From assembly GCA_963851265.1 (NCBI GenBank), contig CAWKNZ010000002.1, positions 1,568,001 to 1,632,000 of the forward strand: a stretch of DNA of 64,000 nt, written 5' to 3'. Shown piece by piece: positions 1 to 64,000 of this stretch. Positions within the stretch are counted from its first letter, which is position 1; the number at the start of each line of letters is the position of its first letter. The notes beneath the pieces were generated by a model. It was not told the origin of the DNA. It saw only the letters and a program-made list of their open reading frames with translations, and did no database searches. A program made the position numbers and the translations under genes. The DNA is from an uncultured Gemmatimonadales bacterium. Its GTDB lineage: Bacteria > Gemmatimonadota > Gemmatimonadetes > Gemmatimonadales > Gemmatimonadaceae.

Positions 1-127
1 ACAAGTGCTCGGCCCGCCAGCGCTCGAGCATGCCCTCCTCGAGCTCGCGCTGCGGGCGGTCGGGAGCGAGCGTCGGATAGGCGACGAACTCGCCCGCGGC
101 GGGCGCGTCGACGTCGGCCGTGCTCAC
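1..127 (-). CDS. ileS: Isoleucine--tRNA ligase, N-terminal fragment (runs off window)
   Basis: Manual translation from GTG at 127 (GTGA overlap with the divIVA stop): MSTADVDAPAAGEFVAYPTLAPDRPQRELEEGMLERWRAEHL, resembling the IleRS N-terminus (ELE..L..W); yggS-divIVA-ileS synteny. Only 42 codons are visible. Confidence 0.6.
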   Translation of the reverse strand, partial: MSTADVDAPAAGEFVAYPTLAPDRPQRELEEGMLERWRAEHL

Positions 128-735
128 GCCGCGGCCTCGGCGTGCTCCGCGGTGACCGACACGGCGCCGTCGGTCAGCGCGGCGCGCGCGCGCACCGGCG
201 GCAGGGTCCGCTGCTCGGCGACCGAGAGCTCGGCGAGCTGACGCTCGGCCAGCAGGCGAAGCTGCGCGAGGTACGTGCGGTGCACCCGGTCGAGGGATTC
301 GGCTTCCTCTTCCAGACGGCGCAGCTCGCCGCGACGCTCCTCGGTGTGCCGGTGCGCCTCACCGCGCGCCGCCTCGACCATGCGCGCCGCCTCCTCGCGG
401 GCCGCGCGAACGACGCGCTCGGCCTCGGTCTGGGCTTCGCGCTTGAGCAGTTCGGCCTCGCGCTCGGCCGCCTCGCGCGTCTCGGCGCGGAGCTGCTGCG
501 CGGCGATGAGGGCCTCGCTCATGGCGCGGTCGCGGTCGCGGAAGGCGCGCAGCTGTTCGTGGAAGTTGCGCGCCTTCTGCTCCAGCTCCTGCGTCACGCG
601 CGTGAGGCGCTCGAGCTCGGCCGCGACCTGCTCCTTGAACTGGTCCACGAGCGCGCGGTCGTAGCCGCGCATCGCGCGGCCGAACTCGTAGCGCCGCACG
701 TCGAGCGGCGTCAGGCGGAAGGTGTCGTCGGCCAT
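124..735 (-). CDS. divIVA: DivIVA domain coiled-coil cell division protein
   Basis: LTPLDVRRYEFGRAMRGYDRALVDQF DivIVA N-terminal motif followed by a long coiled coil; start moved to MADDTF (ATG 735). Confidence 0.9.
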   Translation of the reverse strand: MADDTFRLTPLDVRRYEFGRAMRGYDRALVDQFKEQVAAELERLTRVTQELEQKARNFHEQLRAFRDRDRAMSEALIAAQQLRAETREAAEREAELLKREAQTEAERVVRAAREEAARMVEAARGEAHRHTEERRGELRRLEEEAESLDRVHRTYLAQLRLLAERQLAELSVAEQRTLPPVRARAALTDGAVSVTAEHAEAAA

Positions 736-791
736 GAGGGGAGCAAGCGGGAGCGGTGGGCGCCCGCGGGGGCGCCCGTACACGGATCGTG

Positions 792-1511
792 TTAGGCGCG
801 GACGCCGAAGAGCGCGCTGCCGAGCCGGACGAGCGTCGCGCCCTCCTCAACGGCGATTTCGTAGTCGCCGCTCATGCCCATCGACAGCTCGGCCGCGGGG
901 TGGCCGGCCTCGACGAGGACGGCGCGCGCTGCACGCGCGCCTGCGAAGATCGTCCGCAGCGCGCGCTCGTCGGCGTCGAGGGGGGCGATCGTCATCACGC
1001 CGCGCACCACCACCCCGGGAAGGGTGGTGAGACGCTCGGCTTCTGGGCGTACGAGATCGGCATCGTAGCCGCCCTTCGACGCCTCGCCGCTGACGTTCAG
1101 TTGCAGCAGGACGTCGACGGGTCGGTGCCGCGCCACGCCGTGCTCATGCAGCGCGTCGGCGAGGCGAGCGCTGTCGCACGAGTGGATGAGCGAGAAGCCG
1201 TCGACCTGACGCACCTTGTTGCGCTGCAGGTGGCCGATGAGGTGCCACCGGACCGGCACCCCCACTGCGGTCATCTTTCCGACGGCTTCCTGGACCCGGT
1301 TCTCGCCGACGTCGTGCACGCCCGCTGCCCACGCGTCACTCACCACCTCGGCCGGGTGCGTCTTCGTGACGGCGACGAGGGTGACGTGTTGCGAGTGGCC
1401 CCCGCGCTGGACCGCAGCCGCGATGCGCGCCCTGGCCTCCGCCACGCGCTCGGCCACCGGCGACGCGGCGGGCGAGCTGTGTGGAGCTAGATGCATGTGG
1501 GGCAACGACAT
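792..1511 (-). CDS. yggS: YggS family pyridoxal phosphate homeostasis protein
   Basis: LVAVTKT, GENRVQE, WHLIGHLQRNK and LSMGMSGDYEIAVEEGATLVRLGSALFG motifs. Confidence 0.95.
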   Translation of the reverse strand: MSLPHMHLAPHSSPAASPVAERVAEARARIAAAVQRGGHSQHVTLVAVTKTHPAEVVSDAWAAGVHDVGENRVQEAVGKMTAVGVPVRWHLIGHLQRNKVRQVDGFSLIHSCDSARLADALHEHGVARHRPVDVLLQLNVSGEASKGGYDADLVRPEAERLTTLPGVVVRGVMTIAPLDADERALRTIFAGARAARAVLVEAGHPAAELSMGMSGDYEIAVEEGATLVRLGSALFGVRA

Positions 1512-1521
1512 GCGCGGTAAG

Positions 1522-3705
1522 CTACCTCGCCTCGCAGGGGCCCTCAAGGGAACGCGGCCGCGGCGTCGCCCGAAGTGCAGGCGCCACCGGTCCGCCGCTG
1601 GACGCTGCGAGGACGGCCGCGGGACACGCGAGTTGGCGATACGCCCACGCGACGACACCGTCGCCCGTGCTGTCGCGGAGCCAGGCGGCGTCGATACGCG
1701 GCACGCGCGCCGCCGCTGCCGCGAGCGCGCGACGATCCCCGAGCGCCGCACCGGCCGCGGACGAGAGCGGCGGCGCGATCACAATGACCCCGGCGTCGCC
1801 GCGTCCGGCGGTCCGATCGGGTACCCACTCGACGGTGAGGCCGCGGAGCTGCCATGTGCCCCGGCCGTCCGCGATCGCGGCACGCGTCGCGTCGTCGGTC
1901 GCGAGCGTCACGGCGACGGGGCGACCGGCTCGCGCGGCGCGTGCCGCGACGGCCGCGACGGTCGCCGTCGAACCGAGCCAGACATCGACGGCGTGCCGAT
2001 CGAGGAGCCCACCCCGCCGGGCGAGTTCGGCCCTGTACCAACGCGCCGGAAGGAGCGAGACGGTCACCGTCGTCACGTCGCGCCGCAAACCGAGCGCCGT
2101 CTGCGCCTGCCAGAGTGGATACGTGTCGTTATCCGCGTTGACGAACACCACGGCGCGCGCCGGCGCGTTCTCGAGCAGCGCGCGCGCGTACGCGCCCGCG
2201 GCGTACGCTGCGGGAAGGCGGGTTCGGGTCGCCGCCGACCAGTTGAGCGCGAGCGGCAGCGACGCGAGGCCGACGCCGATCGCACCTGCGGGGGCGCGCG
2301 ACGGCGCGCGCGTCGACCGCGTTAGGCGGCGCGCCGAGGCGACCGCACCGATGCCCGCCCACACGCCCCACGCCCACCAGGCGAGCACGAAGAAGTAGTC
2401 GCGCTCGCGCGCCTCGTGCGGGGCGCTATCGGGGAGCACGCCCGCGCCGAAGCTCGGGCCGGCCTTCAGGTTGAGGTAGCACGCCACGCCTATGCTACCC
2501 GCGACGAGCACGAGGAGCAGCGCGACCCACGACCGGCGATCGCGGCCCCGGTGCCACGCCGAGCCATGGGCGCCGAGGAGAACGAACGCGATCGTGATCG
2601 GCGTTCGCGTCCAGCTCGGCGCCACGTCGGGCGCGACGCCGAGCGCGACCTGCCAGTCGGCCCACTCGCCGAGGTTGGCGAGCTGGAGCCACCACGGGGC
2701 CTGACGGGGCCAGAGGGGCGCGACGGCGTACTGCCGACGCGCGACCGCCGACACGAGACGCGCCCACGTCGATGGGTCGCCCTGATTGAGCCACGGATCG
2801 TGCGCGGCGCGGACCAGGAGGATGAGCGTGGCGGAAACGGCCACGGCACTCGCGAGCGCGATCGCGCCCGCGTCGATCGCGGCGGCCGGTCGGGCGGCGT
2901 CCGCGCCGGGCGTGGCGCCACGTCGTGCGCGTCGCGCGTGTACCGCGCAGGCGATCAGCCCCGCGCCGCCAAGCGCGACGAGGGAGCCGCGTCCCGTTCC
3001 GACTCCGGCGACGGACACCGCCGCGGCCGCGAGTGACGCGGCGCGCGTGCGCGCAAACCCGCGCGATACGCCTAACGTCGCGCGCTCGTCGCTCGCGGCG
3101 GCCGGCACCGACGCGAGCCATGCGGCCGCGGGGGACACGACGAGCGCGCTCAGGTGCAGCGGAACCGCGAGTGCGAGCGCGTACGCCGTTGCCGCTGTCG
3201 CGCGAGCACCCTGTTCGGCCCCGCCGCGCGTACCCAAACGCCTGCCCGCGTGCTCCGCCGCGACCAGGGCAGCGCAGGCGAGCGCGAGCGACGCGGCGTA
3301 GACCTCGGCCTCGGTCGCGTTCGCCCACACCGTGGTCATCGTCCCGGCGCAGATCGCGGCGGCGACTCCACAGCCACGGTCGCGCGTCCACCGCGCCACG
3401 AGCCACGCGGTGCACCCGCCGGCCGCGGCGGTGCACGCGGCCGAGAACAGGTTGCCGGCGAGCGCCTCGCGCGCGCCGAGCAGGCCCGCGCCCAGCACCC
3501 ACACCCGGCCGATCGCCACGAAGAGCGGCGTTCCCGGGGGGTGCGGGATCCCGAACGTGGCGAACGCTGCGAGGAACTCTCCCGCATCCCAGAACGTCAC
3601 GTCGGGCGCGGCGGTCGCCGAGTACACGACGGCGAGGACGAGTGTCGCGAGCACCGCGGCGGCCCGCGGCGAGCCGTCCCGCGCGGTCGACCCGCGCGCG
3701 GTCAA
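1522..3705 (-). CDS. DUF2723-domain multi-pass membrane protein (TMEM260-like GT-C glycosyltransferase)
   Basis: FWDAGEFLAAFATFGIPHPPGTPLFV, ATEAEVYA, ERDYFF and DNDTYPLW motifs; many hydrophobic helices. Confidence 0.85.
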   Translation of the reverse strand: MTARGSTARDGSPRAAAVLATLVLAVVYSATAAPDVTFWDAGEFLAAFATFGIPHPPGTPLFVAIGRVWVLGAGLLGAREALAGNLFSAACTAAAGGCTAWLVARWTRDRGCGVAAAICAGTMTTVWANATEAEVYAASLALACAALVAAEHAGRRLGTRGGAEQGARATAATAYALALAVPLHLSALVVSPAAAWLASVPAAASDERATLGVSRGFARTRAASLAAAAVSVAGVGTGRGSLVALGGAGLIACAVHARRARRGATPGADAARPAAAIDAGAIALASAVAVSATLILLVRAAHDPWLNQGDPSTWARLVSAVARRQYAVAPLWPRQAPWWLQLANLGEWADWQVALGVAPDVAPSWTRTPITIAFVLLGAHGSAWHRGRDRRSWVALLLVLVAGSIGVACYLNLKAGPSFGAGVLPDSAPHEARERDYFFVLAWWAWGVWAGIGAVASARRLTRSTRAPSRAPAGAIGVGLASLPLALNWSAATRTRLPAAYAAGAYARALLENAPARAVVFVNADNDTYPLWQAQTALGLRRDVTTVTVSLLPARWYRAELARRGGLLDRHAVDVWLGSTATVAAVAARAARAGRPVAVTLATDDATRAAIADGRGTWQLRGLTVEWVPDRTAGRGDAGVIVIAPPLSSAAGAALGDRRALAAAAARVPRIDAAWLRDSTGDGVVAWAYRQLACPAAVLAASSGGPVAPALRATPRPRSLEGPCEAR

Positions 3706-4511
3706 CCGGCGAGCGGGATGGTGGCGTACTCGGACGTGCGCCCGCCGCGCCCGCGCAGGAGGTCGCGCAGCTCTGCCGGCTGGAGCGCGCGTCGGAGGCG
3801 CCCGTCCACGGCGAGCGACACGGTCCCAGTCTCCTCACTGACGACCACGACGAGGGCGTCGCTCTCCTCGCTCAGGCCGAGCGCGGCGCGGTGCCGGGTG
3901 CCTAACGACCGGTCGTCGACGCGCGCCTGCGAGAGCGGCAGAATGCACCCCGCACCGACGATCGTGTCGCCGCGCACGACGACGGCGCCGTCGTGCAGCG
4001 GCGAGTACGGCGTGAAAATCGTCGCCAGCAGGTCGCCAGAGACCTTCGCGTTGAGCAGCGTTCCCGTCTCGAGCACGTCGCCGAGCGAGACCTCGCGTTC
4101 GAGCGCCACGATGGCGCCGGTGCTCGACCGGCTCAGGCGCTCGACCGCGTCGCCGATCTCGTCGACGACTTCGTCCTCTTCGAGTGCGCGGACGAGGCGC
4201 GTGGTTCGCGGTTGCGTCAGGTGCAGCACCGTCGCCCGGAGCTCCGGCTGGAACGCGACGAGCGCGACGAACGGCAGATACCGGACCGCGGCCGCGAGGA
4301 GCGTTCCGAGCAGCGTGAGTTCGAGCGCCCACGCGACGCCGTACGCGACGGCGAGGACGAGCAACGCGACCACGAGTTGAACGGCGCGCGCGCCGCGGAC
4401 GACGCGCAGCATGCGGTACGCGACCCACCCGACCACTCCGACGTCGAGCACGTCGCGCCAGCCGACGTGGAAGGCGTCGCCGAGCGCGCGGGAGAGGTCG
4501 GGGGTCGGCAT
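3702..4511 (-). CDS. cdaA: Diadenylate cyclase CdaA (DAC domain, 3 N-terminal TM helices)
   Basis: FQPELR, PLHDGAVV and LGTRHRAALGLSEESDA (DGA and RHR motifs). Confidence 0.95.
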   Translation of the reverse strand: MPTPDLSRALGDAFHVGWRDVLDVGVVGWVAYRMLRVVRGARAVQLVVALLVLAVAYGVAWALELTLLGTLLAAAVRYLPFVALVAFQPELRATVLHLTQPRTTRLVRALEEDEVVDEIGDAVERLSRSSTGAIVALEREVSLGDVLETGTLLNAKVSGDLLATIFTPYSPLHDGAVVVRGDTIVGAGCILPLSQARVDDRSLGTRHRAALGLSEESDALVVVVSEETGTVSLAVDGRLRRALQPAELRDLLRGRGGRTSEYATIPLAG

Positions 4512-4580
4512 GCGCCGAAGCTAGTCCCCTGGCGCGGACGGATGGACCCCCGCGCCCCCGCGCCCCTCGCCTCGGTCCCG

Positions 4581-5474
4581 CTACCGCCGGCGGAGGATTG
4601 CCCAGGCGACGTCGAGGGCCTCCCGGTGCGCGCGGACGTCGTGCACCCGGAACAGGCCGGCGCCACGGGCCAGCGCCGCGACGTGCGCGCCGACGGTGGC
4701 CGCCACGCGAGCGGCGGGGTCGGCGACGCCGCTCAGCTCCCCGACGAACCGCTTACGCGATGCGCCGACGAGCAAGGGGCGGCCGAGGGCGGCAATCACG
4801 GGCAGTCCCGCGAGCACCGCCACCGAGGCGTCCGTGCGTTTGGCGAACCCGACTCCCGGGTCGAGCACGACGGCTTCGGCCGCGATCCCCGCCGCGCCTG
4901 CGCGCGCGAGCGCGTCGCGCAACTCGGCCCGGACCTCGTCGAGCACGTCGTCGTAGGTCGCATGCGCGTACGTCGCCATGTCGGCCACGCGCCCGCGCGA
5001 GTGCATGAGGATCACGCCGGCACCGGCCGCCGCGCACACTCCGGCGAGCGCCGGATCGAGGCGCAGCCCCGCCACGTCGTTCACGACGTCGGCGCCGGCG
5101 TCGAGCGCGGCGCGCGCGACCTCGGCCTTCACCGTATCCACCGAGATCGCGATCGCTGGATGCGCGCGGCGGATGGCCTCGATCACCGGGACTACCCGCG
5201 CGCGCTCGTCGCCGGCGTCAACGCCGCCACCGTTGTGCGGACGCGTCGACTCGCCGCCGACGTCGATCGCGTCCGCGCCCTCCGCGACGAGCGCGTCGGC
5301 GTGTGCCAACGCGCGACCGAGGTCGTCATAGCGACCGCCATCGCTGAAGCTGTCCGGCGTGACGTTGAGCACGCCGAAGATGAACGGCCGGTCGAGTACG
5401 AGCGAGCGGCCGCGGATCCGCCACGTGGGCGCGTCCGCGGCGGCTGGTTGGTGACCGGCCGGCGTCGCGGTCAC
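4581..5474 (-). CDS. folP: Dihydropteroate synthase
   Basis: GVLNVTPDSFSDGG, DVGGESTRP, DPGVGFAK, GASRKRF and RVHDV motifs. Confidence 0.97.
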   Translation of the reverse strand: MTATPAGHQPAAADAPTWRIRGRSLVLDRPFIFGVLNVTPDSFSDGGRYDDLGRALAHADALVAEGADAIDVGGESTRPHNGGGVDAGDERARVVPVIEAIRRAHPAIAISVDTVKAEVARAALDAGADVVNDVAGLRLDPALAGVCAAAGAGVILMHSRGRVADMATYAHATYDDVLDEVRAELRDALARAGAAGIAAEAVVLDPGVGFAKRTDASVAVLAGLPVIAALGRPLLVGASRKRFVGELSGVADPAARVAATVGAHVAALARGAGLFRVHDVRAHREALDVAWAILRRR

Positions 5475-5480
5475 CGCAGA

Positions 5481-7133
5481 CTAGTGCGCGTCGACGGCCA
5501 CGACGGGGCCCTTGGGGCGGCGCAGCAACAGCACCGCGGGTGCCACGACGACGAACGTGAGCAGCAACAGCAGCCATGCGTCGTTGAAGCTGAGAATCGA
5601 CGCCTGCGCCTGCGCCTGGCCGTCGAGCACCTTGAGCGCGGCCTGACGGGCCTCGTTCATCGAGGCGCCGCGTGCCATGAACGCGCCCATGGTCTGCTGC
5701 ACCCGCGTGTCGGTAAGCACCTGCCCGGTGACGAGGTGGCTCACCACGTCGCTGCGGTGCTGGTCGGTGTGGGTCGTGATGTAGTTCGCGAGGATCGCGA
5801 TGCCGAACGACCCACCGAGCTGGCGCGCTAGGTTGATGAGACCGGCCGCCTGCTGCGCCTCACTCGGCTTGAGCGCCGCGTACGCGACGTTGTTGATGGG
5901 CGTGAAGAGCATCCCCATCCCCGCCCCGCGGATCATCAGCGCGGTGCGCACGTCGGGCTCGCCGGCGGCCGTCGTGAGGTGGCCCATCTTCCACATCGAC
6001 ACCATGAAGAGCGCCATCCCGATCGCGATCAGGAGGCGCGCGTCGACCAGCGGCTTGGGACCGTTGAGCAGCCGCCCGCAGATGAGCGCGGTCACCGCCG
6101 TCGCGAGACCGCCGGGGAGCATCGCCAGCCCCGTCTCGGTGGGCGAAAAGTGCAGCAGACTCTGCGTGAACAGCGGGAAGATGAACGTGCCGCCGTACAG
6201 GCCGAAGCCGAGCGCGACGAACAGGAAGATGCTCGCGGCGAGCTGACGGTTCTTCAGCACGCGGAAGTTGACAACCGGATGCTTGTTGCGCGGCGTGAGC
6301 TCCCACCACAGCATCGCGATGAGCGCGACCACCGCCGTCGCGGTCAGGCGGACGATCCACTGGTCGCTAAACCAGTCCTTCGTGTTTCCCTCCTCAAGGA
6401 CGTACTGCAACGAGCCGAGCCCGAGCGTCAGCAATCCGATGCCCGCCCAATCGACGGGCACCCCGGTTTTCCGCATCCCCGGTGGATCGATCAGGAACGT
6501 ACTCACCAGGAACGTCGACAGGATCCCGATCGGCACGTTGATGAAGAAGCACCAGTTCCACGTGTAATTGTCGGTGATCCACCCGCCGAGCGTCGGGCCT
6601 AACGTCGGCGCGACGATGATGCCGAGCAGGAAGATGGCCTGCACGAGGCCCTGCTGCTCCGCCGGGAAGATCTGCCGGATCGTAGCCTGCGCGGTCGACA
6701 GGAGGGCCGCGCCGCCGGCGCCCTGCACGATGCGCCACAGCACGAGCTCGCCGAGCGAGTGCGAGTTGCCGCACAGCCACGACGAGATGATGAACAGGAT
6801 GATGGAAAACGTGAGGTAGCGCCGGCGCCCGAACCGTTCCGTGAAGAACGCGGTCATGGGCAGGAAGATCACGTTCGACAGGATGTAGCCTGTGGAGACC
6901 CAGCTGATCTCTTCCTGGGTCGCGCCCAGATTGCCGGCCATCTGCGGCAGCGCGACGTTGATGATCGTGGTGTCGAGGACCTCCATGATGGCCGCGGTGA
7001 TGAGGCCGAACAGGATGATCCACTTGTACTGGTTTTGCTCTGCCGCAAACGCCGCGGCCGCGCGGGCCGCTGCGGATGAGGCGGCGTTCGCGGCAGGCGG
7101 CCGCTGAACGGCCTCTCTGACGGTGGTTGCCAT
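5481..7133 (-). CDS. DHA2 (EmrB/QacA-type) MFS efflux transporter
   Basis: MEVLDTTIINVALPQM, APTLGPTLGGWITDNYTWNWCFFINVPIG; about 14 TM helices. Confidence 0.92.
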   Translation of the reverse strand: MATTVREAVQRPPAANAASSAAARAAAAFAAEQNQYKWIILFGLITAAIMEVLDTTIINVALPQMAGNLGATQEEISWVSTGYILSNVIFLPMTAFFTERFGRRRYLTFSIILFIISSWLCGNSHSLGELVLWRIVQGAGGAALLSTAQATIRQIFPAEQQGLVQAIFLLGIIVAPTLGPTLGGWITDNYTWNWCFFINVPIGILSTFLVSTFLIDPPGMRKTGVPVDWAGIGLLTLGLGSLQYVLEEGNTKDWFSDQWIVRLTATAVVALIAMLWWELTPRNKHPVVNFRVLKNRQLAASIFLFVALGFGLYGGTFIFPLFTQSLLHFSPTETGLAMLPGGLATAVTALICGRLLNGPKPLVDARLLIAIGMALFMVSMWKMGHLTTAAGEPDVRTALMIRGAGMGMLFTPINNVAYAALKPSEAQQAAGLINLARQLGGSFGIAILANYITTHTDQHRSDVVSHLVTGQVLTDTRVQQTMGAFMARGASMNEARQAALKVLDGQAQAQASILSFNDAWLLLLLTFVVVAPAVLLLRRPKGPVVAVDAH

Positions 7134-7179
7134 GCGCGAGTACGAGAAAACGGGTGGTGGCCGGCCGGTGACTACGACG

Positions 7180-7214
7180 CACGAACGGGCGCCGATGTCG
7201 GGCGCCCGTTCGTG
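7180..7214 (-). terminator. Inverted repeat downstream of ftsH (probable terminator)
   Basis: CACGAACGGGCGCC / GGCGCCCGTTCGTG, a perfect 14-bp stem 25 nt past the ftsH stop; weak U tail. Confidence 0.55.
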
Positions 7215-7238
7215 ACGTGCTGTGGTCCGACCCTGCGG

Positions 7239-9230
<1,992 letters not shown>

Positions 9231-9458
9231 GAACCTCTCACTTCCTGCGGACTGACCCGCGGTGTGCGCGCCGACCAGACACGTCCGCGACGGCGCGGGC
9301 GGCGGTGGCGTGCGATACTCGTGACGTGTGACTACAAAGTCGTGCGACTGCGGGACGAGCGACGATCCGACGTACGATTCCCCACAGAACAGCAACTGCC
9401 TCGCCAGCGCATTTGCGGTTCGTGCATCGGCCGCCCGCGCCGTCGGGCGACGGGCACC

Positions 9459-10067
9459 CTACGACGCGAGACTGGCCACGTACGGCACGTGCCGAAAGTG
9501 CTCCGCGTGGTCGAGGCCGTAGCCGACGAGAAACTCTTCGGGCGCGTCGAAGCCGACGAACCGAACCGGGTGCTCGAGATGCGACGCGATGCGCTTGTGG
9601 AGCAGCGCGCAGATCTCCAACGACCGCGGACTCCGCTGCCCGAGCAGCGCGACGAGCTTCTGGAGCGTACGCCCCGAATCGACGATGTCCTCTACCAGTA
9701 GAATGTGTTTACCCTCGAGCGAGGTTTCCGGGTCGTACACCAGCCGCACGTTTCCGCTCGACACCGTCGCGTCGCCGTAGCTCGACGCGACGATGAAGTC
9801 GACCTGCAACGGCCGGACGACCTGCCGCACGAGGTCGCTCAGGAAGATGAAGCTCCCCTTGAGCAGCCCGAGGACGAGCAACTCGCCGTCCGGGTACGTG
9901 CCGGTGATCTCCCGCCCGAGCGCCGCGACGCGTGCGGCGATTTCCTGCTCGGTATACACCACGCGCCGCAATTTGCGCCCGGCGAGACGCGGGTCGCGAG
10001 CGGGATCGCCGCCCGGCGCGGAGGGCGCGTCGCGCGCGGGCCAGAAGGTCGAGGCGGGATCGGTCAC
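9459..10067 (-). CDS. hpt: Hypoxanthine phosphoribosyltransferase
   Basis: LLKGSFIFLSDL, ILLVEDIVDSGRTL and EFLVGYGLD; GTG start at 10067 is approximate. Confidence 0.95.
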   Translation of the reverse strand: MTDPASTFWPARDAPSAPGGDPARDPRLAGRKLRRVVYTEQEIAARVAALGREITGTYPDGELLVLGLLKGSFIFLSDLVRQVVRPLQVDFIVASSYGDATVSSGNVRLVYDPETSLEGKHILLVEDIVDSGRTLQKLVALLGQRSPRSLEICALLHKRIASHLEHPVRFVGFDAPEEFLVGYGLDHAEHFRHVPYVASLAS

Positions 10068-10101
10068 GGCGGAAGGTGGAAGGCGGGCGGAAGTCAAGCG
10101 G

Positions 10102-11124
10102 TTATGCGTAATCGGACGACACCGGACCCGCCACACCAACCGCCCGGCCGACGGTGAAGTGCCAGCCGCGCCGGCCCGGGTCGCGCGAGTACTCGAGGTC
10201 GAGGGCGCCGCGCGCGATCGGGATGCGGCACCGCTGCACGGTGCCGTCACGCACGCGGGCGACCGCGGCCCGCGTGTACGCCACGAGCCGCGCCACCGCT
10301 CGGCGGTCGAGCCGCACGCCGGCGCGCGCCGCACGCGCCGGCCAGAACACGGCGAGCGACTCCGGGTCGCACGCCGCGAGTGCGGCGACGGGGAGCTTCG
10401 CGGGAAGTCGCTCGCTCCACGCGTCCACGCCGGCACGCCACCGTGCGGCGTCGGCCGCGACCGCGACGAGGCGCGCGGCGGCCTGCGGGCGCACGCGGGT
10501 CACCGCCGGGAGCAGGTCGGCGCGCAGGCGCGCGCGCAGATGTCGCCGGTCGCCGTTCGATGGATCGACGTCCCATCCGATCGCGTGCGCGGCCGCGTAC
10601 GCCGCGACGTCGGCGCGCCCGACCGCGAGGAGCGGACGCACGATGGCGAGCGACGGATCGGGCGCCCGCATCGCCGCGAGCCCACGCGCGCCCGCGGCGC
10701 GTAGCGCGCGGATCACCACGGTCTCGACCTGGTCGTCGCGCGTGTGGGCGGTGGCGATCGCCACCGCCCCGACCGCGGCCGCGGTCGACCACAGAAAGTG
10801 CCACCGGGCCTCTCGCCACTCCGCTTCGGTGCGCCCGGCGCGCGCCGCCTCGCCCGCGATCACCTCGACGCCGAGCGCGCGCGCCGTCTCGCACACGCGA
10901 GCGACGGCCGCCGAGGCGTGCGGACCCGTTCCGTGGTCGAAGGTCGCGACGGCGCGCACCGCCGCGCGCGACTCGAGCATCGCCGCGTGAAGGAGCACCA
11001 TGCTGTCGCGGCCACCCGATACGGCGAGGAGCGCCCCGCACGGAGTCGTGTCGGACCCGATGCCCCGATCGTCCGCCGCGAACGGACGCAGCGCGTCGGC
11101 GACCGCGCCGGCTACCGGCGTCAT
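10102..11124 (-). CDS. tilS: tRNA(Ile)-lysidine synthetase (short form)
   Basis: PP-loop AVSGGRDS, TAHTRDDQVET, IVRPLL and DPSN motifs; upstream of hpt. Confidence 0.9.
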   Translation of the reverse strand: MTPVAGAVADALRPFAADDRGIGSDTTPCGALLAVSGGRDSMVLLHAAMLESRAAVRAVATFDHGTGPHASAAVARVCETARALGVEVIAGEAARAGRTEAEWREARWHFLWSTAAAVGAVAIATAHTRDDQVETVVIRALRAAGARGLAAMRAPDPSLAIVRPLLAVGRADVAAYAAAHAIGWDVDPSNGDRRHLRARLRADLLPAVTRVRPQAAARLVAVAADAARWRAGVDAWSERLPAKLPVAALAACDPESLAVFWPARAARAGVRLDRRAVARLVAYTRAAVARVRDGTVQRCRIPIARGALDLEYSRDPGRRGWHFTVGRAVGVAGPVSSDYA

Positions 11125-11264
11125 GCCGCGCAACGCACGGCGTCCGCCGGGCACGCGCCGGCCCGCGTCGTGCGCCTGGACGCGACCGTCGCGTGTGTCA
11201 TCGCTACCTGAGCCCCCCGGCGCTCGCTACGTTTCCGCCGCTCGCACACCCTCGGGAGAACGTC

Positions 11265-11456
11265 TTGGAACACAACAACTACTTCGGTACGGCGTGGGCC
11301 GCGTTGGGGATGACGGCCTACTACCTCGCGCTGGTCTGGATCAACACCCTGCTCGGGTTGTTCCTGACGCCCCTCTTCCTGATCCCGATGACGTGGCTGC
11401 AGGACCGGATGGCCGCCCGTCGCCAGCCCGTGCGCGAGCCGCAGCCCGTTCGCTAG
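11265..11456 (+). CDS. Small membrane protein (63 aa), unknown function
   Basis: GGAG SD, then TTG 11265; MEHNNYFGTAWAALGMTAYYLALVWINTLLGLFLTPLFLIPMTW... is hydrophobic and has typical GC3-rich codons. Confidence 0.65.
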   Translation: MEHNNYFGTAWAALGMTAYYLALVWINTLLGLFLTPLFLIPMTWLQDRMAARRQPVREPQPVR

Positions 11457-11514
11457 GCGCGCGGTTGCCGGGCCCCGCACGCGGCGTGCGGGGCCCGGCG
11501 TGCGTTCGCGCCGG

Positions 11515-12882
11515 TCAGTCGCGCGCACCGCGCGCTACCGCCGTTGCAGGCACTGCCGCGAACGCGCCGATCTCGTCGGGTGGGAGGTAAACGCTGCCCC
11601 CGACGCCGCTGCCGCGGCCGACGAGGTCGGCGCTCTCGCCTTGGTACGCGCTCTCGCCGTGCTCCGAGATGTCGACGCCGTCGATCTCGTCGGGCACGCT
11701 CACCCGGAGCGGCGAGACCGCGCGGACGAGCGCGAGGATGCCCACCGTCAGCGTCCCGGCCCAGGCGACCGTGGCAAGAACGGCGATGGCCTGCACGACG
11801 AGCTGGTGCGGGTTGCCGGCGAGCAGCCCGTCGGCGCCGCTCGGATTCACGGCCTTCGTCGCGAACACGCCCGTCAGCAGCGCGCCGACGATGCCGCCGA
11901 TACCGTGGCAGGCGAACACGTCGAGCGAATCGTCGACGCGCGTGCGCGCCCGCAGATGGAGCGCGCCGAAGCTCGCCGCGGCGGCGAGCACCCCGATGAT
12001 GATCGCGCTGGCCGGCGTGACGTACCCCGCCGCGGGGGTGATCGCGACGAGGCCGACCACCGCGCCCGTCGCGGCGCCAACGGCCGACGGCCGTCCGCCC
12101 TTGAACGTCTCCAGGGCCAACCACGCGAGGAGCGCCGCCGAGGCCGCGACGTGCGTCGTCATCGCCGCGTTCGACGCGATGCCGTCGGCCGCGAGCGCCG
12201 AGCCCGCGTTGAAGCCGAACCAGCCGAACCACAGGAGCCCCGCGCCGAGGAGCACGAACGGCACGTTGTGCGGAACGGGTGGCCGACTCTCGATCGCGCG
12301 GCGTCGGCCCAACGTGAGCGCCGCGACGAGCGCCGCCGCGCCCGCGGAAATGTGGACGACCGTCCCACCGGCGAAGTCAAGCGCGCCGAGCTGCTTGAGC
12401 CAGCCTCCGTCGCCCCACACCCAGTGCGCGAGCGGATCGTAGACGAACGTGGACCAGAGGAGTGCGAACATCAGGTACGCGGCGAACCGCATGCGCTCGA
12501 CGACGGCACCGGAGATGAGCGCGAAGGTGATGCCCGCGAACATCGCCTGGTATGCCGCGTAGAGCACGTGCGGCACGCCCGCGGCGTACGTGGTGTTGAC
12601 CGTCGCCCCGACGCCGGTCAGGAAGCGCCAGTCGAGTCCACCGATCCAGCGTGACCCGGGCGCGAACGCGAGCGAGTACCCCACGACCACCCACTGCACG
12701 GTGACGAGCGCGAGCGACGCGATGCTCATGAGCATCGTGTTCAGCGCGCTCTTCCCGCGTACGAGGCCACCGTAGAAGAACGCGAGCCCGGGTACCATGA
12801 CCATCACGAGCGCCGTCGAGACCAACACCCACGCGGTGTCGCCCGCACTGACGGTCGCGGGAGAGGGAGGCGCCTGGATCAC
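11515..12882 (-). CDS. amtB: Ammonium transporter
   Basis: GDTAWVLVSTALV, DFAGGTVVHISAG, LWFGWFGFNAGS and DDSLDVFACHG (twin His); GTG start overlaps the glnK stop. Confidence 0.97.
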   Translation of the reverse strand: MIQAPPSPATVSAGDTAWVLVSTALVMVMVPGLAFFYGGLVRGKSALNTMLMSIASLALVTVQWVVVGYSLAFAPGSRWIGGLDWRFLTGVGATVNTTYAAGVPHVLYAAYQAMFAGITFALISGAVVERMRFAAYLMFALLWSTFVYDPLAHWVWGDGGWLKQLGALDFAGGTVVHISAGAAALVAALTLGRRRAIESRPPVPHNVPFVLLGAGLLWFGWFGFNAGSALAADGIASNAAMTTHVAASAALLAWLALETFKGGRPSAVGAATGAVVGLVAITPAAGYVTPASAIIIGVLAAAASFGALHLRARTRVDDSLDVFACHGIGGIVGALLTGVFATKAVNPSGADGLLAGNPHQLVVQAIAVLATVAWAGTLTVGILALVRAVSPLRVSVPDEIDGVDISEHGESAYQGESADLVGRGSGVGGSVYLPPDEIGAFAAVPATAVARGARD

Positions 12883-13292
12883 GAACGGCCCTCCGTCACG
12901 CCCGCGGTCGCCAGGTCGCGCTCGCGGCGCTGCACGGCGCTCGCCGTCACCGGCGTGAGTGCCGCGACGTCGCGCTCCCCGGTCCGGATGCGGATCACCT
13001 GCTCGAGCGGCTGGACGAAGATCTTGCCGTCGCCGACCTCGCCCGTCCGCGCGGCGGCGAGAATCGCCTGGATGCACGGCTCGACGAACGGCTCGGAGCA
13101 CGCCATCTCGAGGCGCACCTTGTCGTGGAACTCGAGCACGACGGTCTCGGCGCGGTAGCGCTGGACGACTTCGCGCTCGCCGCCGTGCCCGGCGACCCGC
13201 GAGATGGTCACGCCGGTGACCCCGACGCGGAAGAGTGCCGCCTTGACGTCGGGGAGGCGCTCCGGGCGGATGATCGCAGTGATGAGCTTCAC
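12879..13292 (-). CDS. glnK: P-II family nitrogen regulator
   Basis: MKLITAIIRP...TGEVGDGKIFV...IRIRTGE; coupled to amtB. Confidence 0.95.
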   Translation of the reverse strand: MKLITAIIRPERLPDVKAALFRVGVTGVTISRVAGHGGEREVVQRYRAETVVLEFHDKVRLEMACSEPFVEPCIQAILAAARTGEVGDGKIFVQPLEQVIRIRTGERDVAALTPVTASAVQRRERDLATAGVTEGRS

Positions 13293-13303
13293 GGGCTGGG
13301 CGG

Positions 13304-16300
13304 GTGGCGGGGGACCGATCGCACGACGCTACCTTCGAGGCCTTACTGGAACTCTCACCCGTCTGGCCGGTGCGTCAATCCACCCCGCCGTTCGCGCGCG
13401 CCGCGCGCACGGTGTTTGGTACGATCTTTAGCGTCTCGACCGTCGCCGCCGGCGCAGTGGCACTGAACGCCGTCACCTCGCGGCAGGCGCTGGCGCAACG
13501 CTACACGCGCCCCGACGCCCGATGGGTGACCTTCGAGACGCCGCACTTCCGCTTCCATGCACCGGAGGACCTGGCCGGGTGGACGCGTGCGGTGGCTGAG
13601 CGAATGGAGGCGGTACGCGGGGCGGAGCTTCGGACCGTCGGGTACGTCCCGACCGCGAGGACCGACGTGGTCGTCGACGATCCGTTGAACGCGGCCAACG
13701 GGTCGGCGTACCCGTTCCTCGATGCGCCAGCCGTGTTTCTGTGGCCGGTCCCGCCCGACCCGCGCTCGTACATCGGGAACACGCGAAGCTGGGGCGAACT
13801 GCTCGCCGTGCACGAGTTCGCGCACATCGCGCACCTCACCCGCCCCTCGCGCAACGCGCGGCAACGGCTCCTCCGCGCGTTGCTCCCCGGACGCATCGGC
13901 CCGATCTCCACGCGGACGACGCGGTGGGTGTGGGAGGGCTACGCGACGTACGTCGAGGGCGTGGTGACCGGGTCCGGGCGTCCGCACGCGCCGCTGCGTG
14001 CGGCCGTGTTGCGGCGTTGGGCCCTGGACGGGGCGCTGCCGTCGTACGCCGGAATGAGCGGCGCGGGCGGGTACCTCGGCGGAAGCTTCGCCTACGTCAT
14101 GGGCTCGGCCTACCTCGAATGGCTCGGCGCGACGCGCGGCGATTCTTCGGTGACCGACGTGTGGCGTCGGCTCTCGGCGCGGGTGAACCGGTCGTTCGAT
14201 GCCGCGTTCACAGGCGTGTACGGCGACGGCCCGGCGACGCTGTATAACCGGTTCGTCGCGCAGGTCACCGTCGCCGCCGCCGCGGACCGGGCGCGGCTCG
14301 ACTCGGCCGGTCGCGTCGAGGGGGCGCTCGTGCAACGACTCAGTCGCTCGACCGGTGACCCCGCGGTCAGTCCGGACGGACGGCGGATCGCGATCGAGCT
14401 CGCGAACCCGGACGGGCCTTCGCGGGTCGTCGTGTGGCGCGCGGGCGCGGATGCCGCTCGCGACACCGCCGCCGACTCGGCGTACGCGCGCGCCCAGCGG
14501 CGCATCCTGCAGCGCGACCCCGAGGACGTCCCGGCCATCCGCGCATACCCGTTCCCCCGCACGCCCGTCGCGACGCTGCTCGCGGTCGACGGACGATCGC
14601 ACCACGACCCGCGCTGGTTCGCCGACGGCCGCCGTGTGCTCCTGTGGCGGTCAGAGCCGACGGGCGAAGACGTGGTTCGTCCGGACCTGTTCGTGTGGGA
14701 TACCCGTACCGGCGCACTGCGGCGCGTCACTCGCGGCGCGTCGGTGCGCGACGCCGACCCGTCTCCCGACGGACGGAGCGCGGCCGCGGTGCGGTGCGCC
14801 GCCGGACGGTGCGATCTCGTGCGTGTGGACCTCGCCTCGGGCGAGGTCCGCACGATCGTCGCGGGCACGTTCACGCGCACGTGGACGCGGCCGCGCTGGT
14901 CGCCCGACGGGCGGTATCTCGTGAGCCCCGTGCAGGACGGCGGCCGGTGGCGCCTGGCGCTCGTCAACGTGGCCGACCCGGCGGCTCCGGCGGGCGCGTA
15001 CACGTTCGCCACCCCCGACGACGGGGCCGAACGGTACGATGCGGTGTTCACCGCTGACGGCGGGTCACTCGTCTACACGTCGGAACGCGGCGGCGTGCCC
15101 AACGTGACGCGCCTCGCGCTCGAGGGGCACGCGGGCGCCGCCGCGGCGGAGCGCCCGTTGACGCGCGTGACGGGCGCGGCTTTCGCGGCGGCACCGAGCG
15201 CGGCAGAGCACGCCGTGTACTTCCTCGACCTCACGCCGCACGGCCTCGACCTGCGGCGCGTGGTGCCCGACAGCACTCCGGTGCGCGGCGACGTCGTGGA
15301 CCTCACGCCGCCGGCGACGCTACTGCCGCGCTCGCCGGCAGCCGCGGTGCAGGCGACGGTCGCATCGCGCCCGCCGGTTCCCGTCGACACCTTCGCCGTG
15401 ACCGCGGTGCGGCAGCACGCGTACGGCGCCGGGCCGCGGCACTACGCGGGGCTGCCGTTCGGCAGTGCCACCCCCGACGGGTTCGCGGTGGGACTGCAGC
15501 TGGCGAGCCTCGATCCCGTGGGCCGCGTCACGTGGCTGCTGCAAGGGCTGGCGAGTGATCCGCGCCCGTGGCATGGCGCGTCGCTCCGGGCGGCCTGGCG
15601 TGGACTGCCGGCCACCATCACGGGCGAAGTGTTCACCGCGTCGCAGTCGCTCGACGACCGGACGCGGCTCGCGGGTCGCGCGCCCGAGGATCCGGCCATC
15701 GCGCGGCGGACGCGGTACACCGCCGCGGCACTCTTTGCCGCGGGCGAACGGTGGCTCATCGCGGCGCCGGGCGGCGGCCGCGCGCCCGACGTTCGGCTCA
15801 CCGGTCGTTTGGGCGTCGTCGCCGGCCGCGCGCGGCAGGACAGCGCTGCGCCGGCGACCGACGACGACGGCCGCCGTCTCGCGCTCGCGGAGGCGGGCGT
15901 GCGCGTCGGCGGCGAGCGCGGCGACCACGGGCTGTACGGGCTCGTTGGCGGGCAGCTCGCGGCGGGGCGCACCGCCGGCGCGGACTGGCGGCGCGGCACC
16001 GTGAACGCGGCCGTCGGGGCGTACGGGGCGCGGTACGGATTGCGGCTCGATGGCACCTACGCTGCGGCCGGTGCCGCCGCCCCGGCGTACGAGCGGCCCG
16101 CGGTCGGCGGTGCCGCGCCCGGGCTGTTCGATCCGGGCGTGCTCTCGCAACGGCTCGTCTTCCCCGCCCTCCCGACCGCGTACCGCGCCGGCCGCGCCGC
16201 CGCGGTCACGCGCCTCGCGGTCACGGGGACGACGCTCGCGCCCTACGTCGCGGCCCTTACGGCTGGCGATAGGCTCGGTGCCTGGACGCGGGTGGCCGGC

Positions 16301-16441
16301 GTCGAGGCGCGGACCGCGACACCGTTCTTCCCGTTCGCGCGGGCGCCGCAGTCGCGGCTGGTCGCGGGCGTCGCCGAGATCTTCGACGGCCCGCTGCGCG
16401 ACCACACGCGCGGTTACGTCAGCGCCGCGTTCACGCCGTGA
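13304..16441 (+). CDS. Large secreted/outer-membrane protein: HExxH zinc-peptidase-like domain, PD40/TolB-like beta-propeller, C-terminal beta-strand-rich region (true start probably ~100-150 nt further in)
   Basis: Signal-like ...[15 protein letters not shown] plus [11 protein letters not shown]; repeats [47 protein letters not shown]; ends GYVSAAFTP. Confidence 0.75.
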
Positions 16442-18108
16442 CCGCGGAGCGGGTCGCCGTGCGGCGGCTCCGGGTCGGAGGCGTCGCCCGGAACCGCGGC
16501 CTCCGCCCCGTCCAGGAGCGCGTACGCGCCTAACGTGAGGAACTCCTCGAACCGCTCGCTCAACACCAGGCGGTCGAGGAGGGAGGCGGCGTCGCGCAGG
16601 CGGTGGACCGTGCCCGCGCGTTCGGCCTCCAGCGCGTCGAGCTGGCCGGCGCGGACGGTCCGATAGTGGTCGGCGGTGATCGACGTCCCCTCGGCCGTGG
16701 TCACCCCGCGGTGAACCCACTGCCAGAGCTGCGCGCGCGAGATCTCCGCCGTGGCCGCGTCCTCCATCAGGTTGTGGATCGCGACCGCGCCCGCGCCGCG
16801 GAGCCACGCTTCGAGGTACTGGAGCGCGACGTCGACGTTCAGGCGCACCCCGGCGTCGGTGACCGTCCCGCCCGGGACGTGCAGGTCGGCGATGGCGTGC
16901 GCGTCGCGGACGACGTCGTCGCGCAGGCGCTCCTTCTGGTTCGCGCGGTCGCCGAGCTGCGCGGCGAAGACGTCCATCGCGACCGGCACGAGGTCGGGGT
17001 GCGCGACCCACGTCCCGTCGAACCCGTCGCCCGCCTCGCGCAGCTTGTCCTCGCGCACGCGCGCTACGGCCGCCTCGGTCACGGCAGCGTCCCGCCGGTT
17101 GGGGATGAACGCCGCCATCCCGCCGATCGCGTGCGCGCCGCGGCGGTGGCAGGTCTGGACGAGCAACTCGGTGTACGCGCGCATGAACGGCACCGTCATC
17201 GTGACCTGGGAGCGGTCGGGGAGCACGGGCGCGCCGGGGAGCACGCCGAGCTTCTTGATGGCCGAGAAGATGTAGTCCCAGCGGCCCGCGTTGAGCCCCG
17301 ACGCGTGGTCGCGCAGCTCGTAGAGGATCTCGTCCATCGCGAACGCGGCAAGGATGGTCTCGACGAGCACCGTGGCGCGCACGCTCCCGTGCGGGATGCC
17401 TAACGCCTGCTGCGCGTACACGAACGCGTCGTTCCACAGCCGCGCTTCGTCGCGCGCCTCTAGCTTCGGGATATAGAAGTACGGCCCCGTCCCGCGCGCG
17501 AGCGCCTCCGCGGCGTTGTGGTACATGTGGAGCCCGAAGTCGAACAGCGACCCCGAGACCGGTCGCCCGTCGACGAGCACGTGCGACTCGTCGAGGTGCC
17601 AGCCGCGCGGGCGCACGAGCAGCGTCGCGGTCGCGTCGCGCAGCGCGTAGCGCTTGCCGCCCTGCTCCATCTCGAGCGTACGGCGGACGGCGTCCATGAG
17701 GTTGCCCTGCCCGTCGACGACGTTGCGCCACGTCGGGCTGTTCGCGTCCTCGAGGTCCGCCATGAAGCAGTCCGCGCCCGAGTTGAGCGCGTTGATCATC
17801 ATCTTGCGGTCGACCGGGCCGGTGATCTCGACGCGGCGCCGTTCGAGGTCGGGCGGGGTGGACGCGACGCGCCAGTCGCCGGCGCGCACGCCGGCGCCGT
17901 CCGCGCCGAACTCCAGCGGTTCGCCGGCGGCGAGCCGCGCCTGCCGCTCCCGCCGCGCGTCCAACAGCTCGCGGCGCCGCGCGCCGAACCTGCGATCGAG
18001 GTCCGCCACGAAGGCGAGCGCCTCGGGCGTGAGCACGCGATCAGCGTCGGCGGGCAACTCGCCCGACGCCGGCGGACGGATTTCGACTCCCGAGGGAAGC
18101 GCGGACAT
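16414..18108 (-). CDS. aceB: Malate synthase A
   Basis: [40 protein letters not shown] and [18 protein letters not shown]. Confidence 0.97.
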
Positions 18109-18197
18109 GCAGAGCTCGGCTGAAGACGGGGCATGACGACGGGGCGGTCGCGCCGTCGCACCGTAGGGAATTGCCGCAGGGGAACTAACTTGCGCGC

Positions 18198-18791
18198 ATG
18201 GCTCTCACCACCCCGACGACGCACGTGCATCCCGCGCCGGTCCCGGCGTCCGACCCCGCCGCACTGCGGGCGCGGTTCGCCGCGGCGCCGACGCTTGAGA
18301 CGTTCCTTCCGACTGCGGTCAAGAACGCCGACCTGTGGCGCACGTCGGCTCGCCTCGCCAAGGTGTCCGACGACCTCGTCGCGCGCGTCGCCGCGCTCGG
18401 CACGCGATTTCACCTGCTGGTGCTCTCGGAGGACTGGTGCGGCGACGCGGTCAACTCGGTGCCGTACGTCGCACGCCTGGCCGAACTGGCGCCGAACCTG
18501 GAGCTGCGCGTGCTCGCGCGCGACGAGAACCTCGACCTGATGGACGACCACCTCACCGGAACCGCTCGCTCGATCCCCGTCGTCCTCGTCTATGACGAGG
18601 GCTGGGCGGAGCGCGGGTGGTGGGGACCGCGCCCGAGCGAACTGCAGGCGTGGGTGATGGGTCCGGGTCAGGCGCTCGAGAAGGATGATCGGTACCGGGA
18701 GGTCCGCACGTGGTACGCGCGCGACCGCGGCGGAAGCACTCTCGCCGAGGTCGTCGCGCTGCTCGAGGCCGCGGCGGCGAGGCCAGTGTAG
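18198..18791 (+). CDS. Thioredoxin-family protein (WCGD-type, single Cys)
   Basis: [21 protein letters not shown] and WWGPRP. Confidence 0.85.
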
Positions 18792-19093
18792 GGCGTCGCA
18801 CGTCGGTTGGAGGTCCGTCCGGCGGGGACCGCGATCGGAGGACGCGCCTGAGCCCCGTGTCGGTAGCGGTAACGTTGCAGATCGCGGCGCAAGGTGCGGA
18901 GCGGCGTCCGAAGCTGAGGCCGGAACCGGGACGGAACTGCGGCACCGGAACCCGCGCACGCCCCCGGCGTACGACGAACGTTGGATCTGCCACGGGACGG
19001 CCAGCGTTCGGGCGTGACAGCCCCGAGCGGTGCGTCGTCTCGCGGGGGATCGCGTCGAAGTCCGGCGACGCCGAACGTGTCCCGCCCCGCCTC

Positions 19094-21055
19094 ATGCCCT
19101 CTGCCTCGTCCTTCTCCTCGTCAGACCCGGCCGACGCTTCGTCGGGGGCTGATGCTCGCGTCATAACGCCGTCGTCGATCCGGGAGTCGGGGCGCGAGCG
19201 CCGGAACTGGCGCACGCGCGTTCGACTCGACCTGCTCACGCGCAGTGGCGGGCCCGTCCGGTACGGTCTCCTCGCGCTCCTGATCGCGATGGTCGTCGCG
19301 GCGGTGGCGAGCTGGCGCGCGGTGCGCGTCTCGGGGCTGGCTCCCGCGGCCGTCGCGTACTCCGAGCTCGCGGCGCTGATCCAGGCACGGCAGATCGGCG
19401 ACGTGATGGTCGACGCGGCGGGGACGCACGTCGTCGCGCAGTTGCGGGTGCCTGGGGTGGTCCACTTCCACGTCGCCAACGTCGTCACGGCCGCGGTGCC
19501 GGCGCACGCGCTGACCGTCGACGTTCTCGACCGGTGGGCGGCGAGCGGGGCGCGGGTGCGCGTCGCCGACGCGGACCCGATGACGGGCGAGCAGATGGTG
19601 CAGGTCGGCGGACTGTTGCTGCTCATGGGCGTGATCGGGTTCACGCTGCTGCGCCAACGCGGCGGCGCCGCGGCGCGGCGGTTCACGGCCACGCCAACCA
19701 CGCGTCAGCTCACGCTGGACGACGTCGGCGGGGCGCAGGAGGCGCGTGCCGACGTGCGCGACGTGGTCGCCTATCTCAAGGCGCCGGGTCGATTCCGGGC
19801 GATGGGCGCGAAGTGTCCCAAGGGGCTGCTCCTCGTGGGTCCGCCCGGCACGGGCAAGACTCTTCTCGCCCGCGCGATCGCCGGCGAGGCGGGCGTCCCC
19901 GTGATCCAGGCGGCCGGGTCGGATTTCAACGAGATGTACGTGGGTGTCGGCGCCAAGCGGGTGCGGCAGCTCGCGAAGCAGGCCCGCGAGCAGGCGCCGT
20001 GCATCGTGTTCATCGACGAATTCGATTCGTTGGGCGGCCGCCGCGGTCGACCCAACCGATCGGGCGAGGAGGAGGTCACGCTCAACCAGCTGCTCGTCGA
20101 GATGGACGGGATGGCCGGAAGCGAGGGCGTCGTCTGGATGGCCGCGACCAACCGCGAAGACATGCTCGACCCGGCAGTGCGCCGCCCCGGACGGTTCGAC
20201 CGCGTGGTCGAGGTCGCGCTGCCGAGCGCGTCGGACCGCCTCGAGATTCTCAAGATCCACGCGCGCACCGCGAAGCTCGCGCCAGACGTCGACCTGACGC
20301 GCCTCGCCCAGCTCACGGTCGGCCACTCGGGGGCGGAGCTCGCGAACTTGCTCAACGAGGCGGCGATCGTGGCGGTTCAAGACGACGCGACCCTGATCAC
20401 CGCGGCGCACATCGAGCAAGCGCGCGACAAGATCCTGCTCGGCCGCGTGCGCGCCGGCGTCGTCGTCCGTGACGACGAGCGGCGGATGATCGCGCTGCAC
20501 GAGGCGGGGCACGCGGTGGTCGGGCTGATTGCCTGCCCGCAGGACCGGCTGCACAAGGTGACGATCGAGCCGCGCGGGCGGACCATGGGCGCCGCGCACT
20601 TCGCGCCCGATTCCGATCGCCACCTGCACACCCGCCGGTACCTGCTCGGCGTGCTCGCCAAGACGCTCGGCGGTCGCGCGGCCGAGCTCGTGTTCGCCGG
20701 ACCCGAAGAGATTACGTCTGGCGCCGGCGGCGACCTCGTGCAGGCAACGAGCGTCGCGCGACGCATGGTCGCGGACTTCGGGATGAGCGACGAGGTCGGG
20801 CTGGTGAGCGCCGACGCCGCCGCGAACGGCGGCGCCCCGTCGTCGCAGCTGCTCGGACAGATCGACAGCGCGACGCGAGCGTTGATTCGCGCGCAGGCCG
20901 ACCGCGCCGAGGCGCTCGTCCGCGAGCACCGCGCCGCCGTCGAGGCCGTCGCCGATGCGCTCGTCGCGCGAGACGTCCTGAGCGCGGACGACGTGATCGC
21001 GATCGCTGCGGCGCACGGCGTGGTCGTCGCCCAGCAGCCGCTCGTCGCGGCGTAG
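19094..21055 (+). CDS. Second FtsH-like AAA+ zinc metalloprotease
   Basis: 2 TM helices, [39 protein letters not shown] and GAGGDLVQAT; start approximate. Confidence 0.92.
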   Translation: MPSASSFSSSDPADASSGADARVITPSSIRESGRERRNWRTRVRLDLLTRSGGPVRYGLLALLIAMVVAAVASWRAVRVSGLAPAAVAYSELAALIQARQIGDVMVDAAGTHVVAQLRVPGVVHFHVANVVTAAVPAHALTVDVLDRWAASGARVRVADADPMTGEQMVQVGGLLLLMGVIGFTLLRQRGGAAARRFTATPTTRQLTLDDVGGAQEARADVRDVVAYLKAPGRFRAMGAKCPKGLLLVGPPGTGKTLLARAIAGEAGVPVIQAAGSDFNEMYVGVGAKRVRQLAKQAREQAPCIVFIDEFDSLGGRRGRPNRSGEEEVTLNQLLVEMDGMAGSEGVVWMAATNREDMLDPAVRRPGRFDRVVEVALPSASDRLEILKIHARTAKLAPDVDLTRLAQLTVGHSGAELANLLNEAAIVAVQDDATLITAAHIEQARDKILLGRVRAGVVVRDDERRMIALHEAGHAVVGLIACPQDRLHKVTIEPRGRTMGAAHFAPDSDRHLHTRRYLLGVLAKTLGGRAAELVFAGPEEITSGAGGDLVQATSVARRMVADFGMSDEVGLVSADAAANGGAPSSQLLGQIDSATRALIRAQADRAEALVREHRAAVEAVADALVARDVLSADDVIAIAAAHGVVVAQQPLVAA

Positions 21056-21109
21056 CGTTCCGCGCGTGCGATGCGGCGGCCTACGCGGCCGTCGCCCGAT
21101 TCGTGAACG

Positions 21110-22501
21110 TCAGCGCCAGAACGGGATCCGGACTGGCGCGGTGTCGCCCGGCGCCGGAGCGCGCCGGGCGGGGTGGACGCCGATCACGTGCTCGCCGCTG
21201 GCGAGGTTCGCCGCGGGAATCAGCATCAAGAACCCGCGACGTTCCGTGCGCGGGTTGGTGAAGAACCGGAACCGGCCGCCCGCGGGTCGGCCGTCGAGCG
21301 TGACCGCGTGGAGTCGCGCGACGCAGGCCAGGATCGCGTCGTCACCGGCCGCTACTCCCGGCGCGTCGTCGTCGTTTTCGGGCGGCCGAAGCGTCGGACA
21401 GACGCGGCGCAGGGCCACGTTGTGGGAGGCGGGCCGATACGGGACGAACAGCCGAACGTACGGGTCGACGATGACGTCGCTCTGGATGCTCGGCAGGGTG
21501 GGCGACGCGTCTGCGGCGCGCATCGAGTCGTACAGGTCGGCCGTGACCACCCCCGGGCGACGTCCGTCGGCGAAGTACGTGTAGTTGAAACGCGCGGGCG
21601 GCGCACCGGGGTCTGCCATCGCCGCGAAGGCCGCCGCGTATGCACCGATGATCCCGACCGACAGCGCCGCGTACGCGACGCGCCGGTTGAGGTTGCTGGT
21701 GAGCACGGCGCCGAGCGAACGCACGCCGTCGGGCGTTAGCGCACCCGCAGCGCGGAGCACCATGCGCACGAAGCGCTCGGGCCGTCCGCCCGGTGCGAGG
21801 TGCGCGCCGCGGCGGATGTCCGTGATCGCCGCCCCGAGCACCGCGATCAACGCGCTGGCGGTGAGGACGCCGAACACGATGAGCGCCGCCTTTACCGGGA
21901 GTGCGACCGAGAGCAAGCCCATGACGACGACGATCGCGGCGAGCAGTCCGAAGCTGGACGCCACCGCGGCCGCCAGGAAGAACCCGGTCGCGAACACCAG
22001 GCTCGCGGCGTCGTTCGCTCGCCCGATAAACGAGGGTAGGGGGCGGACGCGAGGGCGCATGATCTCGGTCTGGATGCGACCGTATTCGCGCTGCTTGTCC
22101 CATCGGACGCCGTGCGGAAACACGGCGTTCACGCCGACGAGCGCCACCCAGTAGCCACGAAGCGCGAGCGCGACCGTGAAGCAGATGATGAGCGCATAGA
22201 GCGCGGCGAGCACCGCCTGCGCCAAGGTTCGCCCGGCGACCGCAGCGGCGAGCGACAGGTGCGGCTCCCAGTGGTGCCAGATGCCCTGCAACCACGGCGG
22301 GATCTGGAACAGCCCGACGAGGACGATCCCCGTGACGAGCAGTTCGAGCTCCCACGCCGGGCTCACGACCTGCGCGTCGACGCTGACAAGCCTCACCTCG
22401 GTCGGCTCGGGCGGCGCCTCGGCGACGGTGTCGGGCGGTTCTCCCGCACCGCGCGGCGGCGCGTACCCGGCGGCGCCGCCTGGGCGCGGCGGCGCGCTCA
22501 C
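21110..22501 (-). CDS. Hypothetical multi-pass membrane protein with a C-terminal soluble domain
   Basis: GTG at 22501 overlaps the peptidase stop (GTGA); about 6 hydrophobic segments (WELELLVTGIVLVGLF, ALRGYWVALVG); ends RIPFWR. Confidence 0.75.
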   Translation of the reverse strand: MSAPPRPGGAAGYAPPRGAGEPPDTVAEAPPEPTEVRLVSVDAQVVSPAWELELLVTGIVLVGLFQIPPWLQGIWHHWEPHLSLAAAVAGRTLAQAVLAALYALIICFTVALALRGYWVALVGVNAVFPHGVRWDKQREYGRIQTEIMRPRVRPLPSFIGRANDAASLVFATGFFLAAAVASSFGLLAAIVVVMGLLSVALPVKAALIVFGVLTASALIAVLGAAITDIRRGAHLAPGGRPERFVRMVLRAAGALTPDGVRSLGAVLTSNLNRRVAYAALSVGIIGAYAAAFAAMADPGAPPARFNYTYFADGRRPGVVTADLYDSMRAADASPTLPSIQSDVIVDPYVRLFVPYRPASHNVALRRVCPTLRPPENDDDAPGVAAGDDAILACVARLHAVTLDGRPAGGRFRFFTNPRTERRGFLMLIPAANLASGEHVIGVHPARRAPAPGDTAPVRIPFWR

Positions 22502-24819
22502 CGCACGGGTGCAGTCGACGCCGTGCGCGCCGACGCGCCGCCCGCGAGCCAGTAGCCGAACCACTGCCGTAGACGGCCCAACCGATCGGCGAGCAGCCAC
22601 GGCTCGCCGCTGCGCGACAACTCGTGCGTACTGCGTGGGTAGCGGACGAACTCGGCCGGTACACCGCGCTTGCGCAGCGACTCGAACCACATCTCCGCGT
22701 TGCCCATCGGCGTGCGGAAGTCGTCCTCGCTCTGCACCAGCAGGGTCGGCGTGCGTACGCGCGCGACGTGGCGCACCGGCGAGAGCGAGTCGTACATCGC
22801 CTGGTTGTCCCACGGCTTGCCGTAGAATTCGAATTCGGTGAGCCCCTGAGCGTCGCTCGCGCCGTACCAGTAGGTCCAGTCGCTGATCATCCGGTCGACC
22901 TGCGCCGCGCGGAAGCGATTCGTCTTCGTCGTGATCCAGGCAGTCATGAAGCCGCCGTACGAGCCGCCGGTGACGCCCATACGCGTGCTGTCGACGTCGG
23001 GCCGCCGCGCGGCCAGGTCGACGGCGTTCATCAGGTCCTGATAGTCCTCCGCACCCCACCGGCCGCGCGTTGCGTACGTGAAGTCGCCGCCGTAGCCGGT
23101 CGACCCGCGCGGGTTGATGTACAGCACCATCATCCCCGCCCCGGCCAGGTTCTGGAACTCGTCGAACCAGTTCTCGCCGTAGTTGGAATGCGGGCCGCCG
23201 TGGATATAAAGCACGAGCGGGTAGCGGCGGGTGCTGTCGTATTCGAACGGCTTCATGATCCAGCCTTCGATCGGCAGCCCGCCCACGCTCGCGAAGGTGA
23301 ACCGCTCGGCGTCGCTGAACGCCACCTCGCGTCGGAGCGCGTCGTTGAAGTTCGTGAGGCGTCGTTCGCCGGTCCCGTCGGCGTTCGCCGCGAAGAGTTC
23401 GGTGGGCGTCGTCGGCCCGGTCGCGACGTAGGCGACGACGTGCGCGGCGGTGTCGACGGTGAGGCCGCTCAGTCTGCGACGTCCGCCGATCACTTCGCGG
23501 ACCCCGCCGCCGCCGGAGCCGACCCGGTAGAGCGCCGTGCGGCCACCCACCTGCGCGCTCATCAGGAGCAGGCGGTCCGACGCCCACGCGAACTGCTCGG
23601 GCTCGTAGCGGAACTCGCCTAACAGATCGCGGACGCGCCCGCTCGCCACGTCGACCGTCGCGAGCCGCGCGGACTTCGTCCGGCCGGGGTGCCAGACGAA
23701 CGCGACCGTCCGTCCGTCGGGCGACCATGCGAGTTGCGCCTCGCTGCCCGGGAGCGCGGCGAGCTTTCGCGGCTCGGCGCTGCCGTCAACCGGAACGACG
23801 TAGATGTCGACGTCATCGCGGTCGACGTCGTCGCGGGCGCGATCGTAGGGCAGGCGCGCGAGCGAGTCGCGCGTGGCCTGTACGAGCGAGTCGCTGCGGA
23901 GTGCGGAATCCCCCACGAACGCGATGAGGCGCCCATCGGGAGAGAGCGCGGCATCGCGATGCGCGTAGGCCGTCGTCGTCAGGACACGCCGCGCGGTGTC
24001 GCCAGGGCTCCACGCATACAGTTGCGCCGGGTGCGCGCGCGGCGATCCCGCCGGGTTGGGGACGAATCCGCGGTCGTTGCTCTTGTACGGGATTTCGTCG
24101 AAGTGACGCCCGTCGAAGCGGCGCGCGTCGATGGGTTGCGTCACCGCGCCGAACGGGGGCCGAGAGACAGCCTGCCGAGCGGCGGCGTTGGCTGGCGTCC
24201 GGCCGGCAGTCCCGGCGCGTGCGGCACCGCGCCCGGTCGAGTCGGTCGGCGGGAGCTCGGCGCGCGCCGTGTCGGAGGTCGGGCGCGTGCTGTCCGACCA
24301 CACGGCGAGGCGGCCGTCGCGCGACCAACTCGCGCCCGCGGGCGGTGCCGACGCAACGCGAATCGGCGCCCCGCCGGCGCTGTCGGGCGAGACCGCGTAC
24401 GTCGCGGCCACGCCGCGCCGTGGCGCGACGCTCACGTACAGGGTTCCGTTCGGGGAGAAACGCGGCGCGGTGACGTCGACGGAGTCTCCGAACCGCAGCC
24501 GCGTCGGCGTACCCGCGCCCGCCGGAACGAGCCAGACTTCGGAGCGGCGCCGGTTCTCCGCCTGGACGACGCGGGTAACGACGACCGCGACGCGCGCTCC
24601 GTCGGGCGACGCCGCCGGAGCAGCGAGCGTCGCGATCTCGTAGGTGTCCGTCGGGCGGAACGCGCGGCGTGCGAGCGACCGGAGCGAGTCGGGCGCGGCC
24701 GACGCGACACGCGGCGCGGGCGCCTGCGCGCGGACCGCGGGCGCATACGCGCCGACCGCGGCGACGGTCAGGACGGTCGCGCGAACGACACGCGAGGGGT
24801 GTGAGAAGGACGGGCGCAT
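22498..24819 (-). CDS. S9 family (prolyl oligopeptidase/acylaminoacyl) peptidase, secreted
   Basis: Signal peptide ...AVRA/Q, PD40 propeller repeats, YIHGGPH, NPRGSTGYG, catalytic GGSYGG, EDDFR and STHELSRSG. Confidence 0.93.
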   Translation of the reverse strand: MRPSFSHPSRVVRATVLTVAAVGAYAPAVRAQAPAPRVASAAPDSLRSLARRAFRPTDTYEIATLAAPAASPDGARVAVVVTRVVQAENRRRSEVWLVPAGAGTPTRLRFGDSVDVTAPRFSPNGTLYVSVAPRRGVAATYAVSPDSAGGAPIRVASAPPAGASWSRDGRLAVWSDSTRPTSDTARAELPPTDSTGRGAARAGTAGRTPANAAARQAVSRPPFGAVTQPIDARRFDGRHFDEIPYKSNDRGFVPNPAGSPRAHPAQLYAWSPGDTARRVLTTTAYAHRDAALSPDGRLIAFVGDSALRSDSLVQATRDSLARLPYDRARDDVDRDDVDIYVVPVDGSAEPRKLAALPGSEAQLAWSPDGRTVAFVWHPGRTKSARLATVDVASGRVRDLLGEFRYEPEQFAWASDRLLLMSAQVGGRTALYRVGSGGGGVREVIGGRRRLSGLTVDTAAHVVAYVATGPTTPTELFAANADGTGERRLTNFNDALRREVAFSDAERFTFASVGGLPIEGWIMKPFEYDSTRRYPLVLYIHGGPHSNYGENWFDEFQNLAGAGMMVLYINPRGSTGYGGDFTYATRGRWGAEDYQDLMNAVDLAARRPDVDSTRMGVTGGSYGGFMTAWITTKTNRFRAAQVDRMISDWTYWYGASDAQGLTEFEFYGKPWDNQAMYDSLSPVRHVARVRTPTLLVQSEDDFRTPMGNAEMWFESLRKRGVPAEFVRYPRSTHELSRSGEPWLLADRLGRLRQWFGYWLAGGASARTASTAPVR

Positions 24820-24921
24820 CGAAAATATTGCCGAGGACGGTGTCGACGAATCGACGTGCGGAACCATCTGCAGGATAGACCCGGCGCGGGCTGGAACCGC
24901 CACCCCGAACGTGTGTATTTT

Positions 24922-25155
24922 GCGTTGTCGCCGCGCCCTGACGTGGCGACGGTCAACGCCCCATGTACCACCCGAATCCGAGGAGGTGATCCATTGTCTA
25001 CTGCCTGTAGTTTCACCCGGATCGCCCGAGTCGCGTAACGACTCAGGCAACCGCCGGCGGTCCGGGTGGACAGGCCGGAGTGAGGCATCGGAGTTCTTGA
25101 CTCCGGTGCCTCACGAGGAAAGGGCTCTCGGCTTGGCGGCCGAGGGCCCTTTTCG
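24922..25155 (+). ncRNA. Candidate structured RNA with a 16S-3'-end complement and a 14-codon ORF
   Basis: Four consecutive stem domains with G-U pairs, AGGAGGTGATCCA at 24981-24993, TTG...TAA ORF at 24994-25038, terminator-like 3' hairpin with T tract; TATTTT at 24916-24921 just upstream. Confidence 0.6.
25119..25155 (+). terminator. Rho-independent terminator-like hairpin
   Basis: AAAGGGCTCTCGGC / GCCGAGGGCCCTTT followed by TCGTT. Confidence 0.7.
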
Positions 25156-25356
25156 TTCCCAGGTGCCGTTCATCGCCACCGTTCGACCGGCGGAGCGACG
25201 CCGCTACGCTCCGGCGCGCACCTCATGATCGTACGTGAGGCACGACTTCCGCCACTTATGCGCAGCCGGTAGCATTGCACCGCGAGCGCTCGCGTCGGCG
25301 CGCTCGGCACGTTCCTTCCCTGCGCCGCGCGTCCGCGCAACTCCCGGCTCCCTCGG

Positions 25357-27165
25357 TTGCTCCTCGGCTCGCGCGCGAACGTGCTTCGTCCGGCGGCCGC
25401 CTGGCGCCTGTGCCTCCCGGCGTTCGTCGCCGTGTCGGCCGGTCGCGCCGCCGCGCAGGGCCGTGCGCCGACCGGAGCCGCGGCCAACGCGGAGTCCGGG
25501 CCCGCGTCGCCCGCTCGCGACGCGGCGAACTCCGTATGTCGGCGGATCGAGAGTCGCACGAACTTGGCCGAACTCTCGGGACGTACGATCAGCTCGATCG
25601 ACGTCACGACCGGCGGACCGCGGTCCTCGCGGCTGCCGTGGCTCGCCCGACTGAGCAGTCGTGCGCACGTGCGAACGCAGCAGACGACGCTCCGCCGGTT
25701 CATCCTCGTCGCACCCACCGACACCGTCGACACCCTGCGCGTCGCGGAGTCGTTACGACGCCTTCGGCGCCTGAGCTACCTCGACGACGTGCTGCTCGTC
25801 GGCTCGGATTGCGGGGCGAGCACGCCGGTGGCCCTCACGCTCGTCGCGCGCGACGCGATGTCGTTCAGGCCGGACGTGCGGTTCAATTCCGCGACGCCGG
25901 TCAACGGGGCGACCGGAACCGCGACGGCGTCACCGAGCAGCTACAGCGTCGGGTTCAGCGAACGGAACCTCCTCGGTACGGGACGCGACGTTCGGGCGGC
26001 CGCCGTCGGCGCCGAACGCCGGAATGGCTTCGTGCTCGCGGCCGGCGACCCCACGGTGTTGGGGTCGCTCTATGGCGTTCGCGCCCGGTTGGCGCGCAAT
26101 CCGCTCGAGAACGCAACAGCGTTCAGCGTCCGCCCGCCTGACCGCGAGCTCGCCGAAGAGTGGCGCGGCGAGTTCTTCGTCGCCAGCACACGGCGCGCGG
26201 GTGCGGCCGCGCGCGGCGCGAGCTTCGCACGGGCGGGCGGACAGGGGCTGCTCGCTCGGCGAATCACGACGGACAACGGAATCGGCGCGGCGACGTTTCT
26301 GGTCGCCGGCGCGGAAGCGGAGCGGACGCGGCTACTCGCCGGACCCAACGCCATTCTCGGCGGCCCATCGAGCGTGCGGCGCGACTTCGCCGGCATCGAC
26401 GTAGGCGCCGGGCGCTATGCCGAGCAGTACCGCGCGGTGTCGTGGCTCCTGCCCGATGCGCGCGTGGTCGACGTGCCACGCGGAATCGAAGGCGAGTTGA
26501 TCGTCGGGCTCGGGCGTGATCGGGCACTCGGCAGGTCGACGTCGCACATGGACCTGTGGTCGGGCCGCATGTGGCTGCCGAGCGCGGGAACACTCGCGGT
26601 CGCCGACGTGTGGGGGAGCGGCTACGTGCACCCCGGCGCGACGGTGATGGGGTCGGCGGTGTCCGGCGGGTCGGCGCGCGCCTCGCTGGCCGGCGTCGCG
26701 CGTCAGCGCGGCGGGTATTTCTACACGCGCATCGCCGCGGAGCGCTTGCTCGCACCGGATCCGGACCAGCAGGCGTTGCTCGGGTTCGATCCGACGGTAC
26801 GCATGGTGCCGACGCGCACGCGGCTCGCGAACACCGCTGTCGCCGCGCTCGTCGAGCGCGACTGGCGCGTCGTCAGCCGCCTCGCGCGCATCAACGTCGA
26901 TCTCGCCGGGTTTGGCGCGGCTTCGTACCGCACGTCGGAACGCATGCCGAGTCGCGACGGCAACGACGACGTGAACGATTTCTCGACCGCGGTGGGCGCC
27001 GGCATCCATGCGGTGCCCAACGCCCTGGGCCGTCCGGCGCTTCGACTCGACTTCGTCATCCCTGTCACGCACGCCGTCGGAGGACGGTCGAATCCCTACC
27101 TCGCCGCGTCGGTCACACCGTGGATCCTGTTCGACCGCTACCGCGACGGCAGGCGCGGCCGGTGA
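25357..27165 (+). CDS. Outer-membrane protein, Omp85/BamA-TamA-like (POTRA-like region plus beta-barrel); start approximate
   Basis: Signal ...GRAAA/Q; VRTQQTTLRRFIL...AESLRRLRRLSYL is POTRA-like; ERNLLGTG motif typical of Omp85-type barrels; LRLDFVIP near the C-terminus. Confidence 0.6.
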   Translation: MLLGSRANVLRPAAAWRLCLPAFVAVSAGRAAAQGRAPTGAAANAESGPASPARDAANSVCRRIESRTNLAELSGRTISSIDVTTGGPRSSRLPWLARLSSRAHVRTQQTTLRRFILVAPTDTVDTLRVAESLRRLRRLSYLDDVLLVGSDCGASTPVALTLVARDAMSFRPDVRFNSATPVNGATGTATASPSSYSVGFSERNLLGTGRDVRAAAVGAERRNGFVLAAGDPTVLGSLYGVRARLARNPLENATAFSVRPPDRELAEEWRGEFFVASTRRAGAAARGASFARAGGQGLLARRITTDNGIGAATFLVAGAEAERTRLLAGPNAILGGPSSVRRDFAGIDVGAGRYAEQYRAVSWLLPDARVVDVPRGIEGELIVGLGRDRALGRSTSHMDLWSGRMWLPSAGTLAVADVWGSGYVHPGATVMGSAVSGGSARASLAGVARQRGGYFYTRIAAERLLAPDPDQQALLGFDPTVRMVPTRTRLANTAVAALVERDWRVVSRLARINVDLAGFGAASYRTSERMPSRDGNDDVNDFSTAVGAGIHAVPNALGRPALRLDFVIPVTHAVGGRSNPYLAASVTPWILFDRYRDGRRGR

Positions 27166-27219
27166 GCCGCCCGGCGCGGCGATGAACGGAACCCGCCCGC
27201 CGGAGTAGCAGCTTCGATC

Positions 27220-28029
27220 ATGATGCGTGCAATACTGAGATCCGCGGGCGGACTCGCACTGGCGAGTCTGCTCGGCGGCTGTTTCCTCATCACGGCGCTC
27301 AGGCCGGGTGCGAAGGCCCCGTTCCACCCGCCGGATCCCGCGCTCCAGCGCGCACCGCTCTACTTCTATCCGGCGCGCGACACGACCCAGCCGCCGCACG
27401 CCGTGGTGTTCTTCTTCGGCAACGACGTCGGATTCTGGGCGGCGCATCAGCGCCTCGCGGAGCTGCTGAGTCGCGACGGATATTCGGTGATCGGCTTCGA
27501 CGTGAAGCGCGAGCTCGACCACCTGCCCGACGGGCCGACGCGCGAGGCGGTCTACCTCGCGCGCGTCGATTCGCTGCTGTCGCACGGACGCGCGGCACTC
27601 GGAGCGAGCGATCGCCCGCTCGTCATCGCCGGACACTCGATCGGCGCGGAGATCGCCCTCTGGACGGCCGCGCACCTGCGCGCGCCGGCTCTGGTGCCCG
27701 GGCTCGTCGGGGTCGTCGCGATGAGCCCGGGACAGCGCGGGCACCTGCGCACGGGGCTCTCCGACCTGCGGGGCGAGGAGCCGCACGAGCGTGGAAGCTT
27801 CGCGATCGATTCGCAGGTCGCGCTCCTGTCGCCGCGCATCCGCGTCGCGCTCGTGCGCGGCGAACTCGACGGATTTCGCTACGCCGACTCCGGACTCGTC
27901 GCGGCCGGGGCGAAGTTCTTTCTCGTGCCCAAGCAGCACCATTCGCTGAAGGGCATCACCGCGGCAGGGCCGGTCGTGCGCGCCGCGCTGCAGTACGCGA
28001 CGCATCGGGACACGGTGGCGACCCGATGA
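27220..28029 (+). CDS. Alpha/beta hydrolase lipoprotein, AcvB/VirJ-like
   Basis: Lipobox LLGGC; GHSIGA nucleophile elbow; FFFGNDVGFW and GYSVIGFD resemble VirJ/AcvB segments. Confidence 0.6.
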   Translation: MMRAILRSAGGLALASLLGGCFLITALRPGAKAPFHPPDPALQRAPLYFYPARDTTQPPHAVVFFFGNDVGFWAAHQRLAELLSRDGYSVIGFDVKRELDHLPDGPTREAVYLARVDSLLSHGRAALGASDRPLVIAGHSIGAEIALWTAAHLRAPALVPGLVGVVAMSPGQRGHLRTGLSDLRGEEPHERGSFAIDSQVALLSPRIRVALVRGELDGFRYADSGLVAAGAKFFLVPKQHHSLKGITAAGPVVRAALQYATHRDTVATR

Positions 28030-29693
28030 CCGCGCGTTGGATTGCCGCATTGCCCGTGGTGGTCGGTGCGCTCGTCGCGACGCGGGGCGGCGTGGCGTCG
28101 CGCGAGCGCGTCGAAGCGCCCGGGGCCGCACCGCCGACGTCGGGCTGCACGGTCACCCTGATCGACTCGGCGGCCCAGCCGGGCAAGACGGACGCGCCGC
28201 CGCCGGTGGCGCGCGAGTTCCGCGCCGCGTGGGTCTCGCCGGTCGAAGGCGGCGAGTGGCCGTCGCGCACGGGGATGTCGGACGTGGAGCAGCAGCAGCA
28301 GCTGGAGCAGTTGCTCGACCGCGCGGCGGCGATCGGGCTCAACGCCGTGGTGCTGCACGTACGACCCGCGGCCGACGCGCTCTACCCGACCGCGCGCGCG
28401 CCGTGGTCCAGCTACCTCGTCGGGAACGGAGGCGCGCCCGGGTACGATCCGCTCGCGTTCGCGGTACGCGAGGCGCACCGGCGCGGGCTGCAATTGCACG
28501 TGTGGTTCAACCCGTTCCGCGCCGCGCCGCCCGACCAACACGAGGCGCGGGGCGCACGGCAGATCGCCGCGCAGCACCCGGAATGGCTCGTGCGCTACGG
28601 CTCGCAGCGGTGGATCGATCCGGGGTTCCCCGACGCGCGCAGGGACGTGCTCGAGTCGCTGTTCGAGGTCGTCGACAAGTACGACATCGACGCACTGCAC
28701 CTCGACGACTATTTCTATCCCTACCGCGAAGAAGCCACCGTCACGCACCGCGTTCGCGTCGGTCGCCGCGTTCGACGCGTGACCACGACGGAAACGATCG
28801 CGTTCGACGACTCGCGTTCGTGGGCTCGCTACGGTCACGGGGACGACCGCGCGTCGTGGCGGCGGGACAACGTCTCGGAGTTCGTGCAACAGCTGTACGC
28901 CGGCGTCAAAGCGCGCAAGCCGTGGGTCCTCGTCGGCATCAGCCCGTTCGGGATCTGGCGCCCCGGCTCGCCGGCGGGCGTGAGCGGGCTCGACTCGTAC
29001 GCCGAGATCTACGCGGACTCGCGGCGCTGGCTGCGAGAGGGGTGGTTGGACTACCTGGCGCCGCAGCTGTACTGGGCGAGCGACGGCGAACAGGCGCGGT
29101 TCCGAAAGCTCGACGCGTGGTGGCGTGGTGAGAACCCGCACCAGCGGCACGTGTGGCCGGGGCTCCTCACCATGCGCGTCGCGGAGGGGCACAATCGGTG
29201 GCCGGCCGGCGAGATCGCGCACGAGATCGAACTGCTGCGCGCCGCGCGGCAGCCGACGGGGGAATCGCAGGGGCACGTGCACTTCCGCCTCAAGTCGCTG
29301 CTGGCCGACGCGATCGGCGCGCTGGGCGACCGGCTCGCCGGAACGCTCTACGCCGATCGCGCGCTCCCTCCGGCGAGTCCGTGGCTCGGGGCGGCCGCGC
29401 CCGCCGCCCCGCGTTTCGTGGGGTGCGCGGGCCCGACCGGGCCCGACGATCCGCGCGTGCTGACCGTGGCGGCGGGCGACACGACACGCGTGCGGTGGTG
29501 GCTCGCGCGGTGGCGCGACGCGCACGGCGCGTGGACGACGCAGGTGCTCCCCGGCGACACGCCGGCGGTGTCGGCACGGTTCGGGTCGGGTGACGACGCC
29601 GACGAGGTCGCGGTGGCCGCCGTGAGCTCGACGGGCGTGGTCGGTCCGTCCGTCGTGCTGCGGCCGGCGCACGCGGTCGCCGGGCTGCCGTGA
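28026..29693 (+). CDS. GHL10 (YddW/DigH-like) glycoside hydrolase
   Basis: REFRAAWV, VRPAADALY, YDPLAFAVREAHRRGLQLHVWFNPFR, LHLDDYFYPY, GISPFGIW and DYLAPQLYW. Confidence 0.92.
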   Translation: MTARWIAALPVVVGALVATRGGVASRERVEAPGAAPPTSGCTVTLIDSAAQPGKTDAPPPVAREFRAAWVSPVEGGEWPSRTGMSDVEQQQQLEQLLDRAAAIGLNAVVLHVRPAADALYPTARAPWSSYLVGNGGAPGYDPLAFAVREAHRRGLQLHVWFNPFRAAPPDQHEARGARQIAAQHPEWLVRYGSQRWIDPGFPDARRDVLESLFEVVDKYDIDALHLDDYFYPYREEATVTHRVRVGRRVRRVTTTETIAFDDSRSWARYGHGDDRASWRRDNVSEFVQQLYAGVKARKPWVLVGISPFGIWRPGSPAGVSGLDSYAEIYADSRRWLREGWLDYLAPQLYWASDGEQARFRKLDAWWRGENPHQRHVWPGLLTMRVAEGHNRWPAGEIAHEIELLRAARQPTGESQGHVHFRLKSLLADAIGALGDRLAGTLYADRALPPASPWLGAAAPAAPRFVGCAGPTGPDDPRVLTVAAGDTTRVRWWLARWRDAHGAWTTQVLPGDTPAVSARFGSGDDADEVAVAAVSSTGVVGPSVVLRPAHAVAGLP

Positions 29694-29736
29694 GGCGGCC
29701 GACCGCGGATCGCCCGACCGCACCTCGTCGCGGATC

Positions 29737-30692
29737 CTAACGACCGGCGGCCCGCGCCTCGCGTTCGAAGAACTCGACGATCCGTTCGGACGCGTTCACG
29801 CCCGGAGCCGGCCGCGGCGCGAAGATGAACGGCCGGCGTCCGCCCGGCCATGCGTGCGCCTGTGCCGCGACGACGAGTTCGCGCACGTCGCGGCCGGGGG
29901 GACACGCCGTGGCGCGGATCTCGATTACCGCGGCCGAGCTGTCGCGCTCGGCGGCCGACGCGCAGCCATTGCGGCGACTCCAGTACCGCAGCGCGCCCGC
30001 GAACGAGACCGCGAACGCGTTGCGATTGCGCCGCTGGTTGTCACGGTGATCGGCGCGCAGCTCTCCGTCTTCGGCACCGCGGACGAGCATCACCGGGAGT
30101 GCGGCGCGACCCTGACACACGGTGTCGGGCATCGCGCCGGCGACGTCCGCGACGCCCGCGACGAACGCATCGGGTTGGCAGGCGAGTCGGAGCGCGAGCA
30201 TGCCACCGTTGGAGAAGCCCGTCGCGTACACCCGCCCGCGCTCCGAGACGCCGAGCGCGACGAGCGAGTCGGCGACCGCGCGCGCGAAGCCCACGTCGTC
30301 CACCTCGTTGTCGGGGGCGGCGCCGCAGCACGTGATTGCGTTCCACGCGAGGTCGAAGTACCGGATGCCGCCCGTGCCGTTGAGGTAGGCGACGGCCCAC
30401 CCGTGCCGGTCCGCAACGGCGTCGAGCCCGGTCGTGTGCTCCATGATGTTCGCGTTCGCCTGGTAGCCGTGGAACGCGAGGAGCAGCGGGACCACGCGTC
30501 GCGGGCCGGGCGGCAGGTGCAGCAGGTACGACCGCTCGCGCCCGGCGGCGCGCATCGTGTGAAACGTGGTCTCGCCCGGGCGTGCGACGGCGAGCGGGCG
30601 GGCGCCCAGAATCGGGGCGCACGCCGCTGCGGCCGCGACGAGTCCGCCTAACAGGATGCGGAGCGCCGCCGCGCGCCGCGCGCCGGGGTCAC
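29737..30692 (-). CDS. PHB-depolymerase/LpqP-type esterase, probable lipoprotein; apparent 1-nt frameshift near the 5' end
   Basis: FHGY, WNAITCCG, DDVGF, TGFSNGG and HAWPGG. The frame upstream of ATG 30555 stays open through a signal LRILLGGLVAAAAAC but has no start codon; the GTG at 30692 is in another frame. Confidence 0.8.
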
Positions 30693-33121
30693 GCGCCGTA
30701 GGGCACCCACACGTTCTTCACCTGCGTCGCCTCCCGCAGGTACGCGCGCCCCTCGCCCAAAGCGACGTCATACCAATCCACCGCCTCCCACGCCGTCCAC
30801 GTGCGCTTGAGGTTGCCCGTCGAGGCGCGCTCGACCGCCGTGGCGCCCGCGTGCGTGCCCCGATACCAGAGTGCGTCGACGTCGTCGTGTTCGGCGAGGA
30901 CGAGCGCGAGCGGGTCGCGCGGCCCGGTGACGATGTTTATCACGCCGTCCGGGACGTCGCTCGTGTCGAGAACGCCGTACAGGTCCGTCGCGGCGAGCGG
31001 CGCGCGCTCCGACGGAACGGTCACGACCGCGTTGCCCATCGCGACGAGCGGCGCGACCAGCGAGACGAACCCGAGCAGCGGCGCCTCGTCGGGGCACGCG
31101 ACGCCAACCACGCCGATCGGTTCGTGCAGCGCGAGCGCGACCGCGCGGACGGGCACGTCGTGCACCGCCCCGTCGTACTTGTCGGCCCACGCCGCGTACG
31201 TGAACAGCCGCCGTACCGACGCGTCGACCTCGACCGCCCCGTCCGCGGCGCCGGACATGCGGTCGAGGCGCCGCGCGAACTCGTCGGCGCGGGCCGAAAG
31301 GTTTTCCGCGACGTAGTAGAGGATCTGCGCGCGCGCGTGGCCGCTGGTGCGCGCCCACGCCTCGGCGGCCTTGTGTGCCGCCTCGACGGCGTTGCGTACG
31401 TCCTTGCGGCTGCCCTCGCCCACCTCGCCGAGCGTGATCCCGTCGGGCGCCAGAACCCGTCGCGTGTACCCGGAATCCGGGCGCGCCTGGCGGCCGCCGA
31501 CGTAGAGCTTCGCCGTGCGGTCGATCGCCGGCAGCCCGTCGACGACCCGCAGTGTGCCGGCCGGGTTGGGCGGCGAGGGTTCGTGGGCGGCCGGCTGCTC
31601 TCCGACCATCATGGCGGGTCGCGTGACGCGTTGCGGCGCGAGGTACTCGTACATCCCCTCACGTCCGCCCTCGCGCCCGAACCCGCTCTCGCGGTAGCCG
31701 CCGAAGCCCGCGCTCGCATCGAACTGGTTGGTCGTGTTGACCCACACCACTCCGGCCTTGATGCGCGGCGCGACGTCGAGGGCGAGGTTGATGTTCTCGC
31801 TCCACACGCTCGCGGCGAGGCCGAACGGCGTGTTGTTCGCGAGCGCGACGGCCTCGGACGGCGTGCGGAACGGCATCGCGACCGCCACCGGCCCGAAGAT
31901 CTCCGTCTGCGCCACCGTGGACGAGGGCGCGACGTTGGTCAGCAGTGTCGGCGGATAGAACCACCCGCGTTGTCGTTCCTCGACGCTGGCCCAGGACGGC
32001 TGCCAGCACGCCGCGCCCTCGTCGACGCCCCGCTCGACGAGCGAGCGGATGCGCTCGAGCTGGACGGGCGCGACGATCGCGCCGAGGTCGACGCCCTTGT
32101 CGAGGGGCGCGCCGAGCCGGAGTCGCTCCATGCGCGAGCGGAGCTTGTCGACGAGGCGGTCGTGCACGCCCTCCTGCACGAGCAGGCGCGACCCGGCGCA
32201 GCACACCTGCCCCTGGTTGAACCAGATCGCGTCGACGACGCCCTCGACGACGCTGTCGAGGTCGGCGTCCTCGAACACGATGAACGGGCTCTTGCCGCCT
32301 AACTCGAGCGAGAGCCTCTTGCCGCTGCCCGCGGTTGCGCGGCGGATCTCCCGGCCAACATCCGTGGACCCCGTGAAGGCGACCTTGTCCACGTCGCCGT
32401 GCGCGACGAGCGCGGCCCCAGTACGCCCGTCGCCGGTGACGACGTTCAGCACCCCCGCCGGCAGTCCGGCGTCGTGCGCGAGTTCGGCGAAGCAGAGCGC
32501 GGTGAGCGGCGTGAATTCGGCCGGCTTGAGCACCACGGTGTTCCCCGCCGCGAGCGCGGGCGCGACCTTCCACGCCAGCATGAGGAGCGGGAAGTTCCAC
32601 GGGATCACCTGCGCGACGACGCCGAGCGGGCCGTAGCCGGGGAACTCCGCGTCGAGCAGCTGCGCCCACCCCGCGTGGTGGTAGAAGTGGCGCGCGACGA
32701 GCGGCACGTCGAGGTCGCGCGTTTCGCGGATCGATTTGCCGTTGTCGAGCACCTCGAGCACCGCGAGGAGACGGCTGTGCTTCTGGACGGCCCGCGCGAG
32801 CGCGTAGAGGTGCCGCGCCCGCCCGTGCCCGCCTAACGTGGCCCACGCCGGCTGCGCGGCGCGCGCGGCCGCGACGGCCCGGTCGACGTCGTCCGCGGTG
32901 CCCTGCGGCACGCGGGCCAGGCGCTCGCCGGTCGCGGGCTCGAAGACGTCGAACAGCTCGGCGTCCGGCGCGCGGTACCGCGCGCCCCCGATGTGGTGCG
33001 CGCCCTCGCCGCCCCGCGACGCGATCCAGCGACGCGCCTCCGCGTCCGACTCGGGCGCTGGGCCGTACGCCATAGACTGAAAGATCTCGGCGACTGTCGC
33101 GCCGGCGTCGGCCGTCGGCAT
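30689..33121 (-). CDS. Double-length aldehyde dehydrogenase (ALDH16-like, ~810 aa)
   Basis: PWNFP, FTGST, LELGGKSP, catalytic GQVCCAGSR, EIFGPV and GGYRESGFGREGG, then a second degenerate ALDH-like domain; start MPTADA overlaps the deoC stop. Confidence 0.93.
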   Translation of the reverse strand: MPTADAGATVAEIFQSMAYGPAPESDAEARRWIASRGGEGAHHIGGARYRAPDAELFDVFEPATGERLARVPQGTADDVDRAVAAARAAQPAWATLGGHGRARHLYALARAVQKHSRLLAVLEVLDNGKSIRETRDLDVPLVARHFYHHAGWAQLLDAEFPGYGPLGVVAQVIPWNFPLLMLAWKVAPALAAGNTVVLKPAEFTPLTALCFAELAHDAGLPAGVLNVVTGDGRTGAALVAHGDVDKVAFTGSTDVGREIRRATAGSGKRLSLELGGKSPFIVFEDADLDSVVEGVVDAIWFNQGQVCCAGSRLLVQEGVHDRLVDKLRSRMERLRLGAPLDKGVDLGAIVAPVQLERIRSLVERGVDEGAACWQPSWASVEERQRGWFYPPTLLTNVAPSSTVAQTEIFGPVAVAMPFRTPSEAVALANNTPFGLAASVWSENINLALDVAPRIKAGVVWVNTTNQFDASAGFGGYRESGFGREGGREGMYEYLAPQRVTRPAMMVGEQPAAHEPSPPNPAGTLRVVDGLPAIDRTAKLYVGGRQARPDSGYTRRVLAPDGITLGEVGEGSRKDVRNAVEAAHKAAEAWARTSGHARAQILYYVAENLSARADEFARRLDRMSGAADGAVEVDASVRRLFTYAAWADKYDGAVHDVPVRAVALALHEPIGVVGVACPDEAPLLGFVSLVAPLVAMGNAVVTVPSERAPLAATDLYGVLDTSDVPDGVINIVTGPRDPLALVLAEHDDVDALWYRGTHAGATAVERASTGNLKRTWTAWEAVDWYDVALGEGRAYLREATQVKNVWVPYGA

Positions 33122-34173
33122 CAGACCATGGCGTGGCGGTGGGCGGCGGAGTAGCGCCCGGTGACGAAGTGTTCGAGCTGCCGCTCGATGTCGGTGAGCA
33201 GCGCGCTCGCGCCGATGCGGAACAGGTCCGAGGCGAGCCACCGCGTGCCCAACTCCTCGCGCATCACGTACTGGAACTCGAGCGCCTGCTTGGCGGTGCG
33301 GATGCCGCCCGCGGGCTTGAAGCCGACCATCGCGCCCGTGCGCTCGTGGTAGTCGCGGATGGCCCGGCACATCACCAGCGCGAACGGCAGCGTCGCGTTC
33401 ACGCCTTCCTTCCCGGTGCTGGTCTTGATGAAGTCCGCGCCCGCCATCATCGCGACCTGGCTGGCGCGCGCGACGTTCGCGAGCGTGGCGAGCTCGCCCG
33501 TCGCGAGAATCACCTTGAGATGCGCGTCGCCGCACGCGGCGCGCATCGCGCGCACCTCGTCGTAGAGCGCTTCCCACTCGCCGCGCAACACGTGCGCGCG
33601 CGTGATCACGGTGTCGATCTCGACCGCGCCGTCGTCGACCGACGCGCGGATTTCGGCCAGCCGCTCGCGGAGCGGCGAGAGCCCCGCGGGGAAGCCCGTC
33701 GACACGGCCGCGACCGGCACTCCCGTGCCGCGCAGCGCGTCGACCGCGGTCGCCACGTACGCGTGATAGACGCAGACGGCGCCGGCGCGGATCGCGAGCG
33801 GGGCGGCGCCGAGCGCGTCGACGAGGTCGTCGCGCAGCGGGCGCACCGCCTTGGCGCACAGGCGTCGCACGTTGGACGGCGTATCGTCACCGGCCAGCGT
33901 CGTGAGGTCGATGCAGGTGATCGCGCGCAGAAGCCACGCCGCCTGCCACGCCTTCTTCACGGTCCGGCGCGCCGGAAGCGTCGCGGCGCGCCGTTCCACC
34001 GCCGAGCGGTTCACCCGCTGTGCGCGGACCAGCGCGAGGTCGAACGGCGTCCCGGGGTTGCGCGCGAGGATCGCGTCGGCTGCGAGCGGGCCGCCGGCCG
34101 GCGTCGGCGCGAGCCACGGCCCGCGCGCACTACGCGGGCCGGGCGCGGTGACGGTTTGCGGGATCGCGTCCAT
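33121..34173 (-). CDS. deoC: Deoxyribose-phosphate aldolase
   Basis: IDLTTLAGDDT, AVCVY, STGFP, HLKVILATGEL, ADFIKTSTGK, GFKPAGGI and FRIGAS. Confidence 0.96.
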   Translation of the reverse strand: MDAIPQTVTAPGPRSARGPWLAPTPAGGPLAADAILARNPGTPFDLALVRAQRVNRSAVERRAATLPARRTVKKAWQAAWLLRAITCIDLTTLAGDDTPSNVRRLCAKAVRPLRDDLVDALGAAPLAIRAGAVCVYHAYVATAVDALRGTGVPVAAVSTGFPAGLSPLRERLAEIRASVDDGAVEIDTVITRAHVLRGEWEALYDEVRAMRAACGDAHLKVILATGELATLANVARASQVAMMAGADFIKTSTGKEGVNATLPFALVMCRAIRDYHERTGAMVGFKPAGGIRTAKQALEFQYVMREELGTRWLASDLFRIGASALLTDIERQLEHFVTGRYSAAHRHAMV

Positions 34174-34206
34174 GCCCGCAATCTACGGCCCGGTGCGCGC
34201 CGAGCC

Positions 34207-34905
34207 CTACCGCCGGCGTACGCCCGCGACGAGCAACCCGACGCCGACCGCGACGAGCGCCGACGCGAAGGGCCGCTGGCCGATCAGGTCGGTGAACCGT
34301 TCGACCGGCACCGCACGCCGTGCGGCCTCGAACCCGCGCGCCGCCTGCTTCTCGACCGCCTCGGCCCCGTCGTGCGTGCGGGCGTGGAACGTCTCGATGC
34401 CTCGGGCGACCTTGCCGACCGCGCTGTCGTCGGAGACGCCGAGCGCCTGCACCGTCATATCGGCCCAGTCGTAGTGGCGCTGCTCGTCGCGCGCCGCGCC
34501 GTGCACGAACGTCTGAACGTCCGACGGCCACGCGCCGGCGCGCTCGGCAGCGCGGGCGTACTTGTCACGCGCCTGGCGCTCGTTGGCGCGGAACGCGACG
34601 AGCACCGGCGTGTCGCCGCCACCGATGTCACCGATGGCCTGCATCGCGAGCTTGTCGAGGCTGCTCGGATGAGGCGCCGCGATCGGCTGGCCGCCGTACT
34701 TACCGATGAGTGCGGTGAGCTCGTCCGCGTGTCGTTCGTGGTCGCGCCGGTACCGGGAGACCGTGTCACGGTAAGTCGCGTTCTGCAGCTCGCGCATCGT
34801 CAGCGCGTAGCTGGCGAGCGCGTCGTGGTCGAGTTCGAGCAGGTCGTTCAGCTCGGCGATGGTCGCGGCATCGAGCGTCTGCGTGGGAGCGGCTGGTGTC
34901 GTCAT
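34207..34905 (-). CDS. Ferritin-like (DUF2383-type) protein with a C-terminal ElaB/YqjD-like membrane anchor
   Basis: ELNDLLELDHDALASY, DHERHADEL, ANERQARDKY and DEQRHYDW di-iron-like ExxH pattern; tail ...QRPFASALVAVGVGLLVAGVRRR. Confidence 0.75.
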   Translation of the reverse strand: MTTPAAPTQTLDAATIAELNDLLELDHDALASYALTMRELQNATYRDTVSRYRRDHERHADELTALIGKYGGQPIAAPHPSSLDKLAMQAIGDIGGGDTPVLVAFRANERQARDKYARAAERAGAWPSDVQTFVHGAARDEQRHYDWADMTVQALGVSDDSAVGKVARGIETFHARTHDGAEAVEKQAARGFEAARRAVPVERFTDLIGQRPFASALVAVGVGLLVAGVRRR

Positions 34906-34987
34906 GCGCGTGATCGTCCGCATGGAGTGTGCGCGGCCGGTTGCTGGGGCCATCTTATCCGCCACGTTCATCAGTCCGTCCGCACGC

Positions 34988-36550
34988 ATGCCCAACGCCT
35001 CGCCACTTCCCACATCCCGCGCGCGCCGGCGTGCGCCCGCCCTGCCGCCCAGCCCGACCGCGCCGGCGTCGGCAATGCCCTGGGTGCATCGCGCCCCCGG
35101 TGTCCCGTACTTCGCGCTCGACGACGGCGCACCGTGGACGCCGATCGGCGCCAACGAGTCGATCACCTGGCCGGGACTCGACGGCCTCTTCCGGCGGCGC
35201 GACCTCGCGGGCGCGGAGGCGTACGTGCGGTACCTGCGCGAAAGCGGGGTGACGGTCCTGCGGCTGATGCTCGAGTACAGCCAGGGCCAGCACCGGTACT
35301 TCGAACGGCCCGCGGGCACGTTCAACCCGTCGATGGTCGCGCTGTGGGACGACCTGTTCGCGATCTGCGAGCGCGTCGGCATGCGGATCCTGCTCACGCC
35401 GTACGACACGTTCTTCCAGTACATCCGGTGGCGCCACCACCCCTACAACAGGCGCAACGGCGGCCCGTGCGCCGACCGTTCGCAGCTGATGGTCTGCCCC
35501 GACACGCGGAGCCTGATCAAGGCGCGGCTCGCGTTCGCGGCGGAGCGGTGGGGCGGCAGCGGGGCGCTGTTCGCGTGGGACCTCTGGAACGAGTTGCACC
35601 CCGCGCAGGGCAACAACGACTACTTCGGGATGTGGGGCTTCGTCTCCGACGTCGGCGCGCACCTGCGCGAGCTGGAGCGCCGCCTCTACGGGCGCACGCA
35701 CCCGCAGACGGTGAGCGTGTTCGGGCCCGAGCTGCTGTGGAAGCCCGAGCTGCACGAGCTGATCTTCCGCCACCCCGGGCTCGACTTCGCCAGCACGCAC
35801 TTCTACGCCGAGGAGACGATCGACGCGCCGCGCGACACCGTCGCGCCGGCGGTCGCCGCCGCCCGCCTAACGGAAGACGCGCTCGCCGAAGTGCGCGACG
35901 CGCGTCCGTTCTTCGAGAGCGAGCACGGCCCGATCTGCACGTTCAAGGACCGCGGCGTCACGCTTCCCGAAGCGTTCGACGACGAGTACTTCCGCCACAT
36001 CCAGTGGGCGCACCTCGCGTCGGGCGGCGCGGGGGGCGGCATGCGGTGGCCGAACCGCAGCCCCCACGTGCTCACGCGCGGGATGCGGGAGTCGCAGGCC
36101 GCGCTCGCGCGCGTCGCGACGCGCGTGGACTGGCCGACGTTCCAGCGCCGGTGCCTCAACGACGACGTCGTCGTGCGAGACGCGGCCGGGCGCGCACTCG
36201 CGCGGGTGACGTCGCGGCCGCACACGCCGGCCGGCCACCCGCCCGTCGTTCCGATGGCGGGGCGCGTGGTGGCTGCATTCGCGTGCGGCGATGCGCGCCA
36301 GGCCGTGGCATTCCTGCTGCGCGCCGACGCGCTCGCGCCCGACGGACGCGTGCGTCGCGACGTTCCGCCGCGCGAGGTGACGCTCGACGTTCCGGGGCTC
36401 GCGGCGGGCGAGTACACGGTCGCGGAATGCGACGCGACAACCGGCCGGGAGCGGCGGGCGCACGAGGTCTCGCACGCGGGGGGTGACCTGACCCTGCCGG
36501 CGGTACCGCTGGTGGCCGACGCGGTGCTACTCGTTCGGGCGCGCGCGTGA
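34988..36550 (+). CDS. Glycoside hydrolase, clan A (GH5-like)
   Basis: PIGANE, GVTVLRLMLEY, FAWDLWNELH (acid/base NE), STHFY and PFFESEHG (candidate nucleophile); start approximate. Confidence 0.7.
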   Translation: MPNASPLPTSRARRRAPALPPSPTAPASAMPWVHRAPGVPYFALDDGAPWTPIGANESITWPGLDGLFRRRDLAGAEAYVRYLRESGVTVLRLMLEYSQGQHRYFERPAGTFNPSMVALWDDLFAICERVGMRILLTPYDTFFQYIRWRHHPYNRRNGGPCADRSQLMVCPDTRSLIKARLAFAAERWGGSGALFAWDLWNELHPAQGNNDYFGMWGFVSDVGAHLRELERRLYGRTHPQTVSVFGPELLWKPELHELIFRHPGLDFASTHFYAEETIDAPRDTVAPAVAAARLTEDALAEVRDARPFFESEHGPICTFKDRGVTLPEAFDDEYFRHIQWAHLASGGAGGGMRWPNRSPHVLTRGMRESQAALARVATRVDWPTFQRRCLNDDVVVRDAAGRALARVTSRPHTPAGHPPVVPMAGRVVAAFACGDARQAVAFLLRADALAPDGRVRRDVPPREVTLDVPGLAAGEYTVAECDATTGRERRAHEVSHAGGDLTLPAVPLVADAVLLVRARA

Positions 36551-36705
36551 CGTCGCGCGCGCGACGCGATTGAGGAGGGCAATCGACGGCTGGCTTAACA
36601 CGCGGCGTGGCGCGGCGTCTTCCTGACGTGCGCGACGTCGGATGCGGCGAGTTAGGCCGGTCGGTTCCGCCGCGCACCAGCCCTCCACTCCTCGTCTCAG
36701 GTCCC

Positions 36706-37275
36706 ATGCGTCTCACCCAACTGCTCGCGATCGCCGCCGTCGTTCCCGCCCTCGCCGCCACGCGCGCCGGCGCCCAACAGCCGTCCGTTCCGCTCTCCGC
36801 TGCCGACAGCGCGGCCCGCGCCCGTGACCTGCGGCACGACCGCCGCGACCTGCGCCGCGACGAGCGGCGGGACGCGAACCGCGACGGACAGCTCGCCGGC
36901 GACCGCGTCGTCGACCGCCGCGACAACGCGCTACTCAACCGCGATCGCCAGCTTCGGAACGGGGCGCGCGCGACCGACCGCGTGGCCGACTCCACGCGCC
37001 GAGCCGACCGCCAGGCGCTCCGCGCGGCGCACGCGTCGGGCGACACGGGCGCGTACCGCGCCGACCGCCAAGCCCTCCGCGCCGCGAGCCGGACCGACCG
37101 TCAGGATGATCGCGCGCTTCGCCGCGACAACACCCAGCTCGGCCAGGACCGGCGCGTCGACGCGCGCGACGACCGGGCGACGCGCGGCGACGCCACCGCC
37201 GGCCGCCGGCTCGACAACGACGTGCGGCACGACCGCCGCGATCTGCGCCGCGACCGCCGGGCCGGCACGCCCTGA
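36706..37275 (+). CDS. Secreted Arg/Asp-rich repeat protein
   Basis: Signal MRLTQLLAIAAVVPALAATRAGA/Q; repeats RHDRRDLRRD x2 and RADRQALRAA x2. Confidence 0.8.
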   Translation: MRLTQLLAIAAVVPALAATRAGAQQPSVPLSAADSAARARDLRHDRRDLRRDERRDANRDGQLAGDRVVDRRDNALLNRDRQLRNGARATDRVADSTRRADRQALRAAHASGDTGAYRADRQALRAASRTDRQDDRALRRDNTQLGQDRRVDARDDRATRGDATAGRRLDNDVRHDRRDLRRDRRAGTP

Positions 37276-37449
37276 CCCACGACACGGCGGCGTCTGGAAC
37301 CGCCGCGCCGCGCGCGGGTCCGCAATGTGCTAAACTCCAGCGAGTTGGACCACACGCGCAGTGCCGCGCGTGCGGTCCGGGTCGCAGATTTCGCATCCGC
37401 CACGCGCCGGGCGATCATCGCTCGCGCTTTCGCACAGGAGCGCTTCGTC

Positions 37450-37716
37450 ATGATCGGTAACCTGCTCGCCCCCGAACACTTGCTCATCGTTCTCGCCGTC
37501 ATCCTGCTGATGTTCGGTGGCAAGAAGATCCCGGAGCTCGCCAGCGGCCTCGGCAAAGGCGTGCGCGAGTTCAAGAACGGCATCGCCGGTGCGGGCGAAC
37601 CGACCCCGCAGGTGACCGCGCCAACGGTCGCGCCCGAGCCGGTTGCGGCGCGCACGTCAGTCGAGACGATCACGGTCTCCGCGCCCCCGCCCGAACCGAA
37701 GCGCCTCATCAGCTGA
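37450..37716 (+). CDS. tatA: Twin-arginine translocase TatA/E subunit
   Basis: AGGAG SD; LLIVLAVILLMFGGKKIPELASGLGKGVREFK. Confidence 0.95.
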   Translation: MIGNLLAPEHLLIVLAVILLMFGGKKIPELASGLGKGVREFKNGIAGAGEPTPQVTAPTVAPEPVAARTSVETITVSAPPPEPKRLIS

Positions 37717-37752
37717 GCCGCGCCGCCGTCGCCGCGACGGCCTCGCTACGCC

Positions 37753-37797
37753 ACGACGCCCCCGCCAATCGGTTGGCGGGGGCGTCGTGCGTTTCGC
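37753..37797 (+). terminator. Terminator hairpin after tatA
   Basis: ACGACGCCCCCGCCAA / TTGGCGGGGGCGTCGT followed by GCGTTTC. Confidence 0.7.
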
Positions 37798-37979
37798 GTC
37801 GATGCGGCAGAACGTGCGCGGCAGTTCGACGGGTGGTACCCGGGTGATCACGGGTCGCGTCGTTCGAACACCGACGGAACGCGAGGCAGCCGTCGCGTCG
37901 AGGTCTCCGGGCTCGTTCACATTCCGCGTTTCGGTAGCCGGGAGCGGCCGTCGCGCGCGAGGGCCTTCACAGTTGCGGC

Positions 37980-38014
37980 GAACCCCCGTCGGCGCGGCGC
38001 GCGGACGGGGGTTC
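37980..38014 (-). terminator. Hairpin immediately 3' of tRNA-Met
   Basis: GAACCCCCGTC / GACGGGGGTTC inverted repeat. Confidence 0.55.
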
Positions 38015-38018
38015 GGAA

Positions 38019-38092
38019 TAGCAGGGGAGGGGCTCGAACCCTCGACCTCACGATTATGAGTCGTGCGCTCTGACCAGCTGAGCTACCCTGCC
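38019..38092 (-). tRNA. tRNA with CAU anticodon (probably elongator tRNA-Met; Ile2 not excluded); CCA not encoded
   Basis: Reverse complement GGCAGGGTAGCTCAGCTGGTCAGAGCGCACGACTCATAATCGTGAGGTCGAGGGTTCGAGCCCCTCCCCTGCTA folds as a cloverleaf. Confidence 0.93.
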
Positions 38093-38141
38093 ATCTGGCA
38101 GACCTGCGCCACGTCTGGAGCGGAACGTGGTCCTCATGAAA

Positions 38142-38173
38142 CGAACGGGCCGGCTTGGAAGCCGGCCCGTTCG
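38142..38173 (-). terminator. Terminator-like hairpin between the two tRNAs
   Basis: CGAACGGGCCGGCTT / AAGCCGGCCCGTTCG, followed on the minus strand by TTTCAT. Confidence 0.6.
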
Positions 38174-38175
38174 CA

Positions 38176-38610
<435 letters not shown>

Positions 38611-38640
38611 GCGCGTGCTCCCCCGCCTCGCGAGCCGCGG

Positions 38641-40725
<2,085 letters not shown>

Positions 40726-40726
<1 letters not shown>

Positions 40727-41694
40727 CAGCGCGTAAAGTGGTCGTACCCGCCGGAGAGGTCAACGCGCGCGTTGCCGTCGGCGAGCACCACGCGCCCGCC
40801 GTCGCCCTCAGCGATCCGAACGTGGCCGACTCGCGTGAGCACGACGCGGAAGGCACGCGCGAACGCCTCGCAGTCGAGATCGGGCGGTGCGGCGCAGACG
40901 AGTTCGTACTCCTCCCCGCCCCGGAGCGCGTCCTCGACGGTCGCGTCGTCGACGCGGGGCACGAGCGCGGGATCGAGGACGACGTCGCACCCACTCGCGG
41001 CGGCGACGTGGCCGGCGTCGGCCACGAGCCCGTCGGAGACGTCGACGAGTGCCCGCGCGCCGCGTTCTGCCAACCAGCGCGCCTCGGCCACGCGCGCCCG
41101 CGGGCGGGCGAAGCGCTCGCGGTCGGGCCCGGCCGGCTGCGCGCCGCGCAGCAGCGCCTCGAGGGCGCGGCGCGGACCGCCGAGGCGCCCCGTCACGTAC
41201 AGGGCATCGCCGGGGCGCGCCCCGCCTCGCGCGACGGGCCGCGTGGCCTCGCCGAGGACCGTGATCGTGAGTACGAGGTCGCGCCCTCCCGTGAGATCGC
41301 CGCCGATGATGGGGCACGCCACGGCCGCGGCCGCCTCGCCCACGCCCTCACCGATCTCGGGCAGCGCGTCGCGCCAGCGCGGGGGGACGGTCATCGCCAA
41401 CACGAGCCCGAGCGGCCGCGCCGCCATCGCCGCGAGGTCGCTCAGCGCGCTCGTCGCCGCGCGCCACCCGAGTTCCTCGCGGGTGAACCAGCCCGCGCGG
41501 AAGTGGACGTCCTCGACCGAGCTGTCGGTGCTGACGACGAGTCGCGCGCCGGGCGCGACGTCGACGACGGCCGCGTCGTCGCCGATGCCGCGCGCGCGGT
41601 CGCCCCAACGCGTGATCAGGGTGCGGATCGCGTCGAACTCGCGCCCCGCCCCGAGCGTCGTGTGGAGGTCGGCGGGCCGCGGCGCGGCGGACAC
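40726..41694 (-). CDS. thiL: Thiamine-monophosphate kinase
   Basis: REFDAI, GIGDDAA, SDLAAMAA, IIGGD, DVSDGL and GGEEYEL. Confidence 0.95.
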
Positions 41695-41695
41695 G

Positions 41696-43291
41696 TCAGC
41701 CCGGAACGCGGGGGAGTTCCGCGAGCACGGGGTAGGGCGCGCGGTCGACGCCCGCGTCGTCGCGCGGCCACGCGTCGCGCAGCGCGTCGAGCACGTCGGC
41801 GAGCGTAACGCCGCGCACGCCGCCCCGGCGCGCGGTGGCCAGCTCGCCGGCCCGACCGTGGACCCACGCGGCGGCGGCGCCACGCCACGCCGCGGTCTCG
41901 TCCGCCGGCGCGTGAGCGAGCAGGGCGGCCGCGACGCCGCCGAGGACGTCGCCGCTCCCGGCGGTGCCCAGCGCCGGCGTGCCGGTCGCACTCACGAGGG
42001 TCGTCGTGCCGTCGCTCACGACCGTCGGAACGCCCTTGAGCAGGACGGCGGCGCGCGCCGTGCGCGCGGCCTCGCCCGCGATCTCGAACCGCCGCGCCAG
42101 CACGTCGTCGACCGTCGACCCGAGGAGACGCGCGAGTTCGAGGGGGTGCGGGGTGAGCAGCGCCGGACGTCCGGCGAGCAGGGCGCCTAACGCGTCGAGT
42201 CGGCCGGCGTAGTGGTTGAGCGCGTCGGCGTCGACGACCACGGGCCCGCGCCACGCGGAGAGCACGCGTTCGAGCAGCGCGGCCGCCGCCTCCGAACGGC
42301 CGAGTCCGGGACCGAGGAGCACCACGTCGGCCCATTCGAGCACGGCGTGCTCGAGCGTGGCGGCGTCGTCCTGAGCGGGCCACGCCGTCGCCATCGCCGC
42401 GTGGAGGCCGTTCTGCAACACGGGGACGCTCTCGGGCGCGACGACCGCCCGCACCATCCCCGCCCCGCTGCGGAGGGCGGCGTCCGAGGCGAGCACGGCG
42501 GCGCCCGCCATGCCCGCAGCGCCGCCTATCACGGCGACCTTCCCGCGGATGCCCTTGTGCGCTGAGGCCGCGAACGGGCGCGCGGCGCGCGCGCGCACCG
42601 CGTACTCGGCGACGAGCGTCGGCAACGCATCGGCCGGCGGTTGCGAGAGCGCCGCGTCGTCGAGTCCGATGTCGAGAATCGCGATGGCCCCGGCGGCGTC
42701 GCGGTCGACGAGCAGGCCGCGCTTGAGCGTGCCGAACGCGAGCGTCAGGTCGGCGCGGATCGACGCGCCGATCGCCTCGCCGGTGGTCGCGTCGACGCCC
42801 GTCGGCACGTCGAGGGCGACGACGACCGGCGGCGCGTTAGGCGCTGCCGCCTGCGCCGCGGCGAGGTGCCGCACGTACCCCGCCACGTACTCGCGTGCCG
42901 GCGCGCGCGCCCCGGTACCGAGCACCCCGTCGACGATCACGCGCTCGGCGCCGGTCGGCGCGGGCACGTCGCCCGCGTCGCGGGCCCGGTCGAACTCGAA
43001 GCGCGCGTCGTCCGTCACCGGGGCGTCCGCGCCCCATTGCGTCACGCCCACGCGCACGCCATACCGTCGGAGGGCACGCGCCACCACCCACGCGTCGCCG
43101 CCGTTGTTGCCCGGGCCCGCGTGCACGGCGACGCCCGCGTGCAGCAGGCCGGAGTACCGGCGGACGATCTCTGCGGCCGCCGCGGCGCCCGCGCGCTGCA
43201 TGAGCGCGCGCGATGGCACTCCGGCGGCGATCGTCGCCGCGTCGGCGGCCGCGGCCTCCGCCGCCGTCGTGATGCGAACCGTCGGGGTCAC
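41696..43291 (-). CDS. nnr: Bifunctional NAD(P)HX epimerase/dehydratase
   Basis: LMQRAG, GPGNNGGD, DVPTG, HKGIRG, GPGLG, DADAL, LTPHPLE and AGSGDVLGG. Confidence 0.95.
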   Translation of the reverse strand: MTPTVRITTAAEAAAADAATIAAGVPSRALMQRAGAAAAAEIVRRYSGLLHAGVAVHAGPGNNGGDAWVVARALRRYGVRVGVTQWGADAPVTDDARFEFDRARDAGDVPAPTGAERVIVDGVLGTGARAPAREYVAGYVRHLAAAQAAAPNAPPVVVALDVPTGVDATTGEAIGASIRADLTLAFGTLKRGLLVDRDAAGAIAILDIGLDDAALSQPPADALPTLVAEYAVRARAARPFAASAHKGIRGKVAVIGGAAGMAGAAVLASDAALRSGAGMVRAVVAPESVPVLQNGLHAAMATAWPAQDDAATLEHAVLEWADVVLLGPGLGRSEAAAALLERVLSAWRGPVVVDADALNHYAGRLDALGALLAGRPALLTPHPLELARLLGSTVDDVLARRFEIAGEAARTARAAVLLKGVPTVVSDGTTTLVSATGTPALGTAGSGDVLGGVAAALLAHAPADETAAWRGAAAAWVHGRAGELATARRGGVRGVTLADVLDALRDAWPRDDAGVDRAPYPVLAELPRVPG

Positions 43292-43325
43292 GGCGTCGCC
43301 CGCAGGCCAGCCACGCGGGCGACGC

Positions 43326-43526
43326 CTACTTGTTGGACGGACCTACCGAGCGCCCGTAGCCGATCTCGCCGTTGTCGATGCGGATGTTGAACCCGCACTC
43401 CGGGTTGCTACACACCCACGCCTTGTAGGTGATCGGCGCTCCGTCGCGGCCGTAATCGCTGAGCGGAAGCAGGGTTCCCTCGCCGCATTTGTGGCACGGG
43501 GGTAGTTCGGCGGGCATAACGTTCAC
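43326..43526 (-). CDS. Small zinc-ribbon protein (66 aa)
   Basis: CHKC...LPLSDYG...KAWVCSNPECG (CxxC plus CxxxxC). Confidence 0.8.
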   Translation of the reverse strand: MNVMPAELPPCHKCGEGTLLPLSDYGRDGAPITYKAWVCSNPECGFNIRIDNGEIGYGRSVGPSNK

Positions 43527-43544
43527 GCGGCGGGCACGGGTCGT

Positions 43545-43931
43545 TCAGGTGAGCGCAGGGCAGCGCCACGGGTAGTCACGCTCGAACGCAACGTCGAAGT
43601 CGAAGACCCCGGCGAAGTCGTCGCGGGTATCGTTGGGCTGCGCGGCGAGCAACTCGAGGTCGACGAGCGCGAACACCACGTCGCCCACGTCTTCCGTGCG
43701 CCGGATGCCCCAGTACTCGAGCACCTCGCGCGCGAGCACGCCGAAGCGCTCGATCGCCAGGTCGCGCACGGCGCGCGCGAGGTCCGCACCCGAGATGTGC
43801 CGCCGCTCCGATCGGCGCGCCTGCTCGAACTCGAGCGCGGCGAGCACGAACAGGTACCCGCGCTCGTGGAATCGCGGCTCGCGCAGGCGGATCTGGTCCA
43901 TCAGACCCTCGCGGAACGCCAACTCAGGCAA
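43545..43931 (-). CDS. Minf_1886-like protein of unknown function
   Basis: PRFHERGYLFVLAALE, RHISGADL, FGVLAREVLEYWGI and TEDVGDVVFALV; TTG start after GGAG. Confidence 0.75.
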   Translation of the reverse strand: MPELAFREGLMDQIRLREPRFHERGYLFVLAALEFEQARRSERRHISGADLARAVRDLAIERFGVLAREVLEYWGIRRTEDVGDVVFALVDLELLAAQPNDTRDDFAGVFDFDVAFERDYPWRCPALT

Positions 43932-44082
43932 CGTTACAACTCCAGACAGCTACGGGCATGGCGGCAGGGGAAGGCGGCGAACACGGGATGCAATACTGCG
44001 ACGTCGCGGGGCGCCCCGCAACCAGCGAAGCGTACCCCCGCGAGAGCGCCGCGGTCCCCGTCGCGACCGGCGCGGCCGTCGC

Positions 44083-45381
44083 TTACGCCGCGCCGGCGAG
44101 CACGCCGGCGGGCACGGGGTAGAGCGGGAACCGCGCGGCGAGCGCGCGCACCTCGGCGCGCACGGCGTCCGTCACGCCCGTATCGTCGGGCGCGTGGAGC
44201 ACGCGGTCGATCAGCGCCGCGATCTCCTCCATCTCGGACGTGCCCATGCCGCGCGTCGTCACGGCCGGCGTGCCCACCCGGATGCCACTCGTGACGAACG
44301 GCGACTGCGTTTCGCGCGGCACTGTGTTCTTGTTCACCGTGATGCCGGCGCGGTCGAGCGCCTGCTCCGCGGCCTTGCCGGTGAGGCCGCGCGCGCGCAG
44401 GTCGAGCAGCATCAGGTGGTTGTCGGTGCCGCCCGACACGGCGGGCAGGCCGCGCTCCGCGAACGCGGCCGCGAGTGCCTGCGCGTTCGCGACGGTCTGG
44501 CGCGAGTACTCGCGGAACTCGGGGCGCAGCGCCTCGCGGAACGCGACCGCCTTGGCCGCGATCACGTGCTCGAGCGGACCGCCCTGCGTGCCCGGGAACA
44601 TCGCCTTGTCGACCGCCTTCGCGTGCTGCGCCTTGCAGAGAATGAGGCCGCCGCGGGGGCCGCGCAGCGTCTTGTGCGTCGTCGTCGTCACCACGTCCGC
44701 GTGCGGCACGGGCGACGGGTAGACCCCCGCCGCGGCGAGTCCGGCAAAGTGGGCCATGTCGACCATGAACACCGCGCCCACCTCGTCGGCGGCGTCGCGG
44801 AACTGCTGCCAATCGATCACGCGCGAGTACGCGCTGTAGCCCGCGATGATCAACTTCGGCCGGTGCTCGCGCGCCATTTCCCGCATGCGCGCGTAGTCGA
44901 GCAGGCCGTCGTCGGTCACCCCGTACGAGGTGGCCCGGTACAGCAGCCCCGAGAAGTTGACCGGCGACCCGTGCGTGAGGTGCCCGCCGTTCGAGAGGTC
45001 CATCCCGAGGAACGTCTCGCCCGGCTTCAGGAAGGCGAGGAACACCGCGGCGTTGGCCGACGCCCCGGAATGCGGCTGCACGTTGGCGTGGTCGGCCGCG
45101 AACAGCTGCTTGGCGCGGTCGATCGCGAGCTGTTCGACCCGATCGACGACCTCGCAGCCGCCGTAGTACCGCTTCCCGGGCAGCCCCTCAGCGTACTTGT
45201 TGGTCAGCGGGGACCCCATCGCCTCGAGCACCGCCGGCGAGACGAAATTCTCGCTCGCGATGAGCTCGAGGCCGTCGTTCTGGCGCTCGGTCTCTTCCTC
45301 GATCAGGTGCGCGATCTCGGGGTCAGTTTCGGCCAGCGCGGCCCCCGGCGGGCAGCGGTCCCACGCCTTCCATGTCAGCAT
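44083..45381 (-). CDS. glyA: Serine hydroxymethyltransferase
   Basis: [29 protein letters not shown] and [14 protein letters not shown]. Confidence 0.98.
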
Positions 45382-45433
45382 CGCGAAGCTCCGGTTCTGG
45401 TCGTCCTCGGGGGCGAGCCGGTGAGGCGCGCCG

Positions 45434-46516
45434 TCAGTTCGACTTGTTGGGCCACTGCGGCCACGTCTTCACCATCGAACCGAGCGAGGCGATGCGGCGT
45501 TCCGCGACGCGGTCGGCGGCGCGGTACGTCGGGATCCCGTCCTGCTCGGCGATCTCGAAGACGTTGGCGATCGTATGATAAATCTCGTCGGCCTTCCGGA
45601 GCGCGCGCTCGCGGCTCCAGCCGGCGAGCTCGCTGTACACGTTGATCACGCCGCCGGCGTTCGCAACGTAGTCGGGCGCGTACAGGATGTCCCGGGCCTC
45701 GAGGGCGTCGCCGTGGCGGTCCTCGAGCAGCTGGTTGTTGGCCGCCCCGGCGACCACCGCGCAGCGCAGCAGCGGCAGCGTGTGGTCGTTGATCACGGCG
45801 CCGAGCGCGCACGGCGCGAAGATGTCGACGTCCTGGCCGTAGATCTCCTCGGACGACACCGCGCGAGCGCCCGTGTCCGCCACCACGCGGGCAACCCGCT
45901 CGGCGTCGATGTCGCTCACGATGAGCATCGCGCCGGCGCGGTGAAGCGCGCGCGCGAGGTGGTGCCCCACGTTGCCGCAGCCCTGCACGGCGACCGTCTT
46001 CCCCTCGAGCGAGTCCGACCCCCAGCGCCGGTGCGCCGCGGCCTGGATCGCGCGGAAGACGCCGTGCGCGGTGACCGGCGACGGGTCGCCCGACGCGCCG
46101 GCCAGGCCGGCGACGTAGTCGGTCTCCATGTGCACGAAGTCCATGTCGCCGGTGCTCGTGCCCACGTCCTCGGCCGTCACGTAGCGGCCGCCCAGCGAAT
46201 CGACGAAGCGGCCGTGCGCGCGGAACAGCGACTCGCGCTGCGGCGTGCGGTTGTTCCCGATGATGACGCTCTTACCGCCGCCGAGGTTGAGGCCAGCGAC
46301 CGCGTTCTTGTACGTCATGCCGCGCGCGAGGCGGAGCGCGTCGACGATCGCCTCCTCGTCGCTCGCGTAGTTCCAGAAGCGCGTCCCGCCGAGCGCCGGG
46401 CCGAGCGTCGTGTCGTGAATCGCGATGATCCCGCGGTACCCGCTCGCCGTGTCGTGGCAGACGACGAGCTGCTCGTGCCCCATCTCGGCTATAGTATCGA
46501 ACAGCTTCATACTCAT
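45434..46516 (-). CDS. Leucine/valine/phenylalanine dehydrogenase
   Basis: [42 protein letters not shown] and [11 protein letters not shown]. Confidence 0.95.
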
Positions 46517-46542
46517 CTGGTGTGTCAACTCGTGCGTGCTGG

Positions 46543-47736
46543 TCAGGTATAGAGTTCCCGCGCGATCACCACGCGCTGGATCTCGGAGGTGCCTTCGTAG
46601 ATCTCGGTGACCTTGGCGTCGCGCAGGTAGCGCTCGACCGGGTACTCCTTCACGTAGCCGTAGCCGCCGAAGATCTGCACGGCCTCGTCGGCGACGAACA
46701 TCGCGGTCTCGCTCGCGAGCAGCTTGCACATCGAGCTGTACTGCGTCACCGGCTGCCCGCGGTCCTTGGCCGCGGCCGTCATGTGCAGCAGCGCGCGGCC
46801 CGACGCGATGCGGCTGGCCATGTCGGCGAGCTTGAACTGGATCGCCTGGAAGTTGCGGATCGGCTGGCCGAACTGCTTGCGCTGATCGGCGTAGTCGCGC
46901 GCCGCCGTGAGCGCCGCGCGCGCGATCCCGAGCGCCTGCGCCGCGATGCCGAGTCGCCCGTGGTCGAGCGACTGCATCGCGTAGACGAAGCCCTGCCCCT
47001 CGTCGCCGACGAGGTTTTCCGCCGGCACGCGCAGGTCCTCGAAGACGATCTGCACGGTGGGCGACGCGCGCAGGCCGAGTTTGTTCTCCTTCTTGCCGAC
47101 GTGGAAGCCGGGCAAGTCGGGCGTGACGACGAACGTCGAAATTCCCTTGCTCCCGCGGCGCGCGTCGGGCGTGTCGGTGCGCGCCATCGCGAGCAGCACG
47201 AGGTCGGGGTACGTGCCGTGCGTGATCCACGATTTCGTGCCGTTGAGCACCCAGTGGTCGCCGTCGCGCACCGCCTGCGTGCGGAGGGACGCCGCATCGC
47301 TCCCAGCTTCCGGCTCGGAGAGCGCGAATCCGCCCAGCCGCTCGCCGCGCGCGAGCGGCCCGAGGTAGCGGTCCTTCAACGCGTGGCTCGCGTAGCGCAG
47401 CAGCATCTGCGTGGGGAGCGAGTTGTGCACGCTCATCATCACGGCGGTGCTCGCGTCCGCCGCGGCGATTTCCTCCAGCGCGAGCAGGTAGCTCGACGTG
47501 TCGAGCGCGAGGCCGTCGTACTGCTCCGGCAGCAGCATGCCGAGGAACCCTGCCGCGCCCATGCGCGGCACCAGTGACGGCTCGAAGCGCTGGTCGCGAT
47601 CCCACTCGGCGGCGAACGGCGCGACGTGTTCGGCGGCGAAGTCGCGCGCGAGCTGCTGGATTTCGCGCTGCGTCTCGGTGAGTGGAAGGACGCCGTCGAA
47701 CGAGACGGTCTCGGCCGGGGTCAGGGTCGCGGACAT
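46543..47736 (-). CDS. Acyl-CoA dehydrogenase (short/branched-chain type)
   Basis: [26 protein letters not shown] and [10 protein letters not shown]. Confidence 0.95.
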
Positions 47737-47806
47737 GGTCAGGTGCTCCAGGGTTGCAGCGCGGTAGGCGGCGCGGTAAGCAGCGGTGCGGGCGGCGCGG
47801 GCGCGC

Positions 47807-48667
47807 TCACGCCGCGCGGTAGTCGTAGAAGCCGCGCCCCGACTTGCGCCCGAGCCAGCCGGCGGCGACGTACTTCTTGAGTAGCGGGCACGGGCGGTAC
47901 TTGGGGTCGCCGAGGCCGGCGTGCATCACCTCGAGGATGGAGACGCACGTGTCGAGGCCGATGAAGTCGGCGAGGGTGAGCGGCCCCATCGGATGGTTCA
48001 TCCCGAGCTTCATCACCGTGTCGATCGCCTCGGGGGTGCCCACGCCTTCCATCACGCAATAGACCGCCTCGTTGATCATCGGCAGCAGGATGCGGTTCGC
48101 GACGAAACCGGGGTAGTCGCTGACCTCCACGGGCGTCTTCCCGACGGCGCGCGCGAGGTCGAGGACGCGCGTGGTGGTCGCGTCGCTCGTCGCGAGCCCG
48201 CGGATCACCTCGACGAGCTGCATCACGGGCACGGGATTCATGAAGTGCATCCCGATGACGAGTTCGGGGCGCTTGGTGCGGGCCGCGATCTCGGTGATCG
48301 AGATCGAACTCGTGTTGCTGGCGAGGATGGTCGCGGGCCGGGCGAGCCGGTCGAGGTCCTCGAAAATCTTGAACTTGAGGGCGACGTTCTCCGTGGCCGC
48401 CTCGACGACGAGCGCCGCGTCGGCCACGGCGGCGAGGTCGGTGTGCGTCGCCACGCGGCCGAGCGTCGCGTCGCGCGCCGCGGCGTCGAGCGTGCCCTTC
48501 TTGACCTGACGTTCGAGGTTCTTCGCAATCGTGTCGCGGCCGCGCTCGAGGGCGGCCGCGTTCACGTCGAGCATCGCGACCTGGAACCCGCTCTGCGCGA
48601 ACGCGTGGGCGATCCCGTTGCCCATCTGCCCGGCGCCCACGACGGCGACGGCGCGTACTTCGGTCAT
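47807..48667 (-). CDS. hbd: 3-hydroxybutyryl-CoA dehydrogenase
   Basis: [34 protein letters not shown] and HPMGPL. Confidence 0.95.
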
Positions 48668-49587
48668 GTCTGCAATGTCCCGCGGCCGCGGCCGCTGATG
48701 AGGGTAGTACGGGCGTCGCGCGGGGCGCGCCACCACAGCAGGGCGAGACCGCCGAACATCCCCGCGACCGCGGCCGCGCCGCCCTCCGGCCCCCACGCGC
48801 CGCCGGTGAGCCAATCCGGGCCGGCGTCGACGACGCGGTAGCCGGGGGTGGCGAACGGCAGTCCGCTCACCGCGGCGTGAAAGCCCGCCGCGAGCGTCCA
48901 GTTCCACGCGAGGTGGGCGGCGAACGCCGCCCACAAACTGCCCGTGACGTAGCGGATCGCGCCCAGGAAAATCCCGGCCAGCGCGACCACCGCGGCCGAC
49001 CCGAGCGTCGCGTGCGGATTCTGGAGGTGGAGCGCGCCGAAGACGAGGCTGGTCAGGACGACCGCGGCGGGCGCGCCGAGCGCTTCGCGGAGCGCGAGCA
49101 GCGGGTACCCGCGGACGAGCAGCTCCTCGAAGAGCGCGGCCGGCGCGAGCGCGACGGCGAGCGAGCCCGCGACCGCCAGCCAGCTTCCTGCGGCGGACGG
49201 CACGGCCCGCAACTCGCGCGTGGCGAGGAGCAGCGCACACGGCACGCCGATGGCCGCGCCACCGAGGAGCGCGCCGAGCGCGAACAGGGCAGGCCGCGCC
49301 TGCGTCGGGCCGAGCCCGACGTCGGCGAACGGCCGGCGCTCGACCGCGCGCAGGACGAGCAGGTGCGCGACGAGGACGGCCGCCAGCTCCAGCCACGACT
49401 CGAGGGACGGACGCACCGTCACCAACCGGGCGATCACGGACGCCACCGGATAGACGAGGCCCTGCGCGATCGCCGCGCCGGCCACGAGCGCGAGCGCGTA
49501 GAGCAGCAAGCGCCACGCGGTGCGCAGCCGGCCGGGCGACGCGTACAGCCAGCGCGCGCCAGCGGGCGCGGCCGGCGGGGGTCGCAT
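48664..49587 (-). CDS. CPBP (CAAX/Abi) intramembrane metalloprotease
   Basis: [13 protein letters not shown] and HLAWN motifs. Confidence 0.9.
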
Positions 49588-49605
49588 CGCGTTAGGCCGC
49601 GCCGG

Positions 49606-50850
49606 TCACGCGGCCCGCTCGACCGAGAGCGCGACCGCGTCGCCGCCGCCCAGGCAGAGCGTGGCGAGGCCCGTCGCGGCACCGCGGTCGCGCATCGCGT
49701 AGAGCAGCGTGGTGAGCACGCGCGCGCCGCTCGCGCCGAGGGGGTGGCCGAGCGCGATCGCGCCGCCGTTGACGTTGACGCGGTCCCACGCCCAGTCGAG
49801 CCCCTGTCCGGTCGCGAGCGCCTGCGACGCGAATGCCTCGTTGGCCTCGATGAGGTCGTAATCGTCGATCGTCGTGCCCGCCTTCCGCATGAGGTTCTGC
49901 ACCGCCTGGATCGGCGCGAAGAACAGGTCCTGCGGCGCGACGGGTCCGGTGGCGTACGCGGTCACGCGGCCGAGCACGTCGAGGCCGTTCGCGCGCGCGT
50001 AGGCCTCGCTCGTCACGACGAGCGCCGCGGCGCCGTCGTTGAGCGTCGACGCGTTGCCGGCCGTGACCGTGAACTCGTCGGCGATCTCTTCGGCCGACGC
50101 CGTACCGGGCGGCGCGAACGCCGGCTTCAGCTTCGCGAGCGACTCCAGCGTCGTGTCGGCTCGCACGCCCTCGTCGGTGTCGATCGTGGTCGGGCCCTTG
50201 CGACCGGGCACCTGCACGGGCGCGATCTCGTCGCGGAACTTGCCGGCCGCGATGGCGGCGGCGGCCTTTTGCTGCGAACCGTGTGCAAAGGCGTCCTGCT
50301 GCGCGCGCGTGATGCCGGCCTTACGCGCCGTGTACTCGGCGTGGCCGCCCATCGCGACGTCGCAGGTGGCGCACCACAGGCCGTCGAGCTGCACCCCGTC
50401 GGCAAGCCGCTGCTCACCGAACTTGGTGCCGCTCCGCATGCCGAAGTTGTAGTACGGGCCGTTGCTCATCGACTCCTGCCCGCCGGCCACGATCACCTGG
50501 GCGTCGCCCGCGCGAATCGCCTGTGCCGCGAGCATCACCGCGCGCAGGCCCGAGCCGCACACCATGTTGACGGTGAGCGCCGATACGCCGGGGGGCACGC
50601 CGGCCTTGAGCGCCGCCTGGCGTGCGGGCGCCTGCCCCGCCCCGCCCTGCACGACATGGCCGAAGATCACCTCCTCGACGTCCGTGCCGGGAACGCCGGA
50701 GCGGCGGAGTGCCTCGCGGATGGCGACGGCCCCGAGGTCGGCGGCCTTGAGGGAGGCAAGTCCGCCGAGGAACTTGCCGATCGGCGTACGCGCGGCGGCG
50801 ACGATCACCGGCTGGCGCGTGAGATCGGATGAACGGTCGAGATCGGGCAT
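49606..50850 (-). CDS. Acetyl-CoA acetyltransferase (thiolase)
   Basis: [40 protein letters not shown] and LCLGGG. Confidence 0.96.
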
Positions 50851-50931
50851 CGGAACGGGTCCGAGAAGAGTCGAGACGGACAAACGCAAAGGGCTGCACC
50901 ACGCGCCGGGGCGCGCCAGTGCAGCCGACGA

Positions 50932-50960
50932 AACGTACCCGTTTGGCTCGAACGATTCAA
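50932..50960 (-). promoter_or_regulatory. Sigma70-type promoter of the thiolase operon, overlapped by a palindrome
   Basis: TTGAAT (50960-50955), 17-nt spacer, TACGTT (50937-50932); AAACG-TACC-CGTTT palindrome at 50931-50944. Confidence 0.55.
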
Positions 50961-51087
50961 CGCACCCGAACCGGTTCGCATCGGTTCGGTGCGCCGTACG
51001 GATCCGGCGCAACGCGCCCGCTCCGGAGTTGGAGCGGCCGCGTTTCCGCGTTATGTCGACCGTCACATCTCGCGCGACACCGATCCT

Positions 51088-53760
51088 CTACAGCCCGACC
51101 GTGACGCGCCCATACAGGAACCGGCCGTTGAAGCCGAACGGCGAGAACGTCGAGTACGGCAGAATCCCGTAGAACGAGTTTCCGCTGTTCCCGGCCGCGA
51201 CGTTGCCGTTGTTGTTGAACCGATCGGGATAGACGTTGAACACGTTGTCCGACCCGGCCGTGAGCGTCGCGCGCGACATGACGCGGTACGACACGCTCAC
51301 GTCGCTCACCCACTTGGCGCCGAACGTCTGGTCGAGTGACTGGAACCCCGGCGAGTTGGTCGATGTCACCGACCCGAAGCGCTGCGAGCGCAGGACCAGC
51401 CCGATCGGGCCGCGGTCGTACGAGGCCGAGAGCAGGACGTTGCTGCGCGGCTGCGCGTTCTCGAGGCGCGCGCGTTCGACGCGGCCGAACAGCGTCTCGC
51501 TCTGCCCCTGAAGCACTGGCGGCGTCGGGATGACGTCGACGACCCGCGTCTGCGTGCGGCTGTACCCGGCCGTGAACCGCGCGAGGCCGCCCGCGTAGGT
51601 CACGCCGTAGTTGCCCACGGCGTCGATGCCACGGGTGCGCGTGCCGACCGCGTTGGTGAAGAACTGCGCGCCGCTGATGTTGGAGAAGCCGGCGGCCGCG
51701 AGCGTCTGGCGGATGGCCGTCCCGCTGAACGTGTTCGAGAACACGATGCGGTCGCGGATGCGGATCTGGTACGCGTCCACGGTGAACCCGAGGTTGCGCA
51801 GCGGCTCGAACGTCGTGCCCAGTCCGAAGTTGACCGACCGCTCCGGCTTGAGTGGCGTGGCGCCGAGAGCGCGCGCTTCGGGGCTGTTGACCGGGAAGGT
51901 CCGCGTGTCGAAGATCTGGCCGTTGGTCACGACCGTCTGCGTCTGCGAGTAGAAGTTCTGCGCGAGCGAGGGGGCGCGGAACCCGGTCCCCGCCGAGCCG
52001 CGGAGCGCGAACTCGCGCACCACCGCGTACCGGGCGCGCACGAGCCCGTTGGTCGTCGACCCGAAGTCGCTGTAGTGCTCGTACCGGCCGGCCACGCCGA
52101 GCAGGAACTGCCGCGTCAGGTCGCTCTCGAAATCGGCGTACACCGCCTCGCTCGTGCGCGACGCGTTCGTCCGGTCGGTCGGCTGGTACCCGGGGAACAC
52201 CTGCGACCCGATGGCGCCGGGCTTGCCGGCGTTCGGCCCGTCGAGGATCGCGACCCCGCCATTACTGTACGACGCCGAATCGCCGGGCGCGATGCGGTAG
52301 TTCTCGGCGCGGAACTCGGCGCCCGTCGCGATGCGAAGCGGCGAAGCGTTCGGTAGCCGCACCGTGCGCGTGAGGTCGAGGTTGGTCGCCCCCTGCTGGA
52401 ACCGGAGCGTGCCGGCGTCGAAGGTCCGCGGGCTCCCGGCCCCGTACGTGACGTTCGCGCTGTTCGCCACGTTGAAGTTGAACGAGTTGGTGCCGTAGCT
52501 CTGGCTCAGGTCGACGTCGAACCCGCCTAACGTGCCGCGGCCGCCGACGACGGCCGACCCGTCCCAGATCTTGCCGCGGATGATCGGCAGGAACCCGTCG
52601 GGGTAGATCGCGCGCACCGTGCGGTCGTCGAGCGGGCGGCGGAAGAACCCGGGGCTCTCGCCCCACCGGTTCGCGAGCGTGCCGAACGAGTACAGGGTGA
52701 CGCCACCGCCCCCGAGCGCGTACTCGGCGTCGAACGCACCCTGCGCCGAGCGCTGCCGCGGGTCGCCGACCCAGCTGTCCGCTCGGGGAACGGAGGTGGC
52801 GTTACGCGGGTCGCCCGTGAAGTATTGCTGGCGCGGGTCGAGCCCCGCGCGGTTCGTGCGCCCCTGGCTGCGGAACTCGAGGTCGCCGTGGATGAAGCGG
52901 TGCGGGTTGGTGCTCTGGCCGCCGTCGAGCGCCACGTTCGCGAGCCCGCCGTCGCCCGCCGAGTAGCCGCCGCCCTCGGCGGTGAGGGTGCCCGGCTGGT
53001 TCCCCTTGAGCACGATGTTGATGACGCCGGCGATCGCGTCCGACCCGTACTGCGCGGCCGCGCCCTCGCGCAACACCTCGATGTGGTCGATCATCGAGAC
53101 CGGGATCGCGTTGAGGTCGACGCCCGTGGAGCCGCGGCCCACGCTGCCGTTGACGTTGACGAGAGCGCTGGTGTGGCGGCGTTTGCCGTTGACGAGCACC
53201 AGGAGCTGGTCGGGGTTGAGCCCGCGCAGCGTCGCGGGGCGCTCCTGGTCGGTGCCGTCGGTGACGGACGGGCGCGGGAAGTTGAAGCTCGGCGCGAGCG
53301 CCTGAATGACCTGCGCCGTTTCGGTGCGTCCGGTGGCGCGGATGTCGGCCTGCGTGAGGACGTCGACGGGAACCGGCGATTCGATAACGGAGCGCGGCTG
53401 CGCGCGCGAGCCGACCACGGCCACCGCTTCGAGCGCCGACGCCGAACGCGCGAGGCGGAACGCGCGCGTCACGGTCTCGCCCGCGCGGACGACGACGGTG
53501 TCGCGGGCGACCGCGTAGCCGATGAGGCGGGCGCGGAGTTCGTACGTGCCCGGACGCAGTGCGACGCGGAACGTGCCGTCCGCGCGCGTGATCGCCCCCG
53601 ACGTCGTCCCGGTGACCGCGATCGTCGCGCCGGCGAGGGGCTCGTTCCCGTCGCGGCTCGTCACGCGCCCCGTGACGATGCCCGTCGTGACCTGCGCGGC
53701 AGCGAGGGCGGGCGCGGCGGCGAGCCCGGCCGCGAACGTCCGCGCGGCGACGCGCGGCAT
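51088..53760 (-). CDS. TonB-dependent receptor with an N-terminal carboxypeptidase-regulatory-like domain
   Basis: LRGLNPDQLLVLVNGKRRH, IEVLREGAAAQYGSDAIAGVINIVLK plug motif, GFRAPSL, LKPERS and C-terminal GRFLYGRVTVGL. Confidence 0.95.
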   Translation of the reverse strand: MPRVAARTFAAGLAAAPALAAAQVTTGIVTGRVTSRDGNEPLAGATIAVTGTTSGAITRADGTFRVALRPGTYELRARLIGYAVARDTVVVRAGETVTRAFRLARSASALEAVAVVGSRAQPRSVIESPVPVDVLTQADIRATGRTETAQVIQALAPSFNFPRPSVTDGTDQERPATLRGLNPDQLLVLVNGKRRHTSALVNVNGSVGRGSTGVDLNAIPVSMIDHIEVLREGAAAQYGSDAIAGVINIVLKGNQPGTLTAEGGGYSAGDGGLANVALDGGQSTNPHRFIHGDLEFRSQGRTNRAGLDPRQQYFTGDPRNATSVPRADSWVGDPRQRSAQGAFDAEYALGGGGVTLYSFGTLANRWGESPGFFRRPLDDRTVRAIYPDGFLPIIRGKIWDGSAVVGGRGTLGGFDVDLSQSYGTNSFNFNVANSANVTYGAGSPRTFDAGTLRFQQGATNLDLTRTVRLPNASPLRIATGAEFRAENYRIAPGDSASYSNGGVAILDGPNAGKPGAIGSQVFPGYQPTDRTNASRTSEAVYADFESDLTRQFLLGVAGRYEHYSDFGSTTNGLVRARYAVVREFALRGSAGTGFRAPSLAQNFYSQTQTVVTNGQIFDTRTFPVNSPEARALGATPLKPERSVNFGLGTTFEPLRNLGFTVDAYQIRIRDRIVFSNTFSGTAIRQTLAAAGFSNISGAQFFTNAVGTRTRGIDAVGNYGVTYAGGLARFTAGYSRTQTRVVDVIPTPPVLQGQSETLFGRVERARLENAQPRSNVLLSASYDRGPIGLVLRSQRFGSVTSTNSPGFQSLDQTFGAKWVSDVSVSYRVMSRATLTAGSDNVFNVYPDRFNNNGNVAAGNSGNSFYGILPYSTFSPFGFNGRFLYGRVTVGL

Positions 53761-53963
53761 GTGGATGAAAGACGACAATGTCGAACGCAAGACGACCACC
53801 TGGATCTCGAGAGCCGTGGGCGCGCCGGTTCGCGATCGAGAGCGACACGCGGCCGGCGCACGGACCCGCCCGGCAGCGCGCGCGAGGACGCGCCACCGGG
53901 CCGATCGTTCAGTCCTGAAGCAGACCCGGGGGCCGCGCCGGGCGTCACCGCCCGGCGTCGAAA

Positions 53964-55991
53964 TCAGCTCGCGACCGCGCTGTTGGTCACGCCGCCGTGC
54001 GCCGGCGTGCCGGCGCCGAGCTCGCCGGCTGCGGCGTCGTTGGCGACGTAGTCGTGCGGCAGCGCGCGGGTGCGCACCTCTTCGACGCAGCGTGCGACGA
54101 ACGCGTCGAGGGTCATGGTTTCCTGCTGCTTCTCCTGCCCGCGGCGGCGCACCGTTACGGTGCCCGCGTCCGCCTCGCGGCGTCCGAGCACGGCCATGTA
54201 GTTGACCTTGAGCACGCTCGCGTCGCGGATGAGGACGCGGTAGTTCTCGTCGCTCCCCGCGTCGAAGCCGACGCGGAGGCCGGCGGCGCGCAGCGCGTCG
54301 GCGACCTGCTGCCCGTACGCGTTGAGCTCGGGCGAAATCGGCACCACCCGCACCTGCTCGGGCGCCAGCCAGAGCGGGAACGCCCCGGCGAAGTGCTCGA
54401 TGAGAATCGCGATGAAGCGCTCGAACGAGCCGCTCACCGCGCGGTGGATCACGACCGGGCGGTGCGCGTGGTTGTCGGCCCCCGTGTAGGTGAGGTCGAA
54501 GCGCTCGGGCGCGGCGTAGTCGAGCTGGATCGTGCCTAACTGCCACGCGCGCCCGATCGAGTCGGTCACGTCGAAGTCGATCTTCGGCCCGTAGAACGCG
54601 CCGTCGCCCTCCTTCAACTCGTACGGCCGCCCCGTCGCCTCGAGCGCGCCCCGGAGCGCGCCCTCGGCGCGGTCCCACATCTCGTCGCTGCCGATGCGCT
54701 GCTCGGGGCGCGTCGCGAACTTGAGCGACGCCGTGAGGCCGAACGTCTCGTAGTGGCCGAGGATGAAGTCCATCAGGAACTGGACCTCCGCGTTGATCTG
54801 GTCCTCGGTCAGGAAGACGTGGCAGTCGTCCTGCGCGAACTGCCGCACGCGCGTCAGCCCGGACAGCGCGCCCGAGAGCTCGTTGCGGTGCAGCACGTCG
54901 AACGTGACGTAGCGCAGCGGCAGCTCGCGGTACGAGTGCTTGGCCGAGCCGTAGAGGATGTAGTGCGACGGGCAGTTCATCGGCTTGAGCGCCATGTCGT
55001 GCTCGTCCGTCTCGTTGTCGAGGACGAGGAACATGTTCTCCCGGTACTTGCCCCAGTGGCCCGAACGCTCCCAGAGTTTGCTGTTGTACAGGAGTGGCGT
55101 CTTGATCTCGTGGAAGCGAGCCGCCTGCCGCTCGCGCACGAACTCGACGAGCGTGTTGTACAGCGTCGTGCCGCGCGGCGTCCAGAACGCCGCACCCGGC
55201 GCGATCGGAAAGAACTGGAAGAGGTCGAGCTGGCGACCGACGAGGCGGTGGTCGCGTCGCTTGGCCTCCTCGATGCGGTGCAGGTGCGTGTCGAGCGCGT
55301 CCTTCTTGAAGAACGCGGTCCCGTAGATCCGCTGCAGCGCCTGGTTGCGCGCGTCGCCACGCCAGTACGCGCCGGCGGCGTGCGTCAGCTTCACGTGCCG
55401 CAGCCACCCCGTGTCGGGCACGTGCGGGCCGCGGCACAGGTCGATGAATTCGCCGTCACGGTAGACCGAGATCACCTCGCCGTCGGGCAGGTCGGCGAGC
55501 CGCTCGCGCTTGAGCGGGTCGTCGCGGAAGATCTCGGCCGCCTCCTCGCGCGAGACCTCGCGCCGCTCGAACGGCAGCTTCTCGCTCGCGACCTTCTGGA
55601 ACTCGGCCTCGAACTCGGCCAGGTCTTCGGGTGTGAACGGATCGCCGACGCCGAAGTCGTAATAGAAGCCGTCCTCGATCGCCGGACCGAAACCGATCTG
55701 CGCATCGGGTCGCCGGCGGCGGACCGCGGTGGCGAGCGCGTGCGCGGCCGAATGGCGGAGGACGCCGAGCGCCTCGGGGTCGCGCTCGGTGAGCACGCGG
55801 AGCGCGCCACCGGTGCGGATCGGCGTCGCGAGGTCCTGCACCACGCCGTCGATGCTCACGGCGACGGCGGCGCGGAGCAGGCGTTCGCCGATCGTCGCGA
55901 CCACGTCGCGCGGCAGGGTGCCCGGCGCGATCTCGCGCGTGGCGCCGTCGGGAAGCGTGAGGACCAGCAGCGAATCGAGAGTGTCGGACAT
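53964..55991 (-). CDS. thrS: Threonine--tRNA ligase
   Basis: TGS domain, HSAAH, DLCRGPHV, KPMNCP, GLTRVR, GAFYGPKID and HRAVSGSFERF. Confidence 0.98.
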   Translation of the reverse strand: MSDTLDSLLVLTLPDGATREIAPGTLPRDVVATIGERLLRAAVAVSIDGVVQDLATPIRTGGALRVLTERDPEALGVLRHSAAHALATAVRRRRPDAQIGFGPAIEDGFYYDFGVGDPFTPEDLAEFEAEFQKVASEKLPFERREVSREEAAEIFRDDPLKRERLADLPDGEVISVYRDGEFIDLCRGPHVPDTGWLRHVKLTHAAGAYWRGDARNQALQRIYGTAFFKKDALDTHLHRIEEAKRRDHRLVGRQLDLFQFFPIAPGAAFWTPRGTTLYNTLVEFVRERQAARFHEIKTPLLYNSKLWERSGHWGKYRENMFLVLDNETDEHDMALKPMNCPSHYILYGSAKHSYRELPLRYVTFDVLHRNELSGALSGLTRVRQFAQDDCHVFLTEDQINAEVQFLMDFILGHYETFGLTASLKFATRPEQRIGSDEMWDRAEGALRGALEATGRPYELKEGDGAFYGPKIDFDVTDSIGRAWQLGTIQLDYAAPERFDLTYTGADNHAHRPVVIHRAVSGSFERFIAILIEHFAGAFPLWLAPEQVRVVPISPELNAYGQQVADALRAAGLRVGFDAGSDENYRVLIRDASVLKVNYMAVLGRREADAGTVTVRRRGQEKQQETMTLDAFVARCVEEVRTRALPHDYVANDAAAGELGAGTPAHGGVTNSAVAS

Positions 55992-56189
55992 CGTGGGGGC
56001 GGGCGGGTCAACGGGGCCCAGAATCGGCCGGAAGCAGGCCGTAGGTGGCCTTGAACTTGCGCCCGCGGAGACGCTCGCTGGAGGTACTCCTGTGGAGACA
56101 CTCCGAACGCGGTCCTGCGGCGACGCCGGCCCCTGCCGCATCGGCCAAGGTAACCGTTTCTGACGACCCCCCGCCACCACACGCTCCGC

Positions 56190-57125
56190 ATGCCAACCAC
56201 TCGCTACCGCGATCGCGACAGCTCGGCCGCCAGCGCGGTGTTCGTCGCCGTCGGCGCCCTCGCCGGACTCGCCGCCGGCGTGCTCATCGCCCAGCGCATG
56301 GGCGGAATCTCGGGCATCAGCGCGCGCGTGCGCGACCGCCTCGCCGACGCGCGCGGCGAGGGCCGCAACGCCGACGGCGGCCCGATGGCCCACGACCAAC
56401 CCGAGTACGACGACGAACCGCTCGAAGGTCCCGCGACCGGCGGTCGCGGATCGTCCGGAATCGAGTCGGCCGCACGTGACGCCGCCGGCCGTCAGACGAA
56501 CGGCGAACAGGGCAACGCCGGCCGACCGGACGACGACGGCGAGGCGCTCGAAGAGCGCGTGCTCGAGGCCTTCCGCAACGATCCGGTGCTGAGCGAGCGC
56601 GCCGTCGACATCGGCGCCGTGGGCCGCGGCATCATCGAACTCACGGGGTTCGTGCAGGCCGAGTCGGAGTCGCACGGCGCGGTGGTGCTCACGCGCGGCG
56701 TGCCGGGCGTGGTCACCGTCGTCAACCGCCTCGAGGTGCGAGAGGAGGAAGCGCGCTTCGAGCAGACGGCGGCGCAGTACGAGGCGGGCGACGTGCCGGG
56801 CGGCGCCATGTGGGAAGGGCAGCAGGTCGGCATCGGACGCCCGCGGCAGGGCACGTCCAACGATCTTTCGCGCCACGCGGATCCCAAGCCGACGCTCGAG
56901 AACCGGTGGACCGGGCAGCAGGCGGCGATCCGCGCCGCGGCCGACGACCTCGAAGGGATCGCCGAGCGCCGGCAGCACACGCCGGACATTCAGGGCGACG
57001 AAACCGGCGGTGCGCCGATCGCGCCGTCGGGTGTGCCCAAGGGGGACCACGTGGCCGACCCCGCGTCGGCCGCTCCATTCCTCCGGGAGACCACGGGGCG
57101 CGTCGACCCCAACCTGCGCGACTGA
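56190..57125 (+). CDS. BON-domain protein with an N-terminal YtxH-like membrane segment and an acidic disordered tail
   Basis: VAVGALAGLAAGVLIA; LEERVLEAFRNDPVL...IELTGFV...GVPGVVTVVNRLEV is a BON signature. Confidence 0.85.
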   Translation: MPTTRYRDRDSSAASAVFVAVGALAGLAAGVLIAQRMGGISGISARVRDRLADARGEGRNADGGPMAHDQPEYDDEPLEGPATGGRGSSGIESAARDAAGRQTNGEQGNAGRPDDDGEALEERVLEAFRNDPVLSERAVDIGAVGRGIIELTGFVQAESESHGAVVLTRGVPGVVTVVNRLEVREEEARFEQTAAQYEAGDVPGGAMWEGQQVGIGRPRQGTSNDLSRHADPKPTLENRWTGQQAAIRAAADDLEGIAERRQHTPDIQGDETGGAPIAPSGVPKGDHVADPASAAPFLRETTGRVDPNLRD

Positions 57126-57226
57126 GCGCGTTCCGACAACCGGCGATCGGCGGCGCGGGCCCGCCCCTTGCCCCATGACTATGCCCGGTCACACGGCCGG
57201 AAGTCACCTGCAGAGGAGGAGAACGG

Positions 57227-57487
57227 ATGTCGGAACGCACAAAGCCACACCTCGGCCGCACCCTCGACGGCGATCGCGAGAAGCCCTACGACACGCTCGA
57301 ACTGGCCGGGACGGATCCCGAGGGGACTGCCGGTGTGGCGGATACCGTGCTGCTCGACGGCGCACGCTCGGACGTCGGGGTCGCGGCCAACCAGCACGCC
57401 GACGCGCTGCAGCGCATGATCGACAACAACCGGAACTGCGTCGACAAGTTCCGTAACCCTGACGCCGGGCCGACCGGGCGCGCGTAA
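57227..57487 (+). CDS. Small acidic hypothetical protein (86 aa)
   Basis: GAGGAG SD, typical codon usage, followed by a terminator. Confidence 0.7.
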   Translation: MSERTKPHLGRTLDGDREKPYDTLELAGTDPEGTAGVADTVLLDGARSDVGVAANQHADALQRMIDNNRNCVDKFRNPDAGPTGRA

Positions 57488-57513
57488 CGCGCGCCGACCC
57501 GCCCCGAGGCGCC

Positions 57514-57556
57514 GCGGCGCCGCTCCGACGCTCCGGAGCGGCGCCGCTTCCGTTTC
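57514..57556 (+). terminator. Terminator hairpin
   Basis: GCGGCGCCGCTCCG / CGGAGCGGCGCCGC followed by TTCCGTTT. Confidence 0.7.
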
Positions 57557-57598
57557 GGCAGGTTTGGGGGTCGAAACGGGTCCGCTACCTTAAGTCGG

Positions 57599-60415
57599 AT
57601 GACCGTCACGTCCGACGAGCCGGAGCGCGCGCTCCCGCCGACCTACGACCCGACCGCTACCGAGGGCGCGATCCACGCGCGCTGGGACGCCGCGGGGATC
57701 TTCACCGCACACGCCGCGCGCTCGGATCGCGACGGCGGCGGGCGCGCGCCGTTCACGGTCCTCATGCCGCCGCCTAACGTCACGGCGGTCCTGCACGTCG
57801 GGCACGCGCTCAACGACACCGTGCAGGACGTGCTCGCGCGGTGGCGCCGCATGGCGGGCGACGAGGCGCTCTGGCTTCCGGGCACCGACCACGCCGGAAT
57901 CGCGACCCAGAACGTCGTCGAGAAGAAGATCGCGCGCGAGGAAGGGCTGAGCCGCTACGACGTCGGACGCGAGGCGTTCGTGGAGCGCACGGCCGAGTTC
58001 GTACGCGAGACTGGCGGGGCCATCCTCGAACAGCTCAAGGCCATCGGCGCGTCGTGCGACTGGTCGCGTACTGCGTACACGCTGTCGCCGCCGCTGTCGC
58101 GTGCCGTGCGCGAGGCCTTCGTCCGCCTGTACGAGCGCGGGTTGGTCTACAAGGGCCACCGCGTGATTCACTGGTGCCCGCGGTGCATGACGTCGCTCTC
58201 CGACGAGGAGGCCGAATTCGAGGACACGCCGGGCCGCCTGTTTCATATCCGCTACGTGGTGAGCGACGAGCCCGAGCGGTCGCTCGTCGTCGCGACCACG
58301 CGCCCCGAGACCCTCTTCGGCGACGTGGCGGTGGCCGTGCACCCGGACGACGAGCGCTACGCGGACCTCGTCGGCCGCACGGTGCGGCTGCCGCTCGTCG
58401 GCCTCGCGATTCCCGTGATCGCGGACGCGTACGTGGACCGCGAGTTCGGCACGGGGGCGCTCAAGATCACGCCGGCGCACGACGCGAACGACTATGACGT
58501 CGGGCGCCGCCACGGGCTGAGCGTGCCGGTGGTGATCGACGCGGCGGGCTTCGTGCGCGAGGTGGCCGACGCCGCCGGCCGGGTGCCCGCGGCGTTCGAC
58601 GGGCTCGAGCGGTTCGAGGCGCGCGCGCGCGCCGTCGAGGCGCTCACGGCCGAGGGCACGCTCGCGAAGGCCGAGGTCCACCGGCACGCGGTGCGACACT
58701 GCTACCGGTGCGACACGGTGGTCGAGCCGCGCCTGTCCGACCAGTGGTTCGTGCGCATGGCGCCGCTCGCGGAGCCGGCGCTGGCCGCGGTGCGCGACCG
58801 CACGGTGCGCATCCTCCCCGAGCGGTGGGAAGCGGTGTACGTGCGCTGGATGGAGAACATCCGCGACTGGAACATCTCGCGGCAACTCTGGTGGGGACAC
58901 CGAATCCCGGTCTGGTACGACGACGCGACCGGTGAGACGTTCGTGAGCCGCGAGGACCTGACGCATTCGCCGACGACGGGGAACCTCCTGCGCCAGGACG
59001 AGGACGTGCTCGACACGTGGTTCTCGTCGTGGCTCTGGCCGCTGTCGACGCTCGGGTGGCCCGACGAGGACGCGCCGGACCTGCAGGCGTTCTTCCCGAG
59101 CGACGTGCTCGTCACCGCGCCCGAGATCCTCTTTTTCTGGGTCGCGCGGATGATCATGGCCGGGTACGCGTTCCGCGGCGCGGCGCCGTTCCACACGGTG
59201 TACCTGCACGGCACCGTGCGCGACACGCAGAACCGGAAGATGTCGAAGTCGTTAGGCAACGGCATCGACCCGCTCGAGGTCGTCGCGCGCTACGGCGCCG
59301 ACGCGCTCCGGTGGACGGCGGTGGCGGGGCTCGGGATGGGCGCCGACGTGGTGCTCGACCCGGACGACCTCGAGAAGTCGTTCGCGCCAGGCCGCAACTT
59401 CTGCACGAAGCTGTGGAACATCGGGCGGTTCCTGCTGCAGAACGTGGGGGCCGCGCCGGTGCTCCCGCTCGACCAGGTCGCGCCGGAGCGGCTGACGCAC
59501 GCGGACCGGTGGGTGCTCGCGCGGCTGGACGCCGCGGTGCGGGACTGCGACGCCGCGCTCGGCCCCGCGCGCCCGCCGCGGGCGGCGGCCGCGTACGACG
59601 GCGCGCCGCGCTGGCCCGAGGCGGAGCGCGCCGCCGGGCTCCGCCTCAACGAGTACGCCGAGGCCGCGCGGCGGTTCGTCTGGAGCGAGCTGGCCGATTG
59701 GTATCTCGAGAGCACGAAGTCACGCCTCGGCGCGGCAGACGCCGACGACCGCGAGGTGGCGCGCGCCGTGCTCGCGCATGCGTTCGACGGCGCCCTGCGG
59801 CTGCTGCACCCGATCGTGCCGTTCATCACCGAGGCGCTCTGGCAACGGCTGCCGTCGTCGCCGTCGGACGCGCTGCTCGCGTCGTCCGCGTGGCCGGCAC
59901 CGCGGTCCGCGGCAGGCCGCGCGGACGACGCATCCGCGAGCGAACCCTTCGACATCGCGCGCGCGTGCGTCGACGCCGTTCGCCAGATCCGGTCGGACTA
60001 CGCCGTCCCGCCCGGTCGGCGCGTCGAGGTGTACGTGCAGACCGCCGCCGACCGCGACAGTGGCGAGCTGGCGACGACGGTCGGCGCGCTCTCGCGCGCC
60101 GACGTGCACCTCGTCGCGGGCGACGCGCTGCCCTTCGACCGGCAGCTCGCCGCACAGCAGGTGGTTCGCGGCGCGACGGTGTACGTGCCACTCGCCGGGC
60201 TGGTGGACGTGGCGAAGGAGATCGAGAAGCTGACGAAGGAGCTCGCCGGACTCGACAAGCAGCTCGCGGCGCTCCGCGGGCGGCTCGCCAATCCGGGGTT
60301 CGTCGACCGCGCTCCGGCGGCCGTGGTCGAGGCCGAGCGCGCCAAGGAACGGACGTGGACGGACCGCGCGGCGCAGCTCGCGGAGTCGATCGCGGCCCTG
60401 CAGCGCGGCGCGTGA
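57599..60415 (+). CDS. valS: Valine--tRNA ligase
   Basis: PPPNVTAVLHVGH, ATTRPET, DWNISRQLWWGH, DVLDTWFSS, KMSKS and a C-terminal coiled coil. Confidence 0.98.
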   Translation: MTVTSDEPERALPPTYDPTATEGAIHARWDAAGIFTAHAARSDRDGGGRAPFTVLMPPPNVTAVLHVGHALNDTVQDVLARWRRMAGDEALWLPGTDHAGIATQNVVEKKIAREEGLSRYDVGREAFVERTAEFVRETGGAILEQLKAIGASCDWSRTAYTLSPPLSRAVREAFVRLYERGLVYKGHRVIHWCPRCMTSLSDEEAEFEDTPGRLFHIRYVVSDEPERSLVVATTRPETLFGDVAVAVHPDDERYADLVGRTVRLPLVGLAIPVIADAYVDREFGTGALKITPAHDANDYDVGRRHGLSVPVVIDAAGFVREVADAAGRVPAAFDGLERFEARARAVEALTAEGTLAKAEVHRHAVRHCYRCDTVVEPRLSDQWFVRMAPLAEPALAAVRDRTVRILPERWEAVYVRWMENIRDWNISRQLWWGHRIPVWYDDATGETFVSREDLTHSPTTGNLLRQDEDVLDTWFSSWLWPLSTLGWPDEDAPDLQAFFPSDVLVTAPEILFFWVARMIMAGYAFRGAAPFHTVYLHGTVRDTQNRKMSKSLGNGIDPLEVVARYGADALRWTAVAGLGMGADVVLDPDDLEKSFAPGRNFCTKLWNIGRFLLQNVGAAPVLPLDQVAPERLTHADRWVLARLDAAVRDCDAALGPARPPRAAAAYDGAPRWPEAERAAGLRLNEYAEAARRFVWSELADWYLESTKSRLGAADADDREVARAVLAHAFDGALRLLHPIVPFITEALWQRLPSSPSDALLASSAWPAPRSAAGRADDASASEPFDIARACVDAVRQIRSDYAVPPGRRVEVYVQTAADRDSGELATTVGALSRADVHLVAGDALPFDRQLAAQQVVRGATVYVPLAGLVDVAKEIEKLTKELAGLDKQLAALRGRLANPGFVDRAPAAVVEAERAKERTWTDRAAQLAESIAALQRGA

Positions 60416-61968
60416 GCGGTCGCGACCGAAGCGGTGGGGCGCGGCGGCGCGCGTGCGCCGCGAGCACGATCACGGTCGTGACCGGCGGGTGGTGGATCGC
60501 GGCGTGCGCGTCGCCCGGCTTTCCTGCCGGCGGACCGCCGCGCGCGATCCCGCCGCGCCTCGTCGCCATTGCGCCCGACACGCTGGCCGTCGGCGCACGC
60601 CCGAAGTCCGTCGAGTTCACCTTCGACGAGGTCATCAACGAGGCGTCGCGCGGGACCGGCGCGGCCGCCGGCACCGGCGGCGGCGCGACGGGGCTCGAAT
60701 CGGTGGTGCTCGTCTCGCCGCGGAGCGGCTCGGTGTCGGTCGACTGGGGCCGCGAGCGGATCTACGTCCGCCCACGCCGCGGCTTCCGGCCTAACGTGAC
60801 GTACACGATCACGATCCTCGCCGGATTGTCGGACCTCCGGAACCACGCGCGCGACTCCGCGACGATCGCCGTGTTCAGCACGGGCGGCGCGATCGCGGGG
60901 AGCGAGATCCGCGGCGTGGTCTTCGACTGGGTGAACGGGCGCACGGCGCCCGGCGCAGTCGTCGAGGCCGTCGCGGCGGACAGCGTGCCGTACGTCGCGC
61001 TCGCCGATACGGCCGGGCGGTTCGTGATCGCGAACGTTCCCGCCGGCGCCTACCTGGTCCGTGGCGGGGTCGACGTGAACGGCAACCGCGCGATCGACCC
61101 TCGCGAACCGTTCGACACGGCGCGCACGTCCGCCACGGTTCGTGTGGGTCCGCCCGTCTTTACCGCGCCCATCGCGCCGGCGGTGCTTGCCGCCGAACTC
61201 GAGGCGTCCAAGGACAGCACGCGGCCGCGACCGCGGCGAGTGCCGGCACCGCGGGTCGGCGTGGGCGTGGGCGACACCACGATCAGGGGCCTCGCGCTGT
61301 ACGCGTTCGTGCACGACACCCTCACCCCGCGCGTCGGAACGGTCACGCCGATCGACAGCAGCACGCTCCGCCTGTCGTTCGACCGCGCGCTCCGCCCCGA
61401 CCAGCCGTTCGGGCCGGCGCAGATTCGCGTCGTCGGACCAGACTCGGCCGTCGTCGCCGTGCGCGAGGTGCTGACCGCGGCCGTCTTCGACTCGACGGCG
61501 CAAGCGGCCATCAACGCGGCGCGCGCGCACGCGGACAGCGCGGCCCGCGCGAACCCGCCGGCCAACCCGCCGGCGAACGCGGCTGCCGGCGCTCGAGCGA
61601 CCGCGCCGAACACGTCGCCCATCGGCGCCGCCAACCGGCCGCCCGGCCCGCGACTGGGGCGCCCGGTTCCGCCCGTGGACCTCATCGTCCGGCTCGGCGC
61701 GAATCTGCGACCGAACACCATCTACCGCCTGGCGGTGCGCGACATCCGATCGCTGTCCGGCATCGCGGGTACGACGGAGCGGACGTTCACGACGCCACGG
61801 TCGGCACCGCCGCCGCGCCCGTCACCCGCACCGCGCAGTATCCCGGCCCGCCCGGCGGGCGCCCCCGGCGCGGCGCCTGCGGGAGGGCCGCCCGCCGGCG
61901 CGCCGCCGCCCACGTCGCCGGCGACGCCCCGGACCTCGCCGGGCACACCGCCCGACCGTGAGCGCTGA
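60412..61968 (+). CDS. Ig-like (Big_5-type) domain lipoprotein with a Pro-rich tail
   Basis: IAACASPGFPAGGP lipobox region, FTFDEVI, YTITILAGLSDLRN and DVNGNRAID; GTGA overlap with valS. Confidence 0.75.
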   Translation: MSGRDRSGGARRRACAASTITVVTGGWWIAACASPGFPAGGPPRAIPPRLVAIAPDTLAVGARPKSVEFTFDEVINEASRGTGAAAGTGGGATGLESVVLVSPRSGSVSVDWGRERIYVRPRRGFRPNVTYTITILAGLSDLRNHARDSATIAVFSTGGAIAGSEIRGVVFDWVNGRTAPGAVVEAVAADSVPYVALADTAGRFVIANVPAGAYLVRGGVDVNGNRAIDPREPFDTARTSATVRVGPPVFTAPIAPAVLAAELEASKDSTRPRPRRVPAPRVGVGVGDTTIRGLALYAFVHDTLTPRVGTVTPIDSSTLRLSFDRALRPDQPFGPAQIRVVGPDSAVVAVREVLTAAVFDSTAQAAINAARAHADSAARANPPANPPANAAAGARATAPNTSPIGAANRPPGPRLGRPVPPVDLIVRLGANLRPNTIYRLAVRDIRSLSGIAGTTERTFTTPRSAPPPRPSPAPRSIPARPAGAPGAAPAGGPPAGAPPPTSPATPRTSPGTPPDRER

Positions 61969-62581
61969 CGTGGCCGCTGAGCCTGACGTGACCGAGCGCC
62001 GGCGTGGCGCGGTGTTTTTCGACCGCGACGGGACGCTCATCGAGGATGAGCATTACCTCGCCGACCCGGATCGGGTTCGCCTTAGACCGGGCGCGGCGGC
62101 AGCGGTGCACCGCGTGCGCACCGCCGGGCTCGCCGCCGTCGTCGTGACCAACCAGTCGGGGATCGGGCGCGGGCTGTTCGGCGAAGCCGAGTACGAAGCC
62201 GTGCGCGCACGCCTCGACGACCTCCTCGCCGGCGCAGGTGCGCAACTCGACGCGACCTACCACTGCCCGCACGCGCCCGACATCGAGCCGCCGTGTGCGT
62301 GCCGCAAACCGGGGCGCGCGCTGTTCGAGCGTGCGGCGGCGGAGCTGGGACTCGACCTCGCGCGCTCGGGTGCGATCGGCGATCGGGTGCGCGACCTCAC
62401 TCCCGTCGTTCGGCTCGGCGGATACGGCGTGCTGGTGCCATCGCCCGACACCCCGCTGGCCGAGATGACGCGGGCGCGCGACGAATACGCCCTCGCCACG
62501 ACGCTCGACGCCGCGGTCGACCGCGTGCTGGCGCGAATCGCCGCGCGAGGCGGCGGCGCGGACGGCGTGGACATCCCGTGA
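61958..62581 (+). CDS. gmhB: HAD-IIIA phosphatase, D,D-heptose 1,7-bisphosphate phosphatase-like
   Basis: FFDRDGTL, VTNQSGIGRG, CPH...CACRKP and IGD. Confidence 0.88.
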   Translation: MSADVAAEPDVTERRRGAVFFDRDGTLIEDEHYLADPDRVRLRPGAAAAVHRVRTAGLAAVVVTNQSGIGRGLFGEAEYEAVRARLDDLLAGAGAQLDATYHCPHAPDIEPPCACRKPGRALFERAAAELGLDLARSGAIGDRVRDLTPVVRLGGYGVLVPSPDTPLAEMTRARDEYALATTLDAAVDRVLARIAARGGGADGVDIP

Positions 62582-63306
62582 CCGGGCGCGCACGCGTGGC
62601 GGTGTTCGCGTCCGGCGGTGGCAGCAACCTCGGCGCCCTGCTCGACCATCTCGATGCGCGCGCGCACGCCCGGGCCGCCGACGTGGTGCTCGTCGCGAGC
62701 GACCGCGCCGGCGCGCTCGCGCTCGACCGCGCCCGGCAACGCGGAATCGCCACGCAACATGTCGCCGACCCCGCGGACGCAGACGCGATGCTCGCGACGC
62801 TCGCGGCCAAAGGCGTGGACCTCGTCGTCCTCGCCGGATACCTCAAGTTCGTGCCCGCGGAGGTCACGCGGGCGCACCCCGGGCGCATGCTCAACGTGCA
62901 TCCGTCGCTGCTGCCGGCCTTCGGCGGACCGGGGATGTACGGCGCCCGCGTGCACCGCGCCGTGCTGGCCGCGGGCGCGGGGGTGAGCGGGGCCACGGTG
63001 CACTTCGTCGACGAGGTGTACGACCGCGGGCCGATCGTCGCGCAGTGGCCGGTGCCCGTGCGCGCCGACGACACGCCCGAGTCGCTCGCGGCGCGCGTGC
63101 TCCGCGTCGAACACCTGCTGCTGCCTCGCGCGGTCGACGCCGTGGCGTCCGGCCGCGTCGCGCTCTCGCACGACGGGCGCGTCCGGTCGGTCTACGCGCC
63201 CGCCGACTCGCCGTTCGCGCCGAGCGGCCCCGACGCGCACGACGACGCCGTAGCGGCGTCGCTCGACGCCGCGTTCGCGGCACCGTTCGACCCGGCCGGC
63301 GCCTAA
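62578..63306 (+). CDS. purN: Phosphoribosylglycinamide formyltransferase
   Basis: ASGGGSNL, LAGYLK, NVHPSLLPAFGG and GATVHFVDE. Confidence 0.96.
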   Translation: MTGRARVAVFASGGGSNLGALLDHLDARAHARAADVVLVASDRAGALALDRARQRGIATQHVADPADADAMLATLAAKGVDLVVLAGYLKFVPAEVTRAHPGRMLNVHPSLLPAFGGPGMYGARVHRAVLAAGAGVSGATVHFVDEVYDRGPIVAQWPVPVRADDTPESLAARVLRVEHLLLPRAVDAVASGRVALSHDGRVRSVYAPADSPFAPSGPDAHDDAVAASLDAAFAAPFDPAGA

Positions 63307-63348
63307 CTCGCGCCGGCACCGGCCACCGCCCAACACGCCGCCCCACCC

Positions 63349-64000
63349 ATGCCCCGCGCCCTCCTTTCGGTTTCGAATAAGTCCGGCCTGTCCGAATTCG
63401 CCCGCGGCCTCGCGGCGCTCGGGTTCGACCTCGTCTCGACCGGCGGGACCGCGCGCGCGCTGCGCGACGAGGGCCTCGCGGTCGCCGACGTGAGCGACGT
63501 GACGCGATTTCCCGAAATGCTCGACGGGCGCGTGAAGACGCTGCACCCGGCGGTGCACGGCGGGCTCCTCGCCCGGCGCGACCTTCCCGAGCACGTCGCG
63601 ACGATCGCGGAGCACGGGATCGCGCCGATCGACGTGGTCGCGGTGAACCTGTACCCGTTTCGCGAGACCGTCGCCCGCCCCGACGTCACGCCCGACGAGG
63701 CCGTCGAGCAGATCGACATCGGCGGCCCGTCGATGCTCCGCTCCGCGGCGAAGAACTTCGACGCGGTGACCGTCGTCGTCGACCCCGCCGACTACCCGGC
63801 CGTGCTCGACGCGCTCGGGCGCGGCGGCGACGCCGCGCTGCGGCGGCGGCTCGCGGCCAAGGTGTACGCGCACACGGCCGCGTACGACGCGGCCATCGCG
63901 GCGTGGTTCGCGGAGCAGGAGGGAGAGCGCTTCCCCGATCGCCTCGCGATCGCCGGCGAGCGCGCGCAGACGCTCCGCTACGGCGAGAACCCCGACCAGC
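63349..64000 (+). CDS. purH: Bifunctional AICAR transformylase/IMP cyclohydrolase (partial, runs off window)
   Basis: Manual translation: [14 protein letters not shown]...STGGT...GRVKTLHP...[15 protein letters not shown]...LRYGENP. Confidence 0.97.

Follow-up and report, generated by a model that had tools for sequence, protein, structure and literature searches.

The window analysed here is the whole 64,000-nucleotide stretch of DNA from an uncultured Gemmatimonadales bacterium (genome G000; G001, G002, G004, G006, G012 and so on denote relatives). The question that it raises is why one seven-base word, GCCTAAC, recurs along it irrespective of strand and reading frame. An exact recount returns the 23 copies reported in the initial annotation (16 on the plus strand and seven on the minus strand, between positions 791 and 63307), together with the lone hexamer that does not extend to the heptamer (29735–29741). 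The recomputed zero-order expectation is 5.68, in line with the original estimate of about five to six, and 100 dinucleotide shuffles of the window give 2.25 copies on average, 23 being reached by none of them. The copies, all exact, are as follows; the gene names yggS, CdaA, plsC and purN are those of the initial annotation.

791..797, minus strand, GCC-TAA stop of a yggS-like gene
2321..2327, minus strand, frame GC-CTA-AC
3070..3076, plus strand, G-TTA-GGC (Leu-Gly) in a minus-strand gene
3900..3906, plus strand, G-TTA-GGC in an SLGTRH context, CdaA-like gene
6597..6603, plus strand, G-TTA-GGC
16528..16534, plus strand, G-TTA-GGC
17398..17404, plus strand, G-TTA-GGC
23617..23623, plus strand, G-TTA-GGC
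30646..30652, plus strand, intergenic
32297..32303, plus strand, G-TTA-GGC in an ELGGKS context
32831..32837, plus strand, G-TTA-GGC
35865..35871, plus strand, frame GC-CTA-AC
36651..36657, minus strand, intergenic
39991..39997, minus strand, GCC-TAA stop of a plsC-like gene
42185..42191, plus strand, G-TTA-GGC, common to G001, G002 and G004
42836..42842, minus strand, G-CCT-AAC, common to G004 only
49591..49597, minus strand, four bases upstream of a called start, intergenic or the 5' end of a gene
52525..52531, plus strand, G-TTA-GGC, absent from the G001 and G002 alignments
54534..54540, plus strand, G-TTA-GGC, common to G001, G002 and G004
57772..57778, plus strand, G-CCT-AAC in a PPPN context of a ValS-like gene
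59251..59257, minus strand, G-TTA-GGC in KMSKSLG of the ValS-like gene
60789..60795, plus strand, G-CCT-AAC
63301..63307, plus strand, GCC-TAA stop of a purN-like gene

With our own gene calls, 12 copies are read as G-TTA-GGC, three as G-CCT-AAC, two as GC-CTA-AC and three as GCC-TAA stops, and three are intergenic. The CTA, CCT-AAC and stop counts given earlier are thus retained, while the 13 TTA-GGC and two intergenic copies become 12 and three, probably because of the site at 49591.

The same word dominates the whole genome. G000 holds 1,762 copies (877 on the plus and 885 on the minus strand) on all 12 contigs, and GCCTAAC is its top heptamer by z score, at 18 times the order-2 and 14 times the order-3 Markov expectation. 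In the window the next base is G in 16 copies, T in four and A in three, as first counted; that it is never C proves to be a small-sample effect, since the genome-wide counts are G 1,396, A 243, C 69 and T 54. From these counts the word is best written GCCTAAC(R), or (Y)GTTAGGC. Its letters are asymmetric, i.e. no palindrome. The word measures only 7–8 bp.

Within genes, the copies are placed at the level of DNA. Coding sequences of G000 contain 1,277 copies, compared with 46–89 in 20 synonymous shuffles, so that the enrichment over a codon-preserving null, a test set in advance in the initial annotation, is large. TTA codons are likewise not independent of the flanking G and GGC, 985 of the 1,274 lying in G-TTA-GGC. 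Use per opportunity is similar across frames (Leu-Gly 985/10,762, Pro-Asn 199/1,429 and Ala-stop 131/864) and climbs from 2% to 18% with the GC3 of the gene, which the base-composition halo described below itself raises; as a consequence, genes of low GC are poor in the word. These are probably acquired genes. G004 genes without a close G000 homolog, by which gene age is judged only by proxy, carry 3.86 copies per 10 kb compared with 5.29. A cause at the RNA level or in tRNA-Leu(UUA) was rejected because both strands, stop codons and 291 intergenic sites carry the word.

The density of the word across the order lies between roughly 3 and 1,500 per Mb. Members of a single genus differ by ∼30-fold or more, rich and poor genomes occurring together, and plasmid 1 of the cultured Gemmatirosa kalamazoonensis KBS708 alone has 892 copies. 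Copies turn over between relatives, and sites arise by in-frame substitution: TTG stands at 25 of the 86 positions where only G004 has the word. No alternative dominant word was found in 80 kb samples of the word-poor genomes G006, G015, G021, G028 and G029 or in 39–60 kb samples of G014, G016 and G020. A different word, on a ten-base scale, was seen in G029. The only matches to either spelling in the text reached by a literature search were an integron paper and a cancer paper.

Copies also avoid each other. There are 79 pairs closer than 300 bp in G000 against 202 expected, with close pairs depleted in every orientation, and among Leu-Gly sites no pair is closer than 100 bp compared with 26 when opportunities are drawn at random. 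This short-range deficit recurs in three of five other genomes sampled: 43 pairs below 150 bp against 101 in G012 (counted on the hexamer core), six below 200 bp against 32 in G004 and 30 below 300 bp against 80 on the G. kalamazoonensis plasmid. It was not seen in the small G001 sample (47 sites) or in a first G004 sample (59 sites), and the G008 sample (26 sites) is too sparse for a spacing comparison. An excess of close inverted pairs of the terminator type was not found in G000, where GCCTAAC is followed by GTTAGGC within 30 bp only three times.

A second footprint lies in the surrounding base composition. Synonymous A/T is ∼40% lower near G000 copies; at third positions it is 3.87% near and 6.21% far from a copy within the same genes, and it is lower near the copy in 620 of 818 genes. 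The halo is symmetric, extending to both sides and on both strands, and matched unused NCG-CT[CG]-GGC sites give a flat profile without one. In 139 orthologs the near/far A/T ratio is 0.61 (0.50–0.73) in G000 and 0.99 (0.88–1.10) for the same codons in the word-poor G006. Near sites found only in G004 the A/T excess moves to G000 (odds 1.82, 1.46–2.31), and around G000-only sites the halo is not significant (odds 0.83, 0.49–1.35). Overall, two of the three well-sampled genomes have the halo. It is weak or mixed in the small samples of G001 and G012, and none is seen on the G. kalamazoonensis plasmid (within-gene difference +0.15 ± 0.25 points, with no fall beyond 1 kb). GC3 on this plasmid is already 95.3%. 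A literature search returned no report of a GC halo around uptake sequences. In the accessible text of PMC4866539, the link between GC content and recombination is strong in only one of ten species.

A beacon for repair or protection would account equally well for exclusion zone and symmetric halo. The unmethylated word would be bound or nicked by a protein that steers the repair of mismatches or of deaminated or oxidised bases within ∼300 bp; copies would be kept for the lower A/T-ward mutation load nearby, and a close second copy would add nothing. A motif scan finds MutS- and MutL-like genes, and divergence at C/G is slightly lower near shared sites (0.309 versus 0.333), which a repair model also predicts. 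A saturating ratchet of this type has been proposed for HIP1, according to the available part of PMC4390886. That ratchet requires methylation, however, and none is reported for GCCTAAC. Moreover, a general drop in mutation rate would not alone move the GC equilibrium, and the effect is mainly on A/T. The Gemmatirosa plasmid without a halo speaks against a beacon, which also leaves the identity of the word with attC ends (see below) unexplained. We consider this reading unlikely, although it retains an appreciable chance.

On the chromosome, about two thirds of the copies around the terminus of contig C2 (dif-like site at C2:1,368,949) read GTTAGGC on the leading strand, as a polarised Chi-like or KOPS-like site would. 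The bias follows gene direction, however: in the 0.8–1.83 Mb interval of C2, Leu-Gly opportunities are used in 161/1,742 cases by leading and 42/594 by lagging genes, and Pro-Asn opportunities in 22/215 and 10/81, so that polarity is weak once gene strand is removed. Chi, which is tied to recombination by RecBCD or AddAB, is likewise a short, asymmetric, over-represented word, but the halo of GCCTAAC is two-sided, and PF12705 (AddAB-type nuclease) was not found in G002, G004, G008, G012 and G018, five of the ten word-rich genomes, while it is strong in eight word-poor ones. The Chi/KOPS option of the initial annotation is hence scarcely credible, and its regional, matS-like option disagrees with the presence of the word on all 12 contigs.

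A strict, unpolarised word with short-range exclusion would suit a protein of the nucleoid or of chromosome architecture that binds it, sets the minimum spacing by its footprint or by looping and shields the flanks. In G000, parAB and parS-like palindromes lie within the longest stretch without the word (45 kb), and all four relatives compared fall below their average around parB (34 versus 72, 50 versus 71, 125 versus 152 and 4 versus 6.8). Nevertheless, the sharp desert is not conserved, as sites flank parB on either side in G012; the word is neither confined to nor excluded from one domain and shows at parAB a mild, partly conserved dip. Its range in density over the order and within a genus is unlike that of an essential architectural site. 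An architectural role is accordingly rather improbable.

Methylation was a further option. Sites of type IIG enzymes are asymmetric with a penultimate A, as is GCCTAAC, and the Campylobacter CtsM site is enriched and linked to a methylase. The only intact DNA methylase found in G000 is an Eco57I-like N6-adenine methylase with an SNF2 helicase partner, and the word could be the site of this order-wide enzyme, enriched like HIP1 or the CtsM site. HIP1 of cyanobacteria is comparably hyper-abundant, frame-independent and conserved between genomes, with an unsettled function and a saturating-spacing model, but it is a palindrome that holds methylase sites. KBS708 has an ortholog of the methylase (P0024), yet its published SMRT methylome lists just RGATCY, ATGCAC and CCAGN7TCA (PMC3974934). 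The absence of GCCTAAC from the published methylome of a word-rich strain argues against the methylase. Whether or not they are rich in the word, 30 of 31 genomes carry the enzyme, and no residue discriminates in a comparison of 10 with 19 genomes. A search of plasmids with it gave distant matches only. The word was not found in the main text of two methylome surveys and one supplement, and its methylated spellings had no literature match. A C5 methylase was not found in G000 (94% complete); SMRT data leave m5C possible. m6A at the word is thus largely refuted, and a methylation site is very unlikely.

The initial statement that the word matches none of the known ones is wrong in one respect, as the integrons of this order have it as their attC core box. 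The core boxes R'' and R' have the consensus sequences RYYYAAC and GTTRRRY. Throughout the order, word-poor relatives included, attC hairpins are closed by YGTTAGGC, whose eighth position is C or T, and 12 attC-like hairpins are present in the two G000 array regions scanned (C10 and C6). In view of this identity, the copies might be either attC sites in decay or traces that the integron integrase left at secondary (attG) sites. Almost every copy in the genome, however, stands alone, in frame and with no attC hairpin. No window copy out of the 23 is part of an imperfect hairpin of 55–141 bp that ends in R'' and R' boxes within a cassette array, and GCCTAAC-to-GTTAGGC pairs within 170 bp number only 12 genome-wide in G000. 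Twelve hairpins in the scanned regions stand against 1,762 copies, other GTTRRRY variants are mostly near expectation in G000, and IntI scores above the cut-off in 18 of 31 genomes without tracking the word. At genomic sites the integrase needs just GWT, the attG consensus in the available text of bioRxiv 10.1101/2022.09.11.507474. In particular, the in-frame substitutions, with TTG at 25 of the 86 G004-only positions, largely refute integrase footprints, to which we give hardly any weight.

The earlier proposal of a lineage-specific DNA-level signal for uptake, recombination, nucleoid binding or methylation therefore stands as regards the signal, and uptake or recombination is the best remaining option. 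Competence genes are present: ComEC occurs in 31 of 31 genomes and DprA in 39 of 42, and in G000 a ComEA-like gene adjoins pilB, a pilT-like gene and pilC, with PilM, a secretin and a ComM-like ATPase also encoded. They are equally common in word-poor genomes. None of IntI, the AddAB-type nuclease, ComEC, DprA and two PilX-like proteins tracks the word, the last two being compared over 42 genomes and covering two of the three minor-pilin clusters, FimT-like pilins left out.

The closest parallels are the DUS and USS words of Neisseriaceae and Pasteurellaceae. They too are single non-palindromic words, dispersed in hundreds to thousands of copies on both strands and in genes, poor in low-GC genes and spaced on the kilobase scale, in hosts with competence genes; the strong, frame-independent over-representation on both strands that marks such words is found here. 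GCCTAAC differs in its phylum, its letters and its length of only 7–8 bp, forms terminator-like inverted pairs only rarely, has too few close pairs instead of too many, is patchy within genera and is identical to the attC core; its uptake bias and receptor are putative. According to the available parts of the sources, the spacing of DUS corresponds to how large conversion fragments are and genes acquired recently lack DUS (PMC2397512), uptake peaks of short fragments centre on the USS, two USS within 100 bp give no extra uptake, and 23% of Haemophilus influenzae USS lie within 100 bp of another (PMC7811141).

We judge the chances about even that (Y)GTTAGGC is a self-spreading, DUS/USS-like tag for DNA uptake and recombination with a putative reader protein. 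The word, unmethylated and acting in cis, would be recognised on DNA by a sequence-specific protein of natural transformation or homologous recombination, so that word-bearing pieces of a few hundred bases would be preferentially taken up or recombined. Drive would therefore spread point mutations that give rise to the word (such as CTG to TTG to TTA ahead of GGC) where the protein can accommodate the change. There would be no gain from a second copy in the same piece, which would yield the exclusion zone of ∼300 bp, and extra gene conversion at copies would shift synonymous positions to G/C, through GC-biased conversion or more effective selection, and produce the symmetric halo. A core gene of the order, conserved in specificity, probably encodes the reader; lineages would differ in how often they exchange DNA of their own kind, and the same word would thus accumulate in scattered genera.

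A more specific scheme, to which we assign a small chance, would place the attC core box at the origin. A conserved DNA-import or recombination receptor of the order would target this box, and cells would search environmental DNA for integron cassettes. In lineages that frequently transform with DNA of their own, this bias would fill the chromosome with thousands of copies of the word, which would act as small recombination hotspots with a halo of GC-biased conversion. If true, bacteria would have a sequence-directed hotspot whose footprint in base composition can be measured, and a way of recognising and acquiring cassettes.

Only a handful of bacterial groups are known to have self-tag words, and it is still debated whether selection or drive maintains them. 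The order offers one word whose density spans the range given above, a genus that holds both rich and poor genomes, and a strain in culture. Whatever acts at the site, its length scale is put at ∼300 bp by the exclusion zone and the lineage-specific halo. They also provide a within-gene test bed for bacterial GC-biased gene conversion, a question still debated in the study of genome composition. The identity with attC could link DNA uptake to the capture of integron cassettes, and word-bearing DNA may aid the transformation of a phylum with few genetic tools.

The window contains 23 exact copies of GCCTAAC or its reverse complement GTTAGGC (16 on the forward and seven on the reverse strand), the number given in the initial annotation, while dinucleotide shuffles expect 2.25. 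The positions, next bases and frames recorded there also agree with our recount, except for one frame call that differs. The source genome (G000; 4.6 Mb, 12 contigs) carries 1,762 copies, 33–55 per 100 kb on every contig, and GCCTAAC ranks first by z among its 7-mers under both order-2 and order-3 Markov models. The over-representation is a genuine signal. No report of GCCTAAC as a genome signal was found in the literature searched, in which an entry in a methylome table may have been missed. The following base is mostly G or A (1,396 and 243 copies), and the extended spelling therefore becomes GCCTAAC(R), equivalent to (Y)GTTAGGC. From the named homologs of one protein, the host is judged to be a member of the Gemmatimonadaceae near Gemmatirosa and Roseisolibacter.

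GCCTAAC is a strict word and belongs to the DNA level. All gene-level figures depend on a codon-model gene caller of our own, which gave 3,738 genes (87% coding) for G000. Inside these genes are 1,277 copies versus 46–89 over 20 synonymous shuffles, and 985 of the 1,274 TTA codons fall in G-TTA-GGC. Both results bear out the proposal that the word is written into genes through rare codons tied to their flanks. A further 291 copies lie outside genes and 194 overlap stops. Where the protein sequence allows the word in frame, it is used at 9% of Leu-Gly, 14% of Pro-Asn and 15% of Ala-stop opportunities; since all three are used, the word is present on both strands of the mRNA. With the word codons frozen, its 21 one-mismatch neighbours range from 0.3 to 2.1 times expectation; a single small class exceeds this, at 4.0 times (15 versus 3.8). 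The sole large excess among them is GTTGGGC (1,258 versus 748 expected), which is the TTG intermediate toward or away from TTA. A polarised orientation of the Chi or KOPS type was not upheld: on contig C2 (0.8–1.83 Mb) the bias tracks gene direction and is weak after its removal (161/1,742 Leu-Gly opportunities used on leading versus 42/594 on lagging genes). The tag frame of the tmRNA terminates in the word (GCC-TAA-C; G000:C2:1229062).

As far as published data go, GCCTAAC is not a methylation site. The sole intact DNA methylase found in G000 is an Eco57I-like adenine enzyme followed by an SNF2 helicase:

G000:C7:579717-585511 (L002:3717-9511), Eco57I-like methylase and SNF2 helicase

Of 31 genomes of the order, 30 encode the methylase; the helicase follows immediately at every locus that extended far enough, and in one protein (P0026) the two are fused. 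Its target-recognition region is unusually conserved, and no residue separates ten word-rich from 19 word-poor genomes, so it was rejected as reader. SMRT sequencing detects m5C poorly; the search of G000 yielded no C5 methylase. The cultured strain Gemmatirosa kalamazoonensis KBS708 encodes an ortholog of the Eco57I-like enzyme, and its 1.1 Mb plasmid 1 holds 892 copies of the word versus 50 of a control word. Its SMRT methylome contains RGATCY, ATGCAC and CCAGN7TCA only (PMC3974934), and the absence of the word from these motifs despite its abundance speaks against the methylation site suggested earlier. Judging from its asymmetric form, ATGCAC is likely to be the target of the conserved enzyme. 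The methylase and helicase may be an orphan pair resembling DrmMI and DrmD of DISARM, with a housekeeping role. Two type I methylase (hsdM-like) genes split over several frames (G000:C7:771339-772495 and C9:923-1858) are either broken or assembly errors.

Copies of the word exclude each other at short range. Pairs closer than 300 bp number 79 in G000 versus 202 expected, with a deficit in all orientations, and the pair density is normal past 500 bp. For in-frame Leu-Gly sites, with the expectation taken from random draws of real opportunities, there are no pairs below 100 bp versus 26, and 17 below 300 bp versus 76. Similar deficits are seen in G012 (43 versus 101 under 150 bp, hexamer core), G004 (6 versus 32 under 200 bp, 538 kb) and the KBS708 plasmid (30 versus 80 under 300 bp, 450 kb). 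With expected counts of at most 8 in each, no deficit was seen in G008, in the first sample of G004 or in a small sample of G001.

Third-position GC is raised around the word by 1.5 points over the gene mean at 10–60 bp, returning to the mean at about 300 bp. This halo is equal upstream and downstream and is found at C/T, G/A and fourfold sites on both strands; a control word shows a flat profile and 1,798 matched unused opportunities show no halo. Immediately beside the word the effect is opposite, its two closest third positions being A/T-richer. The A/T fraction is 3.87% near versus 6.21% far from the word, and near is lower in 620 of the 818 genes having both codon sets. Over 139 orthologs shared with word-poor G006, the near/far A/T ratio is 0.61 (0.50–0.73) for G000 and 0.99 (0.88–1.10) for the corresponding G006 codons. 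Around sites that only G004 carries, G004 has 3.1% A/T versus 6.5% for G000 (odds 1.82, 1.46–2.31, over background). By both comparisons the halo belongs to the word rather than the locus. We infer that the word causes the halo; alternatively, sites may be gained or retained more easily inside lineage-specific GC-rich patches. The G000-only sites give no significant effect (odds 0.83, 0.49–1.35), the KBS708 plasmid has no halo (+0.15 ± 0.25, GC3 95.3%) and samples of G001 and G012 give a weak or mixed signal, so the halo is established for two genomes of one genus and not order-wide. The G008 estimate is +4.7 ± 1.9, from 467 codons.

Sites turn over. At 84% protein identity, 73 of 101 Leu-Gly sites of G000 are common to G004, and TTG stands in G000 at 25 of 86 sites found in G004 only; other genera share almost no sites with G000 in the one 20-kb region compared. 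Copy density is 156–1,520 per Mb in ten of 31 genomes and about 3–45 per Mb in the other 21. Among 151 order members at least 90% complete, CGTTAGG reaches at least 140 per Mb, a threshold set after the data were seen, in 12 genomes that between them represent each of the three families; about ten others are intermediate. Both extremes occur within one genus (G115 4,172 and G147 4,454 versus G143 111), and a second is mixed too (612, 213 and 24). G012 is relaxed at the first G (121 of 177 CCTAAC hexamers, 77 kb). As kin are not independent, the distribution figures are descriptions and not tests; the unpublished G011 is included in both sets and G080 in the larger, and no claim depends on either alone. 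Word-poor G029 (L041–L044) has another A/T-containing word around GTAAGAGG, with about 17 copies in 80 kb.

In our estimate there is an even chance that the word spreads by drive, short fragments that carry it being preferentially taken up or recombined. With one length scale such a drive would yield enrichment, turnover, exclusion, halo and patchiness, and DUS and USS offer a precedent (PMC2397512 and PMC7811141). DUS and USS form terminator pairs, a feature that GCCTAAC does not share, and membership is not claimed. The main rival is a methylation-free repair beacon at the word, a type of model proposed in section 3.4 of PMC4390886; it accounts for exclusion and halo equally, and we regard it as rather unlikely.

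Several chromosomal landmarks were noted. A 45 kb stretch without the word (G000:C1:182876-227962; about 17 copies expected) spans gidA-parA-parB and mnmE; four relatives show only a mild dip in the parAB region. A variant parS-like palindrome occurs twice next to parAB in the genus of G000:

G000:C1:192709 and 195715, TGTGGCACGTGCCACA palindromes
G001:C5:732446 and 735453, TGTGGCACGTGCCACA palindromes
G004:C1:1524698 and 1527620, TGTGGCACGTGCCACA palindromes

G012 carries a canonical-type parS site, and the difference is possibly a shift in ParB specificity. A dnaA-like gene lies at G000:C1:11.4-12.5 kb, 185 kb from parAB, and a dif-like site at G000:C2:1368949, where gene direction flips.

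In this order the core of attC sites is also spelled GCCTAAC. Cassettes of G000 are arrayed in two places, the end of C10 and, on C6, next to an integron integrase that is interrupted:

G000:C6:3005-6044 and C10:188900-215025, chromosomal integron

Among the 12 attC-like hairpins of G000, nine close with CGTTAGGC. Such hairpins occur in regions of seven of nine word-poor genomes. Counted on both strands, their roughly 31 sites give 62 strand hits; GCCTAAC opens 49 of the hits, and CGTTAGGC or TGTTAGGC closes 44. The regions were picked for paired sites or intI, and word-based picking biases the attC count but leaves the eighth base unselected. The genomic word likewise prefers C and T at the eighth base. 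The same attC box is also common among other GC-rich bacteria. The integrase fails to explain the genomic copies, because IntI does not track the word, requires only GWT at genomic sites (bioRxiv 10.1101/2022.09.11.507474) and the copies are in-frame substitutions. What interrupts the G000 integrase is a roughly 2 kb insert, in which a serine-recombinase-like ORF was recognised by eye; the array is rich in small toxin-antitoxin-like genes and holds two copies of an IS110-like transposase.

No reader gene was found; none of those tested tracks the word across genomes. ComEC (31/31 genomes) and DprA (39/42) are core, and two PilX-like proteins (27/42 and 31/42) were rejected since they occur in word-rich and word-poor genomes alike. 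Helicase-nuclease genes of AddAB/AdnAB type are present in G000:

G000:C3:244574-251614, AddAB/AdnAB-type helicase-nuclease genes

AddAB-type nucleases were not found in five word-rich genomes, and their family PF12705 is patchy over the order (14/31 genomes; not found in several near-complete ones). A core reader with a lineage-variable effect would fit the presence of the word in three families, its graded density and the lack of a tracking gene.

Follow-up and report, generated by a model that had tools for sequence, protein, structure and literature searches.

The RNA element described here is a real and conserved variant of the rre kind of mini-mRNAs, a known but unexplained kind, which is now found in a new phylum, the Gemmatimonadota. 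We consider it probable that this RNA of approximately 230 nt functions by engaging the ribosome and not through the peptide it encodes. It lies in a 64,000-nt stretch of DNA, called the window below, and its parts are collected in Table 1. Every feature of the original prediction was found again in the sequence, and its main proposal, a stand-alone transcript selected at the RNA level and built for binding the 30S subunit, was strengthened by the homologues, the covariation and the putative promoter and terminator of its own.

Table 1. Parts of the RNA element and its two neighbouring genes, in positions of the window
Feature	Position	Strand	Basis
GGAAC, -35-like box of GGAAC-N17/18-GTA	24893..24897	+	12/75 loci vs 1/75 control windows
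GTA / TATTTT, -10-like box	24915..24921	+	sequence
P1, 5' hairpin	24922..24959	+	predicted fold
Conserved leader, consensus GCCC-n-ATGT-n-CCACCC	24958..24973	+	two alignments and fold
Extended Shine-Dalgarno (SD); the 13-mer itself is 24981-93	24980..24993	+	pairing with own 16S 3' tail
ORF of 14 codons: TTG start, codon 2 TCT, TAA stop in a hairpin loop (5 nt)	24994..25038	+	
GGATCGCC, anti-SD-like switch motif	25019..25026	+	predicted folds
Long stem in which codons 4-11 are buried; encloses the stop hairpin 25028-44	25003..25075	+	fold and covariation
Additional 15-bp hairpin, apparently specific to the source genome	25080..25114	+	fold
Intrinsic-terminator-like hairpin with short U tract	25119..25157	+	fold
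S9 peptidase gene, divergent upstream neighbour, outside the element	22498..24819	-	Pfam
Omp85-like gene, downstream neighbour, outside the element	25357..27165	+	Atlas lead only

The central part of the element is the extended SD, where the predicted 13-nt perfect complement of the 16S rRNA 3' end is present: 13 Watson-Crick pairs are formed with the 16S tail of the source genome itself (the mature 3' end was deduced from the DNA), and G24980 adds a G-U pair, extending the pairing to 14. The duplex with the tail amounts to -26.4 kcal/mol, compared with -9.2 for the 6-nt core. A fifth-order Markov model predicts 0.105 occurrences of the 13-mer per 4.6-Mb genome, and its 12-nt core, GGAGGTGATCCA, occurs three times in the source genome, namely in the element and in antisense in two 16S genes. 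A degenerate 16S fragment was considered and ruled out, since the similarity stops after the 13-mer. In 26 relatives, each taken with its own 16S tail, 14-17 pairs counting G-U were obtained; the perfect 17 pairs were found in two of them (L081 and L082), both GTG-started, and it is only in GTG members that the first base of the start codon pairs with the 16S rRNA. Members of the phylum differ in their 16S 3' tail: after the anti-SD core the 16S genes of the source genome (C2:820152-820180 and C2:1411480-1411508) have TTAC, while TTCT stands there in 21 and TAAC in 4 of the 26 relatives. No co-variation was seen between the 5' flank of the RNA and the 16S tail of its host, and the source genome (tail TTAC) as well as four genomes with the tail TTAAC retain purines which do not extend the pairing.

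The full novelty of the element could not be upheld, since it falls into the group of rre mini-mRNAs already published (PMC5711450). According to that report rreB is a Bradyrhizobium mRNA of 165 nt in which 17 nt are complementary to the 16S rRNA, with a GTG start and 14 codons, it co-sediments with 30S subunits and is weakly translated, and exchanging its start codon for a stop stabilised it from 10 to 37 min. A 5'-truncated rreB with 14 complementary nucleotides was mainly not bound to ribosomes (PMC5711450). As described there, rreB (Bradyrhizobiaceae) and rreR (Rhodobacterales) are small-protein genes of unexplained function, RreB and RreR are called conserved proteins, and analogues are reported only in Alphaproteobacteria (Hahn et al., RNA Biol 14:1353, PMC5711450). 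From the SD into codon 2 the source copy is identical to rreB in 18 of 19 nucleotides, and the 10-nt motif GGATCGCCCG is common to both ORFs (comparison with the Table S2 primers, PMC5711450). Our element is probably homologous to rre and probably works like it; 30S binding, weak translation and start-dependent decay were demonstrated for rreB (PMC5711450), and would apply here by analogy.

As far as the rre genes have been described, the resemblance covers a stand-alone small transcript, an extended SD reaching up to a non-AUG start at equal spacing (7 nt after the SD core), a small ORF of 14 codons placed directly after it, predicted sequestration of the SD by the ORF, and a genomic context which is not conserved across lineages. 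The orphan nature, with own promoter and terminator, is in our case read from the sequence. There are differences as well. The element belongs to another phylum and uses UUG, also a weak start, instead of GUG, so that the first base of the start remains unpaired; at least 16 nt of perfect 16S complementarity characterise the rre genes (16-17 pairs), whereas the source copy has 13+1 and, of the 26 relatives, only the two perfect ones reach this length. The SD-ORF hairpin is predicted for the nascent RNA but is released in the full-length fold of the source copy, where the motif finds a second partner in the long covarying stem, constituting a predicted switch. Furthermore, the RNA is longer, it has a 5' hairpin and an ECF-like promoter motif, and its peptide is not under purifying selection, whereas RreB and RreR are called conserved proteins. 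Pairing beyond the 6-nt SD core towards the start was reported to help the selection of non-AUG starts in ordinary mRNAs of S. aureus (PMC13009471); there 2 extra pairs in many normal mRNAs are concerned, as opposed to 13-17 nt in one stand-alone RNA per genome, with a tiny ORF, here.

Regarding known RNA families, Rfam at gathering level recognised only two tRNAs in the whole window, and no family reached its threshold at the element. The best match was RF01867 (CC2171) with 25.9 bits and an E value of 0.0017, below the gathering score of 75; it spans the whole model and is driven by the same SD-start core. Since both the 16-nt length and the Rfam threshold were missed, we filed the element as an rre variant. 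With the same model 16 of 17 Gemmatimonadota loci scored 22-42 bits and one gave no match at E<=1, while an rreB-type locus reached 42, an rreR-type locus 36 and a Brevundimonas locus 91 bits. On these sequence scores the model does not separate the phyla; it covers one alphaproteobacterial subfamily. CC2171 itself is a Caulobacter sRNA, for which Northern-validated expression was described in Methylorubrum (10.1101/2022.01.24.477521). Our search of the literature outside the subscription journals found neither a follow-up on rre nor a description from Gemmatimonadota.

Collection of homologues, which had been proposed together with the original prediction, revealed a wide distribution. By a BLAST-type search the element was detected in 13 of 41 related genomes, including all 4 of the genus. 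A 17-nt pattern was present in 67 of 301 phylum genomes, in one copy each (reversed-pattern control: 0), and a looser pattern, leaving the start and codon 2 free, in 111 of 301 (control: 1). Without one positive genome flagged as unpublished (G084) the tallies are 66/300 and 110/300, and its loci were excluded from all other analyses; three further flagged genomes (G202, G011, G123) contribute to nothing but the denominators and the 16S tally. The start codons of the 122 looser-pattern matches, some of which will be due to chance, were TTG (94), GTG (12), CTG (12) and ATG (4). The working set of 95 loci consisted of 75 loci from the BLAST-type search and the 17-nt pattern plus 20 of the 57 extra looser-pattern rows; as these 20 were picked among TTG rows, start-codon counts in the 95-locus set are biased, and the 68 TTG and 7 GTG starts of the 75-locus set, like its second-codon counts, are partly circular, because the pattern fixed TGTC. 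In the scan of all genomes, 80 stretches were examined among at least 120 matches: most were alphaproteobacterial, 7 were named Gemmatimonadota, and 73 contained an ORF of 10-27 codons. A repeat element was ruled out by the single copy, and the search for signs of mobile spread gave no plasmid match and one short phage match at chance level.

At the level of sequence comparison the ORF is kept and its peptide is not conserved. An ORF of 11-25 codons was present in all 95 loci examined; within the 75-locus set a stop after 11-25 codons occurs in frame in 75 loci, compared with 29 and 14 in the other two frames. The pN/pS values, which are pairwise, uncorrected and non-independent estimates, were 1.06 for 53 distinct long-type ORFs, 0.70 for 10 ORFs of the 14-codon type and 1.02 for 9 of the 11-codon type. 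In the 53 long-type ORFs the third codon positions vary least, and the invariant codons show no synonymous spread. One element, G(A/G)TCGCC, is common to all subtypes (it is absent from 3 loci), and its reading frame is 0 for the 19-24-codon types and 2 for those of 11 and 14 codons. Its distance to the stop is confined, since it begins 15-21 nt upstream of the stop codon in 89 of 92 loci, whereas the distance from start to motif extends from 17 to 45 nt. Two members (L061 and L062) have lost 1 nt ahead of the motif and are thereby frameshifted, and in them another stop lies 16 nt past the motif, a distance like that of the other subtypes.

These data bear on the interpretation offered in the rreB report, that is, an ordinary small-protein mRNA with the 14-residue peptide as product and the ribosome binding site tuning its level. 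Retention of the ORF in 95/95 loci, the length changes before the motif of the long type (64 of 66 are multiples of 3), the pN/pS of the 14-codon subtype and the translation of rreB (PMC5711450) would agree with it. We nevertheless regard it as distinctly unlikely, considering the value of 1.06 with the least variable third positions, the invariant codons lacking synonymous alternatives, the ORF lengths of 11-25 codons around a single motif read in two frames, and the two frameshifted members which stop elsewhere. A tiny-peptide mRNA with a functional peptide, one of the roles originally suggested, is not supported, with a pN/pS of about 1 and the conserved motif in two frames.

The proposed role of the motif follows from the predicted folds. 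On the plus strand 245 nt fold with -139.6 kcal/mol (z -8.12, equalled by 0 of 200 shuffles); the minus strand also folds well (z -6.81), therefore folding alone leaves the strand unfixed. The 13-mer, previously described as apparently unpaired, is predicted to be paired in both forms of the RNA. At full length its partner is the conserved ACCACCC leader upstream, in a weak pairing which leaves the SD an unpaired probability of ~0.35-0.4, while in the nascent RNA it pairs strongly with 25019-26. Within the ORF, G(A/G)UCGCC can form base pairs with GGUGAUC of the SD, and the partner of the switch motif is 24985-92 in the nascent and 25056-63 in the full-length RNA. For the source copy the probability of the SD-closing helix is predicted to fall from 0.99 in the nascent to 0.0 in the full-length form, with the flip about 80 nt past the SD, upon synthesis of 25056-70; the switch comprises 8 bp with two partners, and its states are ~6 kcal/mol apart.

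With the RNA cut just after the stop, the closing helix exceeded a probability of 0.5 in 63 of 87 distinct ORFs compared with 97 of 522 shuffled bodies, and the signal was weaker in the mostly alphaproteobacterial loci (29/64 vs 74/256); the relatives are not independent in these comparisons. In 39 aligned long-type sequences all 273 of 273 cells of this helix are paired, with wobble-type changes only. Since its SD side is invariant, no two-sided change was found in any of its 7 pairs, and 500 of 500 shuffles reach its score. The flip is not universal: 21 of 75 loci are predicted to stay closed at full length, mostly those of the 11-codon type, the motif pairs 3' of the stop in 34 of 75 while the remainder fold otherwise, and no more than 2 of 75 full-length folds leave the 10-nt SD core mostly unpaired. 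For the rreB homologue L241 another segment closes the SD in the best fold. In summary of the models, the motif is predicted to sequester the SD in nascent RNA and to release it in many full-length RNAs, and in the long type it could also close a local hairpin, possibly a reason for its conservation.

The long stem is the part of the fold for which covariation was obtained. In the ten 14-codon members 4 of its 11 pairs have changed on both sides, and the score was reached by 0 of 500 shuffles, a score which relatedness alone can give in 5-25% of cases. Several pair types occur in stem columns of the long type (e.g. CG 18, GC 17 and UA 9 at one position); these pairs were read from each sequence's own fold, a procedure leaning towards pairing, because 3' of the stop the MAFFT alignment of this type cannot be relied on. 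Preference for the own partner ranked in the top 5% in only 43 of 84 cases. That the stop codon always stands in a loop, as in the source copy, was rejected as a general feature (42 of 75 loci), and an extra small helix over the SD and the start, given by RNAalifold on the 14-codon alignment, was set aside, its columns being invariant and showing no covariation. The P1 hairpin was found in the genus and in some members of the family, and is missing in members with the -10 box ~40 nt upstream of the SD. For the additional 15-bp hairpin no further copy was detected in the source genome, nor was a second hairpin seen by eye in nine other folded 14-codon loci.

The strong and stable fold would also suit a trans-acting RNA gated by the ribosome, in which a protein or other RNAs (e.g. 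anti-SD-type sRNAs) are bound by the invariant loop motif or by the SD-like stretch, and translation serves only as on/off switch. The long type fits with this, as its nearly invariant GGGCAA-R-CG-R-TCGC stretch is more than the SD helix needs; the first half of the stretch is, however, missing in the 11- and 14-codon types, including the source copy, and we hold such a role to be quite unlikely.

The putative promoter and terminator are recognisable across the loci by their motifs; the consensus scan listed neither of them for the element. Of 95 loci, 51 have TTG-N17-21-TAnnnT upstream, compared with 0 of 95 control windows. GGAAC-N17/18-GTA was found in 12 loci (the source copy and 11 others), all within the 19 loci of the source genome's own family, and they carry it instead of, or besides, the former motif; transcription of the source copy would start at about 24923-26. 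We take the GGAAC motif to resemble ECF-sigma promoters; this label is a sequence-based lead, because the motif is not enriched at that spacing in the intergenic DNA of the source genome (counts of 15 and 11, within the 4-15 of other spacers, with crude gene calls). The raw counts of GGAAC-spacer-GTA show codon periodicity. In the source genome GGAAC-N18-GTA also precedes genes at C2:172289, C2:1683688 and C1:98610, which by eye are presumably those of an anti-sigma factor, a LolA-like protein and an S41 peptidase, respectively. Of the 73 loci with enough sequence, 69 have a strong hairpin after the stop, compared with 26 of 73 control stretches.

The neighbours were analysed from crudely called flanking ORFs, 118 of 135 of which were scanned with Pfam. 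The upstream one is kdtA-type in 25 loci and the downstream one Rce1-like in 26; otherwise many families occur on both sides. At the source locus the upstream gene had been named an S9 peptidase, an identity confirmed by Pfam; the program-listed ORF of this gene (22498-25050, minus strand) begins at a TTG at 25050 and crosses the RNA gene in antisense, its true start likely being the ATG at 24819. The Omp85-like name of the downstream gene was kept as a lead, since 18-35% of the members in the Atlas clusters of this ORF carry Omp85, but the Pfam search at 1e-4 gave no match.

A leader or attenuator controlling this Omp85-like gene had also been suggested, and a short ORF followed by a terminator ~200 nt ahead of a same-strand gene, together with the frequent Rce1-like neighbour, could be read in this way. 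The downstream ORF is, however, convergent in 17 of the 69 loci with a call (15 of the 17 with a Pfam family), the same-strand downstream neighbours belong to at least 10 different families, and folding of a transcription series gave no structure disrupting the terminator. Attenuation is therefore excluded as a general function, and for the source locus we judge it extremely improbable. On sequence grounds the element is a stand-alone gene with promoter and terminator of its own.

For this probable ribosome-engaging mini-mRNA the following cycle can be proposed. Transcription would run between a promoter and a terminator belonging to the RNA itself, as the conserved motifs suggest. In the nascent RNA G(A/G)UCGCC would pair with GGUGAUC and close the ribosome site, and once the 3' arm has been made the motif would switch partner and the site would open, according to the predicted folds. 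The 14-pair SD could then tightly capture a 30S subunit, and the UUG start combined with the over-long SD would cause slow initiation, as was shown for rreB (PMC5711450). The elongating ribosome would have to melt the long stem, which may free the motif so that the SD re-closes, and it would halt 15-21 nt past the motif; this geometry is observed, its consequence is our suggestion. The outcome might be a self-limiting cycle in which occupancy and turnover track the initiation capacity of the cell, a parallel being that the decay of rreB depends on its start codon (PMC5711450). Its role might be the metering or brief holding of initiating ribosomes, and RNA decay only, a protein on the invariant loop motif, or ribosome buffering are candidate readouts.

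A stoichiometric 30S sponge or hibernation RNA, parking small subunits through the anti-SD, perhaps under stress, was among the original suggestions and is still to be weighed against this cycle. The duplex of -26.4 kcal/mol with the 16S tail, the rarity of ATG starts (4/122), the ECF-like motif ahead of the source copy and 11 relatives, and the finding that rreB without its start codon was still with 30S in a pellet assay (PMC5711450) are consistent with it. It was weakened by the observation that 20-fold overproduced rreB left growth unchanged and was far scarcer than ribosomes (PMC5711450). Furthermore, a pure sponge would need neither a start codon at fixed distance nor a stop tied to the motif, 51/95 members have a housekeeping-type promoter, and the ECF motif is not enriched genome-wide. 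Altogether we find the sponge rather unlikely.

A broader idea, which we put forward as a speculation with less in its favour than the ribosome-engaging role as such, is that rre-type genes are old cross-phylum switches driven by translation, whose dock is closed co-transcriptionally, then opened and reset by translation, metering or parking initiating ribosomes, in the present case under an ECF-type stress promoter. If this were true, they would represent an RNA counterpart of the protein factors of hibernation and initiation control, with the peptide as by-product. The phylum-wide set offers divergence enough to separate selection on the peptide from selection on the RNA, which the rreB report as described lacked (PMC5711450), and it points to the RNA. 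A concrete switch and a fixed motif-to-stop geometry are now named, and the family provides natural material for asking from what length of SD duplex a ribosome can escape.

Several minor observations were made during the searches. Among 43 viral-contig matches to the 17-mer six were rre-like by eye (L087, L089, L101, L111, L115 and L120), the rest being mostly ordinary strong SDs; the six resemble alphaproteobacterial rre genes and are perhaps host DNA beside proviruses. One genome (G067) contains, in addition to its normal rre-type copy, three copies of one 20-nt extended-SD site within 27 kb, each with CTG after it (C2:1253023, 1260952 and 1279763). Two loci (L011 and L014) are identical inverted copies ~4 kb apart on one contig (G023 C168), which is a duplication or an assembly artefact. 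Two Azospirillum records (L224 and L248) have the same SD core with ATG, but an ORF of 59-60 codons. Elsewhere in the window a tandem pair of tRNA genes (38018-38249, minus strand) has the CAT anticodon in both copies, which probably represent different Met/Ile types.
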